A stretch of DNA of 64,000 nucleotides from Promethearchaeota archaeon (lineage in GTDB: Archaea; Asgardarchaeota; Lokiarchaeia; Sigyniarchaeales; SOKP01): contig JBHLNF010000008.1 of the NCBI GenBank assembly GCA_048937405.1, forward strand, positions 64,001 to 128,000, written 5' to 3'. Shown piece after piece: positions 1-64,000 of the stretch. Made by a program: the position numbers and the translations under genes. The notes beneath the pieces are model-generated. The model did no database searches and was not told the DNA's origin. It was given only the letters and a program-made list of their open reading frames with translations. How positions within the stretch are numbered: the first letter of the stretch is position 1; each line of letters opens with the position of its first letter.

Positions 1-1372
1 TGCCACCTCCATGATAGCTTCCAAAAAGATGAATCCCGCCTCTTGCTGAACAAAGTTGATCACCAACATATCTCCAAAATTGTGCCGCATTTTTTGGAGC
101 AATATTAGGATTTCTAGTAATATATTTATAGAGTTGATCCTTCAATTCAGGATTTGCAAAATCTCTTTCATAAGGAAATGTCGCAGGAATACCACCTGAA
201 AGATCAACAATAATTTCAGCTTCACGAAATACAGCCTCTCCCGACAGACATCTTCCCACATTACAATAAATTGAATTAGGAATATAGCTTCCTGGGCCAT
301 ATGGTACAAAACCTACACCAGGCATATATACTTCAGGTTTTCCTAAATCAGAAGCTGTATATCCCGCCGCATAACCAAGTTCAGTTACCATGATTATTTC
401 AGCTAATTTACTTCTAACATGGTTAGCTTTATGGATATTATTATATTCAGCAGCTAAAGCAGCAGTTCCACAAACTAAATCTCCAATAGCAGGTTTACAA
501 CCAGAATAGCTATGTCTATGAAATAAAGCAAACAATAAAGCAAGAACACCCGCATGTTGATATTCACCACAGAGAAATACCCTCTCCCATGGAACAAAAA
601 CATCCTCAAAAATTATATATGAATCAGTAGCTCCAGGTACAAATCCACGTTTGAAAATTTCTCTTTCTCTAAGGTTATGTACAGTTACTACTTGTTTTAC
701 TCCCTCATAATCACCCGGTACTGCAAATGCCACAGCGTAATCTTTATCTTCTGGTCTTAATGCTCTTGTAGGAACAACAAGAATTTCATCGGATACAGAA
801 GCTTCAGAAATATGAAGTTTGCATCCACGAACTATGATTCCATCTTGTTTTTTCTCTACAACATGAACATACATATCTGGATCTTCTTGATCTGCAGGAC
901 GTTTTATTCGATTCCCTTTAACATCAGTTTGAGCACATGCAGCCACAAGATCTTCATTTTGAAATCGTTCCAACCACTTTTTATAGTTATCGTGGTACTT
1001 AGTTTCTCCATTATTTGATTTATCTGCTTCATAACTTACATTATAAATAGCGTTAGCAGCATCACATCCCATACAACGTTGAGTACAACCTCCAACTCTT
1101 TGACATAGCTTTCTTATCATATCTTGTTTTTTATGGAGATCTTCTGTACTATGTGCAATATGTGTAAAACGATTAATGGTGTTTCCTGTTAGATGAGATT
1201 TTGCAAGTATTAAATTCGCAAATTCTGGGTCTTCAGCAACATCGAATGTTGTCCCCATAACATCAAGAGTGGCCATCTGAACTGCATCTAAGCGATCAAT
1301 CTTCTCTCCATTATAGTAAATATTCCTTTTCATTTTACCAAGGTCTTCCATCCATTGTTCTTTTGTTCTCAT
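1..1372 (-). CDS. abfD: 4-hydroxybutyryl-CoA dehydratase family protein (3' end runs off the window; not in the ORF track)
   Basis: Manual translation from ATG at 1372: MRTKEQWMEDLGKM...HLTGNTINRFTHI...GGCTQRCMGCD...AQTDVKGNR...GCKLHISEA. The CxQRC Fe-S motif and TDVKG motif are typical of AbfD/HpaB-family proteins. Confidence 0.85.
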   Translation of the reverse strand, partial: MRTKEQWMEDLGKMKRNIYYNGEKIDRLDAVQMATLDVMGTTFDVAEDPEFANLILAKSHLTGNTINRFTHIAHSTEDLHKKQDMIRKLCQRVGGCTQRCMGCDAANAIYNVSYEADKSNNGETKYHDNYKKWLERFQNEDLVAACAQTDVKGNRIKRPADQEDPDMYVHVVEKKQDGIIVRGCKLHISEASVSDEILVVPTRALRPEDKDYAVAFAVPGDYEGVKQVVTVHNLREREIFKRGFVPGATDSYIIFEDVFVPWERVFLCGEYQHAGVLALLFALFHRHSYSGCKPAIGDLVCGTAALAAEYNNIHKANHVRSKLAEIIMVTELGYAAGYTASDLGKPEVYMPGVGFVPYGPGSYIPNSIYCNVGRCLSGEAVFREAEIIVDLSGGIPATFPYERDFANPELKDQLYKYITRNPNIAPKNAAQFWRYVGDQLCSARGGIHLFGSYHGGG

Positions 1373-1693
1373 TTAAAATACCTCAAATTAAATTTAAAAT
1401 TATTTTATATTTTCAAATACTTCAAATTTATTAATTGTTTTAGTGAACTCTTCTTTTAGATGAGTTTACTTTTCTTTTAAATGAAATAAGATTTTATAAC
1501 TTATATTGCTTTTCCAAATGAAAAATAATAGAGATCCCTAATTACCATTAAATTCTCTAATTTTACTATTAAGAATGAATTTTAATTGGAGAAAAATTAA
1601 TTTATATAAATATTAAAATAGATTTAGATACATCAAAATTTAAAATATTAAATTAAATAAAGATACAGATTATTATAGAGATGTGGCACTTTT

Positions 1694-3145
1694 ATGAGTG
1701 AAAGAGAAATATCATTAAAAGAAAAAATATTATTTGGTCTCAGTGCTTTCCCAGATCAGCTCACTTATCAAGCATTTACGATTTATGTGTTTACTTTTTA
1801 TTTTGCAGTTATAGGTCTTTCAATGTTGGAAATGTGGATAGGATTTGTCCTCTGGGGTATCTGGAATATGCTTAATGACCCTCTTTTGGGTGCATTAAGT
1901 GAGAAGACGAAACAGAAAGGTAAGTTAGGAAAACGTAAATTTTATTTGATAATTTCTTTTATCCCACTCGCATTAATAATGACTTTTCTTTTTACAATAA
2001 GCGCAAGGAATCCATTAAGCACTTCAAAATTTACATTTCACTTCTGGTATTTTATGTTCATAATTTTTACTTTTGAATTCTTTTATACAATGTTTTCAGT
2101 AAATACTAATGCTGTTTTTCCAGAAATGTTTCCCACAGAAAATCAGAGAGGTGCTGTAAACCAATTTATAAAAGCATTTACTATGTTTGCAGTAATACTC
2201 GCTTCTTTAATTCCAACTATAATTGTAAGTCCTTCTTTAATTCCAACAATTGATCCATCAATTGATCCAGTAGGCTATAATTTAGAAGTTGCTAGTATTA
2301 AGGAAACTTATATTATTTCCGGTTTAATATATACTTTAATAGTATTAATCGCAGCAATATTATTCATTTTTTTAGCTGTAAAAGAAAAAGAAGAACAAAA
2401 AACTGATTATGAAAAAAGACCAGGATTTATTGATTCATTGAAAATCACATTTTCAAATCGAACATTTATTAAATTCACACTTGGAAATATGCTAATCTGG
2501 TATTGTTTTTATTTATTATTAACAATTTTTCCCCTCTACGCAGTTTATATATTAGGTAGAACTAAAGGTCATATTTTAATTGGAGTTACATTAATGCTAG
2601 CATTATTATCAGCTGCAGCTCTTATGCCTGTTCAAGCAAGGATTAGAAAAAAATATGGTACTCGTAAAGGATTAATGATTGGCTTAGGAATATGGATAAT
2701 TACGCTATTTCCTTTATTTCTTTTATCAAATAACGATATAAGCAGAATATTATCATTTCTTGTTTTTATTTCAATAGGATTTGGATTATCGTCTGCATTG
2801 TTTTTCATTGATATAATTCATGGTGATGTAATTGATCAAGATGCTCTTAAGTTTGGTGTAAGAAGAGCCTCGAGTTACTATGGTGTAAATGCTTTTATAC
2901 ATAGATTTTCAATGATACTTGGAATAACAACTATTTATTTCATATTCTCTGGAACAGGATGGAGTACATATGTACCCGTTGTTGATGATCCTGTTTTAAG
3001 AGATATTGGTATAAAATCATTAATGTTTATATTTCCTTCTTTAGCACTTATAGGTTCAATTCTCTTCTTTAAATTTTATGATTTACACGGTGAAAAACTC
3101 GAAAAAATGAGAAAGGAATTGCAAAAATATCCAGAATTAAAATAA
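1694..3145 (+). CDS. MFS glycoside-pentoside-hexuronide (MelB/GPH-like) transporter
   Basis: About 12 hydrophobic segments; WNMLNDPLLGALSE and GKLGKRK motifs; DVIDQD...RRASSYYG in the C-terminal half. Confidence 0.85.
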   Translation: MSEREISLKEKILFGLSAFPDQLTYQAFTIYVFTFYFAVIGLSMLEMWIGFVLWGIWNMLNDPLLGALSEKTKQKGKLGKRKFYLIISFIPLALIMTFLFTISARNPLSTSKFTFHFWYFMFIIFTFEFFYTMFSVNTNAVFPEMFPTENQRGAVNQFIKAFTMFAVILASLIPTIIVSPSLIPTIDPSIDPVGYNLEVASIKETYIISGLIYTLIVLIAAILFIFLAVKEKEEQKTDYEKRPGFIDSLKITFSNRTFIKFTLGNMLIWYCFYLLLTIFPLYAVYILGRTKGHILIGVTLMLALLSAAALMPVQARIRKKYGTRKGLMIGLGIWIITLFPLFLLSNNDISRILSFLVFISIGFGLSSALFFIDIIHGDVIDQDALKFGVRRASSYYGVNAFIHRFSMILGITTIYFIFSGTGWSTYVPVVDDPVLRDIGIKSLMFIFPSLALIGSILFFKFYDLHGEKLEKMRKELQKYPELK

Positions 3146-3166
3146 TTATTAGAAATATTTAATTAT

Positions 3167-3934
3167 TTACTTAACAGGATTAGTATGAGAACAAGGAAGT
3201 CCACAAGCACATTTCCCACATATATCCGCTATACCTAAATGAGAATAAATTTGGCTATTTTCTAAACAAATATTATAACATTTTTTTCTATCAAATGATT
3301 TGAAATCTAAAATGTCATAAATGCAATTTTCAATACACTTTGTACATGATTTATTATGAAAATATAAGCAATATTCTTGTTTTGAGCGTTTTGTTGGCTC
3401 GATTTCTGCGGATGTGATTAGGCTACCTAATCTACCACAACATCCTTTTTCAGTTATTAACATTTTATGCAAACCAAATTTACCTAAACCAGCAATATAG
3501 GCTATATGTTTTTGGGACCAGGAAGAAATTAACTTTCTTTCATCGAAATTAAGTTCATCTGGAATTTTTACAGAATCAAAAGTTTTTTTCTTTAATTCGC
3601 TTCTTAGAAAAGTATTAATTTTTAGAATTAGTTTATTAGTTTCAACATAAGCAATTGCCCATTCTTGAGATGCAATTTTTCCTTTAGTATTGCTCAAAAT
3701 AATTTTTTCTTTAAATGGTATAAAATATGAAATAACAGTTTTGGCTGTACTTAATAATTCATTCGGCAATTTATGGCTTTTATCTATTTTTTTTTTTAAT
3801 TCAAAAAATATTGGATCTGTTGCATATGCAAAACCTATTATTGGATCATCCCACTCAGTTCTACAATTTGAGGAATTTTTATAATTCTTAATAAAATTTC
3901 TGATCAAGTTTTCTATATCCACTTGCAAACTCAT
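3167..3934 (-). CDS. Epoxyqueuosine reductase (QueG)-like Fe-S protein
   Basis: WSQKHIAYIAGLGKFG, GCCGRLGSLIT, CTKCIENC and CGKCACGLPC motifs. Confidence 0.75.
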   Translation of the reverse strand: MSLQVDIENLIRNFIKNYKNSSNCRTEWDDPIIGFAYATDPIFFELKKKIDKSHKLPNELLSTAKTVISYFIPFKEKIILSNTKGKIASQEWAIAYVETNKLILKINTFLRSELKKKTFDSVKIPDELNFDERKLISSWSQKHIAYIAGLGKFGLHKMLITEKGCCGRLGSLITSAEIEPTKRSKQEYCLYFHNKSCTKCIENCIYDILDFKSFDRKKCYNICLENSQIYSHLGIADICGKCACGLPCSHTNPVK

Positions 3935-4060
3935 AGTTCTAATTTTTAATATTTTAAAATGAATATCATTACATTAAATCTAAAATTAGTAATTGAAATG
4001 CTTTTTAAAATTTAAAATATAATATTTAATTAAAAAAATATGATGAGGTTTTAAAGAATA

Positions 4061-4294
4061 ATGGCGACATGTTTTGTTTTGATTAATATTCAAGCAGGAT
4101 TTGTAGAATCCGTAACTCACAATATTGATAAAATAGAAGAAGTAGTAGAATATTATACTGTTACAGGAGGTGTTGATATGATTGTCAAAGTAGAAGGTCC
4201 TGACGTAGAAACAATTGCAAAGACAATTTTAGCTAAAATTCATAGTATTGAAGGAATTTCACGAACTCAAACTCACATTGTTGTTCCTTTATAG
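4061..4294 (+). CDS. Stand-alone Lrp/AsnC ligand-binding (RAM) domain protein
   Basis: 77 aa with VTGGVDMIVKV and IEGISRTQT; no HTH domain. Confidence 0.85.
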   Translation: MATCFVLINIQAGFVESVTHNIDKIEEVVEYYTVTGGVDMIVKVEGPDVETIAKTILAKIHSIEGISRTQTHIVVPL

Positions 4295-4620
4295 TAAATA
4301 ATTAGATCCAATTTTTTTCTCATAATATTAAATATAATAATGATAAATATTAAGATTTAAATCAATTTTTTATAAATTTATATTTTATTTATTGGATTAA
4401 TAAATTGATTAACCTATTAAACTATAAGATTTTTTTTTCTATCTTTTTTAAATATAGATATTATTTTATACAATAATTTCTGTCTTTTAATTATCAAAAA
4501 TATTAAGGATTATCTATTGTATATATTTCAGAGAAAAAACTAATAAAAAGTAAAATTTTTTATTAAAATAATTGATCTTTAGAAATAAATAAAAATTCTT
4601 AAAAAAGTATAGATGAACTC

Positions 4621-5172
4621 ATGAGTGGAAAAGGAGATAAGTTCACATTTAAAGTTACAGTTATAGGAGATGGAGAAGTTGGGAAAACTTCTTTAATTAG
4701 GAAGTTTACAAAGGGTAATTTTCAAGACCAATATATTCAAACTATTGGTGCTCAATTCTCTAAACATATTGAAGAGATAAACGAGGATAGGTGTAAGTTG
4801 TTTTTCTGGGATATTGCAGGGCAAGATTCTTTCCATTTCTTAAGACCCGCATTTTATAAGGCAAGTGTAGCAGCAATAATTGTATTTTCTCTTGAAGAAA
4901 ATGATTTTGGAAAGGGGAGTTTTGAGCATGTAACTAATTGGCAAAAAGAAATAACAAAATTCTGTGGCGATATTCCAATTGTGTTATTTGGTAATAAGGT
5001 TGATTTAGTTGATGAAAAAAAATTAAATGACGACCACGTTTTGAAATTAACTGAAAAAAATAAAATGCTAGGATATTATCGAACTTCCGCAAAGACAGGG
5101 CAAGGTGTTCATGAAGCTTTCCATGCAATTATTAATGAGCTACATTCTCAATTTATAACTGAATCAAGTTAA
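4621..5172 (+). CDS. Rab-like small GTPase
   Basis: G1 GDGEVGKTS, G2 TIG, G3 WDIAGQ, G4 NKVD, G5 TSAK; no C-terminal prenylation Cys. Confidence 0.93.
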   Translation: MSGKGDKFTFKVTVIGDGEVGKTSLIRKFTKGNFQDQYIQTIGAQFSKHIEEINEDRCKLFFWDIAGQDSFHFLRPAFYKASVAAIIVFSLEENDFGKGSFEHVTNWQKEITKFCGDIPIVLFGNKVDLVDEKKLNDDHVLKLTEKNKMLGYYRTSAKTGQGVHEAFHAIINELHSQFITESS

Positions 5173-5252
5173 CTGTTCAAAAAATTTTAACACTTTAAAA
5201 GCTTGTAAAATTAGAGAAACCTTTTAAATTAGAAAAATAAAAAAATTTATTC

Positions 5253-5828
5253 TTAGAATATTTTGTATATTATTTCATCTAAAGATTTCTTAGGAACATG
5301 CATCCCTCCCATATTATCTTTCCAGTAGTCAAATGTTCCTTTATATGGTTCTATAACTGAGTTTTCGTCTGGATATCCCATACTTATTACATGAATGATT
5401 TCATAATTATCAGGAATTTTAAATAATTCTCTGATCTTTTCTCTATCGATTGATGCCATCCAACAACAACCTAAACCAAAGTTAACTGCCCCTAATAATA
5501 TATTTTCAACAGCTGCACCTACATCAAACTGAAAATAAGAAGGCTTTATTTTGGTATTGTTTAAAACAACAAAATAAACAGTAGGTTCTCTTCCTTTTTC
5601 TGGTGTCCTTTGATCTTCTGGTAGGGAAGATGCCCACTTTACTAATGGAAATAACTTTTCCCTGACATCAGGATTCTGGATAATTATAAATTCAAGTCCT
5701 TGAATATTTCTCGCCATAGGAGCAATACGAGCATAATCAATCAACTTTTTTAAGATATCTATGGATACTTGTTCTTGTTTAAATCTTCTAATAGTTCTCC
5801 TTTGGCGAATCACTTCTTCAAATTCCAT
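5253..5828 (-). CDS. Nitroreductase family protein
   Basis: RRTIRRF, APMARNIQ, DVGAAVENILLGAVNFGLGCCW and MGYP motifs. Confidence 0.9.
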   Translation of the reverse strand: MEFEEVIRQRRTIRRFKQEQVSIDILKKLIDYARIAPMARNIQGLEFIIIQNPDVREKLFPLVKWASSLPEDQRTPEKGREPTVYFVVLNNTKIKPSYFQFDVGAAVENILLGAVNFGLGCCWMASIDREKIRELFKIPDNYEIIHVISMGYPDENSVIEPYKGTFDYWKDNMGGMHVPKKSLDEIIYKIF

Positions 5829-5849
5829 TTAAAATACTTTTTAATATTC

Positions 5850-6896
5850 CTATTTTTTAGATACAAGTAAAGCTTTTGCTAATTTATTAAAACTTTCTTC
5901 CACATTTTTACCTGTTAAAGCAGATGTTTCTATATATTCTAAATTTAAATCCATTGCGGTCTTTTCCGCATTTTCCATTAAAATTTTTCTTTCATTAATC
6001 AGATCTTCTTTATTGCCTAATATAAATCCTATTATATCTTCTTTCTCTATCTTTATATTTTTAAGTATATCATTATACCAATTAGAAATGCTTTCAAATG
6101 ATTTTGTATTTGTTAAATCAAAGATTAGAATTACACCCTCTAAACCCTTATAAAAATGACGCCGCATGAGTTCAAATTTTGTCTGACCAGCAATATCCCA
6201 TAGAATTAAATTCACAAAATCATCATCTATTTTTATAATCTTTTCTGAAATTGAAACGCCAAGTGTAGGAATGTAGGTACGCATGAAAGCATGATCGGTA
6301 AATCTTAGAATTGTACTTGTCTTTCCTACACCAGGATCTCCACATACTACTATTTTAAAATGATATCCATATGCTCTTACTTTTGTTTTATCTTCTTCAG
6401 GAAATGCTTTAGCTTCAGAACTTAGCTTCTCTTTATTAGATAAATCATCTAGGATTTCTACTACTTTTTTTTTCAATTTACCAATTTCCGTAAAAATATC
6501 GTCTGATTTCGCATGTTTATTTTCTAATTCTATTATCTTTTGAGCACTTTCATCAAATGCAGATTTAAGATAATCGAGATATTTATAGAAGATTAGATCA
6601 TCTGATTCTTTAAAGAGTAATGTAAGTGATGTCAAAGCAACTCCCCCTCGTTTTGTTTCATCTGGTCGTTCAATATATTTAGTTATTCCTTTCAAATTTA
6701 ACATAGGGAAAGGGATAATCACTAAACTTTGAGGAACAGCACCACGGTCAGTTGAGAGCATGGTAACTGATTTAATTCCTACTGACATACGAATATCATC
6801 AGATAAATCAATTGGATCCCATAAGAATGGTTTTGGGCCAATATCCTCGTCTAATACTGTGTATACGATTGCATTAATAATTTCTTTTGACATCAT
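5850..6896 (-). CDS. Longin/uDENN-like domain fused to a Rab-like GTPase
   Basis: C-terminal GDPGVGKTS/WDIAGQ/NKED/ETSA; N-terminal domain with LDEDIGPKP and DETKRG. Confidence 0.85.
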   Translation of the reverse strand: MMSKEIINAIVYTVLDEDIGPKPFLWDPIDLSDDIRMSVGIKSVTMLSTDRGAVPQSLVIIPFPMLNLKGITKYIERPDETKRGGVALTSLTLLFKESDDLIFYKYLDYLKSAFDESAQKIIELENKHAKSDDIFTEIGKLKKKVVEILDDLSNKEKLSSEAKAFPEEDKTKVRAYGYHFKIVVCGDPGVGKTSTILRFTDHAFMRTYIPTLGVSISEKIIKIDDDFVNLILWDIAGQTKFELMRRHFYKGLEGVILIFDLTNTKSFESISNWYNDILKNIKIEKEDIIGFILGNKEDLINERKILMENAEKTAMDLNLEYIETSALTGKNVEESFNKLAKALLVSKK

Positions 6897-7333
6897 TAAG
6901 CTCAGAAAATAAAATAAAAAACAAATCTATGTTTAGTGTATTCTCTCTTGATAGATTAAAAAACTTAAAATTAATAAAAATTTGTAAAAACAAAATAATT
7001 CATTACCATGATTTGAATATCGTGAAACTTACCTTTCACGTTAAATTCTATATATCAGCATAATATTTTACTTTGATATCTTTAAATATTATAAACGTTT
7101 GCTAAACATTCTTACTTTTTATGAAGAAAGTCTTACTTTTTTTTTTTATTTATTGATAAAAACGCTTCTATCTCATCAATTAACAAATTTTATAGACGTT
7201 GATTTCAGAAGGCTTAATAACCTCTTCAAAAATTAGAGGATTAGTTGTAAACAATTAAAATTGAATATAAAAAAAAAATTTAATAATAAATCTAATTAAA
7301 AGTAATCAATTATAAATTGATTATTTCTACAAT

Positions 7334-8377
7334 TTAACTATATGATTTGTATAAATGATTTGCGATTGTTGAAAACGCATAATTAACATTTTCTCCCAAG
7401 AGTGCTGAAGTCTCAACAAATTTCAGACTTAATTGATCTGCTAATTGAGTCGCCATTTCGGAAGTTACTTTCCTCTGTTCCGTTAAATCTCTTTTATTAC
7501 CAATAATAAATCCTTTTAAATCAACGGCTCTATCTTTTAGCTGTTCCATTACATCAGAATACCACTTAGGTATATTAGTGAAGGATTCAATTCGGGTTAA
7601 ATCAAAAACGAAAAATACTGCATCAGAACCTTTGTAAAAATGCTGTCTCATAGTTTGAAATTTTTGCTGACCGCCAATATCCCATAATGTCAACTGTATG
7701 ATAGAATCATCGATTTTAAAAACTTTGTCTGAAACCATAACACCAAGCGTGGGTACGTAATTTCTCCGGAATGCATTATTTGTATATCTTAATATTAATG
7801 ATGTCTTTCCAACACTAGGATCACCAACAATTATTATTTTAAATTGATAATCTATTAAATTTCGATCTTTAATTTTTAGTGCTGGAAATTCTTCTTTATC
7901 TTGCTGTGAAATCTCTTGTAGTTTTAATTCTTCTAAAAGACTCGATATATTAAATTCTAAATTCTCTAATATTTTTATGAAATCCTCCCTAGAACTCTCA
8001 GATTTTTCTAAATTTATAATATTAGGGACATTATTATTAAAAGGAACAGACAGCTCTTTAATATATTTGTAAAAAATTACATCGTCTACTTCCTGAAATA
8101 GTAATATTATTGCCGATTGACCAATTTCTCCACGTCTAGAAGGATCATGCCATTTTATAAATTTGACTAATCCTTTTAAATTCAATGAAGGAAAGGGTAG
8201 TATTACTAACGACTCGGGAATTTGCCCTTCCTCACCTGTTAAAATAGTTAAAGTTTTGATACTTATATGAATGAGGTTAATTTGAGAAAATTTAGCACCA
8301 CACCAAGCTACGGGATTTGGTCCCAATTCATCATTCATCTCTACATAGATTATGCCTGATATTAATTGTTGCGTCAT
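7334..8377 (-). CDS. Longin/uDENN-like domain fused to a Rab-like GTPase (paralogue of 5850..6896)
   Basis: GDPSVGKTS/WDIGGQ/NKRD/ETSA; N-terminal MNDELGPNP and DPSRRG; colinear with the neighbouring gene. Confidence 0.85.
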   Translation of the reverse strand: MTQQLISGIIYVEMNDELGPNPVAWCGAKFSQINLIHISIKTLTILTGEEGQIPESLVILPFPSLNLKGLVKFIKWHDPSRRGEIGQSAIILLFQEVDDVIFYKYIKELSVPFNNNVPNIINLEKSESSREDFIKILENLEFNISSLLEELKLQEISQQDKEEFPALKIKDRNLIDYQFKIIIVGDPSVGKTSLILRYTNNAFRRNYVPTLGVMVSDKVFKIDDSIIQLTLWDIGGQQKFQTMRQHFYKGSDAVFFVFDLTRIESFTNIPKWYSDVMEQLKDRAVDLKGFIIGNKRDLTEQRKVTSEMATQLADQLSLKFVETSALLGENVNYAFSTIANHLYKSYS

Positions 8378-8750
8378 AATTTTTATATATTGAAATTGAA
8401 AATGTGATTATTAAAAAATGGTCTGTGAATGATTCACTTCTAACTTATAATATAAATATTCCATTTTAATGATATCCATTTGAGAAAAATTTTATACAAT
8501 TTTACTTTGATTTAAAAAATTATGAATTCAGTAAAATCTTATTTCATTAAATTTTATCTTTAATTTTATCATTCCTTTATTTATTGTTAAAATTTATATT
8601 CAATAATTCTTCTAAAGATTTTAAATCTCATTTTATTTAATAAAATTTTTAATTTTGACTAATACATTATTATCGAGAAAGAGTTTTCAATTTCAAGTTG
8701 AAATTTATAAATTGTTTATCAAAATTTAAAATATATTCCCATAAATGAAA

Positions 8751-9026
8751 TTAATCTTTAACATTTTCTAAGATAGAGATGATTCTATAAACGGTAGTTC
8801 TTGCGTGAAATGGAATATTCGCATCTTGGGCAAGATCATCAACCATATACATAACATTACTAGCTCGAACACCAGGAGTGTCTTCTTCATTATTTAATTC
8901 ATTAATACTTCTTTGTGCAACCCTTTTAATATTTCGGGGTACACTACGGTCATTTATCATACCATTCAAAAGATATTCAACATTTTCAAAGGCTTTTTTT
9001 TCTTCTTCAGTTATTGCCCTTGGCAT
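8751..9026 (-). CDS. UPF0147 family protein
   Basis: DRSVPRNIKR...GVRAS...DANIPFHART pattern of this archaeal family. Confidence 0.85.
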   Translation of the reverse strand: MPRAITEEEKKAFENVEYLLNGMINDRSVPRNIKRVAQRSINELNNEEDTPGVRASNVMYMVDDLAQDANIPFHARTTVYRIISILENVKD

Positions 9027-9120
9027 TAAAGGATCACCAAAAAGAGTATATTCGATGGATAAATTGTTTAAAATGGAGAATTTTTTTTAAAATATAATTT
9101 TTTTGATTTTAAGAGAATAC

Positions 9121-12033
9121 TTAATATATACCAAATTCACGTATTTCTCGTTTAAGTTGGGGAATTTTTTCCTTGAAACCTTCTAATTTATTTTGATAAT
9201 TATTGAATAGAGTATCAAATTCTACAGCTTCTCCAATATCGATAGCTCGTACAAAATTATATGAAATTTGATGAATATCTTCAAATATTTGATCGAATTG
9301 TTCTGTGATTTCCAAGAGTCTTTTATTTTCAGTTTCACCTTGCTTTCTTACCATATTTCGAAGTTTACCACGTGGGATTCGTATTTTATCTATTAATTTG
9401 TCACATTCATTCAAAAATTCATATGCTTGCGTTTTATTTTTATCTATTAATTTAGCTTCAATTATTTCAGTTCGCCAAGTGTTTATTCTCCCTCTGGCAA
9501 ATGTATCGAAGTTCAATGAAAGTGAGTCTATTCCTTCTCTTACGAGAAATCGAAGAAAATCTGGATCATCACTAGGAGCTTGACCACAGATACCAACTTT
9601 TTTATTATATTGATGAGCTGTTTTTATTAAATGACTAACTGACCTCCTAATCGCTTCACTATTGGTATTATAATTATAAGTATTCATCAAGGGAATCATT
9701 TTTTCATTATCCCTTCCAACGCCATAGGTTAATTGAGTGAGATCATTTGAACCGATTGAGAAACCATCAAAATATTGACAAAAAATATCAGCACATAGTA
9801 TATTAGAAGGTATTTCTGCCATGACAAATACTTTTAATTCATTCTGACCACGAATTAATCCTTCACTTTCCATAATATCCATAATTTTTTTAGCTTCTTC
9901 AGGACTTCTGCAGAAGGGTAACATCGGAATTATATTTGTTAGACCCCAATCACGAGCTCTTTTAATAGCTCGTAATTCTAACATAAATGCATTTTGAAAT
10001 TCATCATGTACATATCTAGAACACCCTCTAAATCCTAGCATTGGATTATTTTCTTCTCCTTCGTAAATCCAACCACCTACGAGATTTGCATATTCATTCG
10101 TCTTAAAATCTGAAAGCCTTACCACACATTCTGCCATACTCTCATCTTCCAATTTTTTCCAAACACCAGCAGCAATGGTAGCAATTCCTTCTGCTAATTT
10201 ATGAACATAAAACTCTTCTTTATCATCGTATCCAATTGTTAATTCCCTAATTTTATCCAATGTCTGTTTTAATCTCAAAATTTCTTGGCTAAAAGGATCT
10301 TTATGATAAAGATCGCTTTTCTTTATATTTTCTATCCTTTTTCTTTGCTCTACTAGAATATCATACCTCATTATTAATGCTTCAAAATCTATTAATGCAT
10401 TTGGGTGAATTTGAATTTCATCATTTATAATAAATTCTAATCTTGCTAAGCCTGTACCATCAGGATACTTTCCAGAAGAGAGCGCTCCTTTGGGGATACC
10501 TAGATTAACCAATACTTTTGTTTTTGTATTTGGCAGTTTTGAGAATTCAACAGTATCCGAATCATATTCTACATCTTTTAACCAAATCCTCGATTCACCC
10601 TCGCTACAATCAATAGTAACATAATCTATCCCATTTCGTTGTTTCTCCTTAATAATTTGTGTGATATTGTCTGCACCAACGATAGAGGCTATATTTAATT
10701 CTCTTGAAACAATTGCAGCATGACAAGTAGGACCCCCTTTCTCAGTAATAACCCCACCAAGATTCTGCATATAAGATGTCCAATCTGGGTTTGTTTCCTC
10801 TGTAACAAGAATATCCCCTTGTTGTAATAAATAAGCATCGTTTATTGATTCTATTACTTTGACTTTCCCATATCCAATTCTTCGCCCAATAGCAATACCA
10901 GAATTTTCTACTAATAACTTTTGGTTAATTAAATCTTCAGGATCTTCAAGTAAATAATAAATTTCTTCTACATCACCTTTAATACTATGAACAGTTTCAG
11001 GTCGAGCTTGTACAATATATACTTTATTATCATTTCCAACGGCCCATTCAATATCCATTCTTTTTTTATAATGATCCCTAATTTTTTGAGCATATTTAGC
11101 TAAAGTCATAACTTCTTCTTCATTTAAGCAATACATCATTTGCTTTTCTTGAGGTACTGGTATTACTTCAGTTCCAATTTTACCGGATCCTTTAGAAAAT
11201 ACCATCATTTTCTCTTTTCTAACCAATTCTCTTCGAATAATTCTAAGATTTTGAGGACTATGCTTAAAAACAATAAATTCATCACCTTTTTCAACGCCTT
11301 GCACAATTAATTCACCTAAACCCCAAGTTCCTCTAATAACAACTACATTGGGATTACCACTATCAGGATCCTCTGTAAACATAACACCAGAAGCTTTTAC
11401 TCCTCCTAATCCCCCAGCCATTTGTTGAACTCCAACGCTCAATTTAACTGAAAAATGATCAAATCCCGCTCGTTCACGATACATTGTTGCCCTCGTGGTA
11501 AAAACTGATGCCATGTCCTTTAAAATGTATTCTAAAATTTCCTTTTCTCCAGTAATATTTAAATGGGTATCTTGTTGACCCGCGAATGAGGCATCAGGTA
11601 GATCTTCTGCTGTTGCTGAACTTCTCACAGCAAAGGTTGATTCACCACCAATTTTTTTTATTAAAGTATGATATGCATCAATAATTTCATCTGCTAGAGA
11701 GTCTGGTATTTTTGATTGTTCAATTACATATCGAATATTTGCACAAATTTTATCAACTTTTTCAACTGCTTTAATATCTTCTGATTTTAATTCATTAGAA
11801 ATCTTCTTAATATCTCTTTCAATTAATTCCCTTAAAGAAACTTCTTGTTCTTTAATTGTATAAAAATTAGTGTCTAAGACATAATCATAAGCTTTTGAAG
11901 TTGTAGCAAATCCCAGTGGGACAGAAATCCCAAAACTTAGCAGTTCTCCTAAAGAAGAATTTTTACCTCCTACTAGAGGAACATCATTTGCTCTAACATC
12001 TTCAAAAAATCTTATATAGTTATAATCAGACAT
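9121..12033 (-). CDS. ppsA: Phosphoenolpyruvate synthase (pyruvate, water dikinase)
   Basis: VGGKNSSLGE, AVRSSATAEDLPDASFAGQQDT, phospho-His motif TCHAAIVSRE, NPMLGFRG, FSIGSNDLTQ. Confidence 0.95.
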   Translation of the reverse strand: MSDYNYIRFFEDVRANDVPLVGGKNSSLGELLSFGISVPLGFATTSKAYDYVLDTNFYTIKEQEVSLRELIERDIKKISNELKSEDIKAVEKVDKICANIRYVIEQSKIPDSLADEIIDAYHTLIKKIGGESTFAVRSSATAEDLPDASFAGQQDTHLNITGEKEILEYILKDMASVFTTRATMYRERAGFDHFSVKLSVGVQQMAGGLGGVKASGVMFTEDPDSGNPNVVVIRGTWGLGELIVQGVEKGDEFIVFKHSPQNLRIIRRELVRKEKMMVFSKGSGKIGTEVIPVPQEKQMMYCLNEEEVMTLAKYAQKIRDHYKKRMDIEWAVGNDNKVYIVQARPETVHSIKGDVEEIYYLLEDPEDLINQKLLVENSGIAIGRRIGYGKVKVIESINDAYLLQQGDILVTEETNPDWTSYMQNLGGVITEKGGPTCHAAIVSRELNIASIVGADNITQIIKEKQRNGIDYVTIDCSEGESRIWLKDVEYDSDTVEFSKLPNTKTKVLVNLGIPKGALSSGKYPDGTGLARLEFIINDEIQIHPNALIDFEALIMRYDILVEQRKRIENIKKSDLYHKDPFSQEILRLKQTLDKIRELTIGYDDKEEFYVHKLAEGIATIAAGVWKKLEDESMAECVVRLSDFKTNEYANLVGGWIYEGEENNPMLGFRGCSRYVHDEFQNAFMLELRAIKRARDWGLTNIIPMLPFCRSPEEAKKIMDIMESEGLIRGQNELKVFVMAEIPSNILCADIFCQYFDGFSIGSNDLTQLTYGVGRDNEKMIPLMNTYNYNTNSEAIRRSVSHLIKTAHQYNKKVGICGQAPSDDPDFLRFLVREGIDSLSLNFDTFARGRINTWRTEIIEAKLIDKNKTQAYEFLNECDKLIDKIRIPRGKLRNMVRKQGETENKRLLEITEQFDQIFEDIHQISYNFVRAIDIGEAVEFDTLFNNYQNKLEGFKEKIPQLKREIREFGIY

Positions 12034-12144
12034 ATTAATGTATAGTCTCTTTGAATTGAAATGATGAAATTATCTTAAAATTATAATAATTCTCCTTCTG
12101 ATTATTAATTAAACTATCATAAAAAAAGTAACGCCAAAAATAGA

Positions 12145-12663
12145 TTATTTTAATTCGCTTTCAAATACGTTAAAATCAGAAATGTTATATAAGCAAAAGG
12201 CAACTTTTTCTATTTGAGTATCACCTTGTAAATATTCTTTAACTGTGTTTATCATAATTTTTGAACATCGCTCTATTGGAAAGCCGAATATACCGGTAGA
12301 TATCGCGGGAAATGCGATAGTTTTTAGCTTATGTTCATCCATTAATTTTAAACTATTTAAAGTGGCGTTTTTTAATTTCTCATCCTCGTTTCCCTCTCCC
12401 ATTCTTGGACCAACTGCATGGATTACATGTTTAGCTTTTAAATTGCCCCCATTGGTAATTACAGCACCACCTACAAAAGTCCCGCCAATTTTATTACATT
12501 CTTCTTGAATATTAGGTCCACCTTTTTTCCTGATTGCCCCAGCAACTCCTCCTCCTAATATAAGTTGGGCATTAGCAGCATTAACAATAGCATCTTTATC
12601 TAATTCAGTAATATCTCCTTGTACCAAACAAATTATAGATTCTTTTACTTTTATTTCTTTCAT
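12145..12663 (-). CDS. Macro domain protein (MacroD-type ADP-ribose hydrolase)
   Basis: GDIT, AIVNAAN, GGGVAGAI, HAVGP and PAISTGIFGFP motifs. Confidence 0.93.
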   Translation of the reverse strand: MKEIKVKESIICLVQGDITELDKDAIVNAANAQLILGGGVAGAIRKKGGPNIQEECNKIGGTFVGGAVITNGGNLKAKHVIHAVGPRMGEGNEDEKLKNATLNSLKLMDEHKLKTIAFPAISTGIFGFPIERCSKIMINTVKEYLQGDTQIEKVAFCLYNISDFNVFESELK

Positions 12664-12927
12664 TGTAAAAATTAATTATTTATTATTATTAAATTATTGA
12701 ACCTTTAAGAAATACAATTAAAATATCTTTTTTTTTGAATATGTTTTATTATTTCTTTTTTATTAAGGTTAAATTTATATTTTTAGAACTCACATTTCTT
12801 TATCTCTTTAATAAATCGATAATTTTTATTTTCTCTTAATAATTTAAATCATATATATAGTAATTAATTGGTTAATTAAGGAGATATTTAAGAAATAAGA
12901 AAAATTCTTAGTTTTCTAACAATAAAG

Positions 12928-13050
12928 ATGAAAAAAGAAGATATTTGTTATCTTTCTGCTTGCGAGATAGCAGAAAAAATAAAAACACAAGAGCTAACCT
13001 CAGAAGAAATTACCGAAACTATAATTGAGAGAATTGAAAAAATCAATTAA
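12928..13050 (+). pseudogene. N-terminal remnant of an amidase-signature family gene
   Basis: MKKEDICYLSACEIAEKIKTQELTSEEITETIIERIEKIN* resembles the first helices of amidase/GatA proteins and then stops. Confidence 0.6.
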
Positions 13051-13175
13051 GCTCTTATAAAAAAGAAAATCGATGAATTAAATTATCTTTAATCCTAAAA
13101 GAATATACTTGAACTATAATAGAGAAATTTTTTTAAATAGTTATTTATAAAAAAATTAATTAAAAAGAATCATTT

Positions 13176-13880
13176 TCATGATTCATCTTTACTCTTTTTG
13201 AATATCTCATCTAGTTTAGCCCTATCCTCATCAGACATTTTACTCATTGCTTCCATATTTTGCCGCATTAAATCCATCATTACTTTTTGCGAGACAAGTT
13301 GGTTTAATACAGGTAATGCTATTCTCATACGAGTTAATTCATAATGCATGATTTTTGCTGTTTCCCGCATCTCTTTCAAGTCATCTTTAGTCATTCCTTC
13401 TTCACCTATACCTGGACAGTCAGCATCTACTACTATAAAGTTTTTTCCATCAAATTCTAATGGATATGTTCGACAACTCAATGGACGATTTTCGTAGACT
13501 AAACATTTTTTATCATCCTTGTTATATAAAGGGCATTTTACGTCCAATAATTCTTCGATAGGCACAATACCAAATGGATCCTTAAGCTTAGATTCTTCTT
13601 CTCCCTCTTTTGGAGGTGGTGCTAAAGGTTTTAATATTAAATCAATCCCACCATCAGGTTTTTGATATATATCTAAATAGGGCATAAAATTAGCTACAAC
13701 TCCATTTCTCGCCCACATTTCTAGATCCCAAAAAGTAATAGGGATAGGCCCTCTAGCATCACAGCAGTTATCACAACGAGTACATTTAAATGAAAATTTT
13801 GCTTTTGGTTTATCATCAACAGCTTCTTTTTCATTTTCTTTTATTTCGGAATTTTGAGATTCTTTTTCTTCTTCAGACAT
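13176..13880 (-). CDS. YkgJ-family cysteine-cluster (CxxCxxCC) protein
   Basis: CTRCDNCC, CPLY, CLVYENRPLSCRTYP, CPGIG. Confidence 0.88.
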   Translation of the reverse strand: MSEEEKESQNSEIKENEKEAVDDKPKAKFSFKCTRCDNCCDARGPIPITFWDLEMWARNGVVANFMPYLDIYQKPDGGIDLILKPLAPPPKEGEEESKLKDPFGIVPIEELLDVKCPLYNKDDKKCLVYENRPLSCRTYPLEFDGKNFIVVDADCPGIGEEGMTKDDLKEMRETAKIMHYELTRMRIALPVLNQLVSQKVMMDLMRQNMEAMSKMSDEDRAKLDEIFKKSKDES

Positions 13881-14243
13881 AGAAATTTCACTTAATAATT
13901 TGATATGTTTAATTTATCATGACATAAATGAATTTAACCTAAAAAAAAAATTTTTAGCTTTAAGTTTAAAAAAATAAAACAATCATTTTAGTTCATTTAA
14001 ATTAAATAAATAATACATTTAAGTCTATTTTATTTAGCTAACTAATGAATAAAAAAATTACTATTACCTCAATACTTTAAAATAAGGAGATAGTTTTCTG
14101 ATAAAACTTAAAAACTCTGAATTTAAATAAATTAGTAGGAGATTTATTTCAAACCATAAATTTAATATAACTATCTATGTAAATTTCTATTAAATAAATT
14201 AAAAACAATATGATTTTCTATAAACACAAATTAAGGAAAAATT

Positions 14244-14837
14244 ATGTCTAAAGAATTGAGAAAAGAATTGCAAATAATGATTGAGGAAAAGTTAGGACAT
14301 CTATTTTTAGGTAATAAAAAGAAAGATGTTCGTTTATTAATGCTAAGACCAATTGATTTAATTGAATTTTCAGAATTTGCAGGAACTAATGCGGATGATA
14401 TAATAATTTGGGTTGGAAAATCTATTGGAAAGACATATGTTGAAAAATTTTTTCCTAATAAGGAATGGGTAAAAGAATCAATGGAAACAAAAATAGATGT
14501 GATCGTTGGTGTTCTTGAAGCACTGGAGTTAATGGGTTTTGGACATTTAGAACCTACATTTAAAAAAAAGGATGTTTCAATAGCAATAGAAGAACCTTTA
14601 GCCTTAGAAGAATATGATAACATCATGGCAAAAAACCTTTGTTTACTCAATCAAGGAGTTTTTACAGGAATATTTGATGCATTGCAAATTGATGTTGATG
14701 GAAAGGAAATTGAATGCGTTTTATTGGATGATGACAAATGTGTATTTAAATACGATTTACTTATTGATGAAATAGATGAAAGTCTCATAAAAAAAGAAGC
14801 AGAAAAAGTATATACTTTTTCACTACGCGACTTATAA
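14244..14837 (+). CDS. V4R / TRAPP(Bet3)-like domain protein
   Basis: VGKSIGK, LELMGFGHL, CLLNQGVFTGIF and EIECVLLDDDKCVF match the V4R pattern. Confidence 0.75.
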   Translation: MSKELRKELQIMIEEKLGHLFLGNKKKDVRLLMLRPIDLIEFSEFAGTNADDIIIWVGKSIGKTYVEKFFPNKEWVKESMETKIDVIVGVLEALELMGFGHLEPTFKKKDVSIAIEEPLALEEYDNIMAKNLCLLNQGVFTGIFDALQIDVDGKEIECVLLDDDKCVFKYDLLIDEIDESLIKKEAEKVYTFSLRDL

Positions 14838-15114
14838 AAGTAATTTTTATAATTGGATTTGAATTAATTCTATTTATTTCGGATTTTTTTATTAATAGAT
14901 GTTATTATGAATAAAATCATCTCTTTTAGGTTTTTTTTATAATATTGAACTCATTTAAAAGAGAACTTATAAACTTAGTATGTTATAATCATTCTAAAAT
15001 CTATAGTGTTAGAAGTAAATCGATAAAGTTAAAATTAATTAAGATTTCACTTTTCTAAGAAAGGTTTTTATTTCGTATTAAATATAATTTTATAAAAAAC
15101 TGCAAAAAATTGTT

Positions 15115-15345
15115 ATGAAGCCATTAATTATAAAAATGATTGGTTGGTTAATGTTAACATGTAATCTATTATTCGCTTTTGTAATAGGGATTACCATTCC
15201 ATTATTAGAATCAGAATATAATTATAATCTTGGAATTGTTATGATTCCATTACTTATCATTCTTAATTATATTATTGTAGATAGAATACATTATTATATA
15301 AAGCATTCAAAAGATAGGGAAGTCGAAATAGATGCAAAAAATTAA
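15115..15345 (+). CDS. Small two-TM membrane protein overlapping the archaeosortase start
   Basis: Two hydrophobic segments; 14-bp overlap with the next ORF. Confidence 0.6.
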   Translation: MKPLIIKMIGWLMLTCNLLFAFVIGITIPLLESEYNYNLGIVMIPLLIILNYIIVDRIHYYIKHSKDREVEIDAKN

Positions 15346-16249
15346 ACAATTGAAAGGGAGGATTAATTCATTAAGAAAAATAAAAAAACCTACAATTGAA
15401 TTTAATAATAATAAGTACATTTTTTCTATATGGTCTATACTCTTATTAGCTATTAGCGCACCTTTTTCTGCGTGGTTTATATTTTTATTCTTCGATTTGA
15501 GAATTAATTATTGGCTTCATGAGATAGTAGTGAAGCAAACTGTGTATCTCATGAATCTTTTTTTTAATATGGGGGCTGAAGCGCAATTTGCACCAAATGG
15601 AAAATATAACTGGAGATTTTTAATTCCAGGTCGAAGTCCAATATACTTTGAAACATTTTGTACTGGAATCCAGGCCATATGTATTTTTGCTGGAATTATC
15701 ATATTCACACCCCACAGTCAAGATCGAAATACAAAAGAAGATATTATTTGGAGGAAAACAAAAGCTCTTATTGTCTCATCAGTAATTTTTTATGTTGTTA
15801 ATATTATTAGAATGCTAATTCAAATTGATTTATATTATATTGGATATGATTGGAATGATATACATTTCTCAATAAGTGCAGCAAGTTCTTTTATTGCAGT
15901 AATAATTGTATTGCTAATGCACCGATGGATTCCAGAGTTCATTATCTCTATAATATATACAGGAACATTGGTAAGTGAGCCATTAAAAAAAAAGAGGAAA
16001 AAGTTAGTAAAGGAAATGGTGGAAAAAACAAATAAAGTAGATTTAAATTCAATGCGAAAAATACTAAGAATGGATAGAAAAACTTATTTAAAAGAAATGT
16101 CTGATTGGTCAAAAGATTTTGGCTATAATATTGACGGAGATTATTTAATAATTCCTTCTGAGAAAACCTTAAACTTTATAGAATTATTAATGCAAGAAAA
16201 ACCATTTCAGAAAGAAATAAAAGACTCTAGATCATCAATTGATAAATAA
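15332..16249 (+). CDS. Archaeosortase/exosortase family transpeptidase with a C-terminal soluble domain
   Basis: Multi-TM protein with a Cys-Arg-His triad pattern: FETFCTGIQ, VNIIRM, WNDIH. Confidence 0.85.
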   Translation: MQKIKQLKGRINSLRKIKKPTIEFNNNKYIFSIWSILLLAISAPFSAWFIFLFFDLRINYWLHEIVVKQTVYLMNLFFNMGAEAQFAPNGKYNWRFLIPGRSPIYFETFCTGIQAICIFAGIIIFTPHSQDRNTKEDIIWRKTKALIVSSVIFYVVNIIRMLIQIDLYYIGYDWNDIHFSISAASSFIAVIIVLLMHRWIPEFIISIIYTGTLVSEPLKKKRKKLVKEMVEKTNKVDLNSMRKILRMDRKTYLKEMSDWSKDFGYNIDGDYLIIPSEKTLNFIELLMQEKPFQKEIKDSRSSIDK

Positions 16250-16307
16250 AATATAAAAATTTTATATATTGCTTTTTTTGAGAATAATAATAAAATATAA
16301 TTTAAAA

Positions 16308-17072
16308 TTAGACATCTCTGACCTTAAATCTTAAATAGGCAATTAAAATACATGGGATAAGGTAAAGTAACGCGATTGAAATACCTAATAATGGATCAAT
16401 AATAATTTCTATACCATCAGTTTCAGTACCAAAAATCGCTTGTCCTGGTAATTCACAGTAAAGTATGAATGGGTATGGAAAATTAATAAAAGCTAATAAT
16501 ATTCCAAATGCTGCTGCTTCTACAATAAAAATTACAAAACCTATAGTCATCGCCTGACCTCCTGAACGAAAAATAGCACTACATAATAAATAAATTGCAG
16601 TATATGCTCCACCGACAATACTATAATAACCGAACCATATGAATAACTCAACTGGTATATGATTATATAATATTAAGCTAAAAATAGAAGTTTCAATGAG
16701 AGCAGGTCCAATCCAAATAATTACGCTGAAATAAGCTGCTAACGTTTTTCCAATAAAGAAATTATCCCTACTTGTTTTAGTAAAATTTGTTAATGCTGTC
16801 TTTTTATCAAATTCATCTGCTAAAATCCCTCCTGCAAAAAAGAGTGAAAGCAACATTATAAACGAGCCCAATTCTCCAACGGTAGTTGCTGCAAATAATC
16901 TTGGTTCAGAGGGAAGATAAAATATTGAAAATATTGAGATTAAACAGATAACAACTAGAGATAAAGTCATCATTAGGATATATCTCTTTTTATGAAGAAT
17001 TAATTCAAATTTAAAAACTTCAAATATTTTGCTTATCATAACTTTCTTTTGATTATCTAAATTTATTGTCAT
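16308..17072 (-). CDS. ABC-2 type transporter permease
   Basis: About six TM segments, ILADEFDKKT...GKTLA, C-terminal FKVRDV; 4-bp overlap with the ATPase gene. Confidence 0.85.
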   Translation of the reverse strand: MTINLDNQKKVMISKIFEVFKFELILHKKRYILMMTLSLVVICLISIFSIFYLPSEPRLFAATTVGELGSFIMLLSLFFAGGILADEFDKKTALTNFTKTSRDNFFIGKTLAAYFSVIIWIGPALIETSIFSLILYNHIPVELFIWFGYYSIVGGAYTAIYLLCSAIFRSGGQAMTIGFVIFIVEAAAFGILLAFINFPYPFILYCELPGQAIFGTETDGIEIIIDPLLGISIALLYLIPCILIAYLRFKVRDV

Positions 17073-18118
17073 TTCTTTTTTTGCCTCCCTCTTTTGAATT
17101 TTAAAGACAATTCACTATTTTCTATATCAGTATTAATTAAATCTAGGTATAAATCTTCAAGACGAGAAGTCCGAACTTTATTGAACCCAATAATTGGCAG
17201 TTTCATCTCAAAGGTTAAAATATCATGAATTTCTTTCCTAGAAGTAGGTTTGCCATCATAATAAATATTAAAACCTGGAATATTATCATCATAAAATACA
17301 AATTCTTTTTCCGTATCACTATTATAAGGTCTTAATTTTTGGTTTAAATCATTTTGGATTCTATTAATCTGTGTTATCGATAAAGGTTCAAGCAATTCAC
17401 ATTGAAGTTCCTTTTTTGTCATCTTTTGTTCAAGATTAGCCAATGTATTCACAGCGACTAATTTTCCATTATTTATTATAGCTATTCTATCGCAAATTTC
17501 AGATATTTCATATAGCAAATGAGAAGAAAGGAAAATTGTCTTACCAATCTTGTTGATTTTTTTCATTATTTCTCTAACATGAACCCGAGCCGCGGGATCT
17601 AATCCAGTTTGAGGTTCATCTAATATCAATATTTCAGGATTATGAACAAGACTTTGAGCTAACCCTAAACGTTGAGTCATTCCCTTTGAAAATTCTTTTA
17701 TTTTTTTGGTTTTCCATTTTAATAAATCTACTATTTCAAGAGCCCAATCAATTTGAGATTGGATTTTTTCTTTTGGAACACCTAACAATCGACAATAATA
17801 AGTAAGTATTTGGTTAGGTGTTATTTTACCATAAAATGCAGGAAGATCAATTAAAAACCCAAATTTTTGGTAAACTTTGTTAGGATATTCTATTGTATTA
17901 ATGAAATGTCCTTTTCCATCAGAAATTTCAATTATTCCTGAAGTTGGTTTAACAAGACTTCCTAACATTTTCATTGTTGTTGTCTTACCAGCACCATTTG
18001 GCCCTACAAATCCTAAAATTTCACCTCTCTTTACTTCAAGGTTTAAATTTTGTACAGCAATTAAGTCATGATATTGCTTAGTTAAATTTTTAAAATTAAT
18101 TACTATTTGATTATCCAT
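17069..18118 (-). CDS. ABC transporter ATP-binding protein
   Basis: Walker A GPNGAGKTT, signature FSKGM, Walker B LILDEP, H-loop SSH. Confidence 0.95.
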   Translation of the reverse strand: MDNQIVINFKNLTKQYHDLIAVQNLNLEVKRGEILGFVGPNGAGKTTTMKMLGSLVKPTSGIIEISDGKGHFINTIEYPNKVYQKFGFLIDLPAFYGKITPNQILTYYCRLLGVPKEKIQSQIDWALEIVDLLKWKTKKIKEFSKGMTQRLGLAQSLVHNPEILILDEPQTGLDPAARVHVREIMKKINKIGKTIFLSSHLLYEISEICDRIAIINNGKLVAVNTLANLEQKMTKKELQCELLEPLSITQINRIQNDLNQKLRPYNSDTEKEFVFYDDNIPGFNIYYDGKPTSRKEIHDILTFEMKLPIIGFNKVRTSRLEDLYLDLINTDIENSELSLKFKRGRQKKK

Positions 18119-18362
18119 AAATTACCCTCTTTTAATGATCTATAAAGTGTGTTCAATATTAGTTAAGATATTAATGATTAAGGTAATATATATAGGAAAT
18201 ATAGTCCAATTTTTTAGCAAGAATAAGAATTCACAGATTTCTAGTAATTCGTTTTATACTAATCCTAATCTAATTTATCATATTCATAAGCTTAATTTAT
18301 TATATTGTTAAAGATTATGATTTTTAATACGTATTTAATTTTCTAACTGAAATGGTGATAAA

Positions 18363-19265
18363 TTGCTGAATTTTGATAATGAACAAAAAGTAGTTCAAAT
18401 TGGAAATATTAAAATAGGTGGTCAACCAGGAGAAAATCCAATTGTTATGATTGGTACTGTTTTTTATGCAAAACATAAGGCATTATTAGATGAAAAAACA
18501 GGTGAAATTGATAAGAAATTAGTTGAAGAAGAATTAAATAATTATATAGAAATCATCGAAGAAACACAATTACAAGGTGTTATAGATGTAATTGGGGCAT
18601 ACCCAGAAGCATTGATAAAAGAATGTGAATTTATCGCAGATAATGTAGAATATCCCTTTTTAGTTGATGGACTAAATGATTCCTCAAGGATCCCTGCAAT
18701 GGAAGGATTACAGGAAATAGGATTACTAGATCGAGCTATTTTAAATAGTATTGATGAAAATACCACTGATGAAAATTTAGAGAAATTAAAACAAATTCGA
18801 GTAAAAAATGCAGTATTATTGACATTTGGAAATAAATATATATTTCCTCAGCAAAAGTTAAAATTTTTAAGAGAGATCTTAATACCCAAAACCGAGAAAG
18901 CAAATATCAAAAATATTATAGTTGATACCGCAGTTTTAGATTTACCATCAATTTCTATTAATTTTGAAACAGCAGGACTAATTAAAAAAGAATTAGGTTT
19001 ACCAACTGGATTTGCTCCTTCCAATGCAATTTATGGATGGAGTTATATTAAAAAATTTGGTGAAAATGCACGATGCGGCGCAATTGCTTCTATAATGACC
19101 TATTGTGCCACTGCTCCGAGTGATTTTATTTTATTTGGACCAATAAAATTTGCAAAGTGTACTATACCCGCTGTTGCTTTAATTTCCGGTGTAAACTCAT
19201 ATTATCAAAAAAGAGTAAAAAGACAGAAAATATCTGAACGTACTCCCTTAAAAACAATTTTTTAA
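18363..19265 (+). CDS. mtrH: MtrH-family pterin methyltransferase, stand-alone
   Basis: IGGQPGENPIVMIGTVFY, RAILNSI, VDTAVLD, LPTGFAPSNA, DFILFGPI; no other mtr genes nearby. Confidence 0.85.
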   Translation: MLNFDNEQKVVQIGNIKIGGQPGENPIVMIGTVFYAKHKALLDEKTGEIDKKLVEEELNNYIEIIEETQLQGVIDVIGAYPEALIKECEFIADNVEYPFLVDGLNDSSRIPAMEGLQEIGLLDRAILNSIDENTTDENLEKLKQIRVKNAVLLTFGNKYIFPQQKLKFLREILIPKTEKANIKNIIVDTAVLDLPSISINFETAGLIKKELGLPTGFAPSNAIYGWSYIKKFGENARCGAIASIMTYCATAPSDFILFGPIKFAKCTIPAVALISGVNSYYQKRVKRQKISERTPLKTIF

Positions 19266-20767
19266 CCAATATATCTTAAAAGTAAATCTTTTGTCTGCTT
19301 TAAAAAATCTGTTAATTGTTTGTTTATAATTTTTTTCTTCTTTTCATTATCAACTAGAAATAAAATAAACATATTATTTTCTTCAATTTGTATTTTTTTA
19401 AAAAGAATAACTGAATTTGCTACTTTAAATATTGCTTCTTCTTTCTGTAGAGCTTTAAATTTAGAAAAAATTTTAAATAACATTGTAAATTGTGGTGCTG
19501 TTACTTCAAATACATTCATAACTTCAGTTTTCGGTATTTTAATTAAATCCATTGCATCTGTGCTATAGAAATCCGCTAAAACTAATCCATCAGCACTTAA
19601 TAATAAAGTTAAATAAGAATTTGTTGCTAACGAAAAATTTTTTAAATTATGGTTAATCAAATCTCTATTCGGACTTAGTTTTGATATACCAGAGGAAAAT
19701 GCTCTTAAAACTGTAAAAATTTGGAAGATACTAGTAATATATATTTCTATTGTGTCATTGTTGGAGATTTCAGATAGTTTTTTTTTTATATACTCAATAT
19801 TTTCTTTAATTTCTCTTGAATTAATTATATCAGAATCTCCCTTGGATAAAACATATATAATTGGAGTATTTTGATTAAATTTATTTAATACGTTTTTTAA
19901 ATCTTGAAGATATTCAATACTTTCTTCAAATCTTTTGTTATTTTTAATATCGATAAAATAAAAAAGTAAATCTGCTTCATACAAATAAATTTCTGCTTTA
20001 TTTATATATTTCTTTCTAAATGTATATTGCCCTCCTAAATCCCATAAAAAAATTGTTGCTCCCAAAGCTTCTATAGATTTGATACTTGCTCCTGCTGTGG
20101 GTTTTAAGCCAATTAATTTACTATATTTCCGATCCACTGATAATAAAAAACTTGTTTTTCCACTATCATCCAACCCAGCAAATAAAATTTTCATTTTTCG
20201 ATGAGTAGTAATTGGAGTTGAAGGATTTCGCTCAATTTCTATTAAATTTTGTAAAAGTTTATGAAAAAAAGGTAAAGCCTCTTCACGTGGTGGATAATAC
20301 TTTACCATTTTTTTATCAAAAGTTTGGAAAAATTCATATACTATAGGTTTAATTCTATTCATATTATTGTATAAAAAGCTCCGACTATTTTCTTCTACTA
20401 ATATAGAAAATGCTGTAGCTACAGGGTGGATTGAATTTAATCTAATAAAATGGAAGTAAGTAAGAGATGTAGTCTTAAAATCAGGATAAGGTAAAATTGC
20501 GAAATATTGTAATTTTCTAAGATCCTTTTCTTGAGAAATTATTTTATCACTAATAAATAAACTTAAATTTTTTATTGAAATTTGAGTTATATCTCGCATA
20601 CTCAGAACAAGTTCCGTTTCCATCTTTGAGGATTTATCAATTTCTTTTAATTCTTTTTCAGTATAATGCTCTGGAAAGCAATATATAGGTGATGGACCGA
20701 GTTCTCCATATACACTTAAAACAAAACCTTTTAGAATTGAAGATTTGAATAATTCTTCCATTATCAT
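19262..20767 (-). CDS. Longin-like domain + Rag/Arf-like GTPase + roadblock domain protein
   Basis: N-terminal VYGELGPSP; GLDDSGKTS, WDLGGQ, variant G4 SKGD, TSIF; C-terminal LLLSADGLVLAD roadblock pattern. Confidence 0.82.
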   Translation of the reverse strand: MIMEELFKSSILKGFVLSVYGELGPSPIYCFPEHYTEKELKEIDKSSKMETELVLSMRDITQISIKNLSLFISDKIISQEKDLRKLQYFAILPYPDFKTTSLTYFHFIRLNSIHPVATAFSILVEENSRSFLYNNMNRIKPIVYEFFQTFDKKMVKYYPPREEALPFFHKLLQNLIEIERNPSTPITTHRKMKILFAGLDDSGKTSFLLSVDRKYSKLIGLKPTAGASIKSIEALGATIFLWDLGGQYTFRKKYINKAEIYLYEADLLFYFIDIKNNKRFEESIEYLQDLKNVLNKFNQNTPIIYVLSKGDSDIINSREIKENIEYIKKKLSEISNNDTIEIYITSIFQIFTVLRAFSSGISKLSPNRDLINHNLKNFSLATNSYLTLLLSADGLVLADFYSTDAMDLIKIPKTEVMNVFEVTAPQFTMLFKIFSKFKALQKEEAIFKVANSVILFKKIQIEENNMFILFLVDNEKKKKIINKQLTDFLKQTKDLLLRYIG

Positions 20768-21034
20768 AAATAACTATATTTGAATTATAAGATGTAAATT
20801 TCTTTATTTTATTTAAGCAAATTTAATTATTAATAACTGAGTAATTTTTCCCTTTTTAGTTTGTTTTATAAATGTTTTTTCTTTTTTTAAAACACCATTT
20901 TTAATTGTACAACGGTGTTTTAATAGTTATATTTCTTGAGTAAGCCTTAAATAAAAATCTTTCTTCATTATAAATTAATTTTACGAAGTCAAGTTATATT
21001 AAAGATAAAAAAGGAAAAAGGAGAATAAAAAATT

Positions 21035-22390
21035 TTGAAAGCTAAAAGAATAAATTTCGTTTTATTTCTCTTCTTTATAAATATTGGATTTACTTATGAA
21101 TTTAGTCAAATATCTGAGATCTACCAGAAAAATGTTAACACCAATAGAAATTTGTTTATTTCATCTCTTAACAATTCGATTATTTTAGAGTGGAATTTTA
21201 CATGGGGTGGAAATGATAATGAAATTGCTACGGACATTGTACTAGATTCATTAGGAAATATTTATATTACAGGATATGCGAATTATTCGTTTATAGGAAA
21301 TTTTGATATAATTTTAGCAAAATTTGATAGTTCAGGTCAAATCCAATGGAATAGAACATTTGGAGGAGATGGATGGGATAGTGGTTATGATATCGCGCTT
21401 GACTCAAACAATAATATATATCTAGCAGGACGTATAGATCTGAGTGAGGAACCATGGGATAGTAATACAGATCTTATTTTAGTTAAATATAATTCTCTTG
21501 GTGAGTTTCAGTGGAATAAGACTTGTGGCGGAGAAGGAGAGGATACTTATTTAGGGATGACTCTAGATTCAGTTGATAATATATATATTACTGGATATGT
21601 TTCAAACATTAGTGACGGTGATTATCCTGATTTAGTAGTATTTAAATATAACCATTTAGGAAATCATTTATGGAACAGAACTTGGGGGGAACATGGTGAG
21701 GATTATGGATTAGATATTGTCTTAGATTCCTCAGGTAATATTTATCTCACTGGTCAGAGTTTTGACGAGTCTAGTGGGGCAAATATATGTTTATTGAAAT
21801 ATAACAATTTAGGTGAATTTCAGTGGAAAAAAACATGGAATAAGAGTATTAAACATGAATATGGAACGGGAATTGCGTTAGATTCTTCTGAAAATATTTA
21901 TATTACTGGAATTACTCTTGTTGACTCATATCCTAACTATGATATGGTTTTTCTAAAATATAATGCTAGCGGTGCATTGGTTTGGAATCGAACATGGGGT
22001 AAAAAATATTTTGATGCTTTATTAGATATTGCAATAGATTCAGAAGATAATATATATTTAGCTGGAATAGTAAATTATTCGACTGCAAAACTATATGATT
22101 TTTGCTTAATGCAATTCAATATTAATGGTGAACAGCAATTTAATCATACATGGGGGGGGATAAAAAACGATCAGTGCAGAGCATTAACTATAGATTCATC
22201 CAACAATATCTTTCTAGCAGGATACACAGAAAGTTTTGGCTCCGGTTATATTGATATTTATTTGGCAAAGTTTTCTAAGTCAGCTGATAAAAAAGAAAGT
22301 TCAGAAATACATAGTTATGATTTATCTCTTTTAATATTATGTACTATCTTAATTGTAGGGATAATCATTAAAAAGAAATTAAAGCATTGA
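21035..22390 (+). CDS. Secreted SBBP-repeat beta-propeller protein with a C-terminal sorting/TM tail
   Basis: Signal peptide; seven repeats of W-x-x-T-W-G-G...LDSxxNIYxTG...KY; tail IHSYD-TM-KKKLKH. Confidence 0.85.
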   Translation: MKAKRINFVLFLFFINIGFTYEFSQISEIYQKNVNTNRNLFISSLNNSIILEWNFTWGGNDNEIATDIVLDSLGNIYITGYANYSFIGNFDIILAKFDSSGQIQWNRTFGGDGWDSGYDIALDSNNNIYLAGRIDLSEEPWDSNTDLILVKYNSLGEFQWNKTCGGEGEDTYLGMTLDSVDNIYITGYVSNISDGDYPDLVVFKYNHLGNHLWNRTWGEHGEDYGLDIVLDSSGNIYLTGQSFDESSGANICLLKYNNLGEFQWKKTWNKSIKHEYGTGIALDSSENIYITGITLVDSYPNYDMVFLKYNASGALVWNRTWGKKYFDALLDIAIDSEDNIYLAGIVNYSTAKLYDFCLMQFNINGEQQFNHTWGGIKNDQCRALTIDSSNNIFLAGYTESFGSGYIDIYLAKFSKSADKKESSEIHSYDLSLLILCTILIVGIIIKKKLKH

Positions 22391-22580
22391 AATAATTCTT
22401 ATTTTTTTATTTGCTTGAAGATTTAAACCCCATATTTTATACTTAAGTAAAAAATATCCTATCTTTAAATAAAACGAGTATTTTAACGTACTTATTTATT
22501 AATTACTATATATTCTATAATTAAGTAAAGTGGGTATTTTTACTCACTTATTTATTAATAACTTTATATTTAAATCATAA

Positions 22581-23543
22581 ATGTCTTTGAAAAAAATTGC
22601 TGAAAGCATAAGAAATAATCAATATATTATTGAGAAAATGGAAATAAGTCCCATTGTACAGTATATTGATAAAAATTCCTTTAAGAGTAATAAAATATTC
22701 AGTGATATTGGTGAAGATTCTGCTGCAATAAATTATAATGAGAAATTAATATTACTTACAACCGATCGAATTAGGACTTCATTTATTGAAAACTTTCCAT
22801 TTGGAGCTGGATTTAGTTCTGTTTTGGTAAGTGTAGATGACATATATGCATGTGGGGGTTCTCCATTAGCAGCAAGTATTATAATATCGGTTAAAGAATC
22901 TAATATCTGCAATAAACTATTGGAAGGAATTTGTGAAGGTTCACAGAAATTCCAAGTCCCAATCATAAGAGGTCATACAAATGTCAATAGTAAGTATTAT
23001 GAATTAAGTTCTACAATGATAGGTGAAATAAATAAAAGTGATTATATTTCTGCGGGAAATGCTCAGAAAGATGATAAAATTATTTTAGCCGTTGATTTTG
23101 ATGGTAAAATTGGGAAAGCTAGTAAATTTTATTATGATACAACAACATTTAAAGATTCTGAGACTGTATTAAAGAAAAGAAGATCTATGAATGTTTTAGC
23201 TAAAAAACAATTAGTTAATGCTTCTAAAGATGTTTCAAACGGAGGAATTTTTGGAACTTTATTACAATTAATAAAATATTCAAATGTAGGAGCAAATGTG
23301 AATATTAACAGAATTCTAATTCCACCAATATTAATCGAAAATGAATATGATTTAGAAACATATCTTCAGATGTATCTCACAACATCATTTGTTTTAACTG
23401 CTCCAAAAAATAACTGTAAAGAAGTAATTAAAATATTCAATGAATTTGGATTAGAAGCTCAAATCATAGGAGATATTATTAAAGAAAAGAATCTTTTGAA
23501 AATAAATGATGGAATAAATTCAATAGATGTAATACGATTTTAA
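22581..23543 (+). CDS. AIR synthase-related (PurM/ThiL/SelD superfamily) protein, methanogenesis-marker-2/sll0787-like
   Basis: IGEDSAAI, DDIYACGG.PL, RGHT and ASKDVSNGG motifs; no N-terminal SelD Cys/Sec motif. Confidence 0.75.
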   Translation: MSLKKIAESIRNNQYIIEKMEISPIVQYIDKNSFKSNKIFSDIGEDSAAINYNEKLILLTTDRIRTSFIENFPFGAGFSSVLVSVDDIYACGGSPLAASIIISVKESNICNKLLEGICEGSQKFQVPIIRGHTNVNSKYYELSSTMIGEINKSDYISAGNAQKDDKIILAVDFDGKIGKASKFYYDTTTFKDSETVLKKRRSMNVLAKKQLVNASKDVSNGGIFGTLLQLIKYSNVGANVNINRILIPPILIENEYDLETYLQMYLTTSFVLTAPKNNCKEVIKIFNEFGLEAQIIGDIIKEKNLLKINDGINSIDVIRF

Positions 23544-23707
23544 GTATTTTATTCAAAAAGCGATCTTAGATAATAAAAAAAAATCTTTTATATTTTTATT
23601 ATTATTATTTGTTCTAATTTTCCCTATATTATACGTTAATGATTTAAGAGAAACTTTATAAATAATTTCTTTAATATTTTTTAATTAAGTTTTAGTAGTT
23701 GATTTTG

Positions 23708-24022
23708 TTAATTTAGAATTAAATGACAAGTACTACAATATTTACGAGTAGAATCATTAACAGCACCACACATTTGAAAGATAATTTTTTTTGATTTCTT
23801 TACTGTTATTTCCACTTCTTTTTCTGCCTTAAATTTAGCTAATTTTTCTTCTACTTCTCTTGCTTCTTTTTTAATTTTTGAAGTAAATTTATCTAAACGC
23901 TCTTTACCACCGCCTATTTTATCTTTAAGTTTAGATTTAAAGGAACTTTCAGAAGTTTGTTCTTTGTCTGCTGAACTAACCGATGTTTCGTTTAATTCTT
24001 CTTCATTATTGGATTCATTCAT
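23708..24022 (-). CDS. Hypothetical charged protein with a degenerate C-terminal zinc ribbon
   Basis: FQMCGAVN...YCSTC retains three of four zinc-ribbon cysteines. Confidence 0.55.
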   Translation of the reverse strand: MNESNNEEELNETSVSSADKEQTSESSFKSKLKDKIGGGKERLDKFTSKIKKEAREVEEKLAKFKAEKEVEITVKKSKKIIFQMCGAVNDSTRKYCSTCHLILN

Positions 24023-24150
24023 TAAGTTTTATCATTTTATTTAGTTTTAATACATAAGATTAATAACAATTAGATTAATATTTATTTTTATCATAATGAT
24101 TAGCCATTAACAAGTTAAACAATAATGGCTATATTTAATGAAGTATAAAA

Positions 24151-24693
24151 ATGCGTAGGAAAATGATTTTTGATTTCAAAAAGGAATATAATGGTGTAAT
24201 ATCTGTTATTGGAGCAAGTGAAATTGATAAAGATACAAAAAAAAAAGCTGTTGAAATTGGTAAATTACTTGCTCAAAATAGATATATTGTTGCTTGTGGT
24301 GGATTATCCGGTGTAATGAAAGCTGTTTGCAAGGGAGCAAAAATTGAAAATGGATTAACAATTGGAATTATTCCCTACATTGAAAAATCAGCAGCAAATA
24401 AATACGTTGACATTGTTATTCCTTGCCCATTTTCTCAAGCAAGGAATATTGTTGTAGTTCTTAGCGGTGATGCATGTTTAGCAATTAGTGGTAAAGCAGG
24501 GACTTTATCAGAAATCTGTTTTGCATGGATTTATCAAAAGCCAATAGTAGCATTATCTGGTGTAAAGGGATGGTCATCAAAAATAGCCAATCAAAAATTA
24601 GATGATCGAAGATTTGATATAATCTATGGTGTTGAAACTCCTCAAGAAGCAATTTCTAAATTAATTGAATTATTAAATACTCCAAAAATTTAG
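24151..24693 (+). CDS. LOG-family (Rossmann-fold nucleotide-binding) protein
   Basis: CGGLSGVMKAVCKGA, GLTIGIIP, ARNIVVV, GTLSEI. Confidence 0.88.
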   Translation: MRRKMIFDFKKEYNGVISVIGASEIDKDTKKKAVEIGKLLAQNRYIVACGGLSGVMKAVCKGAKIENGLTIGIIPYIEKSAANKYVDIVIPCPFSQARNIVVVLSGDACLAISGKAGTLSEICFAWIYQKPIVALSGVKGWSSKIANQKLDDRRFDIIYGVETPQEAISKLIELLNTPKI

Positions 24694-24851
24694 ATTATAA
24701 GCTCAAAAAAAAATATTCATTGAGAAAATCAATTATATCTGAATATCAATAAGAAATGCAAAAAATAAAATAGTATGAAATAATTTTGTAAATTACAAAA
24801 AGAATATATTTATATTTAAATTACTTTTATAAAAATAGGTGAAATTAGACT

Positions 24852-25823
24852 TTGGAAAAAAATCTTAAACAATCAATATTATACTTAAAGAAAGAGGAAC
24901 CAGAGTTACCTATATCAGTAAATAAGGTTTTATTCACTGGTCTTGATGATGCGGGTAAAACAAGTATTATTTTATCACTTCAAAGAGAGTTTTCTAAAAT
25001 AGCAATATTATCCCCCACACGAGGAGCACAAAGGAGAATATTTAATTTTTTGGGTAAGGAGATATCAGAATGGGATTTAGGAGGCCAATTAGCATATCGT
25101 ATTGCCTATTTAAAAAATCCAGGAAAATATTTTGAAGGTACTGAAATTGCTATATATGTAATTGATATACAAAATAAAGAAAGATTTTCTGAGGCTATTA
25201 GTTATTTTAAAGATGTCATAGATCAATTTCAAAAATTAGAAATAGAACCTCCAATATATGTATTCCTCCACAAATTCGACCCTGCTCTAAGAAGAAATGC
25301 CCAAAATGAGATGGAAACATTAGTTCTTGATTTAAAAGATAAACTAAAAGCAACTGAATATAAAAAAATATTTTACTATGAAACGTCCATTTATAATTTT
25401 GGCTCAATAATAGCAGCTATGTCAGAAATTCTTTTAGATTTGTATCCAAAATCTGAATTAATTGAAAAAACAATTCAAGAATTTGCTAAGAAAGTTGAAT
25501 CTGATGGAGTGGTTATTATCGATGATAATTCCCTCATAATTGGATCATATTATAAAGATGATGAAATTAGGCATCTCCTAAACGCCAGCTGTCCATTTTT
25601 TTTAACTCTTCATGATTCATTCCAATACACGAATCCTGCAGAAGATAAGTTTGGTGATCGGATGTTAATTCAGCGTTTTGGCAGAAACTTCATATTTAAA
25701 CAATTCGAATTAAAGAAAGACATGCCACCATATTATTTACTACTTGTGAAGGAAGAGCCTGTTTTTAATAAGGAAGATCTTGAATCTTTTATTAATTTAT
25801 TAGGGGAAATATTGTACAAATAA
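24852..25823 (+). CDS. Rag-like GTPase with a C-terminal roadblock domain
   Basis: GLDDAGKTS, WDLGGQ, Rag-type G4 HKFD and G5 TSIY, followed by DGVVIIDDNSLIIGS. Confidence 0.85.
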   Translation: MEKNLKQSILYLKKEEPELPISVNKVLFTGLDDAGKTSIILSLQREFSKIAILSPTRGAQRRIFNFLGKEISEWDLGGQLAYRIAYLKNPGKYFEGTEIAIYVIDIQNKERFSEAISYFKDVIDQFQKLEIEPPIYVFLHKFDPALRRNAQNEMETLVLDLKDKLKATEYKKIFYYETSIYNFGSIIAAMSEILLDLYPKSELIEKTIQEFAKKVESDGVVIIDDNSLIIGSYYKDDEIRHLLNASCPFFLTLHDSFQYTNPAEDKFGDRMLIQRFGRNFIFKQFELKKDMPPYYLLLVKEEPVFNKEDLESFINLLGEILYK

Positions 25824-26114
25824 TTCTATTATTTTATAGTAATTGATTAGATAAAATAAAAAGAAGATTCATTAGTTTATAGGTTTTTAAAAAAAAGCAG
25901 ATCAATTCAATTTTAAGGATTTTACATAGGTTCGCTTACAATCTAAAAATATTAATCTTAGCCTTGCTTTTTTAGTAGTAGAGAATTATTACTAATATTA
26001 ATAAAATTTTATTTTTATTTGTTATTTATAAGTTAAAAAATTAAATGTATTGAATTACAAAAGTCTAAATAAACTGTGAAAAAGCTTTAAAAACCAAAAA
26101 GTGGGAAAAATCTA

Positions 26115-27200
26115 TTGATTATATGCCAGAATTGCGGGACTACTAATAATGAGCTTAATACTCGTATTTGCAGGAATTGTGGTTCATTATTACCAATACC
26201 TTCTAAATCTAGTAGGGAAAGAGGAAAAAAAATAATTCTAGAAAAGAAAAAAAAGAAAAAGGAATCAAAAAAAGTTATAAAAGAAACTATAAATTCAGCA
26301 GAAAAATCAAAGGAAGATTTAATACTAGAAGAAATACCAAAAGAAATTGATAGTAATGAAAATCTAGGTGAAATGCATGAGATTCCTACAACATCGAAAG
26401 AAAAATTTATAGTACCAACTCATAAAGAAAAAGAACCTTCAGTTTTACAAGAAATTCCCGCACAGCCTTTTAAAGGTTCAATAATCAATTCCCAAGGTGG
26501 TATAACTAAACCTAAACCTATACCTAAACCTTTACCTATCCCCCCTTCTCGTTCTGAGGATGCAATCACAGATGCTTTCACAGAACTTAAAAGTTCTATT
26601 TTAGAAGAGCAAAATAAAGAACAAGAAATTTCTTTGTCTCCAATTCCTTCAGAGAATACTAAAATTGAAGAATCAATATTAAAACAAAAACAATTAGAAA
26701 AAGATATGACTGACGTTTTAAGTTTTCTTTCCAAAAAAATATCAGTTAAGAAATTAGATATTCCTAAAGCTAAGAAAGAAGAAAAAGAGGAATTAAAGGA
26801 GGAAATTCCACCATCTAGTATGAATGAAATTTTGAATAGATTATTAACTTTAGATTTAAACATTGAAGCATCGGCTATTATAAAATCGGATGGAACAATA
26901 TTAGCCTCAGCAACATCAAATAGAATCTCTGATTCTTTATTTGCAACAATAGGAGTGAACTTATCAATGATAGGAGCAGATATTACAGAAGGATTAAGTG
27001 CAGGTACTTTAAAAGCAATATCCTTAAAAGCAACTGAGGGTGTGTTAGATCTTGCACCCATTGATAAGTCAAATCCAAGTGTTAAGGATATGATTTTAAT
27101 TTTGTTTTCTCATTCTAAAGTAAAAAGTGGAATAATTTCATTTGCCATAAGCATTGTTAAAAAACAGATAAAAGAATATTTAGGTTTAAAAAAAGCATAA
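26115..27200 (+). CDS. Zinc ribbon + disordered linker + roadblock/LC7 domain protein
   Basis: CQNC...CRNC at the N terminus, long K/E/P-rich linker, C-terminal IEASAIIKSDGTILAS. Confidence 0.8.
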   Translation: MIICQNCGTTNNELNTRICRNCGSLLPIPSKSSRERGKKIILEKKKKKKESKKVIKETINSAEKSKEDLILEEIPKEIDSNENLGEMHEIPTTSKEKFIVPTHKEKEPSVLQEIPAQPFKGSIINSQGGITKPKPIPKPLPIPPSRSEDAITDAFTELKSSILEEQNKEQEISLSPIPSENTKIEESILKQKQLEKDMTDVLSFLSKKISVKKLDIPKAKKEEKEELKEEIPPSSMNEILNRLLTLDLNIEASAIIKSDGTILASATSNRISDSLFATIGVNLSMIGADITEGLSAGTLKAISLKATEGVLDLAPIDKSNPSVKDMILILFSHSKVKSGIISFAISIVKKQIKEYLGLKKA

Positions 27201-27235
27201 AATAAAAGTCAACCACAACTTAACTAAAATATAAT

Positions 27236-28030
27236 TCAAATCAGCCTTTTTTGTATATTAATTTTATTAATTTTAATTGTATAAAAATAAGATATATTAT
27301 TTTGTAATTCTTGCAAAAATGAATTCATTTCATAAATTGAAACGAGAGGAATTTGGTTTTCATTAATTCTGAAACTATTATTTTCTAGAGTTAACATTAA
27401 TGGAATTAAAATAAATGGCAATTGTCTTCTCAAATTGATTCTATTCCCTAGCAATGCTTGAACTAACTTTGAGAAGATTTCAGGATTTTTTTTTAGTGCT
27501 ATGACTCGGCGTAGTTGTAAATTAGCAGCTTTGTTTATCAAACTAAATGAATCCTTACGTTTCCATTGTTTAGCATCGATTAATAAAACAAATTTTGAAT
27601 AGATACCAATAACATCAATTTCATAACGCTTTTGGGAAGTTTTCAATTTAAAATTTGATTTATCAGAAAATCTAAAATTCTTTTTAGTAATATAACTATT
27701 TCTTGAAAGAATTTGTTCCACTAAGATTTCAAATCCATTATAATTTAATATTTCAGTAATTTGTTTTATATCAAATTCTAAAATTTTGATGCTCTCAATA
27801 ATAAATAAGATTTTATTGACAACGATGTATTCTTGATAATTTCCTTTCTGAATAGATATGAAATCAAAATTCCCTATAAACGCTGTTAACTCATAATAAT
27901 TGAAATGATTAAAGAAAGGAATTTCTGATTGTGTACACCAGATATCAATAACATTTATATCAGTATTTTGCAAAATATGAAATATTTCTATATAGAATTG
28001 CTTTAATGATAAAAGAGAAAAACATTTCAT
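27236..28030 (-). CDS. PD-(D/E)xK nuclease (Mrr-like restriction endonuclease family)
   Basis: FEILVEQIL, YEIDVIG, LLIDAKQW; the true start may lie downstream. Confidence 0.7.
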   Translation of the reverse strand: MKCFSLLSLKQFYIEIFHILQNTDINVIDIWCTQSEIPFFNHFNYYELTAFIGNFDFISIQKGNYQEYIVVNKILFIIESIKILEFDIKQITEILNYNGFEILVEQILSRNSYITKKNFRFSDKSNFKLKTSQKRYEIDVIGIYSKFVLLIDAKQWKRKDSFSLINKAANLQLRRVIALKKNPEIFSKLVQALLGNRINLRRQLPFILIPLMLTLENNSFRINENQIPLVSIYEMNSFLQELQNNISYFYTIKINKINIQKRLI

Positions 28031-28322
28031 TATTTTAATTATAATATTATCATAAAATAAAAGAAAGAGGGTGATGTAATTCTGAAAAAACTTTTAAATT
28101 AGATATTTATCTAAAATAATTTTGAAAATGTACCATACTTTACTTTTAGAAACATCAATATTTTAAAAGATTCTTTTTTTTAGTTATGTGTTTAATATCT
28201 TTTTTTTAGGATAATTAGAGTTTCAATTTAATGACAGAATAATAATGTTATTTATTATCTCGGGGAATTTATTAATAAAAGTATTATTAATTGTATTAAA
28301 AATATTTTAACTGACTATAAAT

Positions 28323-30131
28323 ATGGATTTATTACCCAAAGTATTTAGAACTGAAGGAAATATAGCTGAATTTGATCCAAACAAAATTTTTGAAAGTATT
28401 ATAAAAGAGACTAACATAAATGATGCAGATGCAAAAAATATAACAGAATCAGTAGTAAGGAGAATAATTAGTTCGGGCATTAAATTTCTTTCCGGACCGC
28501 ATATAAGAGAAATAGTTTGTTCAATCCTTTCAGAACAACATTTTGAAGAAGAACGTAAATTGTACACTAGGATAGGAATGCCTTTAATGGATTATGAAGC
28601 ATTACTTGAGAAAAAATCAGGAATAAGACTAAATAAGTGGATTAATCCAGAAAAAATTAATCATTGGTCTGCAAACCAAATAGCTGAAGAGTATACTCAC
28701 TTAAGAATTCTTAGTAATGAAGAATCTAAAGCTCATTTGTATGGTGATATTCATATTAATGGACTAAGTTATTTTGATCTTAGACCATTCACTCAAATAT
28801 GGGATCCTCGATTAATTTTATATGGTGGATTTCCTCCCATTGACAATCTTAATGGCTTTATTAAACAAGAACCACCAAAAAAACTCAGTTCAATCCTTTC
28901 TCAACTATTCAAATGGCTTGAAACTGTTATGAATGAATTTTATGGAAATCAAGATCTCAATCTAATTTCTCTTTTTTTAGCTCCATATGTAACTAGCATA
29001 TCTGAAGAAAAAATAAAGAAAGAAATTCGAAAATTTATCTATGGGATAAATTTATTGCCAATTATTAAAGGACGTGAAATTTTATCAACAAGAATTACTT
29101 CCAGTGCTTCGATCCCTGAAAGCTTTTCAAAACTTATTGCTCTAAATCCCAATGAAAGCATAAATCGTAATTATTCAGATTACAATAGCGATTGTTTAAA
29201 TATTCTTAAGGCATTTATTTTTGTTTTTAAGGAAATTAGTAAAAATCGTATTAATTTTCCATCTCTTAACTTTCAAATCTTACTAGATGATAACTCTATT
29301 GATAATCTAGAACGAAATTATAGTGAATTCTGGGATGATATTAAAACGTATAAAGGTAGCACTTCAATCGATTTTTGTTTTAATTCGTCTATTAATAGAG
29401 ATATTAAAAAATTAGCTCAGAATGATATATATAACGTTGGTATACTTCAGAATATAAGTCTAAATCTACCTAGATATGCCTATATTAGTCAAGATGAAAC
29501 AAAATTTTTTGAATTATTACGTGAGAAAGTAATGCTAAGTTCTGAGGTTTTATTAAAAAAATTTCATATGATTGAAAAAAGATTAAAATTAAAACATTTA
29601 CCTTGTTGTTGTGGCATTATTGATAAAAAGCCATTGTTTAGGTTGGAAAATCAAGACCTTTCATTTAGTTTAGTTGGGTTGAACGAGTCTATCAAAATCT
29701 TAACAAATTATGAACTTCATGAACATATAGATGCAATTAACTTTGGTTTAAGGATATTAAATGAATTGAATAATCTATGTATAGAACTAACTGAAGCAGT
29801 TGGAAAAAATTATGCAATAAGTGAGAATAGTTCATTAAAAGCTATAAATAGATTTACTAGATTAGATCGAAAACATTTTTCAAGTTTATTAAAATATTTA
29901 ACGGAAGATTTAACTTATCAATATTCAAATTCAATTCACTTTCGGAAAGACATTGAGGTTGAATTATTCAAACGTGTGGAGGTTCAAGGCAATTTCCATC
30001 GTTTCATTAAAAATGGAGCAATTGAAAATATTTCATTGTATGATCTTGAATTAAATGCTTTATCTATTCATGAATTCATCAATATAATTAGTAAAAAATC
30101 AAGAATTTCAAGCATAAATTTTTCTTCTTAA
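28323..30131 (+). CDS. ATP-cone + degenerate class III ribonucleotide reductase (NrdD-like) core; probable pseudo-enzyme
   Basis: ATP cone (FDPNKI...SGPHIREIVC), AHLYGDIHI, SLNLPRYA, GLNE, YSNS; no catalytic Cys loop, Zn site or RxxGY glycyl loop. Confidence 0.78.
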   Translation: MDLLPKVFRTEGNIAEFDPNKIFESIIKETNINDADAKNITESVVRRIISSGIKFLSGPHIREIVCSILSEQHFEEERKLYTRIGMPLMDYEALLEKKSGIRLNKWINPEKINHWSANQIAEEYTHLRILSNEESKAHLYGDIHINGLSYFDLRPFTQIWDPRLILYGGFPPIDNLNGFIKQEPPKKLSSILSQLFKWLETVMNEFYGNQDLNLISLFLAPYVTSISEEKIKKEIRKFIYGINLLPIIKGREILSTRITSSASIPESFSKLIALNPNESINRNYSDYNSDCLNILKAFIFVFKEISKNRINFPSLNFQILLDDNSIDNLERNYSEFWDDIKTYKGSTSIDFCFNSSINRDIKKLAQNDIYNVGILQNISLNLPRYAYISQDETKFFELLREKVMLSSEVLLKKFHMIEKRLKLKHLPCCCGIIDKKPLFRLENQDLSFSLVGLNESIKILTNYELHEHIDAINFGLRILNELNNLCIELTEAVGKNYAISENSSLKAINRFTRLDRKHFSSLLKYLTEDLTYQYSNSIHFRKDIEVELFKRVEVQGNFHRFIKNGAIENISLYDLELNALSIHEFINIISKKSRISSINFSS

Positions 30132-30291
30132 AAGGATCGGATATTTCTGATTTTTGGTAAAAAAAGTATTTAATAAGAATAATTATTTTGATTATATTGA
30201 AGTATTATTATGATATTAATATATATTAAAATAAATGATAATTTATACTTTGGATAGTTTAAGATCTTTCTGATAAATTAATGGGGATTGT

Positions 30292-31755
30292 TTGACAAAA
30301 TCAAAAGATAAACAAAATCAAGAAAAATTGCCTGAGGAAAAAACCACAGGGCCTAAATCAGATATTATTAAGGTTATTGTTTTAAGTATTTTTGATGAGA
30401 ATGGTCCTACTCCAAGAATATATTGGCCTCAGGATTTAGAAGATCAAGCAGGACTATTGATTGCTATGAAAACCATTAGTTTATTAATGGGTGATGCTAC
30501 ATATCAAGATGGGACGGATGTTGAAGGAATCAATTATTTTGGAATATTACCTTTTCCAGATTTAAAATTAAATGGTTTAACTTATTTTTTCTTAATTCCC
30601 GATGATACTGCTCGCGGAAAAGCCTTAGCGGCAACAATAACTATTTTAATTAATGAAGAAAATAAAGTGTTTTTCTATGAAAACATGAAATATCTTAGAA
30701 TTATAATGGATAAAGCTGCTACTCAAATTCAGAACAATCAGCAATTTAGTGAAAGAGAAATCATTATGGAAAAATTCCGAGAGGAAATCTTTGAATTTGC
30801 CAGTGAAGTAAAAGATCCTTATTCTACTAAAAGACACATTAAAGTTCTTCTTGCAGGATTAGATAAAGCGGGTAAGACAAGTTTTATGTATGGGATTAGG
30901 AGGAAATATTCCGAAATTATTAAATCTATGCCAACAAAAGGCGTTGAAAGATCTGAAGAAAATATCTTTGAAGAACAGAATACTGCTATTACGATTTGGG
31001 ATTTAGGTGGACAAAAACAATATCGGGAAAGATATCTTGAACAAAGCAAAATGTATTTGTATAATATTGATCTTATGTTCTTCTTTATCGATATTCAAGA
31101 TGTGGAAAGAATAGATGAAGCATTAAACTTATTCAAAAAGATTTTAAAAACAATAATAGAATTAGATGAATTCCCTCCTATTGTTGTTTGCTTAAATAAA
31201 TTTGACCCAGACCTTAAGGGTTCAAAAGAAATTTTTAAAAATTTAGAAATAATTGCTGATGCAATTAAAGAAAATTCAGACAAATTCTTTATTAAAATTT
31301 TTCAGACTAGTATTTTTGATCACTGGAGTCTAATTTCAGCCTATTCTTTTGGATTGTCTCAATTAAGTCCCAATCGAGAATTATTCAGAAATCAATTGAA
31401 AAAATTTGCAAAAAAAACAAATTCAGATGCTATATTACTATTAAATGAAAATGGGATTATTTTATCAAATTATTCTAAATCGGAAATTTCTGGAAAAGTA
31501 TTCGAAGTGAGTGCCCCTCACTTTCAATCACTTTACAAGAATTTTAAAGAATTTAAATTGTTAGAACAAGATTTTATCGTTTCATCTGGGATTTCTGATA
31601 AGTCTAAAAAAGTAATCTTTAAAAGAATAACCGTTGAAAAATATAATTTGTATTTACTTTTATTCTTAGAAAAATCACTTGAAATTGATAAAATAGAAAA
31701 AAATTTACCTGATTTTTCAAAAAACTTGATTGATTTAATCCATACTTATATTTAG
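30292..31755 (+). CDS. FLCN-like longin domain + Rag/Arf-like GTPase + roadblock domain protein
   Basis: IFDENGPTP, FFLIPDDTARG; GLDKAGKTS, WDLGGQ, NKFD, TSIFD; DAILLLNENGIILSN. Paralogue of 19262..20767. Confidence 0.85.
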   Translation: MTKSKDKQNQEKLPEEKTTGPKSDIIKVIVLSIFDENGPTPRIYWPQDLEDQAGLLIAMKTISLLMGDATYQDGTDVEGINYFGILPFPDLKLNGLTYFFLIPDDTARGKALAATITILINEENKVFFYENMKYLRIIMDKAATQIQNNQQFSEREIIMEKFREEIFEFASEVKDPYSTKRHIKVLLAGLDKAGKTSFMYGIRRKYSEIIKSMPTKGVERSEENIFEEQNTAITIWDLGGQKQYRERYLEQSKMYLYNIDLMFFFIDIQDVERIDEALNLFKKILKTIIELDEFPPIVVCLNKFDPDLKGSKEIFKNLEIIADAIKENSDKFFIKIFQTSIFDHWSLISAYSFGLSQLSPNRELFRNQLKKFAKKTNSDAILLLNENGIILSNYSKSEISGKVFEVSAPHFQSLYKNFKEFKLLEQDFIVSSGISDKSKKVIFKRITVEKYNLYLLLFLEKSLEIDKIEKNLPDFSKNLIDLIHTYI

Positions 31756-31778
31756 ATTAAAAAAAAATATAAAATAGG

Positions 31779-33056
31779 TTAATAAGAAAAAATCTTTTTT
31801 TTACTTCCCTTTCTTAATGACAAGATAATTGCTAGCAAAATTACACTTGATCCTATAACTATAAAAATTACTACAAATATAGGAATTGGAGGGGAACTTG
31901 TAAGATCTGTTTCTAAGACCGTTATTTCAATAGAATATTGCCAGTCATAAGCATGGTGATCTGCGCATATGGGGGAAGGATTAATTGGAAACTCAGAAGT
32001 ACGATCATAAGGGGGTGTTGCACCAGGCACGAAAAACCATGCTCCAATATTCATATTAAATCTAAATAGATCTATTCGATTAAAATAACCTTGTCCCCAG
32101 GTTGGATCACAAGCAATCCATCCAATTTTAGGCACATAATATTCAACCCATGCATGACCGAGAATCTTTTTAGAAGAAAATGTAGACATAGTTAAACCAT
32201 TAAAATTGATATCAAAACTATATTGATCACCTATTTTAGGTCTAAGTGAAGTGTTATTTGTTATTAAAAAACCAGTTACCTTCCTTGCGGGAATACTTTG
32301 AATTCTCAAAAGTGTAATCATTAAGTCAGAAAAATCTGAGCAATCTCCTACTCCTTGATTATATGCTTCTAACGCCCCAATCTCTTCATCTTGTTTTTTA
32401 TATTCAATATTATTAACAATCCAATTGAAAATACCTTGAGCTTTCTCTACAGGAGTATCCGTAGGATTAACAATACTATTTGAGAGTTCTACTAAGCTAG
32501 GATTATCGCATTCATAGAATATTTCTGTGGTATTATATAGTGTAAAGATTTCATCTCCAAAATCATAAACTCCTATATCTTCACTTTGAATGTCATTAAA
32601 TTTAATTTCATTAAGGGTAATATTATATTTTTGATTTAAAGTTAATCTTTCATATCTACTTAATGTTGTATTAAATATATCATAAGAATTATTGAATTTA
32701 TCTAGAACTCCTTTATTTATTTCATCATACCCAGTAATATTATTAAATAAAATTTCACATTCTTGATAAGGAGGACAATATTTGGTTAAAATTGAGTTCG
32801 GTTGACGATCATTCAATCTTGCTACTTTAAAGGTGTAAAACTGAGGTAAAATTCTATTGTGGATCATTGTAAAATTAATTACAACCTCATATTTCACATT
32901 CTGTATTACATCGAATTTAGATACTCCATAGTCAAGTGTGGATAATTGGGGATATATATCTATGGTATTAAAATAATTTATTGAGATTATTCCCATAGGA
33001 TTTATTGAAGAAACAATGAATAAGCATAAGAAAATTACAGATGGTTTTGTCTTCAT
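31779..33056 (-). CDS. Membrane-anchored transglutaminase-like domain protein
   Basis: Triad GDCSDFS / HAWVEYY / CDPTW; signal peptide and C-terminal TM followed by basic residues. Confidence 0.88.
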   Translation of the reverse strand: MKTKPSVIFLCLFIVSSINPMGIISINYFNTIDIYPQLSTLDYGVSKFDVIQNVKYEVVINFTMIHNRILPQFYTFKVARLNDRQPNSILTKYCPPYQECEILFNNITGYDEINKGVLDKFNNSYDIFNTTLSRYERLTLNQKYNITLNEIKFNDIQSEDIGVYDFGDEIFTLYNTTEIFYECDNPSLVELSNSIVNPTDTPVEKAQGIFNWIVNNIEYKKQDEEIGALEAYNQGVGDCSDFSDLMITLLRIQSIPARKVTGFLITNNTSLRPKIGDQYSFDINFNGLTMSTFSSKKILGHAWVEYYVPKIGWIACDPTWGQGYFNRIDLFRFNMNIGAWFFVPGATPPYDRTSEFPINPSPICADHHAYDWQYSIEITVLETDLTSSPPIPIFVVIFIVIGSSVILLAIILSLRKGSKKKIFSY

Positions 33057-33153
33057 AATAAAATCATAGAACTTAGAAATTTTTATATTAGAAATATAAA
33101 TTTCTATTTTTAATTTTAACTATTTTAAAATAGTAAAGTAATGATTCATAAGC

Positions 33154-33840
33154 ATGAAGTTTTTTATTTTTTATATATATAAAAAATTCTATTTTTTCAG
33201 GAATTTGATTTATAAGATTTATTTAATTGATGCTGACAATGGAATATCACTTTATGAATCAACATTTAAAAAATTAGAAAGGATTCAAGATGAAATCCTA
33301 ACTGGTTTTTTTAAGGCAATAAATACGACTATAGATGTGATCCAAGAGTCTATGTCTAAAGGAAGAAGAGTAAATGAGATGAATAGGGTTTTACAATCAG
33401 AAGATTCTACGATATTTATTTACTACCACCCTTTATCAAGAATTCTTTTCTGCTCAATTTCTGATGCGGATGATGATACAGGAAAAATTGAAGAAATTAT
33501 TCACAAAATAGCAAATCGTTTTTGGAAAAAACATCAATCTGACCTTAAAAACTTCAGAACGACAACAGATAAAAGCAGATTTCATACATTAATCGTTGAT
33601 ATTGAAAATTTAACAATTGGAGGACGCATAGCAGAAGTATTTCCTAAATTAGTAATTGTTAAAAAAGTATTAGAAAAAGTGTTAACTATGGGAATGATAA
33701 ATGATTTTGATTTTAAGGTTGCTATACAATGCACAGGAAAAAACTCACCTCTAAAAATCTCTAGAAATTTAAGCAAAAAGCGTACAGAAATAAACGAAGT
33801 TCTGAAGAAATTAGAAGAATTAGATATTATTAAGATCTAA
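33154..33840 (+). CDS. Soluble longin-like domain + winged-helix protein
   Basis: KIYLIDADNGISLY...ILTGFFKAI longin pattern; C-terminal SPLKISRNL...EINEVLKKLEELDII wHTH-like. The start may be later than annotated. Confidence 0.6.
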   Translation: MKFFIFYIYKKFYFFRNLIYKIYLIDADNGISLYESTFKKLERIQDEILTGFFKAINTTIDVIQESMSKGRRVNEMNRVLQSEDSTIFIYYHPLSRILFCSISDADDDTGKIEEIIHKIANRFWKKHQSDLKNFRTTTDKSRFHTLIVDIENLTIGGRIAEVFPKLVIVKKVLEKVLTMGMINDFDFKVAIQCTGKNSPLKISRNLSKKRTEINEVLKKLEELDIIKI

Positions 33841-33987
33841 TTTAACTATTAATTTCAGTAAATTGATAGATATATGAAATGGTGATTTATTAATTTCAAG
33901 ACTGTGTAGTAAGAGAAATAGAAAAGAATAAAAATTTTGATATTTTTTCAAGATTAAATAAGATAATTTTAAAATCATTGAAAAATC

Positions 33988-34587
33988 ATGGAAAAAGAAC
34001 CTTCGCTTATAGCTTTAGTTAATAGTCCTGCCAAAGATGCTCATAAAAGAAATGGTTCAGGATTTTCTTTAAAAGAAATTAAAGATGCTGGAAAGAATGT
34101 TCAATCATTAATGAAGTTGAATATTAAAATTGATTACTTTCGAAAATCTGCATATGCTACAAATATTGAGACCTTAAAATCATTAAAAATACCAACTGAA
34201 AAAAGCAAGAAAAAGAAACCTTTTGTTATGAAAGAAAAGAAGAAAACTCCATTTAAACCTAAAGTAAAAAAGCCAAAAACAGTAACTAAAAAACCAATTG
34301 AAAAAAAGTCAAAAATAACTACAGCTAAGTTCACTACTAAACCCAAAATGAAAGAAGAGAAAAAACCTCCTAAATTAGAAAAAATTTCATCTGGACCAGT
34401 GGGGACTCCATTAACAGAATTATCTGGATTAGGTGGTGCAACAGCAAAAAAATTTATCGAACTTGGAGTTAATAATGTAGAAGATTTGTGTAAAGAAAAT
34501 CCTGAAGAATTAGCAACTTTAATTAAGGGAGTTTCTTTGGATAGATTAAAAAAATGGATTGATGAAGGAAATAAGCTGATAAAATAA
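33988..34587 (+). CDS. Ribosomal protein eL13-like domain fused via a Lys-rich linker to a helix-hairpin-helix domain
   Basis: GSGFSLKEIKDAG...IDYFRKS...NIETLK (L13e pattern); LTELSGLGGATAKKF...IKGVS (HhH). Confidence 0.72.
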   Translation: MEKEPSLIALVNSPAKDAHKRNGSGFSLKEIKDAGKNVQSLMKLNIKIDYFRKSAYATNIETLKSLKIPTEKSKKKKPFVMKEKKKTPFKPKVKKPKTVTKKPIEKKSKITTAKFTTKPKMKEEKKPPKLEKISSGPVGTPLTELSGLGGATAKKFIELGVNNVEDLCKENPEELATLIKGVSLDRLKKWIDEGNKLIK

Positions 34588-34732
34588 CAATCTTATATTT
34601 TTATATTTACCTTTTTAGTGAATTTGAAATTACCCTAATGCTATTTTATTATTACTCAAATTTTTTAAACTATTAATATATTTTAAAAGTAATTTTATTT
34701 TCTTAAATAAAAAAATATAAGAGAGAAAGTAT

Positions 34733-35227
34733 ATGGAATATAATTATTTCGTATATAACAAACCAGAATGTAGAATAATAATTAATAGAATGCCAAAATG
34801 GTTTACAGAGATAGAATATAACGGAGATGAGAATCAAGGTACCATTATATTATACTCTCAAAATGAATATGATGAAATCTGGGGTCCAGAATCTAAAATG
34901 GAGATAAATTGGGAAAAAAAAGATAGAATGAACTTATTTTATTACAAAGAAGTCCAAAATTCTATAGATGTTTATAATGCGATTGGAATTGTTGTTACAG
35001 AAAAAAATAGAGATTGGTTAAGGAGCCATGAGATAACATTTTGGTATGGGCATCGAAATAAAATGATTAGAAAAAGATTTTACCATGAAAATGGAATACA
35101 TTGTGTTTTTTATTGTGATATAACTGAAAGATTATTCAATTTTCATACAGCAATAATTGGGGATCTTTATGAGAATTATAAACCATATATTATAAACTCT
35201 TATAATTCTATAGTTTGCCATGATTAA
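34733..35227 (+). CDS. Hypothetical protein
   Basis: Clean 164-aa ORF with protein-like composition; no motif recognised. Confidence 0.6.
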   Translation: MEYNYFVYNKPECRIIINRMPKWFTEIEYNGDENQGTIILYSQNEYDEIWGPESKMEINWEKKDRMNLFYYKEVQNSIDVYNAIGIVVTEKNRDWLRSHEITFWYGHRNKMIRKRFYHENGIHCVFYCDITERLFNFHTAIIGDLYENYKPYIINSYNSIVCHD

Positions 35228-35967
35228 ACAGATTTACGAGCTAAAATAAAGAAGTTATCTTTTTCTGTAGGCCCTCCTGTTAGTTTGAATTCAATAATAT
35301 TAAAAACCTTCAATAATTTTTTAAGTTCACGCTTAGAAAAGAAATGATAAAACCTATTATATTTTTCTTGTTCTTTTGAAAGAGTCCAAGGAATATATTT
35401 ATCACCAAATTCCTCCAAACCAATTATATTCTGCTGTTTTTTATAATTAATACTAAAGTTTCTTCTAAACCATTCTAAGAAAAAATAATTTCTAAATCTT
35501 TTTTGCCACTTACGCCAAACAGTTAGGATTAGATTACCATTTTTTTTTAATGAAGCATATATTTGAAAAATTGTATTTTTTCTTATATTATTCCTTTTTA
35601 TATGATGTAAGGAAGCTATTGAAAAAACATTGTGAATGGAATTATCTCTGAAAGGAAGATTTGTAATATCTCCTAACAAAAGCTGGATAAAATTTGCTTC
35701 ATATTGGGAATATTGATCAGAATTTTTTAAAATAAATTTAGCTATTTTTAAAAATTCAAGAGAGATATCCAATCCAATTAATTTATTGGGAGGTGTAATC
35801 ATTAATTTAAAATTTCTACCATGAGCACATCCCAAATCTAAAGAGAGTCCCTTAAAAACATATCCCTTATTTTTTAAGTGTCCGAGAAAAAAAATTAGTG
35901 GACGCCATGGTTTTTTTCGTTTTAAATGGTAATCTTGTGCTATTTTATTAAAAGGTAATTTCTCCAT
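35224..35967 (-). CDS. Class I SAM-dependent methyltransferase, Trm9/ALKBH8-like
   Basis: LDLGCAHGRN, SIASLHHI, LTVW, IPW, RFYHFFSKREL. Confidence 0.75.
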   Translation of the reverse strand: MEKLPFNKIAQDYHLKRKKPWRPLIFFLGHLKNKGYVFKGLSLDLGCAHGRNFKLMITPPNKLIGLDISLEFLKIAKFILKNSDQYSQYEANFIQLLLGDITNLPFRDNSIHNVFSIASLHHIKRNNIRKNTIFQIYASLKKNGNLILTVWRKWQKRFRNYFFLEWFRRNFSINYKKQQNIIGLEEFGDKYIPWTLSKEQEKYNRFYHFFSKRELKKLLKVFNIIEFKLTGGPTEKDNFFILARKSV

Positions 35968-36194
35968 AAAAAATTCAATTTAATAGATGGAATTTTTAAT
36001 TATGAATTTTCCATCCTGAAATATATCGTTGTTCTAATAAATAATCTAGATTATTATTAGAATTTATTAATGAATTAAATCACTTTCAAATAATAAAGAT
36101 TGTCAACAAGGAAAAACATAAATATATAAAAAAATAATTAATTAGAAAAATAATTTTCAATATATTTATTAGATTATTTCAAAGAAATTAATTT

Positions 36195-37835
36195 ATGAAG
36201 GATATCACGAACATTCTAACGGATTTTTTTAGAATAATGAGAGATGATATTTTAGAATACTATCATCGAAGTCATTCTTATTTAAAAGATCTAATAATGT
36301 ATAAAAAAATTGATTTAAATAAAACAACGGAAAACGAACGTGAAAAGAATTTAATTTCAAATTTAAGAAAAATGTTAAAAGCTATTAAAACTGGTTTAAA
36401 CACAATCGGTGTATCAATTGATAAGTTAAATGAGTGTCAAAATGATTTCATGGAATCTTTAAACGAGAATAGAGCAAAAATTCAAGATTATAATTCCTAT
36501 TTCGAAATGTATTTAATGAAATACGTGAATAAGATATTATTTGATATATTAATTGATTATCTTCTTGAAATGGATACTAAAAAATTGGAGAATGTAAATA
36601 TTTTTGATCTCTTACCTCCATTTTTTATTTCAAATCTAAATGAGTTCAAAAAGAAATGGTTTAATACTCCAGAGATAATTAATCTCTTTAAACAACAAAA
36701 TCTTGATAATTATATTAATTTTAAAGATTTAACTCTCAAATCTGAAGAATCTACAGAAATTGATATATTAAAGCAATTAAAACAAGCGAAACGAGATATT
36801 ATTGAGACTTTAAAAACACCTAAAACAGAATTAAATAAATTTTCAAAAGAACCTAGGGAAGAAAAGTTGATCTTTAAAGAGAAAACTTTTCCAAGTACAT
36901 TAAAAGTTCCCTCAAATCAAGATTTATATACAGATTTTATGAGTAATACATTTCTTGATTATTTTGGACAATTTTCACCAATCAATATTGACATTATTAA
37001 TCGTTTTAATATTAAAAAAGTCAATTTAATCAAATTTAGAGATTTTAGAAAAGAATATTTTGATCTAGAAAATTTATATCATTATATTTCAATTCTAAGA
37101 ATGCTAAATATCAGAGTTCCATTTACTGAGAGAGAAATAATAGAAATTGTTAAAAATTTTATAAATGAAAAGATTTTTAGTTCCTCAAAAGAAAATGTTC
37201 CAGATCCTAAAAATATATTTTATGGTTTAGCTCTATTTTTAGAATTAAATTTGCTAAGCAACACAGATCTTATAGATCTTCAAAAAATTGAAGAATTCCT
37301 GAAATTAGAATTAAGAAATTTTATTCCGGAAAAATTAGAATTAAATCTATATTCAGTATTATGCTTAAAACTCTTAGGAAAAAACCATAAAATTTCATTC
37401 AATAAAAATTCAATTCTAGAATTACTATTAAAAATAAATATAGTAACCCTTGAAAATTTTTTACCATGTTTAGACATTTATAATTATTTAGCTTTGCTTA
37501 GGTTGTTAGATAAAAATTTGAATCTAATACAATTCAAATCATTGTATACTAATGAAATAAAGAAGCTCTTAACTCCTAATGGTTCAATTAATGATTTGAT
37601 AACTGATTCAGCAAAAGCTTTACTAATATTTGATTTATTAAAACTAAAAGAAAAAGAAGTAGAAATATCTGGTAAATTATTAAATTACATATCAAAGACA
37701 ACAGATTTTTTTAATATCGAAAATCTTGATAAAAAATTTAATTGGACAAATGATAAATTAGGTTTTAAGGTTGAGTTAGAAATATTATATTGGGCTTTAT
37801 TGGGGTATTCACAATATATCTCGAAAACTAATTAA
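36195..37835 (+). CDS. Hypothetical, largely helical protein
   Basis: 546-aa ORF; the C-terminal half shows weak helical-repeat character (YGLA/YSVL/YWAL). Confidence 0.6.
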   Translation: MKDITNILTDFFRIMRDDILEYYHRSHSYLKDLIMYKKIDLNKTTENEREKNLISNLRKMLKAIKTGLNTIGVSIDKLNECQNDFMESLNENRAKIQDYNSYFEMYLMKYVNKILFDILIDYLLEMDTKKLENVNIFDLLPPFFISNLNEFKKKWFNTPEIINLFKQQNLDNYINFKDLTLKSEESTEIDILKQLKQAKRDIIETLKTPKTELNKFSKEPREEKLIFKEKTFPSTLKVPSNQDLYTDFMSNTFLDYFGQFSPINIDIINRFNIKKVNLIKFRDFRKEYFDLENLYHYISILRMLNIRVPFTEREIIEIVKNFINEKIFSSSKENVPDPKNIFYGLALFLELNLLSNTDLIDLQKIEEFLKLELRNFIPEKLELNLYSVLCLKLLGKNHKISFNKNSILELLLKINIVTLENFLPCLDIYNYLALLRLLDKNLNLIQFKSLYTNEIKKLLTPNGSINDLITDSAKALLIFDLLKLKEKEVEISGKLLNYISKTTDFFNIENLDKKFNWTNDKLGFKVELEILYWALLGYSQYISKTN

Positions 37836-38443
37836 TAATCAGTTATTTTAGATATCATTTGTAGGAATTTTTTTACAGTTGGATGAAAATTCCCTTTTTT
37901 TTTCGAATTATTCCAATCTTGTATTATTTTATGATTCTTTTTTAGTTCTTGTAATGTCTTTTGACCTAAATCAGTCCAAAAATCTTTCTCAATAATAGGA
38001 GCATCTTCCTCAATACCGGGACAATATTCTTTTCCTTTTTCTGTATAAAAAATGTCTATAATATCATTATTTTTATTATTCCCTTTGTCTAAAAAACCAA
38101 ATGAAAATGGAAATGTTTGACAAAATCTTGGTCGTAAACTATATATTAAGCACTTTTTCTTCTTTACATTATAAAAATAACAATGTCCTAAACTATTTTT
38201 CAATAAACCTATAAATGCTAGTCCCTTCTCTGTTTCTATTGGTGTAATTATCATTCGCCGTTGATCTTCAATGCTCAATGGTTTATCAAATTTGTAAAAC
38301 CCTAAAGCGTTAAGTAGTTCATTTAAATCTAATCCTAAACCATTTTTTATCCTTAATATATCTAAATATGTAAGATTCACAATTGTATTTTTGTCAGTGC
38401 AACAATTACCACATCTGATACAAGAAAATCTTAAAGATATCAT
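37832..38443 (-). CDS. YkgJ-family cysteine-cluster protein
   Basis: CIRCGNCC, CYFY, CLIYSLRPRFCQTFPF, CPGI. Confidence 0.88.
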   Translation of the reverse strand: MISLRFSCIRCGNCCTDKNTIVNLTYLDILRIKNGLGLDLNELLNALGFYKFDKPLSIEDQRRMIITPIETEKGLAFIGLLKNSLGHCYFYNVKKKKCLIYSLRPRFCQTFPFSFGFLDKGNNKNNDIIDIFYTEKGKEYCPGIEEDAPIIEKDFWTDLGQKTLQELKKNHKIIQDWNNSKKKGNFHPTVKKFLQMISKITDY

Positions 38444-38485
38444 AAAAGACTAGGATCAAAAAAAGTGATATTGTATCTGATTATT

Positions 38486-41400
38486 CTAATTATTTAAGGG
38501 TATAATTATTTTTTGTTTAATCAGAGATTCAATTGCTTCGATAACTAAATTCTTGTTTTCTTCATGAATCATTTCTATTATATTATTCAAGTTAGTGATT
38601 ATATTATCTTTTGACATAGACGGAATTACATTTATTAATCGCATTTCCATTTTTGTCAGATTTCTCTCTTTTTTTATCTTTATTAGGTTGATATCACCAG
38701 CTAGCTTAAATGAATCTTTATAATATAATTCAAAATACTCGATCAATATTTCAGGAACTAAGATTTCAAATTGATCTAATGAACCATCCCAATTTTCCAA
38801 CTGTGTTGAAAGTTTCAGGTTTAAAGCTAACATAAGATGAGAAACTATACTTTTCATTCGTTCAGATGATCTCTCTTCAAGAATAAATACAGCTCTAAGA
38901 TCTTCAATATCTGCAATAAGGCAATAGAATTGTTTAAAATCTAATTCAATCATTTTTTCGACGCCATATGTCTCTTTGGATTCAATGGATTGAGACTCAA
39001 CAGTTTCTTTTTGATAAAATTCTTCAGCAACCATGGTGATAGCTTGAATAAATCCTGAAAAAAGTTCTTTTTTATGCTTCTCTAAGATTGAATAGCTTTT
39101 TGAATAGATTGGTATCCCACTTAACCTATGTATTATAACAATTGCTTGAATATTTTTGAGATCTTTAAATTTTTGAGTTCTTGCTAATAAATCCGCTTCT
39201 TTTCGTCTTTTTCTTGGTAATAATATATAAGATCTCAAACTTAAAACTGCGAAAATAGATGCTATACCAATGGATATAAATAAAATTGCCCATAGTAAAA
39301 AATTTGGCTCTTCTGGGATTTCTTTAGGATTAATTATTTCAAATTGATAAATATGTATTTGTGGTTCATATCCAATTGATATAAATTCAAAAATTAATCG
39401 ATACATACCAGTTTTGTTAAAAAATTCAGTACTGAATTCAATAGAATAAATTCCATTAGATTCATCTTGTATTGAAAAGTAATTAGAATTACTAATATTT
39501 ACTAAGACTTGAGCTCCGGTTATACCCTCCTCATCAAATTCTGAATAATAATAAAATCGTATTGTGCTATTTTCATTGATTACAATTTTTGAGTCGGAAT
39601 CTAATCTCTGCAAATTTGTATTTTCTCCTAAATTAATTGTCAAAGTTAAATTACTATTAATAAAACCAAGTTTACTTGAATTAATGAATATATTATACAA
39701 TCCAAATCCACCTAAATCTGATGTATCTAAGATAGTTTCATAAATCCCTAATGCAGCCTCAACAAAATACTTTATACCTGTCGTCCAATTATAAGTAATT
39801 GATGCATTCGAAATGTATAAATCATTTTCTGCATCTTTTAAATAAATCCTTATTGGTATAATATCACCAGCAACACTTTCCGCGCTTAAATCCAGTTTAG
39901 CATCATCAGGTTTTAATAATAAAATTGAACTCTGATGTTTAACTATAAAATCAGATTTAAAACCTCCTAGTACTGTACCATTACTCCAAAATAAAGTATA
40001 TTCATAAATTCCCCCAATTGTGTTTAATGCTCCAAATGTAATCTCTGAAAAAGTAACATTACCATTGTTAGGTGGTAAACTCTCTTCGTAGAAAATAGTT
40101 CCATCAGGATGATAAATTGTAAGATTAATTTGAGAAGTATCTTTGGGAATCTTACCCATATTGCTTAATTGTGTTGTTATTTGAGTAGATTCTCCTGTAG
40201 TAAAATTTGCTCTCTCAACCCATTGACCTTGTTTAAAGAATTTAGTATTAGAATCATTTAAATAATTTGGCGATGTTGCTTTGAAATGCCACCAACCAGG
40301 ATATAAAGCAAAAGTTTTGTTAATTTTTAGATATTGTTCATCTGATTTTCCCAATTCGAATGGAATATTTTTTAGAGTTGGATCTTTTACATTTAAAAAA
40401 TTCCATTCTCTTGGTTTTTCAATTATAAAACTATTGTCAGTATAATCCGTTGGTGTATATAAATTATGAAGAAATTCCCAATAAATAGTACCATTATTTA
40501 GAATTTGGTAAGATATACCTTCTGAACCTTGTTGATTAATTTTTGATGATCCATTTCTATATCCATAAATAGTAGTATTCATATCAAATGTTAAGTGCGG
40601 AGATGAGCTGCTTAATGAGAGTATTACAGGATTAGAATCCCAAAGTCCTATAATAGATTTATTCGAATAGCCCCATTTATCTAGGTCGTTTAAATTGTCT
40701 CCGTTTATTCTTAGATCTATAAAATTCTGTGTTGAATTTGCTTTTGATGTTACAGTAAGAGAAATATTATCAAAATAAATTATATTCGTTAAACCTTCAT
40801 CATACATACCTGTATAAAGGTAACCCGCTCCAATCTTAAATCCTAAAGAAATATTAAATGTTTGTTGATATAAATTTTCATTAAATATTTGAGTTTTGTT
40901 ATCCCAAGCATCTATATGTAGTTTACCTGAACTTAGCCACTTTCTTTTACCTAGATCCGATATATCTAACATACCTTTAGAAAATATTTTTTGATCATTC
41001 AATTTTACATAAATATAATGATCATTTGTGGGGAGAGCATATTGACAATAATAATCAAAACTTAGATATGCATCAACAAAAGGTCCACTTGGAATCACAA
41101 ATTCTTGGTAAATCTCTGAAAATGCTCCTGTATCATAATCAAATTGGTCTGTATCAACATACTCTCCAAGTAGGGCAATATACATTGCATTAGAACCATT
41201 AACATCCGCAACACCGTTATAATTAAACCCATTTTCTACTTCTTGGTACTTAAATTTCCAATCATTTGAATTTATATCAATATTTGAAGTTGAATTCACA
41301 TACTCGTAATAATCTACATAATATCCAAAAAATTCGTTATTATTATTAGAATAATAATATAGTCTAAAAATTTCGCCTCGAAGCCAAGGGGAATAAAAAT

Positions 41401-42028
41401 CTGTATCTCCACTAGAATTAACATAATAAATATTGGTTCCATTTGTAATATAAAGGAAATCATAATATGGTTCAAAAAATACTTCAGTAAAATGAACTCG
41501 GATATAAGTAGCACCACTTACTATTATTTCATGATCAGGATTACCCCAAATTATGTTATTGTTCTGTTGATAAGGATGAGTCGTATTCCATTCACCATAA
41601 ACACGATATATGGTAGGGGAAAGGAATCCAGAATTATTTATCCAATTTCTCTTATCCTGTATATTCTTTATAGTATTTTCAATTTTTGACGCTTTCCAGT
41701 CATGAACATCATCTAAATAATAAGACAAATTTAATTTTTCTTGATTAAGTATAGAGGTGTATTGATTTTTTTCATAAAGAACCCCATAGTCGGTAATATT
41801 TAACACTGGCTCTATTCCTTCGAATATAACCGAATTACTATTAGCAGATTCTGGGTTATAACTAATTTCCTCGAGATACTCATTAGTATTATTAACATTA
41901 GAATTAACATGTAAAATATGGTTGAAAAATGTTGAATTAAATAAGATAGTTGAAAAGAGAATAAATGAGATTAAAACTATTTTCTGTTTCCTTTTTTTAT
42001 AAATTAATGTTTTTATAAATTTTTGCAT
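38486..42028 (-). CDS. Large single-pass membrane protein: beta-rich ectodomain with a CUB-like module, TM helix and cytoplasmic longin-like domain
   Basis: N-terminal hydrophobic segment; IRVHFTEVFFEPYYDFLYI (CUB-like); TM LLWAILFISIGIASIFAVLSL then RKRRK; IQAIVIIHRLSGIPIYS...LFSGFIQAI (longin). Confidence 0.75.
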   Translation of the reverse strand: MQKFIKTLIYKKRKQKIVLISFILFSTILFNSTFFNHILHVNSNVNNTNEYLEEISYNPESANSNSVIFEGIEPVLNITDYGVLYEKNQYTSILNQEKLNLSYYLDDVHDWKASKIENTIKNIQDKRNWINNSGFLSPTIYRVYGEWNTTHPYQQNNNIIWGNPDHEIIVSGATYIRVHFTEVFFEPYYDFLYITNGTNIYYVNSSGDTDFYSPWLRGEIFRLYYYSNNNNEFFGYYVDYYEYVNSTSNIDINSNDWKFKYQEVENGFNYNGVADVNGSNAMYIALLGEYVDTDQFDYDTGAFSEIYQEFVIPSGPFVDAYLSFDYYCQYALPTNDHYIYVKLNDQKIFSKGMLDISDLGKRKWLSSGKLHIDAWDNKTQIFNENLYQQTFNISLGFKIGAGYLYTGMYDEGLTNIIYFDNISLTVTSKANSTQNFIDLRINGDNLNDLDKWGYSNKSIIGLWDSNPVILSLSSSSPHLTFDMNTTIYGYRNGSSKINQQGSEGISYQILNNGTIYWEFLHNLYTPTDYTDNSFIIEKPREWNFLNVKDPTLKNIPFELGKSDEQYLKINKTFALYPGWWHFKATSPNYLNDSNTKFFKQGQWVERANFTTGESTQITTQLSNMGKIPKDTSQINLTIYHPDGTIFYEESLPPNNGNVTFSEITFGALNTIGGIYEYTLFWSNGTVLGGFKSDFIVKHQSSILLLKPDDAKLDLSAESVAGDIIPIRIYLKDAENDLYISNASITYNWTTGIKYFVEAALGIYETILDTSDLGGFGLYNIFINSSKLGFINSNLTLTINLGENTNLQRLDSDSKIVINENSTIRFYYYSEFDEEGITGAQVLVNISNSNYFSIQDESNGIYSIEFSTEFFNKTGMYRLIFEFISIGYEPQIHIYQFEIINPKEIPEEPNFLLWAILFISIGIASIFAVLSLRSYILLPRKRRKEADLLARTQKFKDLKNIQAIVIIHRLSGIPIYSKSYSILEKHKKELFSGFIQAITMVAEEFYQKETVESQSIESKETYGVEKMIELDFKQFYCLIADIEDLRAVFILEERSSERMKSIVSHLMLALNLKLSTQLENWDGSLDQFEILVPEILIEYFELYYKDSFKLAGDINLIKIKKERNLTKMEMRLINVIPSMSKDNIITNLNNIIEMIHEENKNLVIEAIESLIKQKIIIPLNN

Positions 42029-42272
42029 AATAAAACCCTAATTATAAGAAAAACTTAGATAACTTTATGTAACAAAAATGAAGTTCTATAAATTTAAATA
42101 ATTGTGATGTAAAAATCTTGAAAAAATTACTTTTAAAGACTTGTTAAAAATTTTGATTTTTTATATTTTTAAGAAAAAGCTAAATTTCAATAAATTGAGA
42201 TTGTTAACTCTTTAAATCTCATATTCAATTAATTTTAGAAAAATAATTCCTAAATTGATAGTATTAAATAAT

Positions 42273-42587
42273 TCAATTAGGTAAGAACTCGTCTTTAAGT
42301 TCTGAAATTAAAAATTTTTTATCTTTCTTTGAAATATTATTGATATGATGCCCACGATTAGAATATAAATCAGTGGGCCTTTTCTCGAATAATGAAAGGA
42401 GTAAGATTATAGCATTTGCAACGAAATCCTTATTTCGAGTTTGTTTAAGTAATTTCATAAGTTCTATAATTGAATTACTTATCCAAATTTCTCTAGCTAC
42501 TGGATTAATATTTTTTTCTTGAAAATGGTCTACAATTTTCAAATAAAACTCCATTTCAAATTCATTGCTTATGTTACTAATTTTCAT
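42273..42587 (-). CDS. Hypothetical protein
   Basis: 104-aa helical ORF; no motif recognised. Confidence 0.55.
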   Translation of the reverse strand: MKISNISNEFEMEFYLKIVDHFQEKNINPVAREIWISNSIIELMKLLKQTRNKDFVANAIILLLSLFEKRPTDLYSNRGHHINNISKKDKKFLISELKDEFLPN

Positions 42588-43138
42588 CTTTTTTTGCTAA
42601 TTGGTAATTTCCAATTATTTGAAGATAAAACTTATTTTTAAGTTCATATGTTTTCTTCAATTTATGTGATATTATTCCGCACAAATTAATTATGCATTAT
42701 ATTTATTCAAACCAATATTGCCTATATTTCAAAATTTTGTTTAATAATTTTTTCATTTACAAAATTTTATAATATCTTTATAATGAACCTATGATCTATT
42801 TTATTTGGTAATATAATATATGGATATCATCATAACTTTCAAAGAATAAATCATAGAAAAAAATTCATATATATTTTTTTGAATATTTATCTATAAGAAA
42901 ATTAGAGACAGTTAATTTCAGTAGAAATATAATTTAATGGTGTTATTTTTTATTCATTTAAAAGGGGGTTGTTTGATTAATTTTAAGAAAATTAAATCTG
43001 TTATATTCCTATTATAAATTACGATATAAATGATTTCTCCTTAGCTCTTATAAACATTCATTTAATCCAAGATAATTTTCTTTTAACAAATAATAAAAAT
43101 GCTTAATATTATTGAAAAAAAAAGATTTATTATCTAAT

Positions 43139-43426
43139 TTATACTATTGGAGCTTTTATATCTTTTTTGTATACCTTTTTTTCATAAATTTTTTCTTGAT
43201 ACCATAAGTAAATACCTAAACAGATCAAAAAGATTGAAAAACATAAATAGAAAATCCAGAAGACAAATCCAGCTATAAAAAATGCTGGTCTCCGTATTTC
43301 AGATTCTGACATATTAAATATTATCCCAACAAGTGCTAAAATTGATGATATTAGTCCACATATCAATTCAAAATAGATAGCTTGTCGTTCTTTTTTAATT
43401 CGTTTTTGATAAGGCGCTAATACCAT
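43139..43426 (-). CDS. Small two-TM membrane protein
   Basis: Two hydrophobic segments with basic termini. Confidence 0.6.
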   Translation of the reverse strand: MVLAPYQKRIKKERQAIYFELICGLISSILALVGIIFNMSESEIRRPAFFIAGFVFWIFYLCFSIFLICLGIYLWYQEKIYEKKVYKKDIKAPIV

Positions 43427-43473
43427 ATAATTCCTCTATTAAGAAAATATTATTAATCTTAGGATTTAAAAAT

Positions 43474-44664
43474 TCATTTTAAGAATTCTTCAAATTTATT
43501 ATATACTGTTTCTAAGATGTTTTTGTTTGGTAAAAAAGTAAGTCTTATATGATCTTTACCAAAATCTCCAAATCCTGAACCATAAACTCCACAAATTCCT
43601 GTTTCTTCAAGTAGATCAATCGTAAATTCTTTATCATCTTTCCATTTTCTAAATTCACTGAAATCAATCTTTGGAAATAGATAAAACGCTCCATTTGGTT
43701 TAATACATGAAATACCTTCAATTTTCCTTAATCTATTATAAGAATAATCTCTTCTTTCTTTTAATTTACTGACCATCTCTTTAGTATGCGTTCCCGGATT
43801 TTTCATTATTTCAATAGCTGCGTATTGGGCGACAGAACTAGCTGATAACCGAGCACGAGCAAGTTTTGAGATACAAGTTTTGACATCTTCCAATTTATTT
43901 TCAGGATCGTGATAATACAGATATCCTAAACGCCAACCTGTAGCGAGATGTGCTTTTGAAAAACCATTTAATCCAATTATAGGAACATCCTTGGAAAGGG
44001 TTGCTGTAGAAATAAAAGGTTTATCATATATAATTTGTTCGTAGATTTCATCAGATATTATTGGTATATTATATTCTCCAGCCAAACTAATAATTTCTTT
44101 AATTTTATGTTCACTATACATACTACCTGTAGGGTTATTTGGTGAGCTTATTAAAATTGCTTTTGTTTTTTCGTTAATCTTGCTTCTTAAATCCTCAATA
44201 TTGGGCTCCCAATCATTTGATTCATCTAATTCGTATTCTACAGGAACCCCATCAAAAAATCTAGCATAATTAATATAAAGCGGATAGCTGGGACCTGGTA
44301 TTAATATTTCATTCCTATTTTCCAATAAGGTAGCTAAAATAAAGAAAATTGCTTCTGTAACACCTGTAGTTACCAAAATATCTTCAGAAGGAATATCAAT
44401 ATTATATTTAGTTTTTAAAGATTTGCTTAATAGATCTCTAAGTTCCATGGCTCCTAATGAATCCGCATAATAGTTTTTTCCATTAAAAGAAGCATCGGCT
44501 AATGCTTGTGAGATATATTTTGGCATATTAAAATCATATATGACAGGATCTCCAATATTTAAATGATATATTTTTTTTCCACTCTCTGCAACTCTATTCG
44601 CTACTGCAGCTATTTCACGAATAGCATATGAAATTTCCTTTACTCTTTTAGAAACCATGATCAT
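43474..44664 (-). CDS. PLP-dependent class I/II aminotransferase (alanine aminotransferase-like)
   Basis: LNIGDP, PNNPTG, SDEIY, GFSKAHLATGWRLG. Confidence 0.92.
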   Translation of the reverse strand: MIMVSKRVKEISYAIREIAAVANRVAESGKKIYHLNIGDPVIYDFNMPKYISQALADASFNGKNYYADSLGAMELRDLLSKSLKTKYNIDIPSEDILVTTGVTEAIFFILATLLENRNEILIPGPSYPLYINYARFFDGVPVEYELDESNDWEPNIEDLRSKINEKTKAILISSPNNPTGSMYSEHKIKEIISLAGEYNIPIISDEIYEQIIYDKPFISTATLSKDVPIIGLNGFSKAHLATGWRLGYLYYHDPENKLEDVKTCISKLARARLSASSVAQYAAIEIMKNPGTHTKEMVSKLKERRDYSYNRLRKIEGISCIKPNGAFYLFPKIDFSEFRKWKDDKEFTIDLLEETGICGVYGSGFGDFGKDHIRLTFLPNKNILETVYNKFEEFLK

Positions 44665-44915
44665 TTCTGATAATTATAATCAGCATTAATAGAATAAATT
44701 AATTATTTTAAATCATGGTTTAATTCTATTTAAAATTACTATTTAAATAGTTAGTATGCAAAATAATAATCTTGAATATCAAATGAATAAATTCCTCAGA
44801 ATAAATATCTAAAAACAACATCTAACGATAATTTTTTTAGCAAAACAAAATAAAGATTTATATTGAATAACCATAAAAATAAGATATATCTTTTAAAAAT
44901 AATATTAAAATAAAA

Positions 44916-45197
44916 GTGCAAAAAATGGGTAACGGTTTCGGTGTATTAAGTTTTTTACTTGGTATAATTGGAATAGGAGCATTATTCCTAAAATTTGTTT
45001 TAAACTTACATGGTCATATAGCATTAATATTCGCCGTTCTTGCAATTATTTTTGGTATAATCGGAGTTGCAGTAGATGATTCAAAAGCCCTTGGAGTTAT
45101 AGGATTGATCATAGGGATTGTCGTGGTGATTATTTTGATTGCAGGGATCCCCTTGTTACGTGTTATCAGAAATTTTATACAAGATATAAAGCCTTAA
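44916..45197 (+). CDS. Small three-TM membrane protein
   Basis: Gly-rich hydrophobic helices. Confidence 0.65.
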   Translation: MQKMGNGFGVLSFLLGIIGIGALFLKFVLNLHGHIALIFAVLAIIFGIIGVAVDDSKALGVIGLIIGIVVVIILIAGIPLLRVIRNFIQDIKP

Positions 45198-45327
45198 AAA
45201 AAATTTACTTATATTTTTAAATTCAAATTTTTTTTATTTTAAAATATCATCATAAACATTGTCTAAAATATTGAAAACTATTAATTAATTTCAATAAAAT
45301 TGATAACTTGGTTAATAGAAAAAAATA

Positions 45328-46389
45328 TTACAATAATGAATCCCAATCAATTGCTTTTTCAATCAATTGTAGAACTTTTTCCATTTCATCTTTTTGAATA
45401 CCAGGTTTCAATCTTTCTAAATTCCTCATAGTAGTATAAGTATCAGAGGGACTTAAAATTATAGGAATTCTTTTTTCATTAGCAGCGGTAATTACTCCTA
45501 TATCCGGCTGTATAAAACCTGTTAGAATTAAAACAGAAACATTTTGAGCCAAAGCAGCCATAGCTAAATCAGTTCTGTCGCCTCCTGTAATGAATGCAAC
45601 TCTTTTAATCTGTCTTAGATATTTTAAAGCTGATTGTGCATTCATGGCGCCTATAAGATATGTTTCTACAAGATTAGCTAATCCTGATGAAGATTGTTCA
45701 TTTATTAATTCTCCTCCGATTTGTTCTTTTATTTCATCTACTCTAGGAGAAAATAATTCTAGACTTTTTTCTATAATTCCTAGGACAGGAATATTATATT
45801 TGTTAATGTGATCTTCAGTTAATTCCTTAATTCGTGCTATATAGTCGAAATTTATTTTATTAAATAAAATTCCTTTAATACTGATGTTGCGAAAATCATA
45901 ATAATTCTTTGTAAAAAAAAAATTGTCTATACATCGATCAGAGGATTCTGTTGAAACATAGATCAATTCATTAATTCCAAGAGTTTGTGCGATACTGACA
46001 TCATCCAGTCCTATTCTAATAAACTTTCTGATGCTAGGATTGCCCTCGATAATAATATAATCTGCATCTTTGGAGATTCTTTCATATGCTTTTTTGATCT
46101 TTTCCAGAAATTCTTCTTTTTTGTCAGCATCAACTAAATCTATATAATATGCATCAGGAATAGATACAGGAGATATAAAATCATATGGATAATCTGTTTT
46201 ATAAATCGTATTCAAGATAAAACCAACATCTGGATCAGCTTTATTTGAAAAGGCGCTTTTAGGAATCCCAATCGGTTTAAAATAGGCAAATTTTTTTCCT
46301 TCTTTTTTTAATTTTTGAATAAATCCTATAGAAAGAAAGCTTTTACCTGCATTTTCTTGTAATGAACTAAAATAAAAAATTTTAACCAT
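45328..46389 (-). CDS. Phosphotransacetylase N-terminal-like protein (BioD-like P-loop + DRTGG domain)
   Basis: NAGKS, YFKPIG, IIEG, ITGGDRTD; adjacent to the acetate-CoA ligase. Confidence 0.85.
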   Translation of the reverse strand: MVKIFYFSSLQENAGKSFLSIGFIQKLKKEGKKFAYFKPIGIPKSAFSNKADPDVGFILNTIYKTDYPYDFISPVSIPDAYYIDLVDADKKEEFLEKIKKAYERISKDADYIIIEGNPSIRKFIRIGLDDVSIAQTLGINELIYVSTESSDRCIDNFFFTKNYYDFRNISIKGILFNKINFDYIARIKELTEDHINKYNIPVLGIIEKSLELFSPRVDEIKEQIGGELINEQSSSGLANLVETYLIGAMNAQSALKYLRQIKRVAFITGGDRTDLAMAALAQNVSVLILTGFIQPDIGVITAANEKRIPIILSPSDTYTTMRNLERLKPGIQKDEMEKVLQLIEKAIDWDSLL

Positions 46390-46450
46390 TTTCTTCCCTT
46401 TTTTTATTCTTTTGTTATTATTTTAATTTAAATTTATAATTATTTGCTTT

Positions 46451-48676
46451 TTACTTTTTTATTGTAATTTTTATATCTACAGCACTATATCCTTTCACAA
46501 ATGATAAAAGAGGATTAATATCTAATTCAACTATTTCTGGAAAGTCTGTTATAAGTTGTGAAAGTCTAAGCATTACTTCTATGATTGACTCAATGTCAGA
46601 TGGAGGTTCACCTCTTACGCCTTGTAAAAGACTATAGATTTTTGTATTTTCAATTTGCTGTTTAACATCTTCTCTTGTATATTTATACCCTAATGAAAAT
46701 GATACATCTTTCATAAAATTGGCATAAATTCCTCCCGTTCCGAACATCAATATATTTCCAAAACAAGGGTCTTGTGACATTCCGATTATTAACTCGTTAG
46801 TTTTCTCCTGTGATTTAAAATCAATCATCTCTTGTATTTCGACTCCATAAATCTTTGTATTCTGGGGACCAAATTTTTTAGCATTATTTATGATCTGTAT
46901 AAATGCTTCGAATGCATCTTGTTCTGATTGAATATTTAATAATATACCCCCTACATCTGTTTTATGAATTATTTGTGGACTTACTATTTTCATGACCGTC
47001 TTTCCAATTTCAGACTGTAATTTCATCGCTTGTCGAGGTGTTTGGGCCAGTCGTGATTTAGGGGATTTTATACCATAACAATCAAAAATCTCGCTAGTCT
47101 CATAACTTAATAAGACCATTCTGTTATCATCCCTTACCTTTTTAAGTATCTGTTTTACCCTAGATTTTTTTACTTTAAAAGAGGGAATCTCCAACATGTC
47201 TAATGGCGTACTATTCAAGTATTTACGTTGTTCAATTAATGTTTTTAAAGAATGAGCTGCTCGATCGGGGAAATGATAACATGGTATATGATTTTTTTTT
47301 AAATAATCTCGACCTTCTGAAATATTCTTTCCTCCTATGAAAGAACAAACAATAGGTTTATCATGTAAATAATGAGAAGAAATCTCATGAATAAGCTTAG
47401 CAACTTCAGTAGGATTTGTTTGAGCTTGAGGTGTTACTATTATTAAAGCCCCTTGGGTTGATATATCACCTAAATCTTTATTACTATTAATTCCAAATAC
47501 CGTTTTTATTGTAAATTCGTAACGATCTGGAGCAGCATCTCCAACAATATCAATTGGATTAAAAATTGCTGCCTCAACTGGCAATTTTTCTCTTAATGAG
47601 TGCAAAATTTGTTCTGAAAAATTTGAAAACTTCAAATTTTCTCGCTCAAATGCATCTGTAGCAACAATTCCAGGACCACCTGCATTTGTTATTATTGCAA
47701 AAGAATTTTTTTGAGGAATTGGTTGGTAAAGAAAAATTTCTCCATAATCAAATAGATCTTCTATTGTATTCGCTCTGATTACTCCACATTTTTTAAAAGC
47801 TAAATCATAAGCGATATCTGCTCCCGCTAATGCCCCAGTATGGCTAGAAGCCGCTCTAGCTCCAGCTTCACTTATTCCTGATTTTAAAATTACAATTGGC
47901 TTTTTTCTTGTTGCACTAGGCAAAATTTCTAAAAATCTATCTCCGTCTTTAATACTTTCTAAATAACATAAAATAACTTTTGTATTATCATCATTAGCGA
48001 GATACTCTATAAAGTCTACAGCACCTAGATCTGCTTTATTCCCTAAACTTATATTACATGAGAATCCAAATGTCTGTGTCATTGAATAATCCATCATTCC
48101 TGTAAGCATAGCCCCAGATTGCGAGATCATTGCTATCTCTCCCTTTTTAGGACTTTCTGCTGCAAATGAACCATTATAATTAAGACCAATAAATCCTAAA
48201 CAATTTGGACCTAATAGTCTCATATTATACTTTTTACCGATTTTAATGAGTTCTTCTTCTCGTTTAACTCCTTCGCCGCCAATTTCTTTAAATCCTGCTG
48301 AAATAATAATTAATCCTTTTACGCCCTTTTTACCGCACTCCTCTGCAGCTGAATTTACAAATTTTCCAGGTATAACAAAAATAGAAATATCAATATCTTC
48401 AGGAACATCTAATACACTTTTAAAGCAAGGAAGTTCACAAATTTCTTCCGCTCTAGGATTTATTGGGAATATTCTTCCTTTAAATCCAGAATTTATAATA
48501 TTTAATAAAACAGTATTTCCAACTTTTCCTTTAGTGGCACTTGCGCCAATTACAGCAATACTTTTTGGATTGAAGAAAAAAGAGATATCATTATTTACCA
48601 TTTTTGCATCTGATTTAAAATATATTCTAAAGTTTGTATAAAATTCTAATATTGTAATTATTTTTAAATTTTTCAT
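46451..48676 (-). CDS. acdAB: ADP-forming acetate/acyl-CoA ligase, fused alpha-beta subunits
   Basis: AVIGAS, GPNCLG, SQSGA, phospho-His motif SSHTGAL, NAGGPG, HKTDVGG, ELDINPL. Likely start is MVNND near 48601. Confidence 0.92.
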   Translation of the reverse strand: MKNLKIITILEFYTNFRIYFKSDAKMVNNDISFFFNPKSIAVIGASATKGKVGNTVLLNIINSGFKGRIFPINPRAEEICELPCFKSVLDVPEDIDISIFVIPGKFVNSAAEECGKKGVKGLIIISAGFKEIGGEGVKREEELIKIGKKYNMRLLGPNCLGFIGLNYNGSFAAESPKKGEIAMISQSGAMLTGMMDYSMTQTFGFSCNISLGNKADLGAVDFIEYLANDDNTKVILCYLESIKDGDRFLEILPSATRKKPIVILKSGISEAGARAASSHTGALAGADIAYDLAFKKCGVIRANTIEDLFDYGEIFLYQPIPQKNSFAIITNAGGPGIVATDAFERENLKFSNFSEQILHSLREKLPVEAAIFNPIDIVGDAAPDRYEFTIKTVFGINSNKDLGDISTQGALIIVTPQAQTNPTEVAKLIHEISSHYLHDKPIVCSFIGGKNISEGRDYLKKNHIPCYHFPDRAAHSLKTLIEQRKYLNSTPLDMLEIPSFKVKKSRVKQILKKVRDDNRMVLLSYETSEIFDCYGIKSPKSRLAQTPRQAMKLQSEIGKTVMKIVSPQIIHKTDVGGILLNIQSEQDAFEAFIQIINNAKKFGPQNTKIYGVEIQEMIDFKSQEKTNELIIGMSQDPCFGNILMFGTGGIYANFMKDVSFSLGYKYTREDVKQQIENTKIYSLLQGVRGEPPSDIESIIEVMLRLSQLITDFPEIVELDINPLLSFVKGYSAVDIKITIKK

Positions 48677-48752
48677 TGATTAAAAATACAACCATACAAG
48701 AAAAAGTTCAAAATATAATCATTAAAAAGAGATCGATAATTCTTATTCTATA

Positions 48753-49229
48753 ATGACAGATATAGTTATGGTTACATCTAAAGGAAATATAAATTTAAGA
48801 TTATTTGATGAGGATGCTCCCATGACAGTGGCTTCTTTTATCCATTTAATTAATCAAAATTTCTATAATGGGATTATTTTTCATCGTGTGATTGCTGATT
48901 TTATGATACAGGTAGGCTGTCCTTTAGGACGGGGTACAGGTGGACCAAAAGATAAAGGAATTAATTCTTTTCCTTATCAAGGGCAACAAATCCGTTATCC
49001 TTTTGCAGATGAATTTCAAAGTGGTAGGGTTTTTGATAAACCAGGGATTTTAGCCATGGCGAATGCGGGATCGAATACAAATGGATCTCAAATCTTTATC
49101 ACTCATGTACCAACACCATGGTTAAATAATAAACATACAATTTTTGGAGAAGTAATAAGTCCAAAAGATCAATCTATAGTAGATTCCATTGTACAAGGAG
49201 ATAAAATCCTTGAAATCAAAATAAATTAG
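48753..49229 (+). CDS. Cyclophilin-type peptidyl-prolyl isomerase
   Basis: FYNGIIFHRVI, GTGGP, AMANAG, TNGSQIFIT, WLNNKHTIFG. Confidence 0.95.
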   Translation: MTDIVMVTSKGNINLRLFDEDAPMTVASFIHLINQNFYNGIIFHRVIADFMIQVGCPLGRGTGGPKDKGINSFPYQGQQIRYPFADEFQSGRVFDKPGILAMANAGSNTNGSQIFITHVPTPWLNNKHTIFGEVISPKDQSIVDSIVQGDKILEIKIN

Positions 49230-49434
49230 AATTTTTAATTAATATTTTATTCTAGCTAATTTATTTTTTGTTTTAATCAAATATGTTTCAGTTTAAATTC
49301 AAAGAATGCTTTAAATGAATTTTAATCTTTATGAACTTTACTGAGAATACTAAAAATTTATAGATATAAACACTATTAATAATTTAGAGTCATTAATAAT
49401 TTCTTAAAAAATCATACGATTATATTTATTTAAC

Positions 49435-50715
49435 ATGAGTAAAGATTTGAAAGATAAAATCAACGTTATTGAGAAAGAGTCTAAAACAAATGCACAATTA
49501 GAAGAACAGATCCATTCTTTAAAAGAAAAGATGGAGTATCAGAAATTTACAATAAAAGAACAGAAATTATTAATTGAAAATCTTCAAAGTCATATGAATA
49601 GTGAAGATCATGAAAAAGTAAAATTACCAAGTGAAATAGATCTTTTAAAAGATATTATTATTTCACAAAGAACAGAAATAGATAAAAAAAATTCTATAAT
49701 TGATAAATTAAATGATAAAATATTTGAAATAAATTCAGGATTAGATAGTTTTGAAAATTCACCTAGACAATATATTAATTCTGAAGAATTTCTCGAAGCT
49801 CAAAGATTAATTGTGAATTTAACCGATGAAAATGAACATTATAAAAATGATATTGAACATTTGAGGTCTCAATTAGAAAAATTGCAATCTGAAAAGAGTG
49901 AAATTGAGGAAATTATTGAAGATAAGACTAAAAATAAAATAAATGATGAATTGAATAATTTTAAAAGATTAAACTTCCAATTGATGGAAGAAAATGGATT
50001 ATTACGAGCAGAAATTGAAAAATTAAAAAATAGATTAAATGAACAACCCAAAATAATAGCTTCAGATGATTTAGTAATAGCAAATAATAAAATTGCTATT
50101 CTTTCCTCGGAAATAGAAGATCTTGAAGCACAAATTAAATATCTTCAAGAAAATAGTGATAAAAAAGATGAACCTGTAATTGTTTCAACTGAGGATGCAT
50201 TAGAATTAACTAAATTAAGAGAGGATTTTGAAGTTTCGAAAAATGAATTATTAGAATTACAAAAGGAAAATCAAAACCTTATGCAAATTATAGATAAGTT
50301 GAAAGAGGAGAAAAAAATGGATATACAAAAAATCAAAATTGATTTTCCCGAGGTTAAAGGATTATCAAAAAATATGAAACAATCTCTTTTTTTTAGAATG
50401 TATAGGTTCCTTGATGAAAATAATAGGCATAAGGTAATTAATTCTCTAATTCAAGATTTAAAAACAGGTAATACTCATATTAAAAAAAAATCAATAAAAA
50501 TTTTAACTGTTCTAAAAAATAAAAAAATTTATGATACATTTCTTGAAATGAGAAATGATAAAGATTGGATCGTAAGATATTTTATCATTAAGGCACTAAG
50601 CAAATTTGAAGATAAGAATAATGAGTTAAAACAGATTTTCCAAAACTCCTTAAATGATGTAGATGTTGATGTTAGAGAATTAGCAATGAAAATTTTAGAA
50701 AATTTTCCCAAATGA
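49435..50715 (+). CDS. Long coiled-coil protein with C-terminal HEAT repeats
   Basis: Heptad-rich first ~300 aa; DKDWIVRYFIIKAL and DVDVDVRELAMKIL. Confidence 0.75.
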   Translation: MSKDLKDKINVIEKESKTNAQLEEQIHSLKEKMEYQKFTIKEQKLLIENLQSHMNSEDHEKVKLPSEIDLLKDIIISQRTEIDKKNSIIDKLNDKIFEINSGLDSFENSPRQYINSEEFLEAQRLIVNLTDENEHYKNDIEHLRSQLEKLQSEKSEIEEIIEDKTKNKINDELNNFKRLNFQLMEENGLLRAEIEKLKNRLNEQPKIIASDDLVIANNKIAILSSEIEDLEAQIKYLQENSDKKDEPVIVSTEDALELTKLREDFEVSKNELLELQKENQNLMQIIDKLKEEKKMDIQKIKIDFPEVKGLSKNMKQSLFFRMYRFLDENNRHKVINSLIQDLKTGNTHIKKKSIKILTVLKNKKIYDTFLEMRNDKDWIVRYFIIKALSKFEDKNNELKQIFQNSLNDVDVDVRELAMKILENFPK

Positions 50716-50813
50716 AAAATAAAATTGACAGATCTGTAAAATTTTGCTAAACGTATTCATAAGTCATTATTCTTTGAATAAACTATAGAACTTCTCTAAA
50801 TTGATTATTAATA

Positions 50814-51077
50814 ATGGGACGAAGATTATTCACAGTCAATAGATGGAATTGGAGTCAAAAAGCAAAGAAATGGGTTTTTGTTGAAATAACTAAGACTGGT
50901 AAGAAAAAGTATCATTATCAAGTAGAACCACCTAAAGAATTTATTAAATTAACGATACAAATGAAAGAGTTAAATGAAAAATTATCAAAGATAACAGATC
51001 CAGAAGAAAATGCTAAAATTTTTGACGAATTGATGAAAATTTCTCAAAAAATGCAAGATATGGGAAAAATTGGTTAA
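50814..51077 (+). CDS. Hypothetical protein
   Basis: 87-aa ORF with a Trp-rich N terminus. Confidence 0.6.
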   Translation: MGRRLFTVNRWNWSQKAKKWVFVEITKTGKKKYHYQVEPPKEFIKLTIQMKELNEKLSKITDPEENAKIFDELMKISQKMQDMGKIG

Positions 51078-51814
51078 ATATAGTTTTTAAGTTCTTTTCT
51101 TGAAAATTTATCTGCTAAATAGAGAGGTTCAGGTTGTCTATGATTTTTTGTAGTTATCAAACAAATCTCTAAGGCTAAGTTAAGTGAAATTTTATATCCC
51201 TCACTAATAAATACAGGTTTACTACCATCATTTAAGCATACGGCATATCCTAAAAAATCATTTAATTTTTCTTTGCATAAGTCTTTAGGGATTTTAGCCC
51301 ATATTGGAGATTTATTTCCTTTAACCCTTTCTATTTTTTGCCAATCTGAAAATCCTATAAATGCATTTTTTGCAACTCCCATGCTAGGAATATCTAAAGC
51401 ATTACCTAAATGAACTGCTTCGCCGAATCTTCTAGGATGGATTTTTCCATGACCATCACACATTATTAAATTAGGTTTATTTGGAACTTTTGAAATTACT
51501 TTAGCTAATAATTTGCATTCTCTGAAACCTAAAAAACCTGGCTTATAAGGAAATTTAATAATATCTTTAGCAAAAAAAGTATTTTCCTGCAGATTTTCTT
51601 TTAAATTCCAAACTACGGCACAAGCTATACCATATTCATTATTTCTTTCTTTAAAATATGATATATCAACCCCAACAATAGTATTTATGAGATTTTTGTT
51701 AGTAATATATTTATGATCTGAGGCTTTTTTCATTAAGTTTTGATATTTAATTTGGATTGCTTCTGCTTGTTCAAATGAATAATTATCTTTCAATAGTTCT
51801 TGAATAATCGTCAT
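51074..51814 (-). CDS. nfi: Endonuclease V
   Basis: GVDISY, FPYKPGFLGFRE, DGHGKIHPRRFG, GVAK, PEPLYLAD. Confidence 0.93.
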   Translation of the reverse strand: MTIIQELLKDNYSFEQAEAIQIKYQNLMKKASDHKYITNKNLINTIVGVDISYFKERNNEYGIACAVVWNLKENLQENTFFAKDIIKFPYKPGFLGFRECKLLAKVISKVPNKPNLIMCDGHGKIHPRRFGEAVHLGNALDIPSMGVAKNAFIGFSDWQKIERVKGNKSPIWAKIPKDLCKEKLNDFLGYAVCLNDGSKPVFISEGYKISLNLALEICLITTKNHRQPEPLYLADKFSRKELKNYI

Positions 51815-51979
51815 TCTTGAAGAGAAATTTTATATGTCTTATTTATTATTAAATTTAGATGGTTTATTATTATTCTAATTTAAATATTTATTCTTATTTT
51901 TTTAAATTTATAAAAAAAAGATTTAACTTATCTTGATTTCTTATAAATTTATAATCTCAATTAATTTGGTGTTCTTTCT

Positions 51980-52783
51980 ATGAAAATAGCTGTATCAGGT
52001 AAGGGAGGAGTCGGAAAAACATTAGTTGCTGGGATTTTAGCGAGAATGTTTGCAAAAGATGGTTTTAAGGTTCTTGCAATCGATAATGATTCAGCAATGA
52101 ATCTGAGTTATACATTGGGTATTGATAAACAAACTAAAGAAAAAATCATCCCGATTAAAGAAATGAAATCAATGATTGAAGAAAGAACACTTGTGGATGG
52201 TGCAGGTCCAGGAGTTTATAATATAAATCCAGAAGTATCGGATATTCCTGATAAATATAAAGTATCAGGTCCAGATGGCTTACAATTATTGGTTTTAGGA
52301 GGAATAGAAGAACCAGCAACAGGTTGTTTGTGTCCTGAAAATGCTTTAATAAGAACTCTATTGTATAATCTATTTGTTAAAAGAAATGAAGTTATAATTG
52401 TAGATTTTGAAGCGGGAATTGAACATTTAGGACGAGGGACAGCAAAAGGAATTGATTTAATGGTAGTAATTACAGAACCTTCTCAAAAATCATTAGATCT
52501 CTGCAAGAAAATAATTGAACTTTCAAAAAAATTGGGAGTAATAAACATTTATTTAATAGCCAATAAAATAACTGATGAGAGCCAAAAAAATATAATAAAT
52601 CAAAAAATAAAAAACTGGGACGTTCCACTTTATCATTCAATTCCTTTTGACTCAGATATAGGAAAAGCTGATTTAGAAGGTAAATCTCCAATTGATTTTA
52701 ACTCAAATTCAAAAGCAATTTTATCAATTAATTCTCTTTACCAAAAATTGAAAAAACTAAAACAAGAATTATTTGATTTATAA
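51980..52783 (+). CDS. cooC: CooC-type nickel-insertion ATPase
   Basis: GKGGVGKT, GCLCPE, DFEAGIEHLGRGT. Confidence 0.9.
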   Translation: MKIAVSGKGGVGKTLVAGILARMFAKDGFKVLAIDNDSAMNLSYTLGIDKQTKEKIIPIKEMKSMIEERTLVDGAGPGVYNINPEVSDIPDKYKVSGPDGLQLLVLGGIEEPATGCLCPENALIRTLLYNLFVKRNEVIIVDFEAGIEHLGRGTAKGIDLMVVITEPSQKSLDLCKKIIELSKKLGVINIYLIANKITDESQKNIINQKIKNWDVPLYHSIPFDSDIGKADLEGKSPIDFNSNSKAILSINSLYQKLKKLKQELFDL

Positions 52784-52788
52784 TAGCT

Positions 52789-53031
52789 TTAGATTATATC
52801 TGTAAGATCTAAATCTTGTTCTTCCGCAAGTTCCTTCCATTGTTCTATTGCAACTAATGCATCTTTTTCGTCCATCATCTCAATAGCATAACCAGCATGA
52901 ACAACTACATACTTTCCTATTTCAGGATTTTGTATTAATGCAATAATTACATTTTGTTTAATCCCATCAAAATCTACTAAGGCAGAATTCTGATCGATTT
53001 CTAAGATCTTTCCTGGAATTGCTAAACACAT
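52789..53031 (-). CDS. hypC: Hydrogenase maturation chaperone HypC
   Basis: MCLAIPG and VVHAGYAI. Confidence 0.95.
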   Translation of the reverse strand: MCLAIPGKILEIDQNSALVDFDGIKQNVIIALIQNPEIGKYVVVHAGYAIEMMDEKDALVAIEQWKELAEEQDLDLTDII

Positions 53032-53135
53032 ATGAAATCTCTAAATAGAACGTAATAAGTAATTTCAATAATTGTTTTAAATAATTAAAATTATTCCTTT
53101 TCAAAATTAAATATTTTATGATTTTTAAAAAATAA

Positions 53136-53942
53136 TTAATTTTTTGATGGTTTGCCTGAGTAAAAGTCGATTAAATCATCCAACCAATTGAAAATTTCCT
53201 CTTTATTCAAATTGTCAATATTAAACTTCAATCTCTCTAACTCTCTAACAATATTTTTGACATCTAAAGGAACTGATTTTTGACAGAGTTCAAACATAAA
53301 CTCATTACTTTTAGATACTATAGATTTTATTTCAGTATCCATAGGGTCAAACATTGGCGTGTTATCGATTTCATCCACGCTTCTATCAAAATCTACAAGA
53401 AGATTTATTAAATCAAAAAGTCTTCCTGTTTCATTTCCCTTAAATGCTTTGTTAAATTGAAAGTAGTATCCTTTGTAATCATCAATTGGGATTAATTCTG
53501 AATATTGATTAGCTATTTTAATTACAGATTTGAAATGTTTATAAAGATTTGATGGAGACCATGAATATATATCAAAACTCGTTTCTACTTCGTTACTTTG
53601 TATATCTAAATTAAATATATGTTCATCTTTAAAATAACCAAAGGGAATAATAACGAAATCTAATGAATTTGTAGGATTGTTTATCAAATTAAAAGTCAAA
53701 TCATTAATTGTATATGTCTGATCAATTGAATGTTTGTATAAATCAAACTTTACTTTTTTAATATCTGATTTGTACATATAGAATAACAATCCTTCAAATC
53801 CTTGAAGACTAAATTCTATTGAAAAATTGATTAGCTTTCTACTCTGCGTATTATTATTATTAAATCTTGCATTAAGAAACAGATGATAATAATTTTCAAG
53901 ATGTTGAAAAAACCATGGAGCATCTCGCTTTAAATTAAACAT
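53136..53942 (-). CDS. Hypothetical protein
   Basis: 268-aa ORF; no motif recognised. Confidence 0.6.
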   Translation of the reverse strand: MFNLKRDAPWFFQHLENYYHLFLNARFNNNNTQSRKLINFSIEFSLQGFEGLLFYMYKSDIKKVKFDLYKHSIDQTYTINDLTFNLINNPTNSLDFVIIPFGYFKDEHIFNLDIQSNEVETSFDIYSWSPSNLYKHFKSVIKIANQYSELIPIDDYKGYYFQFNKAFKGNETGRLFDLINLLVDFDRSVDEIDNTPMFDPMDTEIKSIVSKSNEFMFELCQKSVPLDVKNIVRELERLKFNIDNLNKEEIFNWLDDLIDFYSGKPSKN

Positions 53943-54105
53943 AATTATTATAACTCCATTTTGTTTTTATTCTTTTAGTTAGATAATAAATTCTTAGATA
54001 AATACAAATAAAATATTCCAAATAATTTAATGACTCTTTATTATATAAATCTTATAGCTATGGTATACTAAAAGAAGAAATACTCAGAAAACTAAATTAA
54101 CTTAA

Positions 54106-54414
54106 TTAGTTAAAATATTCTTCATCATGTTTTTTTTCTTTTTTTTTTTTAGAAGAGTCAAAAAATAAAGATTTTTTGAAATCAAACTCAATTTTTCGAA
54201 GGGTATCTTGTAGCTCTAAGGTATCATAATCTTTCATAAGTAAATCTATCAGACCATTTTTTAAAGCCTCTAAATTATCGACTCCACATTTATAATAGAC
54301 GTTATCTGGGTCTAAACTAATATTCAAAACTTCAAATAACCCATAAAGGGCATCTTTCACTTTATCGTAATAATCCCAAGGATCCTCATTCGAATCATCG
54401 TCTGAATCACACAT
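54106..54414 (-). CDS. Hypothetical acidic protein
   Basis: 102-aa ORF; no motif recognised. Confidence 0.55.
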   Translation of the reverse strand: MCDSDDDSNEDPWDYYDKVKDALYGLFEVLNISLDPDNVYYKCGVDNLEALKNGLIDLLMKDYDTLELQDTLRKIEFDFKKSLFFDSSKKKKEKKHDEEYFN

Positions 54415-54627
54415 ATTTTATCAATAAGGTTGAGTTGTAAATGCTATATAAAAATTTTTCGAAAATATTAAAAGATACATATTTAAATCCTTTTTGAAAA
54501 GAAATTTAAATTTACCTTAAATCAAATTAAAAGTGTAAATTCATGGCTTTTAAATTAAGAAAATTACCTAGATATCAAAATGAAAAGTATAAAATATAAA
54601 AAAATAAAAAAAATTTTAGATATTAGC

Positions 54628-55509
54628 TTAAAGATTTTCAATAGCTGTATTTCTTCTAGTTCGATGGTTTTTTAAACCAATTTCCTCAGAACTTACACCC
54701 ATTGCTAAAGCTAACAATTCAGTTACATATAATACTGGAATATTATATTCAGATTCAAATTTCTTTGAAAGATTTCGCTGTTCACCATCTAATCGTTGAA
54801 AACACGCTGGACAGTTTACAACAATACAATTAGCGCCAGCTTTTTTAATCGAATCAAGTTTTTGTTTCAATATTGCATCTCCATGTTCTGGATAAGGTCC
54901 AGCAACAGCATTTCCACAACAAAGTCCCAATTCTTCGTAATCAACCACATTAGCTCCCGAAGCAGCGACAATTTCTTTCAAATTTTTTGGACGTAGAGGA
55001 TCATCAGAATCCATCCATTCAACAGGTCTCATGTAATGACAACCTGGGTGACAAGCAACCTTTAGATTACTCATTTGCTTTGTAATTCCACCTTTTATTG
55101 CATCTAATTTTGATAATAAAACATCAACAAAATGCTTTACATCAATGGAACCTTTATATTCCTTTCCAATCTTAGCCAATTCTTTGTTAATGGCTTCTTT
55201 TTTATTGGAATCATGCTTTAATTGATGCTGTACTCCACGAAGTGTATTAGTACAACCATTGCAGAGTGAAATTATATCTTTACCTTCAGCTTCGGCCAAA
55301 CATAAATTTCGGGCACCTAAAGCTAACCAAGTGGTATTATCAAAACTTTTTACTCCAGTAGGATCTGGACAACATGCAAAAGGAGCTTGTGAAGTTTGAA
55401 CTCCAATTTTATCTAAAACTTTTCTAGAAGCTGCTTCAATAAATGGAATTCTGTTTCCAATAGTACAACCTTCAAACATTTTATATTCTGCCATTTTGTT
55501 TTCCTCCAT
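54628..55509 (-). CDS. hdrB: Heterodisulfide reductase subunit B
   Basis: Two CCG-type domains: GCT...CCP...CNGC and HPGCH...CCG...CPAC. Confidence 0.93.
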   Translation of the reverse strand: MEENKMAEYKMFEGCTIGNRIPFIEAASRKVLDKIGVQTSQAPFACCPDPTGVKSFDNTTWLALGARNLCLAEAEGKDIISLCNGCTNTLRGVQHQLKHDSNKKEAINKELAKIGKEYKGSIDVKHFVDVLLSKLDAIKGGITKQMSNLKVACHPGCHYMRPVEWMDSDDPLRPKNLKEIVAASGANVVDYEELGLCCGNAVAGPYPEHGDAILKQKLDSIKKAGANCIVVNCPACFQRLDGEQRNLSKKFESEYNIPVLYVTELLALAMGVSSEEIGLKNHRTRRNTAIENL

Positions 55510-56042
55510 TATAATTTTTTATCAGCACCTACTGCTTTTAATAAAGTTTGAATTTCATTAACATCTGGTTCAACAACACTTGGTAAGCCTAATTGCTCAC
55601 GTCTTCTCTCGATAGCTGGTTGAGATGGAATTGCTTTCCCACTTTCAAATACTGTTTTTGCTTGAGCTACAATATTATCAGGTGCCAATCCAGCTCCTGT
55701 TGTAACGTTTTTTGCTAATGTTATTATTTCCGTAACTTCAATCGCCTGAGGACAAACTGTATCACAAGTATCGCACACTGTACAACCCCATGGTATGATT
55801 GCAGATTTTGTACCTGCTAACATCATTACTACATCTTTATATCCTAAAAGAGTTCCTAAAACAATTAATCTAGGATCAAAAACATTTTCATAAAAAGGAT
55901 TAGCTACAGAAGCGACAGGACAGTTATCCGTACATCTATTACATTGATAGCAGTATTTGATTTTATCAGATCCAATATGAACATCCATTATTAATTTCCT
56001 AAATTCAAAATCTATACCTACCGGTAATGCCATTTTTTTCAC
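55509..56042 (-). CDS. hdrC: Heterodisulfide reductase subunit C
   Basis: CYQCNRCTDNCP and CTVCDTCDTVCP; stop overlaps the hdrB start (TAATG). ATG at 56033 is an alternative start. Confidence 0.9.
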   Translation of the reverse strand: MKKMALPVGIDFEFRKLIMDVHIGSDKIKYCYQCNRCTDNCPVASVANPFYENVFDPRLIVLGTLLGYKDVVMMLAGTKSAIIPWGCTVCDTCDTVCPQAIEVTEIITLAKNVTTGAGLAPDNIVAQAKTVFESGKAIPSQPAIERRREQLGLPSVVEPDVNEIQTLLKAVGADKKL

Positions 56043-56104
56043 GTTTTTTTTTGAGTTATTTTCATTTCATTTTTACTTAATTTTTATTGGTTTTAACCCA
56101 TGCA

Positions 56105-56152
56105 AGGGCAGTCATATCCAATCTATTATTTTTATTGGATAGTTCATCCTAA
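56105..56152 (-). promoter_or_regulatory. Eukaryote-like SECIS element of vhuU
   Basis: Minus-strand RNA: AUGAA-C-UAUCCAAU-AAAAAUAAUAG-AUUGGAUA-UGAC. AUGA...GA core, perfect 8-bp helix and A-rich apical loop directly after a UGA-containing gene. Confidence 0.8.
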
Positions 56153-56293
56153 ACCAACATTTAGCTCACGAGAGTAAATTTCTTTACCCCTCTCATCAAC
56201 AACAGTGATGTGAGCGGCACATGATAGTCAACAATCATAACAACGAACTATCATTTCTAAGACATTTACTACTCCTTCTGGTATATCACTCAT
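56144..56293 (-). CDS. vhuU: Selenocysteine-containing small subunit VhuU of the F420-non-reducing [NiFeSe] hydrogenase (not in the ORF track)
   Basis: MSDIPEGVVNVLEMIVRCYDC-U-LSCAAHITVVDERGKEIYSRELNVGLG*; in-frame TGA at 56230-56228 sits at the first Ni-ligand position of the L2 motif that the upstream large subunit lacks. Confidence 0.93.
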
Positions 56294-56330
56294 TTTTTTT
56301 ATTCACACTCTATATTAATTTTGAATTAGT

Positions 56331-57638
56331 CTATTTAATCCATGGATCTGGTAATTTTAATCCATCCAAAGCTTTATCTTCAAATACTTGTTTCGCGGAG
56401 TGCATTAAGGACTTTTCGATTCCTGCGATGTTATGATTAGTAGCTACTAAAAGATTCAGTTTCTTACAAATACCTTGAGCATCGGACCAAATGTTATATA
56501 GGAGAAGACCTCGTGGAGCTTCTGTAACTCCAACACCATTTCCTTCTCTTGGTTGGACATCGAGTGTTTTGCAGTCAGGATTCACAATATCAGGATCTTT
56601 GAGTAATGTAGCAATCATCTCAATTGATTCTACCATTTCAATTATTCTCGCCCAGTGATATGCAAAAGTATGATGAATTACATTTGTTCCTATCTTTTCT
56701 CTCATTGCCTTTAATGCTGCATCAGCTAATGGCGTAGCCATTTTATCAGCACAATTAATCATTGCTAAAGTATTCGCACGATAAATACCCTCAGGGTATC
56801 CTGCTGGCTTATAGTACATATGAGTAGCATAAGAATGCTTAGGAATGTGTTCTCCAAGTGCTTCCAGATAATTCTGAGGTTTATAATCAAATTTTTCTCC
56901 GGTTGGAGATACAATTCTGATATCACCGTCATAAATATCATGAACACCATTTTTAGTTAATCCTACATAATAAGTAGGTACCACAGCAACATTAGCTACA
57001 ACATCCCAATAATCCTCAACTACTTTTAAAGCTATCTCAACTGTTTTCTTTGTAAATTCTATTTGTTCATCAATTACTTTTAAGAATTTGTCACGCACAT
57101 CTTCATCTAAAGGCTTTTTCATCCCTCCAACTATAGCAGCTATTGGATGAACAGCTTTGCCACCAACTGCAGCACATAATTTCTGACCGAAATCCATCAT
57201 CTTTAATGCCATAGCTCCAACATCAGGCATTTTATTAATTACATGAACGACATTTCTTAAAGCTGGATCTGCAAAAGGTCCTAATAAGAAATCAGGAGCT
57301 GCAAGAGCATAGAAATGAATCACGTGCGATGAATATTGTTTTGCATTTATTAATAATTGACGCAATTTATATGCGGGAGTAGGAATCTGAACACCCCAAG
57401 CATCTTCTACAGCCTTAGTGGGTGTTAAATGATGTGGAATTGGACAAATACCACAAATTCTTGGAGTAATTCGAGGTACATGTTCGCAATAACGTCCCTC
57501 AACAAATTTCTCAAAAAATCTTGTTGACTGAATATTGAACTGAACATCCTTTACTGTACCATCATCCCCAAGTACTATTCTCAACCCACCATGACCTTCT
57601 AATCGAGTAACAGGTTCTACTTCTATTTCTTTCACCAT
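56331..57638 (-). CDS. vhuA: F420-non-reducing hydrogenase large subunit, split form
   Basis: VTRLEGHG, L1 motif RICGICPIPH, EAPRG; ends without the C-terminal DPCxxCxxH motif. Confidence 0.93.
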   Translation of the reverse strand: MVKEIEVEPVTRLEGHGGLRIVLGDDGTVKDVQFNIQSTRFFEKFVEGRYCEHVPRITPRICGICPIPHHLTPTKAVEDAWGVQIPTPAYKLRQLLINAKQYSSHVIHFYALAAPDFLLGPFADPALRNVVHVINKMPDVGAMALKMMDFGQKLCAAVGGKAVHPIAAIVGGMKKPLDEDVRDKFLKVIDEQIEFTKKTVEIALKVVEDYWDVVANVAVVPTYYVGLTKNGVHDIYDGDIRIVSPTGEKFDYKPQNYLEALGEHIPKHSYATHMYYKPAGYPEGIYRANTLAMINCADKMATPLADAALKAMREKIGTNVIHHTFAYHWARIIEMVESIEMIATLLKDPDIVNPDCKTLDVQPREGNGVGVTEAPRGLLLYNIWSDAQGICKKLNLLVATNHNIAGIEKSLMHSAKQVFEDKALDGLKLPDPWIK

Positions 57639-57640
57639 TA

Positions 57641-58966
57641 TTACATACCTCCTTTTCTTGATGCTAATGTAAATTTTTCAAACGTACCAACAGGATCTTT
57701 AACTTGGGAAAGTAATTCCTCTTTCGATAAACTTACGTTAAATCCCTTTAGTACTGTATCAGCAAACCTCTCTGCTTGATTAACACCCCATTTGGTTTGA
57801 CCATAACAGCCTGAACATGGAGCATTAACTTTAATGCATAAGGCACCACAGCCAGCTTGAGTTACAGGACCCATACAAATATAACCTTGTTCAAGTAAAC
57901 AATCTTCCATATTTGGTAGTCCTTCATAATCTCGTTTAACTCTTGTCATTGTAGATTTACTTCCAATGATTCTTGGACATGTATCACAGACATTTGATAT
58001 TTCATGGAAATCGGGATTATCTCTTAAAAAGCTCATTAAATTCGAAGCAATTTCCTCAGTTGTAGGGGGAAGATTTGCTAATTGTGTCTCTGGTGCACCA
58101 CGTTTCTTTATTTGTTTTATAATATCACCAGCAAGATCAAAACCAGCCATTAAAGGAAGATTTAAAAACAGGGGTAAAAATTCAAAAATACTCTTTTTAT
58201 CTCCTGAACTTATGGCTCCAAGATTTTTTGTCATACTATTTAATTTTTCAGCTCTGACACCCACAGTTTTAGCTGGTCCCATACAACCTAAACATGGAGA
58301 TCCATTATTTGGACATTTCATTGAACATCCCATGCTTGTAATTGGTCCAAAACACAATTTACCTGCATCTAATAGACATCCAGATTGATTTAACGCACAA
58401 TCATTACAAAATGCCAAATTATTCATAGGGAATGGCTTTTGCCCGAGTAAAAACCCAATTGCACTATATATTTGTTGTGATTTTGGAGGACAACCAGATA
58501 TATATGCATCCACTTTGATTACCCTATCTACGGGTACAATCTTAGATTCAAAACCAGGAACATGTTCCGTTGGTTCTCCACCACTTTCATCTGCAATACT
58601 CTCTACTTGTGAGAATTTCCTGTCAATTAATTCTTGTATATCCCATTGGTTAGCTAATCCATGCACATTTCCATAACATGAACAACTACCAAAAGCTACA
58701 ATAATAGCACATTTTTGACGCATTAGCTTTGTACCTTCAACATCTTGTTTAGTTCGAAGGCTTCCTTCTATGAATCCAACGACAATTTCACCGTCTTCTC
58801 TAGCTTCCAATGAATCATACTTGAAATCGACTACTGCTGGCCAATAGACAATCTCTAACGCGGGCAAGACTGGCAAAAGGGCTAAATGTAAGTCAACTAA
58901 ACTCTGATGACAGCCCCAACAGTCACTATTTTGCCAAAATGCGACCTTAACAGGTATAGAGATCAC
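57641..58966 (-). CDS. vhuG: F420-non-reducing hydrogenase small subunit with a duplicated C-terminal Fe-S module
   Basis: CWGC, FGSC, SGCPP proximal ligands, then two copies of CxxC...CLL...CxGPxTxxGCxxxC...PCxGCxG. Confidence 0.9.
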   Translation of the reverse strand: MISIPVKVAFWQNSDCWGCHQSLVDLHLALLPVLPALEIVYWPAVVDFKYDSLEAREDGEIVVGFIEGSLRTKQDVEGTKLMRQKCAIIVAFGSCSCYGNVHGLANQWDIQELIDRKFSQVESIADESGGEPTEHVPGFESKIVPVDRVIKVDAYISGCPPKSQQIYSAIGFLLGQKPFPMNNLAFCNDCALNQSGCLLDAGKLCFGPITSMGCSMKCPNNGSPCLGCMGPAKTVGVRAEKLNSMTKNLGAISSGDKKSIFEFLPLFLNLPLMAGFDLAGDIIKQIKKRGAPETQLANLPPTTEEIASNLMSFLRDNPDFHEISNVCDTCPRIIGSKSTMTRVKRDYEGLPNMEDCLLEQGYICMGPVTQAGCGALCIKVNAPCSGCYGQTKWGVNQAERFADTVLKGFNVSLSKEELLSQVKDPVGTFEKFTLASRKGGM

Positions 58967-59806
58967 CTCTTTTAATTTTAGCAGTTTTTACAGCCATTTT
59001 ATTTTTCACTTTTGTTGTTTTTTTTGATTTTAAACTAGCTAATTTGTAATAAAAATAATTAGTTGAGATAGTTTATTCATAACTTTATTAAAAATTTCTG
59101 ATTAAGTTTATATTTAGACAGATTTATTTAAATTCAAGTTTATGAATAAATATTCAAAATACTCAACACGTTAATTTGAATCATTTTTTTAAACACAAAA
59201 TTGATAGCAGGTTTTATTAAGAAAATAATGTTTTTCTGTTAAATTATGATAAAAATATCCACTAATTTTATTATTTTTTAAAAATATATTTCTTATTTTC
59301 ATTTAATATTGTTTAACTATCAAGAATTAGCAAAAAATACAGTAGCTTTTTATTATGAAAAGATTTCAAATTTAATTATTCAAAACAGAGATATCAAATT
59401 TAATAATAATGAATATTTTAAAACTCATTTAGGATTTTCATTTATATTTTAATATCGAATGATTATTCAGAAAACTAAAATATAAAAACAAGTTGGATAA
59501 ATGTTGTAGATATTATAAATACGTTGAATTGCTCCGATGATGTCTATCCATATCCAGATGTAAAAAGTAAAAGAAAAAAGATTCAAAATGTAATCCATTT
59601 GACATATAGAGCTGTTGTTGTTTTAAAAAAAGAATTAATCAAACTTATTATGATTAATATTTCTTTTGAAAACGTTGATAGCTGAAATAGCGTTGAAGAA
59701 TTGAATGATAATGCCACAAATCCTTTAATTATTAAGAATTAAAGGTTTGGATTCTGAAATTTTTAACATATGATTTAAGAATAAAGATTACTAATAAACT
59801 AGGGAC

Positions 59807-60370
59807 TTAAAATGAACCGCAACCTTTACACTTTCCATCTAAATATGCTGCACAATCATAACATATATTCCCACATTTTTCTTCTTGACTTTCTTGGCTG
59901 AATAAATTAATTGGTAAAAACTTAGGATTGATGAGATCCGATACAAATATTATTGCAGAGTGAAGTATTCCTTTTTTATTCGTAGGGCCGCAATAATTGA
60001 TATATCGATGTAAAACATCTACATTTTGCCCGATTATTCCTAATATCAAATTATATTGACCCGTAACTTGTGCCAGAAGAAAAACTCTTGGACATTCTGA
60101 ATAAGCTTCAATTATATTTTGTACTTCCTCATAGTTTTTCATTTCAATCAAGATAAAAAGAGCTTTAAATTTTAGCTTGTTAATATTTAAGTTAGCTTGA
60201 ACTTTGAGTACTTCAGATTCTTCTAATTTAGAAATTCGTTTAGCAATACCGGTATGACTCATAGTTTCATTACCAAATTTATAAATGACTTTTTCTAAAG
60301 TTGTTAGGCTTTGACGACCTTCTTTAAACAATTCAGCTATAATTTGTCTATCAACATTATCTATTAGCAT
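59807..60370 (-). CDS. Lrp/AsnC-family regulator with a C-terminal Cys cluster
   Basis: HTH (DRQII...GRQSL...KRISKLE), VTGQYNL, tail CGNICYDCAAYLDGKCKGC. Confidence 0.88.
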   Translation of the reverse strand: MLIDNVDRQIIAELFKEGRQSLTTLEKVIYKFGNETMSHTGIAKRISKLEESEVLKVQANLNINKLKFKALFILIEMKNYEEVQNIIEAYSECPRVFLLAQVTGQYNLILGIIGQNVDVLHRYINYCGPTNKKGILHSAIIFVSDLINPKFLPINLFSQESQEEKCGNICYDCAAYLDGKCKGCGSF

Positions 60371-61246
60371 TTTTTCTAATTGATATTAATTTTTTTAATT
60401 ATAACGTTATTTCTAGTTTTTAAAATTTGTCGATTATAAAAATTCAGTTAACCTATATATCTAATAAAAAATTTTACATATTCCACTTTTATATTAACAT
60501 ATCCATCGCTTCTTAAACTTTCTTGAAATAACTCTGCAATATATTGTTTGTATTGATTACTATTAATGATTAATAATAATTTTCATAACTTCATCTAAAA
60601 ATTTTGTATTCCATTGTCAATTTCTATTTTCACACAAAATTTCAGCTTTCAATTTGAAATCTTTTATGGATTTTTGTTGTAGAATGAAACTGGAAAGTAA
60701 TAAACTGTTTAAACCTTCCTGAATCCTTATAAGGAATCAATTTCTATTTATATAATCATTTCTAATAATATAATTATGCCTTTAGATCAAATTGATAAAC
60801 AGATTCTAAAATTGTTATTTGAAAATGGTCGAGAAAGCCTAAGCTCTTTGAGTATAAACGTTTTAAAATCAAACAAAGAATCAATGAGTCATGCAGGTAT
60901 TGCAAAACGAATTTCAAAATTGGAAGATGAACTTATACTTAAGATACAAGGTAATATTGGAATTAATAATTTAAACTATTTTGCTGCATTTATCTTGATT
61001 GAAATGAAAAATTATGAGGAACTACAAAATATAATTGAAGCATATTCAGAATGTCCAAGAGTTTTTCTGCTGGCTCAAGTTACGGGTCAATATAATTTGA
61101 TATTTGGAATTATCGGGCAAGATATGGATATTTTGCATCGATATATCAATTATTGCGGCCCTACGAATAAAAAAGGAATACTTCACTCTGCAATAATATT
61201 TGTATCGGATCTCATCAATCCTAAGTTTTTACCAATTAATTTATTC
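59900..61246. repeat. Perfect 111-bp inverted repeat (59900-60010 and 61136-61246) inside the two Lrp genes
   Basis: Direct comparison: catcgatatatc...aatttattc is identical to the reverse complement of the other copy; flanks stay highly similar over roughly 300 bp in total. Confidence 0.9.
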
Positions 61247-61339
61247 GGCCAAGAAAGTCAGGAAGAAAAATGTGGGAATATATGTTGTGATTGTGCAGCA
61301 TTTATCGATGGAAAGTGTAGAGGATGTGGTAACTTTTAA
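60776..61339 (+). CDS. Lrp/AsnC-family regulator with a C-terminal Cys cluster (paralogue of 59807..60370)
   Basis: Same length and architecture; tail CGNICCDCAAFIDGKCRGC. Confidence 0.88.
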   Translation: MPLDQIDKQILKLLFENGRESLSSLSINVLKSNKESMSHAGIAKRISKLEDELILKIQGNIGINNLNYFAAFILIEMKNYEELQNIIEAYSECPRVFLLAQVTGQYNLIFGIIGQDMDILHRYINYCGPTNKKGILHSAIIFVSDLINPKFLPINLFGQESQEEKCGNICCDCAAFIDGKCRGCGNF

Positions 61340-61663
61340 GGTCAAAACTATATATTAGTTAATATAACATCAACTAACTATATTTGGGTATTTCTTTCTT
61401 TAACCTCAATATAAGAATAAGAGTTAGGATTTTTGTATGTGAGTTCATACTCTTTAGGACAAATTTAATAATAATAAAATTGTGAAATCTTTGTTTCACA
61501 TTTAAACTTTATTTACTAGATTGTTATAATTTGAAACAAGACCTATTTCTGAAGTTTAAATTATCCAGTTTAAGTAATGCTTATAAGTAAGCTATTTTTT
61601 TTAAGTTTAAACTAATTTATTTAAAAAAAATAAATACCTTTAAATTTAAAAGTGATTTAGAAC

Positions 61664-62335
61664 ATGAACAAGAAAATTTTACGATTGTTCATTATATTCT
61701 TCTTTGTTTTTGCAACTATAGGAACTGTTAGTGCTTGGCCTGGTTATATGTCAGAATGGGAAGAAACTGATCATGGATCTTGTCATGCGGGAACCTATAC
61801 TGAGTCTACAGGTACACTATCTGCAACAATTACTCCTGTAAATACCACAACTGTTACACTCGATCCTGGAACTACCTTTAATGTTACCCTTGATATTACA
61901 GGATTTACTGCGGCAGCAAATATGAGCGTTTTAGTTGGTATATCCGCTAGAATTAGTGATAATCACGATTTCTTTTTTGGTGTTCATAATGATAGTGGAG
62001 AGCTTGGAGCAACTGCCTTTGCGGTTGAATTAGACGCCTCTGGAAATGCTGATAACACAGTAACTATTATTGCATTCGCTCCCACTACTGGTGGTTCTCA
62101 TACATTAACAATTGTAGCTGTTGAAGGAGGAGAATCATACGCTACATCTCATGAATTTAATTACATTAAAACTGAAATAACAGTTACAGTTAAATCTACG
62201 GGTGGAGGGAGTATTCCAGGATATAGTATATTCTTCATTAGTTCTATTGGAGTTATGACTACTATTCCTATAGTGTTAATTACCCTTCGTAAAAGAAAAA
62301 ATCATAAGGAGTTGAATTCAATTGAAGAAGAATAA
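61664..62335 (+). CDS. Secreted beta-rich protein with an HxxCH motif and an IPGY-TM-basic sorting tail
   Basis: Signal peptide ending VSA, DHGSCHAG, tail GGGSIPGY-TM-RKRK. Confidence 0.75.
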   Translation: MNKKILRLFIIFFFVFATIGTVSAWPGYMSEWEETDHGSCHAGTYTESTGTLSATITPVNTTTVTLDPGTTFNVTLDITGFTAAANMSVLVGISARISDNHDFFFGVHNDSGELGATAFAVELDASGNADNTVTIIAFAPTTGGSHTLTIVAVEGGESYATSHEFNYIKTEITVTVKSTGGGSIPGYSIFFISSIGVMTTIPIVLITLRKRKNHKELNSIEEE

Positions 62336-62996
62336 AATGATTGTGTTAGCTGTAATTACTACCATGATATTTGGTGTTGTAGGTTATGTAGTTGCTCATC
62401 CCTCAGAAATTGTAGATTATACGGGAGCAGATCATGTTTCAACTGGATGTCATGGTACAAATGGTGTTGCTTCTAGCGGAACTCTTCAAGTATCAACCTC
62501 AACTTCTGGTAAGTTGATTACCCTTACTGTTACAATACAAGGATTTACAGATGCACTTCCGACTAGTAATAATAGATCTGGGACATTTTCTATTGGAATT
62601 CCTTATAATCTTGGAGATAATAGGGAATTTGGGCTAGGTATGACGCAAAATACTGTTAATGGCGAGGCTAATTATTGGGGAATCGGTATATGGGACGTTG
62701 AATTAGATTCAAATGGAAATACAGTTAATCCCTTGAGATTTAGAGTGCTAGCTCCTGAAACTGATGGAACATATGATTTAATTGTTGCTGTTATAAATGG
62801 AGTAAATTCAGAGGGAGATTACGAAAGTATTATTTATATGCACAAAATAATATCTGTTGCAGTAACAGGTGGAAGCATAACAATAGCTTCTCTAACTATG
62901 ATCTTTCCTCTAAATAATATATTTCTTTATGCAACTTTTGGATTATTTAGTACTGGGATGATAATTTTCGTGTTTAAGCGTAGAAAAATTAGATAA
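62322..62996 (+). CDS. Secreted membrane-anchored paralogue with an HxxxxCH motif
   Basis: Signal peptide ending VVA, DHVSTGCHG; shared GTL, GFT, DNxxF, VELDxxGN and APxT blocks; C-terminal TM then KRRK. Confidence 0.75.
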   Translation: MKKNKMIVLAVITTMIFGVVGYVVAHPSEIVDYTGADHVSTGCHGTNGVASSGTLQVSTSTSGKLITLTVTIQGFTDALPTSNNRSGTFSIGIPYNLGDNREFGLGMTQNTVNGEANYWGIGIWDVELDSNGNTVNPLRFRVLAPETDGTYDLIVAVINGVNSEGDYESIIYMHKIISVAVTGGSITIASLTMIFPLNNIFLYATFGLFSTGMIIFVFKRRKIR

Positions 62997-63075
62997 AATT
63001 AATTAAGTCCAACTATAACAATCAATTTTTTTTTTATAAACCTTAAAATTTTAAATGAAAAAACAAATTTTTTAA

Positions 63076-63882
63076 ATGTCTGTTAAAAAATTGCAGGAAC
63101 GATCTAATTCGAATTTAAAGAGCATAATGATACGAAATAAAAAAGATCAATTGGATCTATTGAAAATCGTTAAAGATCATTTATTATTAACAATTTCACT
63201 TATGATATTAATTATTAATTTATTATTAATTTTAATTTTAACATCAAATAATCTAATTATTTGGAGTTCACCTAATCGAATTGTCTATATTATTTTTTTT
63301 TACCATGTATCCGGAGCATGGCTTTCATATTTCTCCTTTGGAATTAGTTTGATTTTTCATATTCTATTCATAAAGTCTCGTAAAAATATTTGGTTTTACT
63401 TTGGTAAAAATAGCATACTAGTTGGAGTATTTTTTTCTGGATTTACTCTTATAACAGGTTCGCTCTGGTTCAATGCTACATCGGGAGATTATAATAATAT
63501 TTTTTGGGTATGGGGTGATGCTCGACAGACTACAACATTAATATTATTCCTTTCCTATTTATCTTATTTGGTATTTGCTAAAATGATTGAAGATAGGGAA
63601 AAAAAGGCTAAATTAACAGCACTATTAGGTATTGTGCTATTTCCAACAGTTCCATTAAGTTACATTTCAACAATAGTTTTTACAAGTTTACATCCTTTAA
63701 TTAACCCAACTCCTGGTGAACCTGGAAATATTTACTGGGATCCTCTGAAATTATTTATGTTATTTTTCAATTTAATTGCAATGACCATATTATTTGTGTA
63801 TATTATAAAAGAACTAACTTATTTAGATAAAAAAAAAGAGGAATTGGATAAAATTAGACAAATTCGTTTATTGAGGGATTAA
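63076..63882 (+). CDS. ccmC: Cytochrome c biogenesis heme-handling protein CcmC
   Basis: Six TM segments, FYHVSGAW, Trp-rich loop TGSLW...WVWGDARQTT, SLHP. Confidence 0.85.
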   Translation: MSVKKLQERSNSNLKSIMIRNKKDQLDLLKIVKDHLLLTISLMILIINLLLILILTSNNLIIWSSPNRIVYIIFFYHVSGAWLSYFSFGISLIFHILFIKSRKNIWFYFGKNSILVGVFFSGFTLITGSLWFNATSGDYNNIFWVWGDARQTTTLILFLSYLSYLVFAKMIEDREKKAKLTALLGIVLFPTVPLSYISTIVFTSLHPLINPTPGEPGNIYWDPLKLFMLFFNLIAMTILFVYIIKELTYLDKKKEELDKIRQIRLLRD

Positions 63883-63888
63883 TTAAAG

Positions 63889-64000
63889 ATGTCAATAGAG
63901 TATCTGGACCAAGATTTACTAACAATAATTATAAGTTATTTGTTATTCTGGGCTATTTTAATCATCCTAATTTTATATCCAAAACTAAAGTTAAAAAAAG
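63889..64000 (+). CDS. Possible CcmD-like small membrane protein (partial)
   Basis: MSIEYLDQDLLTIIISYLLFWAILIILILYPKLKLKK...: single TM with a Y-x3-W pattern, 6 bp after ccmC. Confidence 0.55.
   Translation, partial: MSIEYLDQDLLTIIISYLLFWAILIILILYPKLKLKK

Follow-up and report, generated by a model that had tools for sequence, protein, structure and literature searches.

Longin domains of the folliculin/SMCR8 type are joined to Rab-like and Rag-like GTPases in an Asgard archaeon and may provide a built-in GAP module

The clients of the eukaryotic longin GAP complexes are Rag, Arf and Rab GTPases. In FLCN–FNIP2, C9orf72–SMCR8 (CSW) and NPRL2–NPRL3 (GATOR1) there is a GP motif at strand 2 and an arginine in the β4–β5 loop, and one of the two partners is finger-less; the GAP is encoded apart from the GTPase, and its longin is followed by a DENN (or NPRL-specific) domain. 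SMCR8 R147 and FLCN R164 are equivalent residues of the longin β4–β5 loop (Tang et al., 10.1101/2020.04.16.045708). According to a Traffic 2025 paper (PMC12290439), GP and the loop arginine together are the signature of GAP-type longins, a signature absent from GEF-type longins. That paper, whose Asgard longins number 15, describes Asgard FLCN/SMCR8-type longins with GP and the arginine finger, and asks which GTPases (ArfR or Rag) partner them. That such longins gave rise to the GAP longins of eukaryotes has already been put forward there and in Liu et al. (10.1101/2020.10.19.343400).

Longin–GTPase fusions were also reported earlier, in 2016, 2021 and 2024 (PMC4917890, citing Klinger 2016; Tran et al. 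2024, PMC10933270). The Lokiarchaeia longin–GTPase and longin–GTPase–roadblock proteins of these reports have the same architectures and belong to the same lineage as those described here, and they very probably represent the same protein families; however, PMC10933270 and PMC4917890 class the domain as longin only, with no GAP-type class, arginine finger or finger/finger-less pair. Both parts of the present observation, the longin–GTPase fusions and the Asgard longins with GP and the arginine finger, are already published separately; in the literature searched, we found neither the link between the fusions and GAP-type longins nor the finger/finger-less pair. The closest solved relative is 8yqg, a dimeric longin from a Lokiarchaeota Roadblock-Longin protein (profile E 2e-16), which has GP and crystallises as a dimer, like the longin dimer proposed here, but has no β4–β5 arginine and is fused to a roadblock domain instead of a GTPase. 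The literature search returned no publication for this entry or for the Asgard Rag-like structures 8yl2 and 8zla/9m28.

The window analysed is a stretch of 64,000 nt from Promethearchaeota archaeon (GCA_048937405.1, contig JBHLNF010000008.1, positions 64,001–128,000 of the forward strand). Four of its genes encode proteins with a common N-terminal domain of about 160 aa:

5850–6896, minus strand: P0001, a longin–Rab fusion of 348 aa; longin about residues 1–160 (6417–6896), GP at 6834–6839, Arg83 codon at 6648–6650 (DETKRG), Ras/Rab-type G domain at residues 176–348 (5853–6371)
7334–8377, minus strand: P0002, a longin–Rab fusion of 347 aa and tandem paralogue of P0001; longin 7898–8377, GP at 8318–8323, Arg82 codon at 8132–8134 (DPSRRG), Rab-type G domain 7337–7855
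19262–20767, minus strand: P0003, an Arg-less protein of 501 aa with longin, Rag-type G domain and C-terminal domain; longin 20210–20767, GP at 20693–20698, loop NSIH (20426–20437) where the others have xxRG, G domain 19688–20203, C-terminal domain 19265–19687
30292–31755, plus strand: P0004, an Arg-bearing protein of 487 aa with longin, Rag-type G domain and C-terminal domain; longin 30361–30807, GP at 30403–30408, Arg108 codon at 30613–30615 (FFLIPDDTARG), G domain 30829–31341, C-terminal roadblock-like domain 31342–31752

The translations of the four ORFs contain the motifs named in the original prediction, LDEDIGPKP, MNDELGPNP, YGELGPSP and FDENGPTP together with I(I/L)P(F/Y)P, and R83, R82 and R108 can be read in them at matching codon positions; the P0003 loop is translated without RG.

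Pfam placed the G domains of P0001 and P0002 in the Ras/Rab type (E 1e-46; PF00071, 156 and 159 bits, cut-off 21.6), and those of P0003 and P0004 in the Gtr1_RagA/Arf type (E 2e-20 and 5e-27; PF04670, 73 and 95 bits, respectively, cut-off 22). In profile searches, the G and C-terminal part of P0003/P0004 matched the Asgard Rag-like 8yl2 through the C-terminal domain (E 2e-56, positions 6–297) and RagA/Gtr1 (E about 1e-21; 4e-21 for RagA). The solved Rag/Gtr proteins, 8yl2 and 8zla/9m28 align to this part alone; with its 313 aa, human RagA has no room for the extra longin that P0003 and P0004 carry at the N-terminus. P0001 and P0002 are Rab/Ras-like small GTPases with a Ras-family G domain. P0003 and P0004 belong to the Rag/Gtr family: their G domain is of the Gtr1_RagA type, and the C-terminal domain behind it is, judged from sequence, of the roadblock type. 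All the fused G domains retain the switch II Gln and complete G1–G4 motifs, the G4 motif of P0003 being SKGD. The C-terminal Cys prenylation motif that marks a eukaryotic-type Rab is absent from the C-termini of P0001 (KALLVSKK) and P0002 (NHLYKSYS).

The N-terminal domains of the two groups are homologous. The profile–profile alignment (hhalign) of the Rab-type and Rag-type families gave a probability of 99.35% (E 6e-21, 146 columns), which rules out a merely superficial likeness, and GP, PFP and RG fall in the same columns. Together with the Pfam classes of the G domains, this result bears out the proposal that one domain is attached to two GTPase classes. In another protein of this genome, the same kind of longin is joined to an Arf-like G domain. 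Longin and G domain are separated by short linkers, in which a DPY motif is conserved among the Rag-type fusions and an FP motif among the Rab-type ones.

The AF2 model of P0004 residues 20–178 (pLDDT 91.4, pTM 0.88) has a five-stranded sheet and the order β-β-α-β-β-β-α-α (E7–16, E19–26, H32–47, E63–69, E74–84, E92–102, then helices), and the same longin topology is present in the model of full-length P0001 (pLDDT 92.1). When the P0004 longin was compared with solved structures using VIA-align, 8yqg was the top match (Z 18.3), followed by 6nzd_H (13.0), Lst4 (12.7), 7o2w_A (12.1) and 8fw5_B (11.7), and further down by 6lt0_B (11.0), 6ulg_N (10.7) and 8adl_S (10.5). The chains with Z of 10.5–13.0 belong to the FLCN–FNIP2, Lst4, C9orf72–SMCR8, GATOR1 and SEA complexes; DENND1A reached 10.1 and the remaining longins 9.4 or less. 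Foldseek found the same families, and the Atlas search gave a TM of 0.77 to eukaryotic clusters of uDENN FLCN/SMCR8-type, C9orf72 and SMCR8 proteins. The predicted longin fold is thus recovered, and so is its FLCN/SMCR8/NPRL2 class, since the nearest solved folds after 8yqg are GAP-complex chains; these models support placing the N-terminal domain of all four proteins in the GAP-type (uDENN) class.

At the level of sequence profiles, Pfam Folliculin (PF11704) matched 22 of 118 relatives (E up to 0.05) and was alone among the families in recurring. Only one of the 22, the relative P0362, exceeded the cut-off (24.5 vs. 23.3 bits). P0004 scored 17.4–18.4 bits, below the cut-off, P0001, P0002 and P0003 gave no match, and none of the four window proteins reached the cut-off. 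Pfam reported no DENN family in any of the four; in contrast to the eukaryotic proteins, the GTPase follows directly after the longin, and the GAP activity is putative. The HMMER searches of the PDB with the N-terminal domain returned only 8yqg and coiled-coil noise. Because FLCN, SMCR8 and NPRL2 chains were not reached with single domains, with the 118-sequence profile or with the profile of the Arg-bearing core, the equivalence of R108 with FLCN R164 is drawn from secondary-structure position only.

In the P0004 model, strand 2 opens with G38–P39 (model residues 19–20). This motif shows no variation in either fusion family, exceeds 90% across the 118 diverse relatives, and is present in all four window proteins. 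The arginine lies in the β4–β5 loop, as R108 in P0004, R83 in P0001 and R82 in P0002. Its expected conservation among homologues was observed: R108 and G109 are present in 119/119 Rag-type relatives and R83 in 114/115 Rab-type relatives, and, among diverse cluster representatives, 58 of the 67 Rab-fused forms have the arginine. P0001, P0002 and P0004 keep both hallmarks of a catalytic subunit, the strand-2 GP and the β4–β5 Arg-Gly. P0003 has NSIH and no arginine at this place, and therefore resembles the finger-less partner subunits. When shorter proteins were searched for close relatives that stand alone, nothing but fragments of the fused family at contig ends was obtained.

The Arg-less Rag-type longins, P0003 included, fall into a single clade (SH-aLRT 97), which lies among longins that bear the arginine. 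The P0003 and P0004 paralogues were found together in 66 of the 74 genomes of the host's order, these genomes being related and not independent, and in 41 of the 66 they are 4–20 kb apart on opposite strands. This survey rules out that the pairing is an oddity of the present genome, with a weight that is limited by the kinship of the genomes. The genes between the two paralogues are conserved in six genera (six loci, from related genomes). Three neighbouring genes are relevant to the fusions:

24852–25823, plus strand: third Rag-like GTPase, without longin, 323 aa (Pfam Gtr1_RagA, E 3e-26)
26115–27200, plus strand: Zn-ribbon protein with a C-terminal Roadblock/LAMTOR2-like domain, adjoining the longin-less Rag-like GTPase
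4621–5172, plus strand: plain Rab-like GTPase, without longin, 183 aa (Pfam Ras, E 4e-43), with the P-loop GDGEVGKT, adjoining the two longin–Rab fusions

The longin-less Rag-like GTPase, which is a candidate substrate or partner of the fusions, holds its island position in the six loci, and the roadblock protein is conserved in five of them. The latter was assigned, with a score of 0.98, to the Atlas cluster 'putative Roadblock/LAMTOR2 domain-containing protein', and its residues 233–356 have structural matches to Robl_LC7.

On balance we lean, by a modest measure, towards the reading that P0001, P0002 and P0004 are GTPases with a built-in GAP module that is activated by dimerisation. The longin domains would pair, as they do in the solved Lokiarchaeota structure and in every GAP-longin complex of eukaryotes, and a G domain would dock on the platform formed by the dimer. 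The active site would be completed by the loop arginine, placed next to the switch II Gln that the G domains retain, making hydrolysis dependent on assembly and not constitutive. For the Rag type, the likely unit would be a heterodimer of P0004, with the finger, and P0003, which kept GP and lost the finger; this arrangement would resemble that of SMCR8:C9orf72 or FLCN:FNIP seated on a Rag pair, and would impose an asymmetric nucleotide cycle. Points against the GAP reading are that 8yqg, the closest solved relative, lacks the arginine, and that a whole clade of fusions lost it and yet persists, so that the role of the domain goes beyond supplying the finger. GTPases activated by a built-in arginine or by dimerisation include G-alpha, with the Arg of its helical domain, and MglA, with an intrinsic Arg and its partner MglB. 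They are conceptually alike, since the catalytic Arg comes from the same polypeptide or the partner protomer, but the origin of the finger is unrelated, given that here it would be a longin hairpin.

The majority of longin, roadblock and DENN modules serve as GEFs or platforms. It is conceivable, although we consider it unlikely, that the longin of the fusions is also a dimerisation/platform module or a GEF, and that Arg-Gly stabilises the hairpin or contacts a different ligand from the nucleotide, for instance a partner protein or the head group of a lipid. In favour of this explanation, a large Rag-type fusion clade and the solved 8yqg dimer both have the domain but not the arginine, and the Rab GEF DENND1A is also a close structural neighbour of the P0004 longin; nevertheless, the top neighbours are GAP-complex chains, the arginine, in a surface loop, is invariant within orthologous families, and the combination of GP and loop Arg is the signature that PMC12290439 assigns to GAP-type and not to GEF-type longins. 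For the built-in GAP module, weak support comes from docking the longin with the G and C-terminal domains in the presence of GTP and Mg, which gave an ipSAE of 0.43 (best control, 0.00). Among solved complexes, 58 of 80 attain this mark, against 2 of 110 among mismatched pairs, with the reservation that marks at 0.60 or under include only 7 of the 80 solved complexes but both mismatched pairs. The docking runs agree in at least 71% of the contacts, and partner pLDDT is at least 79. Neither the docking run, which returned no contacts, nor the full-length P0001 model shows the arginine near a nucleotide, which counts against the GAP reading and for a platform or GEF role.

The weak docking support between longin and G parts taken from a single protein, and the short linkers with conserved motifs that join them covalently, would also agree with a finger acting strictly in cis, within one polypeptide. 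Such a self-timing GTPase would be constitutively fast and partner-free, like G-alpha with its built-in arginine. We regard this as improbable: the full-length P0001 model (pTM 0.66) shows no confident intramolecular packing and, given its less confident linker, predicts no fixed cis arrangement; the eukaryotic longin is inactive singly and requires its pair (10.1101/2020.04.16.045708); and a mechanism confined to cis does not readily account for the conserved finger/finger-less pair. Hardly better placed is the proposal that the longin acts on other GTPases (candidates, 24852–25823 and 4621–5172) and not on its own G domain, whose part would be to regulate or to anchor. Each type of fusion has as its neighbour a GTPase of the same class that lacks a longin, the Rag-like one stays in the island in 6/6 genera, and in relatives that keep the arginine but have no fused GTPase, any GAP function has to be exerted in trans; against this, the fused G domains are not obviously degenerate anchors, because they keep all catalytic motifs.

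A broader version of the dimerisation-activated GAP module, which we consider doubtful, is that P0004 and P0003 are obligate partners in a heterodimer whose two chains combine the longin GAP pair and the Rag heterodimer that are split in eukaryotes. Joined by the neighbouring Rag-like GTPase that has no longin and by the roadblock protein of LAMTOR type, they would constitute an archaeal forerunner of the Rag–Ragulator–folliculin module, and the stand-alone GAP longins of eukaryotes would have arisen by fission of such fusions.

These proteins bear on the origin of the folliculin, C9orf72–SMCR8 and GATOR1 longin GAP complexes and of Rag-based nutrient signalling. The text of PMC12290439 mentions no GTPase fusion for its Asgard longins, whereas here Rab-like, Rag-like and Arf-like G domains share a polypeptide with the GAP-type longin; the fusions answer, in the Rosetta-stone sense, the partner question posed in that paper. 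As compact single polypeptides, they would allow the arginine-finger mechanism to be studied directly, and the finger/finger-less pair would date the asymmetric GAP design, with one catalytic and one scaffold subunit, to before the eukaryotes.

The four open reading frames that the original prediction had singled out as fusions of a small GTPase with a folliculin-type longin domain match ORFs of the window (GC content about 27%) exactly; their translations bear the motifs as quoted, and R108 is encoded at 30613-30615 as stated. The window belongs to an Asgard archaeon, and public records list homologues as Promethearchaeota or Lokiarchaeia. These genes, and an ORF adjacent to one of them, are as follows:

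5850-6896, minus strand: P0001, 348 aa, with a Ras/Rab-type G domain at residues ~180-343 (Pfam)
7334-8377, minus strand: P0002, 347 aa, with a Ras/Rab-type G domain at residues ~180-343 (Pfam)
19262-20767, minus strand: P0003, 501 aa, with a Gtr1_RagA/Arf-type G domain at residues ~184-400 (Pfam)
28323-30131, plus strand: NrdD-like ORF with an ATP cone, directly upstream of P0004
30292-31755, plus strand: P0004, 487 aa, with a Gtr1_RagA/Arf-type G domain at residues ~184-400 (Pfam)

The N-terminal ~160-190 residues of P0001-P0004 matched no Pfam family above threshold; residues 96-156 of P0004, which include the arginine loop, gave a sub-threshold match to Folliculin (17.4 bits against a cut-off of 23.3). 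To determine whether the four proteins have this region in common, Rab-type and Rag-type profiles were built separately, and they aligned over 146 columns with a probability of 99.35% (E 6e-21), with GP, PFP and RG in identical columns. The same domain is thus attached to two GTPase classes, as had been proposed. An exhaustive profile search retrieved 251 cluster representatives at 50% identity; the best 150 of these, surveyed together with the four window proteins, comprised 67 longin-Rab-type fusions, 25 longin-Rag-C-terminal-domain fusions, 40 short proteins (stand-alone or fragments) and 21 proteins in which the domain is joined to other modules, such as a TrmB DNA-binding domain.

The predicted longin fold was confirmed by AlphaFold2. 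Residues 20-178 of P0004, modelled with a 118-sequence alignment (pLDDT 91.4, pTM 0.88), showed the β-β-α-β-β-β-α-α topology of longins, as did the full-length model of P0001. In an exhaustive structural comparison with 48,161 PDB representatives, with the subunit identity of each matched chain taken from residue ranges, the top match was a Lokiarchaeota longin dimer (8yqg, Z 18.3), followed by 6nzd_H of the lysosomal folliculin complex (13.0) and Lst4 (12.7). Chains of C9orf72-SMCR8 (7o2w_A, 12.1; 6lt0_B, 11.0), GATOR1 (8fw5_B, 11.7), FLCN-FNIP2 (6ulg_N, 10.7) and the SEA complex (8adl_S, 10.5) also matched; DENND1A (10.1) ranked below the chains of GAP complexes, and TRAPP, adaptin, SNARE and SRX longins and roadblock domains reached 9.4 or less. 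Foldseek recovered the same families. The ESM Atlas yielded the Asgard longin-GTPase family itself (TM 0.83), a Heimdallarchaeota family with Folliculin matches (0.79), eukaryotic uDENN FLCN/SMCR8-type proteins, C9orf72 and SMCR8 (0.77 each), as well as Avl9 and an Asgard NPR2-like family. Pfam Folliculin matched 22 of the 118 relatives (best E 9e-6), one of which exceeded the curated cut-off, and no other family was matched repeatedly. On the combined evidence of structural neighbours, Atlas matches and Pfam matches, the domain is a longin of the GAP-type (uDENN) class.

In the AlphaFold2 models, the candidate arginine fingers R108 (P0004) and R83 (P0001) lie on the hairpin between strands 4 and 5. 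SMCR8 Arg147 was placed on the 'βL4-βL5 loop' and equated with FLCN Arg164 (Tang et al., 10.1101/2020.04.16.045708), and the GP motif starts strand 2 in our model, matching the description of GAP-type longins in PMC12290439. Sequence and profile searches for human FLCN, SMCR8 and NPRL2 gave no residue-by-residue alignment. R108 and R83 would therefore correspond to the FLCN/SMCR8 finger position on the basis of the structural element and the Pfam HMM matches rather than of a superposition. Conservation of the arginine, which the original prediction required, is high: A107-R108-G109 is present in 119/119 close relatives of P0004, and R83 in 114 of the 115 close relatives of P0001. Among cluster representatives, it was found in 58/67 Rab-type fusions, 11/25 Rag-type fusions, 8/11 L-X proteins and 7/10 X-L proteins. 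In 43 of 58 representatives of the Arg-bearing longin-Rab fusions, the P-loop residue equivalent to Ras Gly12 (third position, GDPxVGKT) is Pro; this residue is Pro in only 2/9 of the Arg-less Rab-type fusions, and Gly in the plain Rab-like GTPase beside P0001 and P0002. Judged from sequence, the joint occurrence of Pro and Arg may reflect an active site adapted in concert, or common descent alone.

P0003 keeps the GP motif but is finger-less, its loop reading NSIH. In a tree of the 118 domains (a quick IQ-TREE run in which many deeper forks lack resolution), the Arg-less Rag-type longins formed a single clade (SH-aLRT 97, 20 rows) among the Arg-bearing Rag-type ones, and the Rab-type longins a separate clade (support 99, 64 rows). 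Members of the Arg-less Rag-type clade have SKxD or TKxD as G4, versus NKxD or HKxD, and in some the switch II Gln is replaced by T, A or K, a hint that the G domain of the finger-less partner has partly degenerated.

The genome survey covered 81 members of the class, including 74 from the order of the window. Within the order, orthologues of P0004 were detected in 69 genomes and of P0003 in 70; 66 genomes have both, three only P0004, four only P0003 and one neither. No orthologue of either was found in the seven genomes from other families of the class. According to the listed coordinates, the two genes lie on the same contig, 4-20 kb apart and on opposite strands, in 41 of the 66 two-gene genomes. 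One P0004 orthologue (G079:C154:3397-3918) has an in-frame TAG within the longin domain, which recoding, a pseudogene or an error in sequencing might explain. A common gene order is kept at six loci, each from a different genus and one from the sister family (33-48% identity): MtrH, P0003, AIRS-like, SLOG, longin-less Rag-like GTPase, Zn-ribbon protein (Roadblock/LAMTOR2-like), orf264 (which looks like a NERD/Mrr nuclease), NrdD-like, P0004 and transglutaminase-like; among them, the Zn-ribbon protein was not detected in the sister-family locus. The NrdD-like gene is the variable element of this island: it is complete in some genera, present as a ~95-aa fragment in others, and undetected in two. 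Rab-type fusions were present in 25/25 sampled genomes of the family; two genera have them in tandem, and they often share a contig with the Rag island. Because the genomes are related, these counts speak for a conserved module and do not amount to independent events.

In the genome of the window, a profile of the GAP-type longin domain detected no more than six such domains; the four GTPase fusions are confined to a stretch of 26 kb. Three further proteins were inspected:

L005:1-2895 (contig C10, about 134756-137650), minus strand: Arf-like GTPase-longin-PAS protein, >965 aa
L006:1015-1956 (contig C7), plus strand: response-regulator receiver domain fused to a longin
Window 38486-42028, minus strand: 1180-aa ORF

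The L005 protein (open frame ~1131 aa) is a sensory protein with the reversed order: an Arf-like GTPase at residues 154-313 precedes a longin of the same class, in which RWDENLG and DESIRGG occur, and PAS sensor domains follow. The L006 longin has WD beside GP (YWDDVLGP), a combination reported for C9orf72 (W33-D34 plus GP; PMC12290439); its loop is ERHG, without RG. The 1180-aa ORF had no Pfam match with an E of 0.001 or below and was not detected by the longin profile.

P-loop, switch II DxxGQ motif and G4 are all retained in the G domains of P0001-P0004, which makes an arginine finger supplied in trans plausible. Since eukaryotic longin GAPs require a longin pair (10.1101/2020.04.16.045708) and the archaeal 8yqg is dimeric, we infer that an assembly-dependent GAP is the best reading. 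The longin domains would pair, a G domain would dock onto the pair, and the loop Arg would complete the active site; in the Rag type, P0004 would pair with P0003, so that two G domains would share a single finger. Docking of the P0004 longin against its own G and C-terminal part, with GTP and Mg, gave an ipSAE of 0.43 (runs 0.32, 0.51 and 0.43; best control 0.00) and was rated as weak support: the ipSAE mark was attained by 58 of 80 solved complexes and 2 of 110 mismatched pairs, and only 7 of those 80, plus both mismatched pairs, fell at 0.60 or under. The runs agreed in at least 71% of contacts and the partner pLDDT was 79 or higher; the output listed no contacts. The full-length P0001 model had a pLDDT of 92.1 and a pTM of 0.66, so the mutual position of its domains is not fixed. 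For these fusions, dimerisation, catalysis and the action of the finger in cis or in trans are inferences, and GAP activity is plausible.

Fusions of longin domains with lokiarchaeal GTPases have been known since 2016 (Klinger et al., cited in PMC4917890) and are also on record in Tran et al. (PMC10933270), and FLCN-like and NPRL2-like longins were described in Asgard archaea by Liu et al. (10.1101/2020.10.19.343400). The GP motif and Arg finger of Asgard 'Folliculin/SMCR8 longin' proteins were shown in PMC12290439, which proposed common ancestry and possible GAP activity and asked whether the partners are ArfR or Rag GTPases. Of the reading as GAP-GTPase fusions, the structural part is well supported, and the evolutionary part was already in the literature. 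A non-exhaustive literature search found no paper that calls GTPase-fused longin domains GAP-type, reports a GAP-type longin in two or three GTPase classes, or describes the conserved pairing of a finger-bearing with a finger-less Rag-type fusion. The Lokiarchaeota longin dimer (8yqg) and Asgard Rag-like GTPases (8yl2, 8zla/9m28) were released in 2025-2026; the same search found no paper for them, and these entries show that a structural group is at work on these proteins, so related work may be in press. What is new here is the link between two published observations, together with the conserved finger/finger-less pair in a Rag-roadblock island.

Follow-up and report, generated by a model that had tools for sequence, protein, structure and literature searches.

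In eukaryotic Rag and Arf control, longin GAP complexes always pair a catalytic with a non-catalytic subunit, and Rag dimers function through opposite nucleotide states in their two halves. The locus described here raises the question of whether both kinds of asymmetry might be carried by two proteins of a Lokiarchaeon. Within the window (the whole 64,000-nucleotide stretch of Promethearchaeota archaeon contig JBHLNF010000008.1 that was analyzed), two genes on opposite strands each encode a longin, a Rag-like G domain, and a roadblock domain in a single chain, and one of the two longins has a candidate arginine finger. The original prediction took them for the active and inactive members of an asymmetric heterodimer. 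The two proteins, called A and B below, are as follows:

19262..20767, minus strand: protein A, with a finger-less longin, Rag-like G domain, and roadblock; 501 aa (open reading frame and translation; Pfam Gtr1_RagA, E 2.4e-20; AF2 pLDDT 86, pTM 0.84)
30292..31755, plus strand: protein B, with an arginine-finger longin, Rag-like G domain, and roadblock; 487 aa (open reading frame and translation; Pfam Gtr1_RagA, E 4.9e-27; AF2 pLDDT 78, pTM 0.64)

A and B are ancient paralogues of a Lokiarchaeial longin-GTPase-roadblock (L-G-R) Rag-like family. They are colinear from end to end (BLASTP, 32% identity, 54% positives, E 8e-84), and AlphaFold models and structure searches reveal the same three domains in both. 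Both pass Pfam PF04670 Gtr1_RagA (A, 73.4 bits; B, 95.3 bits; cutoff, 22) and carry a TSI[FW] G5 motif in the G domain, and A longins align to B longins with an hhalign probability of 99.8. Two of the three motifs originally proposed to be shared are found in both proteins, FEV[TS]AP[QH]F at A 420-427 and B 404-411 and LSPNR[DE]L at A 364-369 and B 358-363; the third, ExYLYxxDL, fits A only (EIYLYEADL), B reading KMYLYNIDL, which leaves YLYxxDL in common. The roadblock motifs LSPNR and FE.xAP.F are absent from the longin-less paralogues. Furthermore, the GP motif at the turn between strands 1 and 2 is kept in both clades (ENGPTP in B, ELGPSP in A), and neither protein has a DENN domain, the G domain starting within about 10 residues of the longin end.

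With respect to structure (VIA-align), the order of G domain and C-terminal roadblock in A and B gives Z scores of 22 to 24 to RagC, Gtr2, and Gtr1 and of 26 to 27 to LokiRagO. For A, the matches are LokiRagO 8yl2 (Z 27.2), RagC 6nzd_G (23.8), and, over residues 7-186, the Loki longin 8yqg_B (16.1). The G and roadblock domains of B match 8yl2 (Z 26.4), Gtr2 8fw5_E (23.2), and RagC (22.6), its roadblock (residues 361-486) matches the RagC roadblock 5x6v_G (Z 15.2), and its longin matches 8yqg_B with Z 18.6 and an rmsd of 2.2 Å over 141 residues (B residues 21-175). No FLCN or NPRL2 chain is among the 50 structure matches listed, which are mostly GTPases, and a longin profile found no meaningful match among PDB sequences. 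In the ESM Atlas, both longins scored below 0.9, and the second match is a cluster in which 19% of the members carry Pfam NPR2, a mere lead.

The features that set B apart are the following:

30403..30408, plus strand: GP motif, B residues 38-39, at the start of the second longin strand (E38-45; AF2 model; motif as defined in PMC12290439, section 2.4)
30601..30618, plus strand: loop DDTARG, B residues 104-109, between strands 4 and 5, with the candidate catalytic Arg108 at 30613-30615
31195..31206, plus strand: G4 motif NKFD, B residues 302-305 (sequence)

The DDTARG loop and the NKFD motif are present as first described. A-R-G is invariant across 15 aligned B longins of families f1 to f4, and the finger arginine recurs in every other B orthologue and representative examined, once as VRG; the G4 motif reads HKxD in the B orthologues of f2 to f4. 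Pfam Folliculin (PF11704) gives a match spanning the finger loop in 15/15 B longins, sub-threshold at 17 to 18 bits against a cutoff of 23.3 (best E 2.8e-5), and matches 0/11 A longins. This sub-threshold alignment and the position of the loop, rather than a superposition, make Arg108 a candidate equivalent of FLCN R164. On our preferred reading, B is the ancestral, self-sufficient form: its longin, of the FLCN/NPRL2/SMCR8 type, has both GP and the arginine finger, its G domain is complete and has an invariant catalytic Gln, and a roadblock follows.

In A, the corresponding features are:

20225..20767, minus strand: longin domain, A residues 1-181 (strands and helices of the longin fold in the AF2 model)
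20693-20698, minus strand: GP motif, A residues 24-25 (sequence)
20417..20449, minus strand: loop FIRLNSIHPVA, A residues 107-117, at the site of B's arginine-finger loop, with no ARG (alignment)
19835..19846, minus strand: G4 motif SKGD, A residues 308-311 (sequence)

The missing RG loop and the variant G4 motif were correctly described; calling A "inactive" was an overstatement, as none of its G1 to G5 motifs is damaged and the Lys and Asp of G4 are retained in SKGD. The loss of the finger is general among its orthologues: [AV]RG occurs at the loop site in 0/118 close cluster representatives, where the loop sequence is variable, and the arginine is missing from all 17 A orthologues of the genus and from every f2 A orthologue. 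Other parts are far more constant, with WDLGGQ in 117/118 and SKxD in 113/118 representatives (TKxD in the f2 orthologues), and identity within the genus is 69 to 86%, a level of conservation which indicates that A is functional. The catalytic Gln, invariant in B, gives way to K or S in several A proteins of f2, the pattern to be expected of a G domain that is not the target of the finger. A forms one clade across two families (SH-aLRT 99; 98/97 in a longin-only tree), with its own invariant Arg129/Arg138 and clade-specific inserts in the longin and roadblock domains. On the preferred reading, A is a derived copy under strong selection that has lost the finger and retained GP, all the nucleotide-binding motifs, and the roadblock.

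Between and beside the two genes lie several neighbors:

22581-23543, plus strand: AIR-synthase-related (AIRS) gene, upstream of the G-R gene (Pfam)
24151-24693, plus strand: SLOG/LOG-like gene, upstream of the G-R gene (Pfam)
24852..25823, plus strand: third Rag-like GTPase, between A and B, with G domain and roadblock and no longin (G-R; Pfam Gtr1_RagA, E 3e-26)
27236..28030, minus strand: NERD-like gene, a conserved neighbor of B (weak Pfam NERD match; homologue beside B in genomes G030, G026, and G056)
31779..33056, minus strand: transglutaminase-like gene, a conserved convergent neighbor of B (Pfam Transglut_core, E 1.4e-23; beside B in G030, G026, G024, and G020)

A and B are 9.5 kb apart and share no operon. 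Their spacing is usually 8 to 13 kb across f1 genera, with one 7-kb block in G030, and in three f2 genomes they lie 80 kb apart or on separate contigs. A search for a promoter motif common to the A and B upstream regions (18 genomes each) returned only AT-rich promoter-like blocks and nothing specific. The arrangement of A divergent from the string AIRS-SLOG-...-G-R is conserved in f1 and f2, and the G-R genes found there are orthologues of one another (support 100/99), with an unchanged position in f2 genomes.

On the suggested check of whether Arg+ and Arg- forms occur together, both genes are present in 17/18 genomes of the genus and 11/14 f2 genomes, in a conserved neighborhood and in each case as one Arg+ and one Arg- copy. 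Wherever a genome has two L-G-R genes, they are one of each. Nearly every member of the order has B, so that "A always with B" carries little information. The three A-only genomes examined are not decisive for A without B because of contig ends, scaffold gaps, and incomplete assemblies (G006 has scaffold Ns and no synteny, the G115 contig ends after SLOG, and B was not found in the 94%-complete, 290-contig assembly of G102). B without A is found in families f3 and f4 and in one f1 species (G056), where A has been lost at the syntenic site and the G-R, AIRS, and SLOG genes are retained; any heterodimer is therefore not obligatory for B. Among the genomes searched, the L-G-R form is confined to one order of Lokiarchaeia. 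Rarer subtypes exist, with Arg-/dead-G and Arg+/dead-G combinations. No natural A-B fusion was found among the best 150 matches of 1.84 billion representatives, the longest of which is 682 aa.

In family f4, which has no A, an Arg-less stand-alone longin is encoded about 2 kb from B and divergently transcribed in 4/4 genomes. No stand-alone orthologue turned up in f1 or f2, and a tree of about 190 columns leaves it in a polytomy, without placement. Its position beside B fits a catalytic longin that works with a finger-less partner.

Our best explanation, which we hold with a little less than even confidence, is that A and B are ancient paralogues of which B is self-sufficient and A derived, and that they form a mixed A:B dimer with one finger and opposite nucleotide states. 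A would replace one B in a dimer held together by the longin and roadblock platforms, and the dimer would then have only one arginine finger. That finger, B's, would speed GTP hydrolysis on the G domain of B itself, and the G domain of A, which no finger faces, would stay GTP-bound for longer. The two halves would then be in opposite nucleotide states, as in RagA:RagC, with a longin pair resembling SMCR8:C9orf72. B would also be able to act where A is missing, probably by pairing with itself or with a different Arg-less longin.

A serious competitor, plausible if on the doubtful side, is that the two proteins are separate machines, with B:B homodimers switching themselves off by their own fingers and A, alone or as A:A, acting as a slow-hydrolyzing GTPase in a new role, its finger-less longin serving as a binding platform; co-occurrence would reflect only a common old gene island. 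The occurrence of B alone in f3, f4, and G056 agrees with this, as do the inserts and private arginines of A. In addition, the presumed dimer helices of B (IAMKSISLLMGE, SAPHF) are identical in A-less f4 and in f1 and f2, an indication that the partner is a constant one, for example B itself. Among the solved Loki Rag and longin structures are homo-oligomers, the longin 8yqg being deposited as a dimeric structure (PDB title), and such architectures have been modeled as homodimers by AF2 (PMC10933270, section 7). Independent machines would nevertheless leave unexplained the constant combination of one Arg+ with one Arg- copy in genomes that have two L-G-R genes, and also the other Arg-less longin tied to B in f4.

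It is unlikely that the true partner of A is the neighboring G-R GTPase, by roadblock pairing or through regulation by A's longin. The divergent arrangement with the AIRS-SLOG-...-G-R string, seen in f1 and four f2 genomes, is tighter and more constant than the A-B link, and the G-R genes are orthologous. Against this, the G-R protein is closely homologous to LokiRagO, whose deposited structure is a homotetramer (PDB 8yl2, "homotetrameric LokiRagO"; E 1.9e-85), the G-R roadblock has neither the LSPNR nor the FE.xAP.F motif, and G056 retains the G-R, AIRS, and SLOG genes though A is gone. Finally, that A is a decaying B duplicate, its missing arginine and odd G4 being lineage-specific damage, is most improbable and is rejected on the conservation data: the finger loop does vary in sequence, but A is intact and conserved across the genus and more than 118 cluster representatives, forms one clade over two families with its G motifs preserved, and has a confident AF2 model (pLDDT 86), so that the Arg+/Arg- split is old and conserved rather than the product of local decay.

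Returning to the mixed A:B dimer, we tentatively suggest, as a possibility that we would not yet call probable, that catalytic/non-catalytic longin pairing and an asymmetric Rag dimer were already together in Lokiarchaeia as a two-gene system, with a finger-less partner recruited at least twice (A in two families, the stand-alone longin in a third). If so, single-finger asymmetry is a selected state. A 2025 survey asks which GTPases are clients of Asgard GP-motif longins (PMC12290439, section 2.6); a longin fused to a Rag-like GTPase names a client, and the fusion would, if the two-gene reading is true, identify Rag-like GTPases as such clients. Together with the f4 stand-in, the Arg+/Arg- twins offer a small system of two soluble proteins in which both asymmetries become testable.

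The L-G-R architecture and the GP and Arg motifs are known from published work; the asymmetric Arg+/Arg- pair is unpublished in the literature searched. Tran et al. 2024 (PMC10933270) described the three-domain architecture from the MK-D1 genome with AF2 models, with a G domain that is Rag-like but close to Arf. A and B share with those proteins the longin, GTPase, and roadblock in one chain, and that paper reports neither an arginine-finger difference between two L-G-R paralogues nor their distribution. Of the solved structures, LokiRagO (8yl2) and LokiRagM (8zla, 9m28) come closest to the G-roadblock part of A and B (Z 26 to 27), and no paper on them was found in the literature searched; unlike A and B, they lack a longin, and their PDB titles give a homotetramer for 8yl2 and a monomer for 8zla. 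Like the Rag/Gtr heterodimers (RagA/B:RagC/D, Gtr1:Gtr2), A and B have a G domain followed by a C-terminal roadblock, pass Gtr1_RagA, and carry the TSI[FW] G5 motif; unlike them, they carry an N-terminal longin, and their G4 is NKFD or SKGD in this genome. Eukaryotic Rags also deviate at G4 (HKxD), which is characteristic and not a strict definition.

In SMCR8:C9orf72, FLCN:FNIP2, and NPRL2:NPRL3, one longin has GP and an arginine finger and its partner lacks the finger (PMC12290439, sections 2.4 and 2.6), and GP is retained in C9orf72 and missing from FNIP2 and NPRL3 (PMC12290439). B is like the catalytic SMCR8, FLCN, and NPRL2 longins, and A is like C9orf72, with GP and no finger. Unlike these GAP pairs, A and B have no DENN domain, and each longin is joined in one chain to a roadblock and to the GTPase that is its likely client. 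With a finger in only one of its members, the putative A-B pair recalls the lopsided regulators of eukaryotic nutrient signaling. The likeness to eukaryotic longin pairs first drawn for this locus therefore holds for the Arg+/Arg- asymmetry and shifts in its model: since A keeps GP as C9orf72 does, unlike FNIP2 and NPRL3, the best eukaryotic analogue is SMCR8:C9orf72 and not FLCN:FNIP.

The two longin-Rag-roadblock paralogues, here called A and B, are encoded as follows.

19262-20767, minus strand: A, open reading frame of 501 aa, without an arginine finger
30292-31755, plus strand: B, open reading frame of 487 aa with a TTG start, carrying the arginine-finger loop (candidate Arg108)

A and B align over their full length (32% identity, E 8e-84), each scores far over the threshold for Pfam Gtr1_RagA, and AlphaFold2 yielded good models for both (A, pLDDT 86 and pTM 0.84; B, pLDDT 78 and pTM 0.64). 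Structure searches divide each protein into an N-terminal longin, a G domain and a C-terminal roadblock (L-G-R), with the longins matching 8yqg_B, the longin from a roadblock-longin protein of Lokiarchaeial origin (Z 18.6 for B, 16.1 for A), and the G domain plus roadblock matching LokiRagO 8yl2 at Z 26-27 and RagC, Gtr2 and Gtr1 at Z 20-24. The motifs that the original prediction listed for the two proteins are all present, except that ExYLYxxDL is complete in A only. The first 21 residues of B are predicted to be disordered, yet their conservation throughout the genus argues for the TTG start at 30292. Orthologues of A start with MEELFK, making the third codon (ATG at 20761) a possible true start of A. 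The L-G-R architecture (PMC10933270), longin-Rag fusions (bioRxiv 10.1101/2020.10.19.343400) and the GP/Arg motifs of Asgard longins (PMC12290439) have already been published; our literature search found no paper on an Arg+/Arg- twin pair or on a complementary stand-alone longin.

With respect to the arginine finger, L-G-R genes came from three sources: 30 related genomes, 14 genomes belonging to a second family (f2), and 1.84 billion cluster representatives, which were searched. All B-type proteins examined in families f1 to f4 have the Arg-Gly loop, and A-R-G is invariant across 15 aligned B longins. Had A merely decayed in one lineage, its orthologues were expected to keep the loop; we observe instead that it is missing throughout, being absent from 17/17 genus orthologues, from all f2 orthologues and from every one of the 118 cluster representatives having at least 59% identity to A. 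Both types keep the GP motif near the start of the second longin strand. The A proteins form a single clade spanning f1 and f2 (SH-aLRT 99; 98/97 with the longin alone), with the root of the tree uncertain owing to long branches. Judged from these sequences, the Arg+/Arg- asymmetry is real and old. Furthermore, A is 69-86% identical within the genus and retains G1, G2, G3 (WDLGGQ in 117/118 representatives) and G5 together with a fixed G4 (SKxD in 113/118; TKxD in f2), so that, with the finger absent in all A proteins, A looks like a working GTPase that lacks the finger and is not a decayed copy. The loop at the finger position is variable in sequence, as expected after loss of constraint.

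A and B occur together in 17 of the 18 genomes of the genus and in 11/14 f2 genomes, each time as one Arg+ and one Arg- protein, and in about a dozen f1 genera they usually lie 8-13 kb apart on the same contig. Despite an orthologue identity of just 35-45%, the neighbourhood is conserved between families in the order A, divergent AIR-synthase-related, SLOG and longin-less Rag-like GTPase (G-R) genes, NERD-like, B and transglutaminase-like. The whole block fits within 7 kb in one genome (G030), and its A and B halves are separated in three f2 genomes. The stretch between A and B includes the following.

22581-25823, plus strand: co-directional string of AIR-synthase-related, SLOG/LOG-like and LokiRagO-type G-R genes, diverging from A; also found at loci L068, L069, L070 and L071
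28323-30131, plus strand: NrdD-like ORF immediately preceding B, with which it shares the strand; Pfam NRDD E 7e-57 and a weak match to the ATP-cone

The string may represent a nucleotide-related enzyme or sensor pair linked to a Rag-like switch. The NrdD-like ORF looks like an f1-specific insertion outside the A/B system, since it is absent from the matching f2 blocks. Among the genomes searched, other families of the class have longin-less Rag-like genes only, and L-G-R seems confined to one order.

B is present and A absent in f3 and f4. In addition, in a 99%-complete f1 genome of a sister genus (G056), A is gone from an otherwise intact syntenic site (L105, G056:C51:68000-86000), leaving 700 bp between AIRS-like and MtrH genes, with B, G-R and the other island genes kept. 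The A-only genomes examined (G006, G115, G102) have contig ends, scaffold gaps or incomplete assemblies and are not decisive. All four f4 genomes (G021, G027, G023, G025; three genera) encode a stand-alone longin (169-177 aa) that lies some 2 kb away from B and is transcribed divergently from the DUF1464-B gene pair.

L106:12350-12859, plus strand: f4 stand-alone longin
L107:11881-12405, plus strand: f4 stand-alone longin; further copies in L129 and L130

These proteins are homologous to L-G-R longins and have no arginine at the finger position. No separate counterpart was found in f1 and f2, where nothing matched except the longins within A and B. B is thus accompanied by a finger-less longin, which is either A or a small protein of its own. 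The longin tree, with the tandem longin-GTPase proteins of 5850-6896 and 7334-8377 (both minus strand) as outgroup, neither supports nor refutes descent of the small longin from A. This tandem pair has GP motifs, the RG loops DETKRGG and DPSRRGE, and no roadblock.

Across about 26 full-length L-G-R representatives, all four combinations of finger and G domain occur.

Arg+ with live G domain: B type
Arg- with live G domain: A type
Arg- with degenerate G domain, 536-682 aa; longer relatives of this kind, 501-682 aa: cluster representatives P0135, P0138, P0141, P0145, P0151 and P0153
Arg+ with dead G3: L072:4297-5661, plus strand, in genome G024; also representatives P0161 and P0172

The third group, with P-loop and G3 degenerate and no finger, look like pseudo-GTPases. 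The fourth, in which G3 reads WDYKPK or WNIKEN, is likely a GAP-only form; in G024 it is encoded after a G-R and a zinc-ribbon gene. The four combinations show a division of labour that arose repeatedly in the family.

The original prediction proposed an asymmetric heterodimer of A and B, and we regard a mixed A:B dimer carrying a single arginine finger as plausible, with close to an even chance of being correct. The finger of B would act on B's own G domain, so that A would hold GTP and B GDP, opposite states like those of Rag dimers. Action on B's own G domain is favoured because B proteins invariably have the catalytic Gln, where several A proteins of f2 carry Lys or Ser instead, and because the linker between longin and G domain is only ~10 residues. 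Against the mixed dimer, the genes are not in one operon, the presumed dimer helices of B are identical with or without A, and solved relatives are homo-oligomers or monomers. Independent homodimers of A and of B are a realistic, if somewhat doubtful, possibility. Partnership of A with the neighbouring G-R GTPase is improbable. That GTPase is orthologous between genomes with the block (support 100/99) and closely homologous to PDB 8yl2 (E 1.9e-85), deposited as a homotetramer. Decay of A into a damaged duplicate is contradicted by its within-genus identity, its retained G1-G3 and G5 and its fixed G4, and is hardly credible.

The longin profiles of A and B are clearly homologous (hhalign probability 99.8). 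Pfam Folliculin is the sole consistent match of 15/15 B longins; the match spans the finger loop but does not reach the curated threshold (best E 2.8e-5). It is found in 0/11 A longins. According to a 2025 survey (PMC12290439), the GP motif plus arginine finger marks FLCN, NPRL2 and SMCR8, both features are found in Asgard longins, C9orf72 keeps GP without a finger, and FNIP2 and NPRL3 have no GP. Since A retains GP without the finger, C9orf72 is a closer likeness for it than FNIP, the counterpart first suggested. GP is retained in one of the four f4 stand-alone longins; the remaining three, in which it is absent, resemble FNIP2 and NPRL3.

What the first reader, a model, noticed from the sequence alone, without database searches (positions are those of the whole stretch)
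61664..64000. Single-cysteine H-x(2-4)-C-H surface proteins beside ccmC/ccmD: candidate non-canonical c-type cytochromes
Seen: two paralogous secreted, C-terminally anchored proteins each contain exactly one Cys, in DHGSCH and DHVSTGCH near the mature N terminus. ccmC and a ccmD-like ORF follow on the same strand. The second protein would begin with His after signal cleavage. Established: Ccm normally attaches heme to CxxCH, and single-thioether attachment is known from euglenozoan (A/F)xxCH cytochromes. Inference: a one-thioether or His/Cys-linked heme protein, heme chaperone or metal-binding protein displayed on the cell surface, possibly for extracellular electron transfer or heme capture in a lineage usually considered fermentative.
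Basis: partly seen in the sequence, partly recalled or inferred. Interest (0 to 1): 0.75.

Follow-up and report, generated by a model that had tools for sequence, protein, structure and literature searches.

The report
Lokiarchaeal one-cysteine HxnCH surface cytochromes
A Lokiarchaeon keeps a complete haem-attachment (Ccm) gene cluster, and its only plausible clients are three exported proteins in which the universal CxxCH haem-binding motif reads H-x(2-4)-C-H, which points to an undescribed type of c-type cytochrome and a possible route for moving electrons out of cells thought to be purely fermentative.

Summary
P1 (61664-62335) and P2 (62322-62996) are exported, C-terminally anchored paralogues with one Cys each, in DHGSCH and DHVSTGCH. 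ccmC and a ccmD-like ORF follow. Just beyond the window lie ccmE, ccmB, ccmA, ccmF and a third relative, P3 (HSESGCH), fused to a 4-helix membrane domain and followed by an FAD dehydrogenase and a CCG iron-sulfur protein.

- **Decisive comparison:** Thorarchaeial orthologues of P3 carry C-x(2-5)-C-H in 116 of 116 N-complete sequences, 64 of them canonical CxxCH. Lokiarchaeial ones carry H-x(2 or 4)-C-H in 116 of 117. The His aligns on the first Cys, and a tree needs one change.
- **Substrates:** this genome has no other exported CxxCH protein.
- **Synteny and co-occurrence:** gene order holds in all 15 Loki loci examined. All 12 genomes with strong family hits have Ccm.
- **Machinery:** Loki CcmE stops right after its Cys (…QCS*, no Tyr), and Loki CcmF lacks the C-terminal outer domain. 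All haem-ligand His residues are kept.

Best reading (about 0.68): cytochrome-c-derived haem proteins with one thioether, matured by a remodelled System I, perhaps forming an outward electron conduit. Caveats: covalent haem is untested, and the genome lacks HemB and HemC. Earlier first-reader notes of this scan flagged the same locus. I found no paper on it.

The parts
61664..62335 (+). P1: exported 223-aa protein with signal peptide (cleavage predicted VSA|WP), haem-motif segment, Ig-like beta-sandwich (about residues 46-181), IPGY + TM + RKRK tail (Loki-CTERM-like)
   Evidence: ORF. One Cys. 34 homologues, all in Asgard MAGs. D36, H37, C40, H41 and P26 are invariant. AF2 model. Loki-CTERM NF033507 scores 15.9 bits, below the 19.9 cut-off.
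61769..61786 (+). P1 motif D-H-G-S-C-H (H37-x2-C40-H41): proposed single-thioether haem site. Cys40 would make the thioether, His41 would be the axial ligand, and His37 sits in the place of the first Cys of CxxCH.
   Evidence: Sequence. Invariant columns. One family member has DHGGANCH, so the spacing varies.
62322..62996 (+). P2: paralogue of P1, 224 aa, TTG start overlapping the P1 stop region, signal peptide (VVA|HP), beta-sandwich, C-terminal TM + KRRKIR
   Evidence: An exhaustive search of 1.84 billion representatives found only 27 clusters. Of the 26 newly examined, 24 have H-x(2-5)-C-H and none has CxxCH.
62430..62453 (+). P2 motif D-H-V-S-T-G-C-H (H38-x4-C43-H44)
   Evidence: Sequence. 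Aligned with the P1 motif in A1.
63076..63882 (+). CcmC (268 aa): haem-handling membrane protein with WWD-type motif FWVWGDARQTT and both flanking His (FYHVSGA, SLHP)
   Evidence: PF01578 at 55.6 bits, above cut-off. Alignment to E. coli CcmC 7F02_C shows the His60, WWD and His184 equivalents.
63889..64000 (+). ccmD-like small ORF (48 aa, one TM helix). It runs off the window and ends at extrapolated coordinate 64035 (L001 2889-3035). Further cluster genes beyond the window, in L001 coordinates (window coordinate = L001 + 61000): CcmE 3050-3388 (+), CcmB 3394-4119 (-), CcmA 4132-4839 (-), CcmF 5026-6717 (-), P3 6910-7782 (+), FAD dehydrogenase 7805-9298 (+), CCG/4Fe-4S protein 9402-10745 (+).
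   Evidence: The small ORF is conserved between ccmC and ccmE in 15 of 15 Loki loci. PF04995 CcmD scores 22.3 bits, E 1.4e-4, below cut-off.
60776..61339 (+). Lrp/AsnC-type regulator (187 aa) with a C-terminal Cys-rich tail; likely regulator of the cluster
   Evidence: Pfam HTH_AsnC-type and AsnC_trans_reg, sub-threshold. PDB relatives are FL11-type regulators. A 187-aa Lrp gene sits at the same place in L002, L004 and L005. It is not AhbA/B: PF17805 is not found in the genome.
59807..60370 (-). Second, divergently transcribed Lrp/AsnC-type regulator (187 aa) with the same Cys-rich tail
   Evidence: Paired 187-aa genes also occur in L004 and L005.

Best explanation
P1, P2 and the downstream P3 are descendants of c-type cytochromes. 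In them the first Cys of the C-x(n)-C-H haem-binding motif has been replaced by His. They are the substrates, and apparently the only substrates, of the adjacent streamlined System I (CcmABC(D)EF).

Proposed steps, all inferred rather than shown:
- CcmABC(D) loads haem on the penultimate Cys of a truncated CcmE.
- CcmF transfers the haem to the exported apoprotein.
- The motif Cys (P1 C40) forms one thioether, presumably to the 4-vinyl as the second Cys of CxxCH does.
- The following His (H41) is the proximal axial ligand.
- The upstream His (H37) lies where the 2-vinyl thioether would be.
- The conserved X-Pro mature N-terminus may supply the distal ligand, as in cytochrome f.

P1 and P2 are displayed on the cell surface through a Loki-CTERM-like anchor. 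P3 joins the same haem module to a 4-helix membrane domain with invariant His residues. It is co-transcribed with an FAD dehydrogenase and an HdrD/GlcF-like CCG iron-sulfur protein. Together these would form a conduit that carries electrons from a cytoplasmic 2-hydroxy-acid-type dehydrogenase across the membrane to surface cytochromes and on to an external acceptor or partner. Haem would have to be scavenged.
For: Shown here:
- **Motif conservation.** D-H-x(n)-C-H is invariant in the P1/P2 family and present in 24 of 26 divergent cluster representatives. P3 orthologues have Hx2CH (82) or Hx4CH (34), that is 116 of 117 N-complete sequences.
- **Homology to true haem motifs.** The Thorarchaeial P3 orthologues from genome loci score E 1e-26 to 4e-31 against the Loki P3 profile, matching both the ectodomain and the membrane domain. 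In the wider set of Thorarchaeial orthologues, C-x(2-5)-C-H is present in 116 of 116, including 64 canonical CxxCH. In profile alignments the Loki His column is occupied by the first Cys, for example ...TECGDCH... against consensus ...ddHdeCH.... The tree needs one C/H change, on a branch with 100/99 support.
- **Complete Ccm.** Complete System I next to the genes. CcmC keeps both His and the WWD motif. CcmF keeps the WWD motif and all four His in at least 18 of 19 sequences.
- **No other substrate.** No exported CxxCH protein among 6521 ORFs. The Thor-type 8-haem cytochrome was not found in 70 genomes of the family.
- **Synteny and co-occurrence.** The order P1/P2-ccmC-D-E-(B,A,F)-P3-FAD-CCG holds in all Loki loci fetched. 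All 12 family-f1 genomes with strong hits have PF01578.
- **Machinery changes in the His-type lineage.** CcmE ends ...QCS* in 15 of 15 Loki loci against ...QCPSKYE in 5 of 5 Cys-type clusters outside family f1. CcmF lacks a C-terminal outer domain of about 100 aa. CcdA was found in 1 of 16 Ccm-positive Loki genomes against 31 of 40 Ccm-positive Thor genomes (hand tally).
- **P3 membrane domain.** His166, His197 and His236 are invariant, and four TM helices are predicted.
Against: - No experiment shows haem on these proteins.
- The E. coli Ccm handles single-Cys cytochromes very poorly and traps them on CcmE (PMC3268396), so this system would need a different release chemistry.
- The genome, scored 100% complete, lacks HemB, HemC and AhbA/B, so haem cannot be made by known routes. 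This also holds for Thorarchaeia that have ordinary multihaem cytochromes (HemB in 1 of 76), so it does not single out the Loki proteins.
- The His-to-Cys spacing varies from 2 to 5. A few paralogues have CH with no upstream His or Cys (L016, L023), so the His is not indispensable everywhere.
- AF2 gives low confidence for the motif segment. No fold search returned a cytochrome-specific match.
- All the machinery co-variations trace to one lineage split, so they count as one evolutionary event, not independent replicates.
Confidence: 0.68

Rival explanations
1. The proteins are haem-capture or haem-relay proteins, a hemophore or NEAT-like function. They would bind scavenged haem reversibly through Cys/His or His/His ligation and pass it to the cell or to the Ccm proteins. 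They would not be covalent electron-transfer cytochromes.
For: The genome lacks HemB, HemC and AhbA/B, so haem must come from outside. The architecture is a surface-anchored Ig-like sandwich with a sorting-signal tail, which recalls sortase-anchored NEAT proteins (established knowledge, not tested).
Against: The orthologues with C-x(n)-C-H are classical covalent motifs. P3 is fused to a His-bearing membrane bundle and coupled to FAD and Fe-S redox partners, which fits electron transfer rather than haem import. A haem lyase (CcmF) with all catalytic His is retained. Thorarchaeia are equally HemB-less yet keep ordinary cytochromes.
Confidence: 0.12
2. After the Cys-to-His change the site became a mononuclear metal site (Cu, Ni, Zn or Fe bound by His-Cys-His, possibly with the N-terminal amine). 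The proteins would be metal-binding or metallochaperone surface proteins, and the ccm neighbourhood would be a historical leftover.
For: His-x(n)-Cys-His is a plausible soft-metal site. A conserved mature N-terminus could form a His-brace-like site in P2. Weak structural similarity to PmoB and AmoB cupredoxin domains (Z 6.7-6.8, inside the background).
Against: If the ccm genes had no substrate they should decay. Instead all haem-ligand residues are kept, and the cluster is syntenic over proteins only 45-55% identical. The N-terminal His of P2 is not conserved. There is no Pfam or NCBIfam copper-protein match. The motif column alternates only with Cys of true haem motifs.
Confidence: 0.1
3. 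The proteins are ordinary surface (S-layer-associated or adhesion) proteins. The HxnCH motif would have a structural or unknown role unrelated to any cofactor.
For: Generic Ig/macroglobulin-like fold. Relatives with 800-960 aa and many Ig-like domains. N-glycosylation sequons (sequence).
Against: It does not explain the invariance of exactly D-H...C-H, the homology to CxxCH proteins, the strict co-occurrence with Ccm, or the fusion to a His-bearing membrane bundle with redox partners.
Confidence: 0.05

Closest known systems
Archaeal streamlined System I (CcmABCEF) as characterised in Methanosarcina acetivorans (PMC9084895)
   Same: CcmA, B, C, E and F are present, with no CcmH or CcmI seen in the cluster. 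CcmE uses Cys, not His. CcmC and CcmF keep the WWD motifs and haem-ligand His residues.
   Different: CcmE stops one residue after the Cys (...QCS*) and so lacks the Tyr of the CXXXY motif, which that paper calls universal in archaea. CcmF lacks the C-terminal outer domain. A conserved ccmD-like ORF is present, although CcmD is reported absent from archaea. The apparent substrates have HxnCH, not CxxCH.
Thorarchaeial orthologues (about 400-aa P3-type and 205-aa P1-type proteins with CxxCH, Cx3CH, Cx4CH or Cx5CH)
   Same: Homologous ectodomain and 4-TM domain. Same position of the motif after an X-Pro mature N-terminus. Same FAD-dehydrogenase and CCG-protein neighbours. Same variable motif spacing.
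   Different: Two Cys instead of His + Cys. One extra Ig-like domain. CcmE with CPSKY and a full-length CcmF. 8-haem cytochromes in the same clusters.
Euglenozoan mitochondrial cytochromes c and c1 with (A/F)XXCH (single thioether)
   Same: Only the second Cys of the motif is kept, so a single thioether would be expected (established knowledge).
   Different: No homology. Those are mitochondrial class I cytochromes matured by a system other than Ccm (established knowledge). Here the replaced residue is a conserved His, not Ala or Phe, and a System I cluster is linked.
Cytochrome f
   Same: Layout: a signal peptide cleaved before an aromatic-Pro N-terminus, a haem motif 10-20 residues later, a beta-sandwich body and a single C-terminal TM anchor. 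In cytochrome f the N-terminal amine is the sixth ligand (established knowledge). Pro at +2 is invariant in the P1 and P3 families.
   Different: No sequence or fold match was recovered. Cytochrome f has CxxCH. N-terminal ligation here is conjecture.
HdrDE-type and GlcDF/Dld-type membrane redox modules
   Same: A CCG-domain Fe-S protein plus an FAD-binding dehydrogenase encoded next to a His-bearing membrane protein.
   Different: The membrane partner is not HdrE-like. It is a 4-helix bundle fused to an outward-facing cytochrome-derived domain. No quinone or methanophenazine link is evident.

Membership tests
c-type cytochrome | CXXCH (or CXnCH) haem-binding motif with two Cys | tested here: not met
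   P1 HGSCH, P2 HVSTGCH, P3 HSESGCH; one Cys in the motif. The function may still be cytochrome-like.
c-type cytochrome | Homology to proteins with a canonical haem-binding motif at the same position | tested here: met
   Thor orthologues: 116 of 116 have C-x(2-5)-C-H. The first Cys aligns to the Loki His.
c-type cytochrome | Export to the outer face of the membrane | tested here: met
   N-terminal hydrophobic signal with AxA-type sites in all three proteins (sequence). No dedicated signal-peptide predictor was available.
c-type cytochrome | Covalently bound haem | not testable with these tools
   Needs haem stain, pyridine hemochrome and mass spectrometry.
System I (Ccm) cytochrome c maturation | CcmA ABC ATPase and CcmB permease | tested here: met
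   PF00005 at 105 bits; PF03379 at 42.7 bits, above the 24.9 cut-off.
System I (Ccm) cytochrome c maturation | CcmC with WWD motif and two flanking His | tested here: met
   PF01578 above cut-off. Alignment to 7F02_C. TIGR01191 at 75 bits, below its cut-off of 186.
System I (Ccm) cytochrome c maturation | CcmE with haem-binding H/CxxxY | tested here: inconclusive
   PF03100 at 32.7 bits, above 24.6. The Cys is present but the protein ends ...QCS*, so there is no Tyr, in 15 of 15 Loki loci.
System I (Ccm) cytochrome c maturation | CcmF with WWD motif, two outer His and two TM His (haem b) | tested here: met
   PF01578 at 85 bits. H202, H293, H331 and H516 are conserved in at least 18 of 19 sequences. 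The C-terminal outer domain is missing.
System I (Ccm) cytochrome c maturation | CcmD small membrane protein | tested here: inconclusive
   48-aa ORF; PF04995 at 22.3 bits, below 25.6, E 1.4e-4. Its position is conserved in 15 of 15 loci.
System I (Ccm) cytochrome c maturation | Thiol-reduction branch (CcdA/DsbD) | tested here: not met
   PF02683 was not found in the own genome; it occurs in 1 of 16 Ccm-positive genomes of the family. This would be expected if there is no Cys pair to reduce.
Loki-CTERM / PGF-CTERM-type sorted surface proteins | C-terminal tripartite signal matching NF033507 | tested here: inconclusive
   P1 scores 15.9 bits, below 19.9. Of 22 family members, 2 match Loki-CTERM and 3 match Heimdall-CTERM at E <= 0.01. 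The IPG[FY]-TM-RKRK pattern is conserved.
Cytochrome f | Fold and N-terminal amine ligation | tested here: inconclusive
   Cytochrome f was not among the listed fold matches. The motif segment has pLDDT below 60.
Cupredoxin / His-brace copper proteins (rival) | Recognisable copper-site family signature | tested here: inconclusive
   No Pfam or NCBIfam hit. PmoB and AmoB domain matches at Z 6.7-6.8 lie within background.

The most novel reading that the evidence does not exclude
A lineage of Lokiarchaeia has evolved a new covalent haem-attachment chemistry. The motif Cys makes the usual thioether, and the conserved upstream His makes a His-vinyl bond, as CcmE His130 and cyanobacterial GlbN His117 do. 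This would be catalysed by a co-adapted System I with a Tyr-less CcmE and a shortened CcmF. The resulting surface cytochromes, together with the P3/FAD/CCG conduit, would give haem-auxotrophic, supposedly fermentative Asgard archaea a route for extracellular or direct interspecies electron transfer using scavenged haem.
Probability: 0.2. Interest if true: 0.92.

Novelty: new variant of a known kind. Interest (0 to 1): 0.8.

Why it matters
CxxCH and its maturation systems are among the most conserved features of bioenergetics. System I is known to reject single-Cys substrates (PMC3268396), and archaeal CcmE is described as universally CXXXY (PMC9084895). A natural Ccm system whose only clients carry H-x(n)-C-H, with a CcmE that lacks the Tyr, would be a new haem-attachment variant. 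It would also be a ready-made natural experiment on how haem leaves CcmE.

Biologically, it would give Lokiarchaeia a candidate outward electron conduit: dehydrogenase, then Fe-S protein, then membrane His-bundle, then surface haem proteins. Lokiarchaeia are the Asgard group used as models for the archaeal host of eukaryogenesis and are viewed as syntrophic fermenters. The absence of haem synthesis points to dependence on haem from partners or sediment.

For annotation, screens that count CxxCH motifs will score these genomes as cytochrome-free, and that would be wrong.

Tried and rejected
- **Fold searches.** The P1 and P3 models gave only generic Ig/macroglobulin-like sandwiches and generic 4-helix bundles. 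Matches to b561, Dcytb, STEAP and cytochrome c' had Z 8-9, below the level that means anything for helical bundles. No cytochrome f or DOMON match appeared in the lists.
- **ESM Atlas.** Only sub-0.9 leads, 'Reelin domain-containing'.
- **Pfam and NCBIfam.** No family for P1, P2 or P3. The DUF1344 and GRASP_targ hits are sub-threshold noise.
- **Lrp pair as AhbA/B.** I tested whether the neighbouring Lrp pair could be AhbA/B siroheme decarboxylase, which would have supplied a haem pathway. Rejected: the closest structures are FL11-type regulators, and PF17805 is not found in the genome.
- **Other Ccm substrates.** I looked for other substrates in the genome. The CxxCH hits are cytoplasmic Cys-rich, zinc-finger or HNH-like proteins or spurious ORFs.
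- **Literature.** Searches on Asgard or Lokiarchaea with Ccm, c-type cytochromes, multihaem cytochromes, or extracellular electron transfer found nothing on this. [quoted passage not shown]
- **UniRef name.** The UniRef name of one P3 orthologue, 'Cytochrome oxidase subunit I profile domain-containing protein', looks like a spurious profile match.
Full report
**Observation**

The window comes from contig C26 of a 4.47-Mb, 29-contig archaeal genome of about 27% G+C, scored 100% complete. At 61664-62335 and 62322-62996 lie two + strand ORFs of 223 and 224 aa. They are paralogues (E 2e-12). Each has one Cys, in D-H-G-S-C-H (nt 61769-61786) and D-H-V-S-T-G-C-H (nt 62430-62453). Both start with a hydrophobic signal and end in a TM helix with a basic tail. 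In P1 the tail is preceded by IPGY and weakly matches the Loki-CTERM sorting domain (15.9 bits against a 19.9 cut-off). That match, together with the names on homologues, places the genome in the Lokiarchaeia/Promethearchaeota. A CcmC (PF01578) and a 48-aa one-helix ORF follow.

**Beyond the window**

I fetched the next 15 kb (L001). The cluster continues as follows:

| Gene | Length | Strand | Evidence |
|---|---|---|---|
| CcmE | 112 aa | + | PF03100 above cut-off |
| CcmB | 241 aa | - | PF03379 above cut-off |
| CcmA | 235 aa | - | ABC ATPase |
| CcmF | 563 aa | - | PF01578 |
| P3 | 290 aa | + | exported, motif T-H-S-E-S-G-C-H |
| FAD dehydrogenase | 497 aa | + | PF01565, starts 22 bp after P3 |
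| Fe-S protein | 447 aa | + | two CCG domains and a 4Fe-4S dicluster |

P3 has an Ig-like ectodomain followed by four predicted TM helices.

**Is this the only candidate substrate?**

- I called 6521 ORFs of at least 60 aa. Of these, 48 contain CxxCH. They are Cys-rich cytoplasmic proteins, zinc-finger or HNH-like proteins, or junk ORFs. None is a plausible exported cytochrome.
- Scanning all 1135 ORFs with a signal-like start for a CH dipeptide near the N-terminus and few Cys returned P1, P2 and P3 as the only exported candidates.
- The 8-haem cytochrome found in Thorarchaeial ccm clusters was not found in 70 genomes of this family (that call had no positive control inside it).

**Conservation**

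- P1 has 34 homologues (52-89% identical), all from Asgard MAGs. D36, H37, C40, H41 and P26 (the +2 residue after the predicted cleavage site) are invariant. One member reads DHGGANCH.
- An exhaustive HMMER pass of P2 over 1.84 billion representatives found only 27 clusters. Of the 26 newly examined, 24 carry H-x(2-5)-C-H and none carries CxxCH.
- P3 has 195 homologues. Of the 117 listed with an intact N-terminus, 82 have Hx2CH and 34 have Hx4CH.
- In the P3 alignment, P28, H34, C39 and H40 are invariant, as are the membrane-domain residues H166, H197 and H236. H233 is at least 90% conserved. The cytoplasmic loop NENKFVKxHG is nearly invariant.

**The key comparison**

Searching 301 genomes of the phylum with the P1/P2 profile gave strong hits in 12 genomes of the same family (f1) and weak hits in another family (f9). 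NCBI names on its proteins identify f9 as Thorarchaeia. I fetched those loci.

- The f9 proteins of 403-408 aa match the Loki P3 profile at E 1e-26 to 4e-31, over both the ectodomain and the membrane domain.
- They are followed by the same FAD and CCG genes.
- At the motif they read C-DASG-CH, C-STT-CH or C-SSLET-CH.
- A 205-aa, C-terminally anchored f9 protein reads ...FPTSNTECGDCH.... In the profile alignment its first Cys falls on the Loki His column.
- A wider search with the Thor protein returned 116 N-complete orthologues, all with two Cys: 64 CxxCH, 42 Cx4CH, 7 Cx5CH and 3 Cx3CH.

So the same protein family carries a classical c-type haem-binding motif in Thorarchaeia and H-x(n)-C-H in Lokiarchaeia, with the same 2-or-4 spacing polymorphism. 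A maximum-likelihood tree of 50 sequences separates the two types on one branch with 100/99 support, which means a single change. A few paralogues have CH with neither His nor Cys upstream: G222/L016, and G181/L023 in a third family.

**Linkage**

In all 15 Loki loci examined the order is P1/P2, ccmC, small ORF, ccmE, then ccmB/ccmA/ccmF on the other strand, then P3, the FAD enzyme and the CCG protein. Some relatives add an 800-960-aa surface protein with the same N-terminal module. Across the phylum sample, all 12 f1 genomes with strong profile hits have PF01578. The three further Ccm-positive f1 genomes are fragmentary or have partial hits.

**The machinery differs in the His-type lineage**

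- **CcmE.** It ends ...QIL(T/I/V)QCS (one locus ...QCST) in 15 of 15 Loki loci. The five Cys-type clusters outside family f1 have ...QCPSKYE.... That is the archaeal CXXXY motif whose Cys binds haem in Methanosarcina and which has been called universal in archaea (PMC9084895).
- **CcmF.** Loki CcmF keeps the WWD motif and all four His (own H202, H293, H331, H516). It lacks roughly 100 residues of C-terminal outer domain that Thor CcmF has.
- **CcdA.** It reduces the Cys pair of apocytochromes. It was not found in the own genome and occurs in 1 of 16 Ccm-positive f1 genomes, against 31 of 40 Ccm-positive f9 genomes (hand tally). CcdA is also common in Ccm-negative f9 genomes, so this is soft evidence.
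- **Small ORF.** The ORF between ccmC and ccmE is conserved (ISYxLFW...ILILYPKLRLKK) and scores 22.3 bits on PF04995 CcmD, just under the cut-off. Archaea are said to lack CcmD.

All these differences map to one lineage split and must be counted as one event.

**Haem supply**

HemB, HemC and AhbA/B-type domains were not found in this genome. HemB is absent from 68 of 68 f1 genomes sampled. It is also absent from 75 of 76 f9 and 20 of 21 f24 genomes, although 40 and 17 of those have Ccm, and f9 clusters encode 8-haem cytochromes. The HemB search does work in the phylum, finding it in 9 of 11 f16 genomes. Ccm-bearing Asgard lineages therefore seem to be haem auxotrophs in general. This is a caveat for physiology, but it does not discriminate against the Loki proteins.

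**Structure**

AF2 models give an Ig-like sandwich for P1 (residues 46-181; mean pLDDT 72) and a sandwich plus a 4-helix membrane bundle for P3 (mean pLDDT 76). The motif segment is modelled poorly. Foldseek and the exhaustive aligner return only generic sandwiches (complement MG domains at Z 8-9) and generic helical bundles. There is no informative match, and none was expected for an apo model.

**Mechanism proposed**

Shown:
- ancestry from CxnCH cytochromes;
- an intact, linked and co-occurring System I;
- no other substrate in the genome;
- redox-partner genes fused or adjacent to P3.

Inferred:
- Cys40 forms one thioether and His41 is the axial ligand.
- His37 sits by the 2-vinyl. It may be unlinked, or covalently linked as in CcmE(His) or GlbN.
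- The invariant X-Pro N-terminus may ligate iron, as Tyr1-Pro2 does in cytochrome f.
- P3 with its conserved His residues carries electrons from the FAD/CCG dehydrogenase across the membrane.
- P1 and P2, held by a Loki-CTERM-like anchor, relay the electrons outward.

Single-Cys cytochromes are very poor substrates of the E. coli Ccm and stay trapped on CcmE (PMC3268396). The Tyr-less CcmE and shortened CcmF may therefore be the adaptations that allow release. That is conjecture.

**Rivals**

The rivals considered are reversible haem capture, a His-Cys-His metal site, and a cofactor-less surface protein. Each fails to explain at least one of three facts: retention of an intact haem lyase, homology to CxxCH proteins, and the fused redox module. 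None is excluded without biochemistry.

**Novelty**

Seven literature searches found no description. A transporter survey notes only a putative haem exporter in Loki. First-reader notes of this scan had flagged the same locus, the CcmE end, the cytochrome f-like layout and the conduit idea. I tested these here rather than relying on them. I class the finding as a new variant of a known kind: c-type cytochromes and System I.

Noticed in passing
phylum-wide genome searches; no window coordinates: Most Ccm-bearing Asgard genomes sampled lack HemB (Thorarchaeia-like f9: HemB in 1 of 76 but Ccm in 40 of 76; f24: 1 of 21 against 17 of 21), even though f9 clusters encode 8-haem cytochromes. This suggests widespread haem auxotrophy combined with cytochrome c use.
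   Followed up: partly
window 63889-64000 and on (L001 2889-3035); L002-L017: A conserved 45-59-aa one-helix ORF sits between ccmC and ccmE in 15 of 15 Loki loci and in some Thor clusters. It matches Pfam CcmD just below threshold (22.3 bits against 25.6), although CcmD is reported to be absent from archaea.
   Followed up: partly
window 59807-60370 (-) and 60776-61339 (+): Two divergently transcribed 187-aa Lrp/AsnC regulators share a C-terminal Cys-rich tail (CGNIC.DCAA..DGKC.GCG.F). Such genes accompany the cluster in relatives. A possible metal-, redox- or haem-sensing switch.
   Followed up: partly
L006 7976-10852, L007 10931-13798, L008 7774-10170, L009 7876-10737, L010 8724-11354, L011 9590-12280: Relatives carry 800-960-aa surface proteins with the same N-terminal HxnCH module, one or two Cys in total, many Ig-like domains and a Loki-CTERM-like tail. 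The gene lies next to ccmF inside the cluster and is absent from the window's genome.
   Followed up: partly
L016 (G222:C58) 7149-15360: A second set of modules: P3-like proteins with CH but no upstream His or Cys (VVLGCH, NTLGCH), each followed by a 420-460-aa polytopic membrane protein and a CCG protein. The same contig has the only CcdA found in a Ccm-positive genome of the family.
   Followed up: partly
L002 4140-5297: A 385-aa protein with an EB_dh domain (PF09459, a DOMON-type haem-binding domain) lies just upstream of the HxnCH genes in a distant relative of the cluster.
   Followed up: no
window 57641-58966 (-): A 441-aa [NiFe]-hydrogenase small subunit (PF01058), unusually long and Cys-rich, lies next to the cluster. 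The same 440-aa gene and a large subunit neighbour the cluster in L002 and L004, so hydrogenase and the haem cluster may form one conserved island.
   Followed up: no
L001 10823-12961 (-): A 712-aa leucine-rich-repeat protein lies directly after the CCG gene. A 757-aa LRR protein also lies beside the cluster in L004 and L005.
   Followed up: no
protein P0125 (P3 orthologue from the Loki's Castle sediment metagenome): UniRef names it 'Cytochrome oxidase subunit I profile domain-containing protein'. This is probably a spurious profile match to the His-bearing helices, and it could mislead annotation.
   Followed up: no
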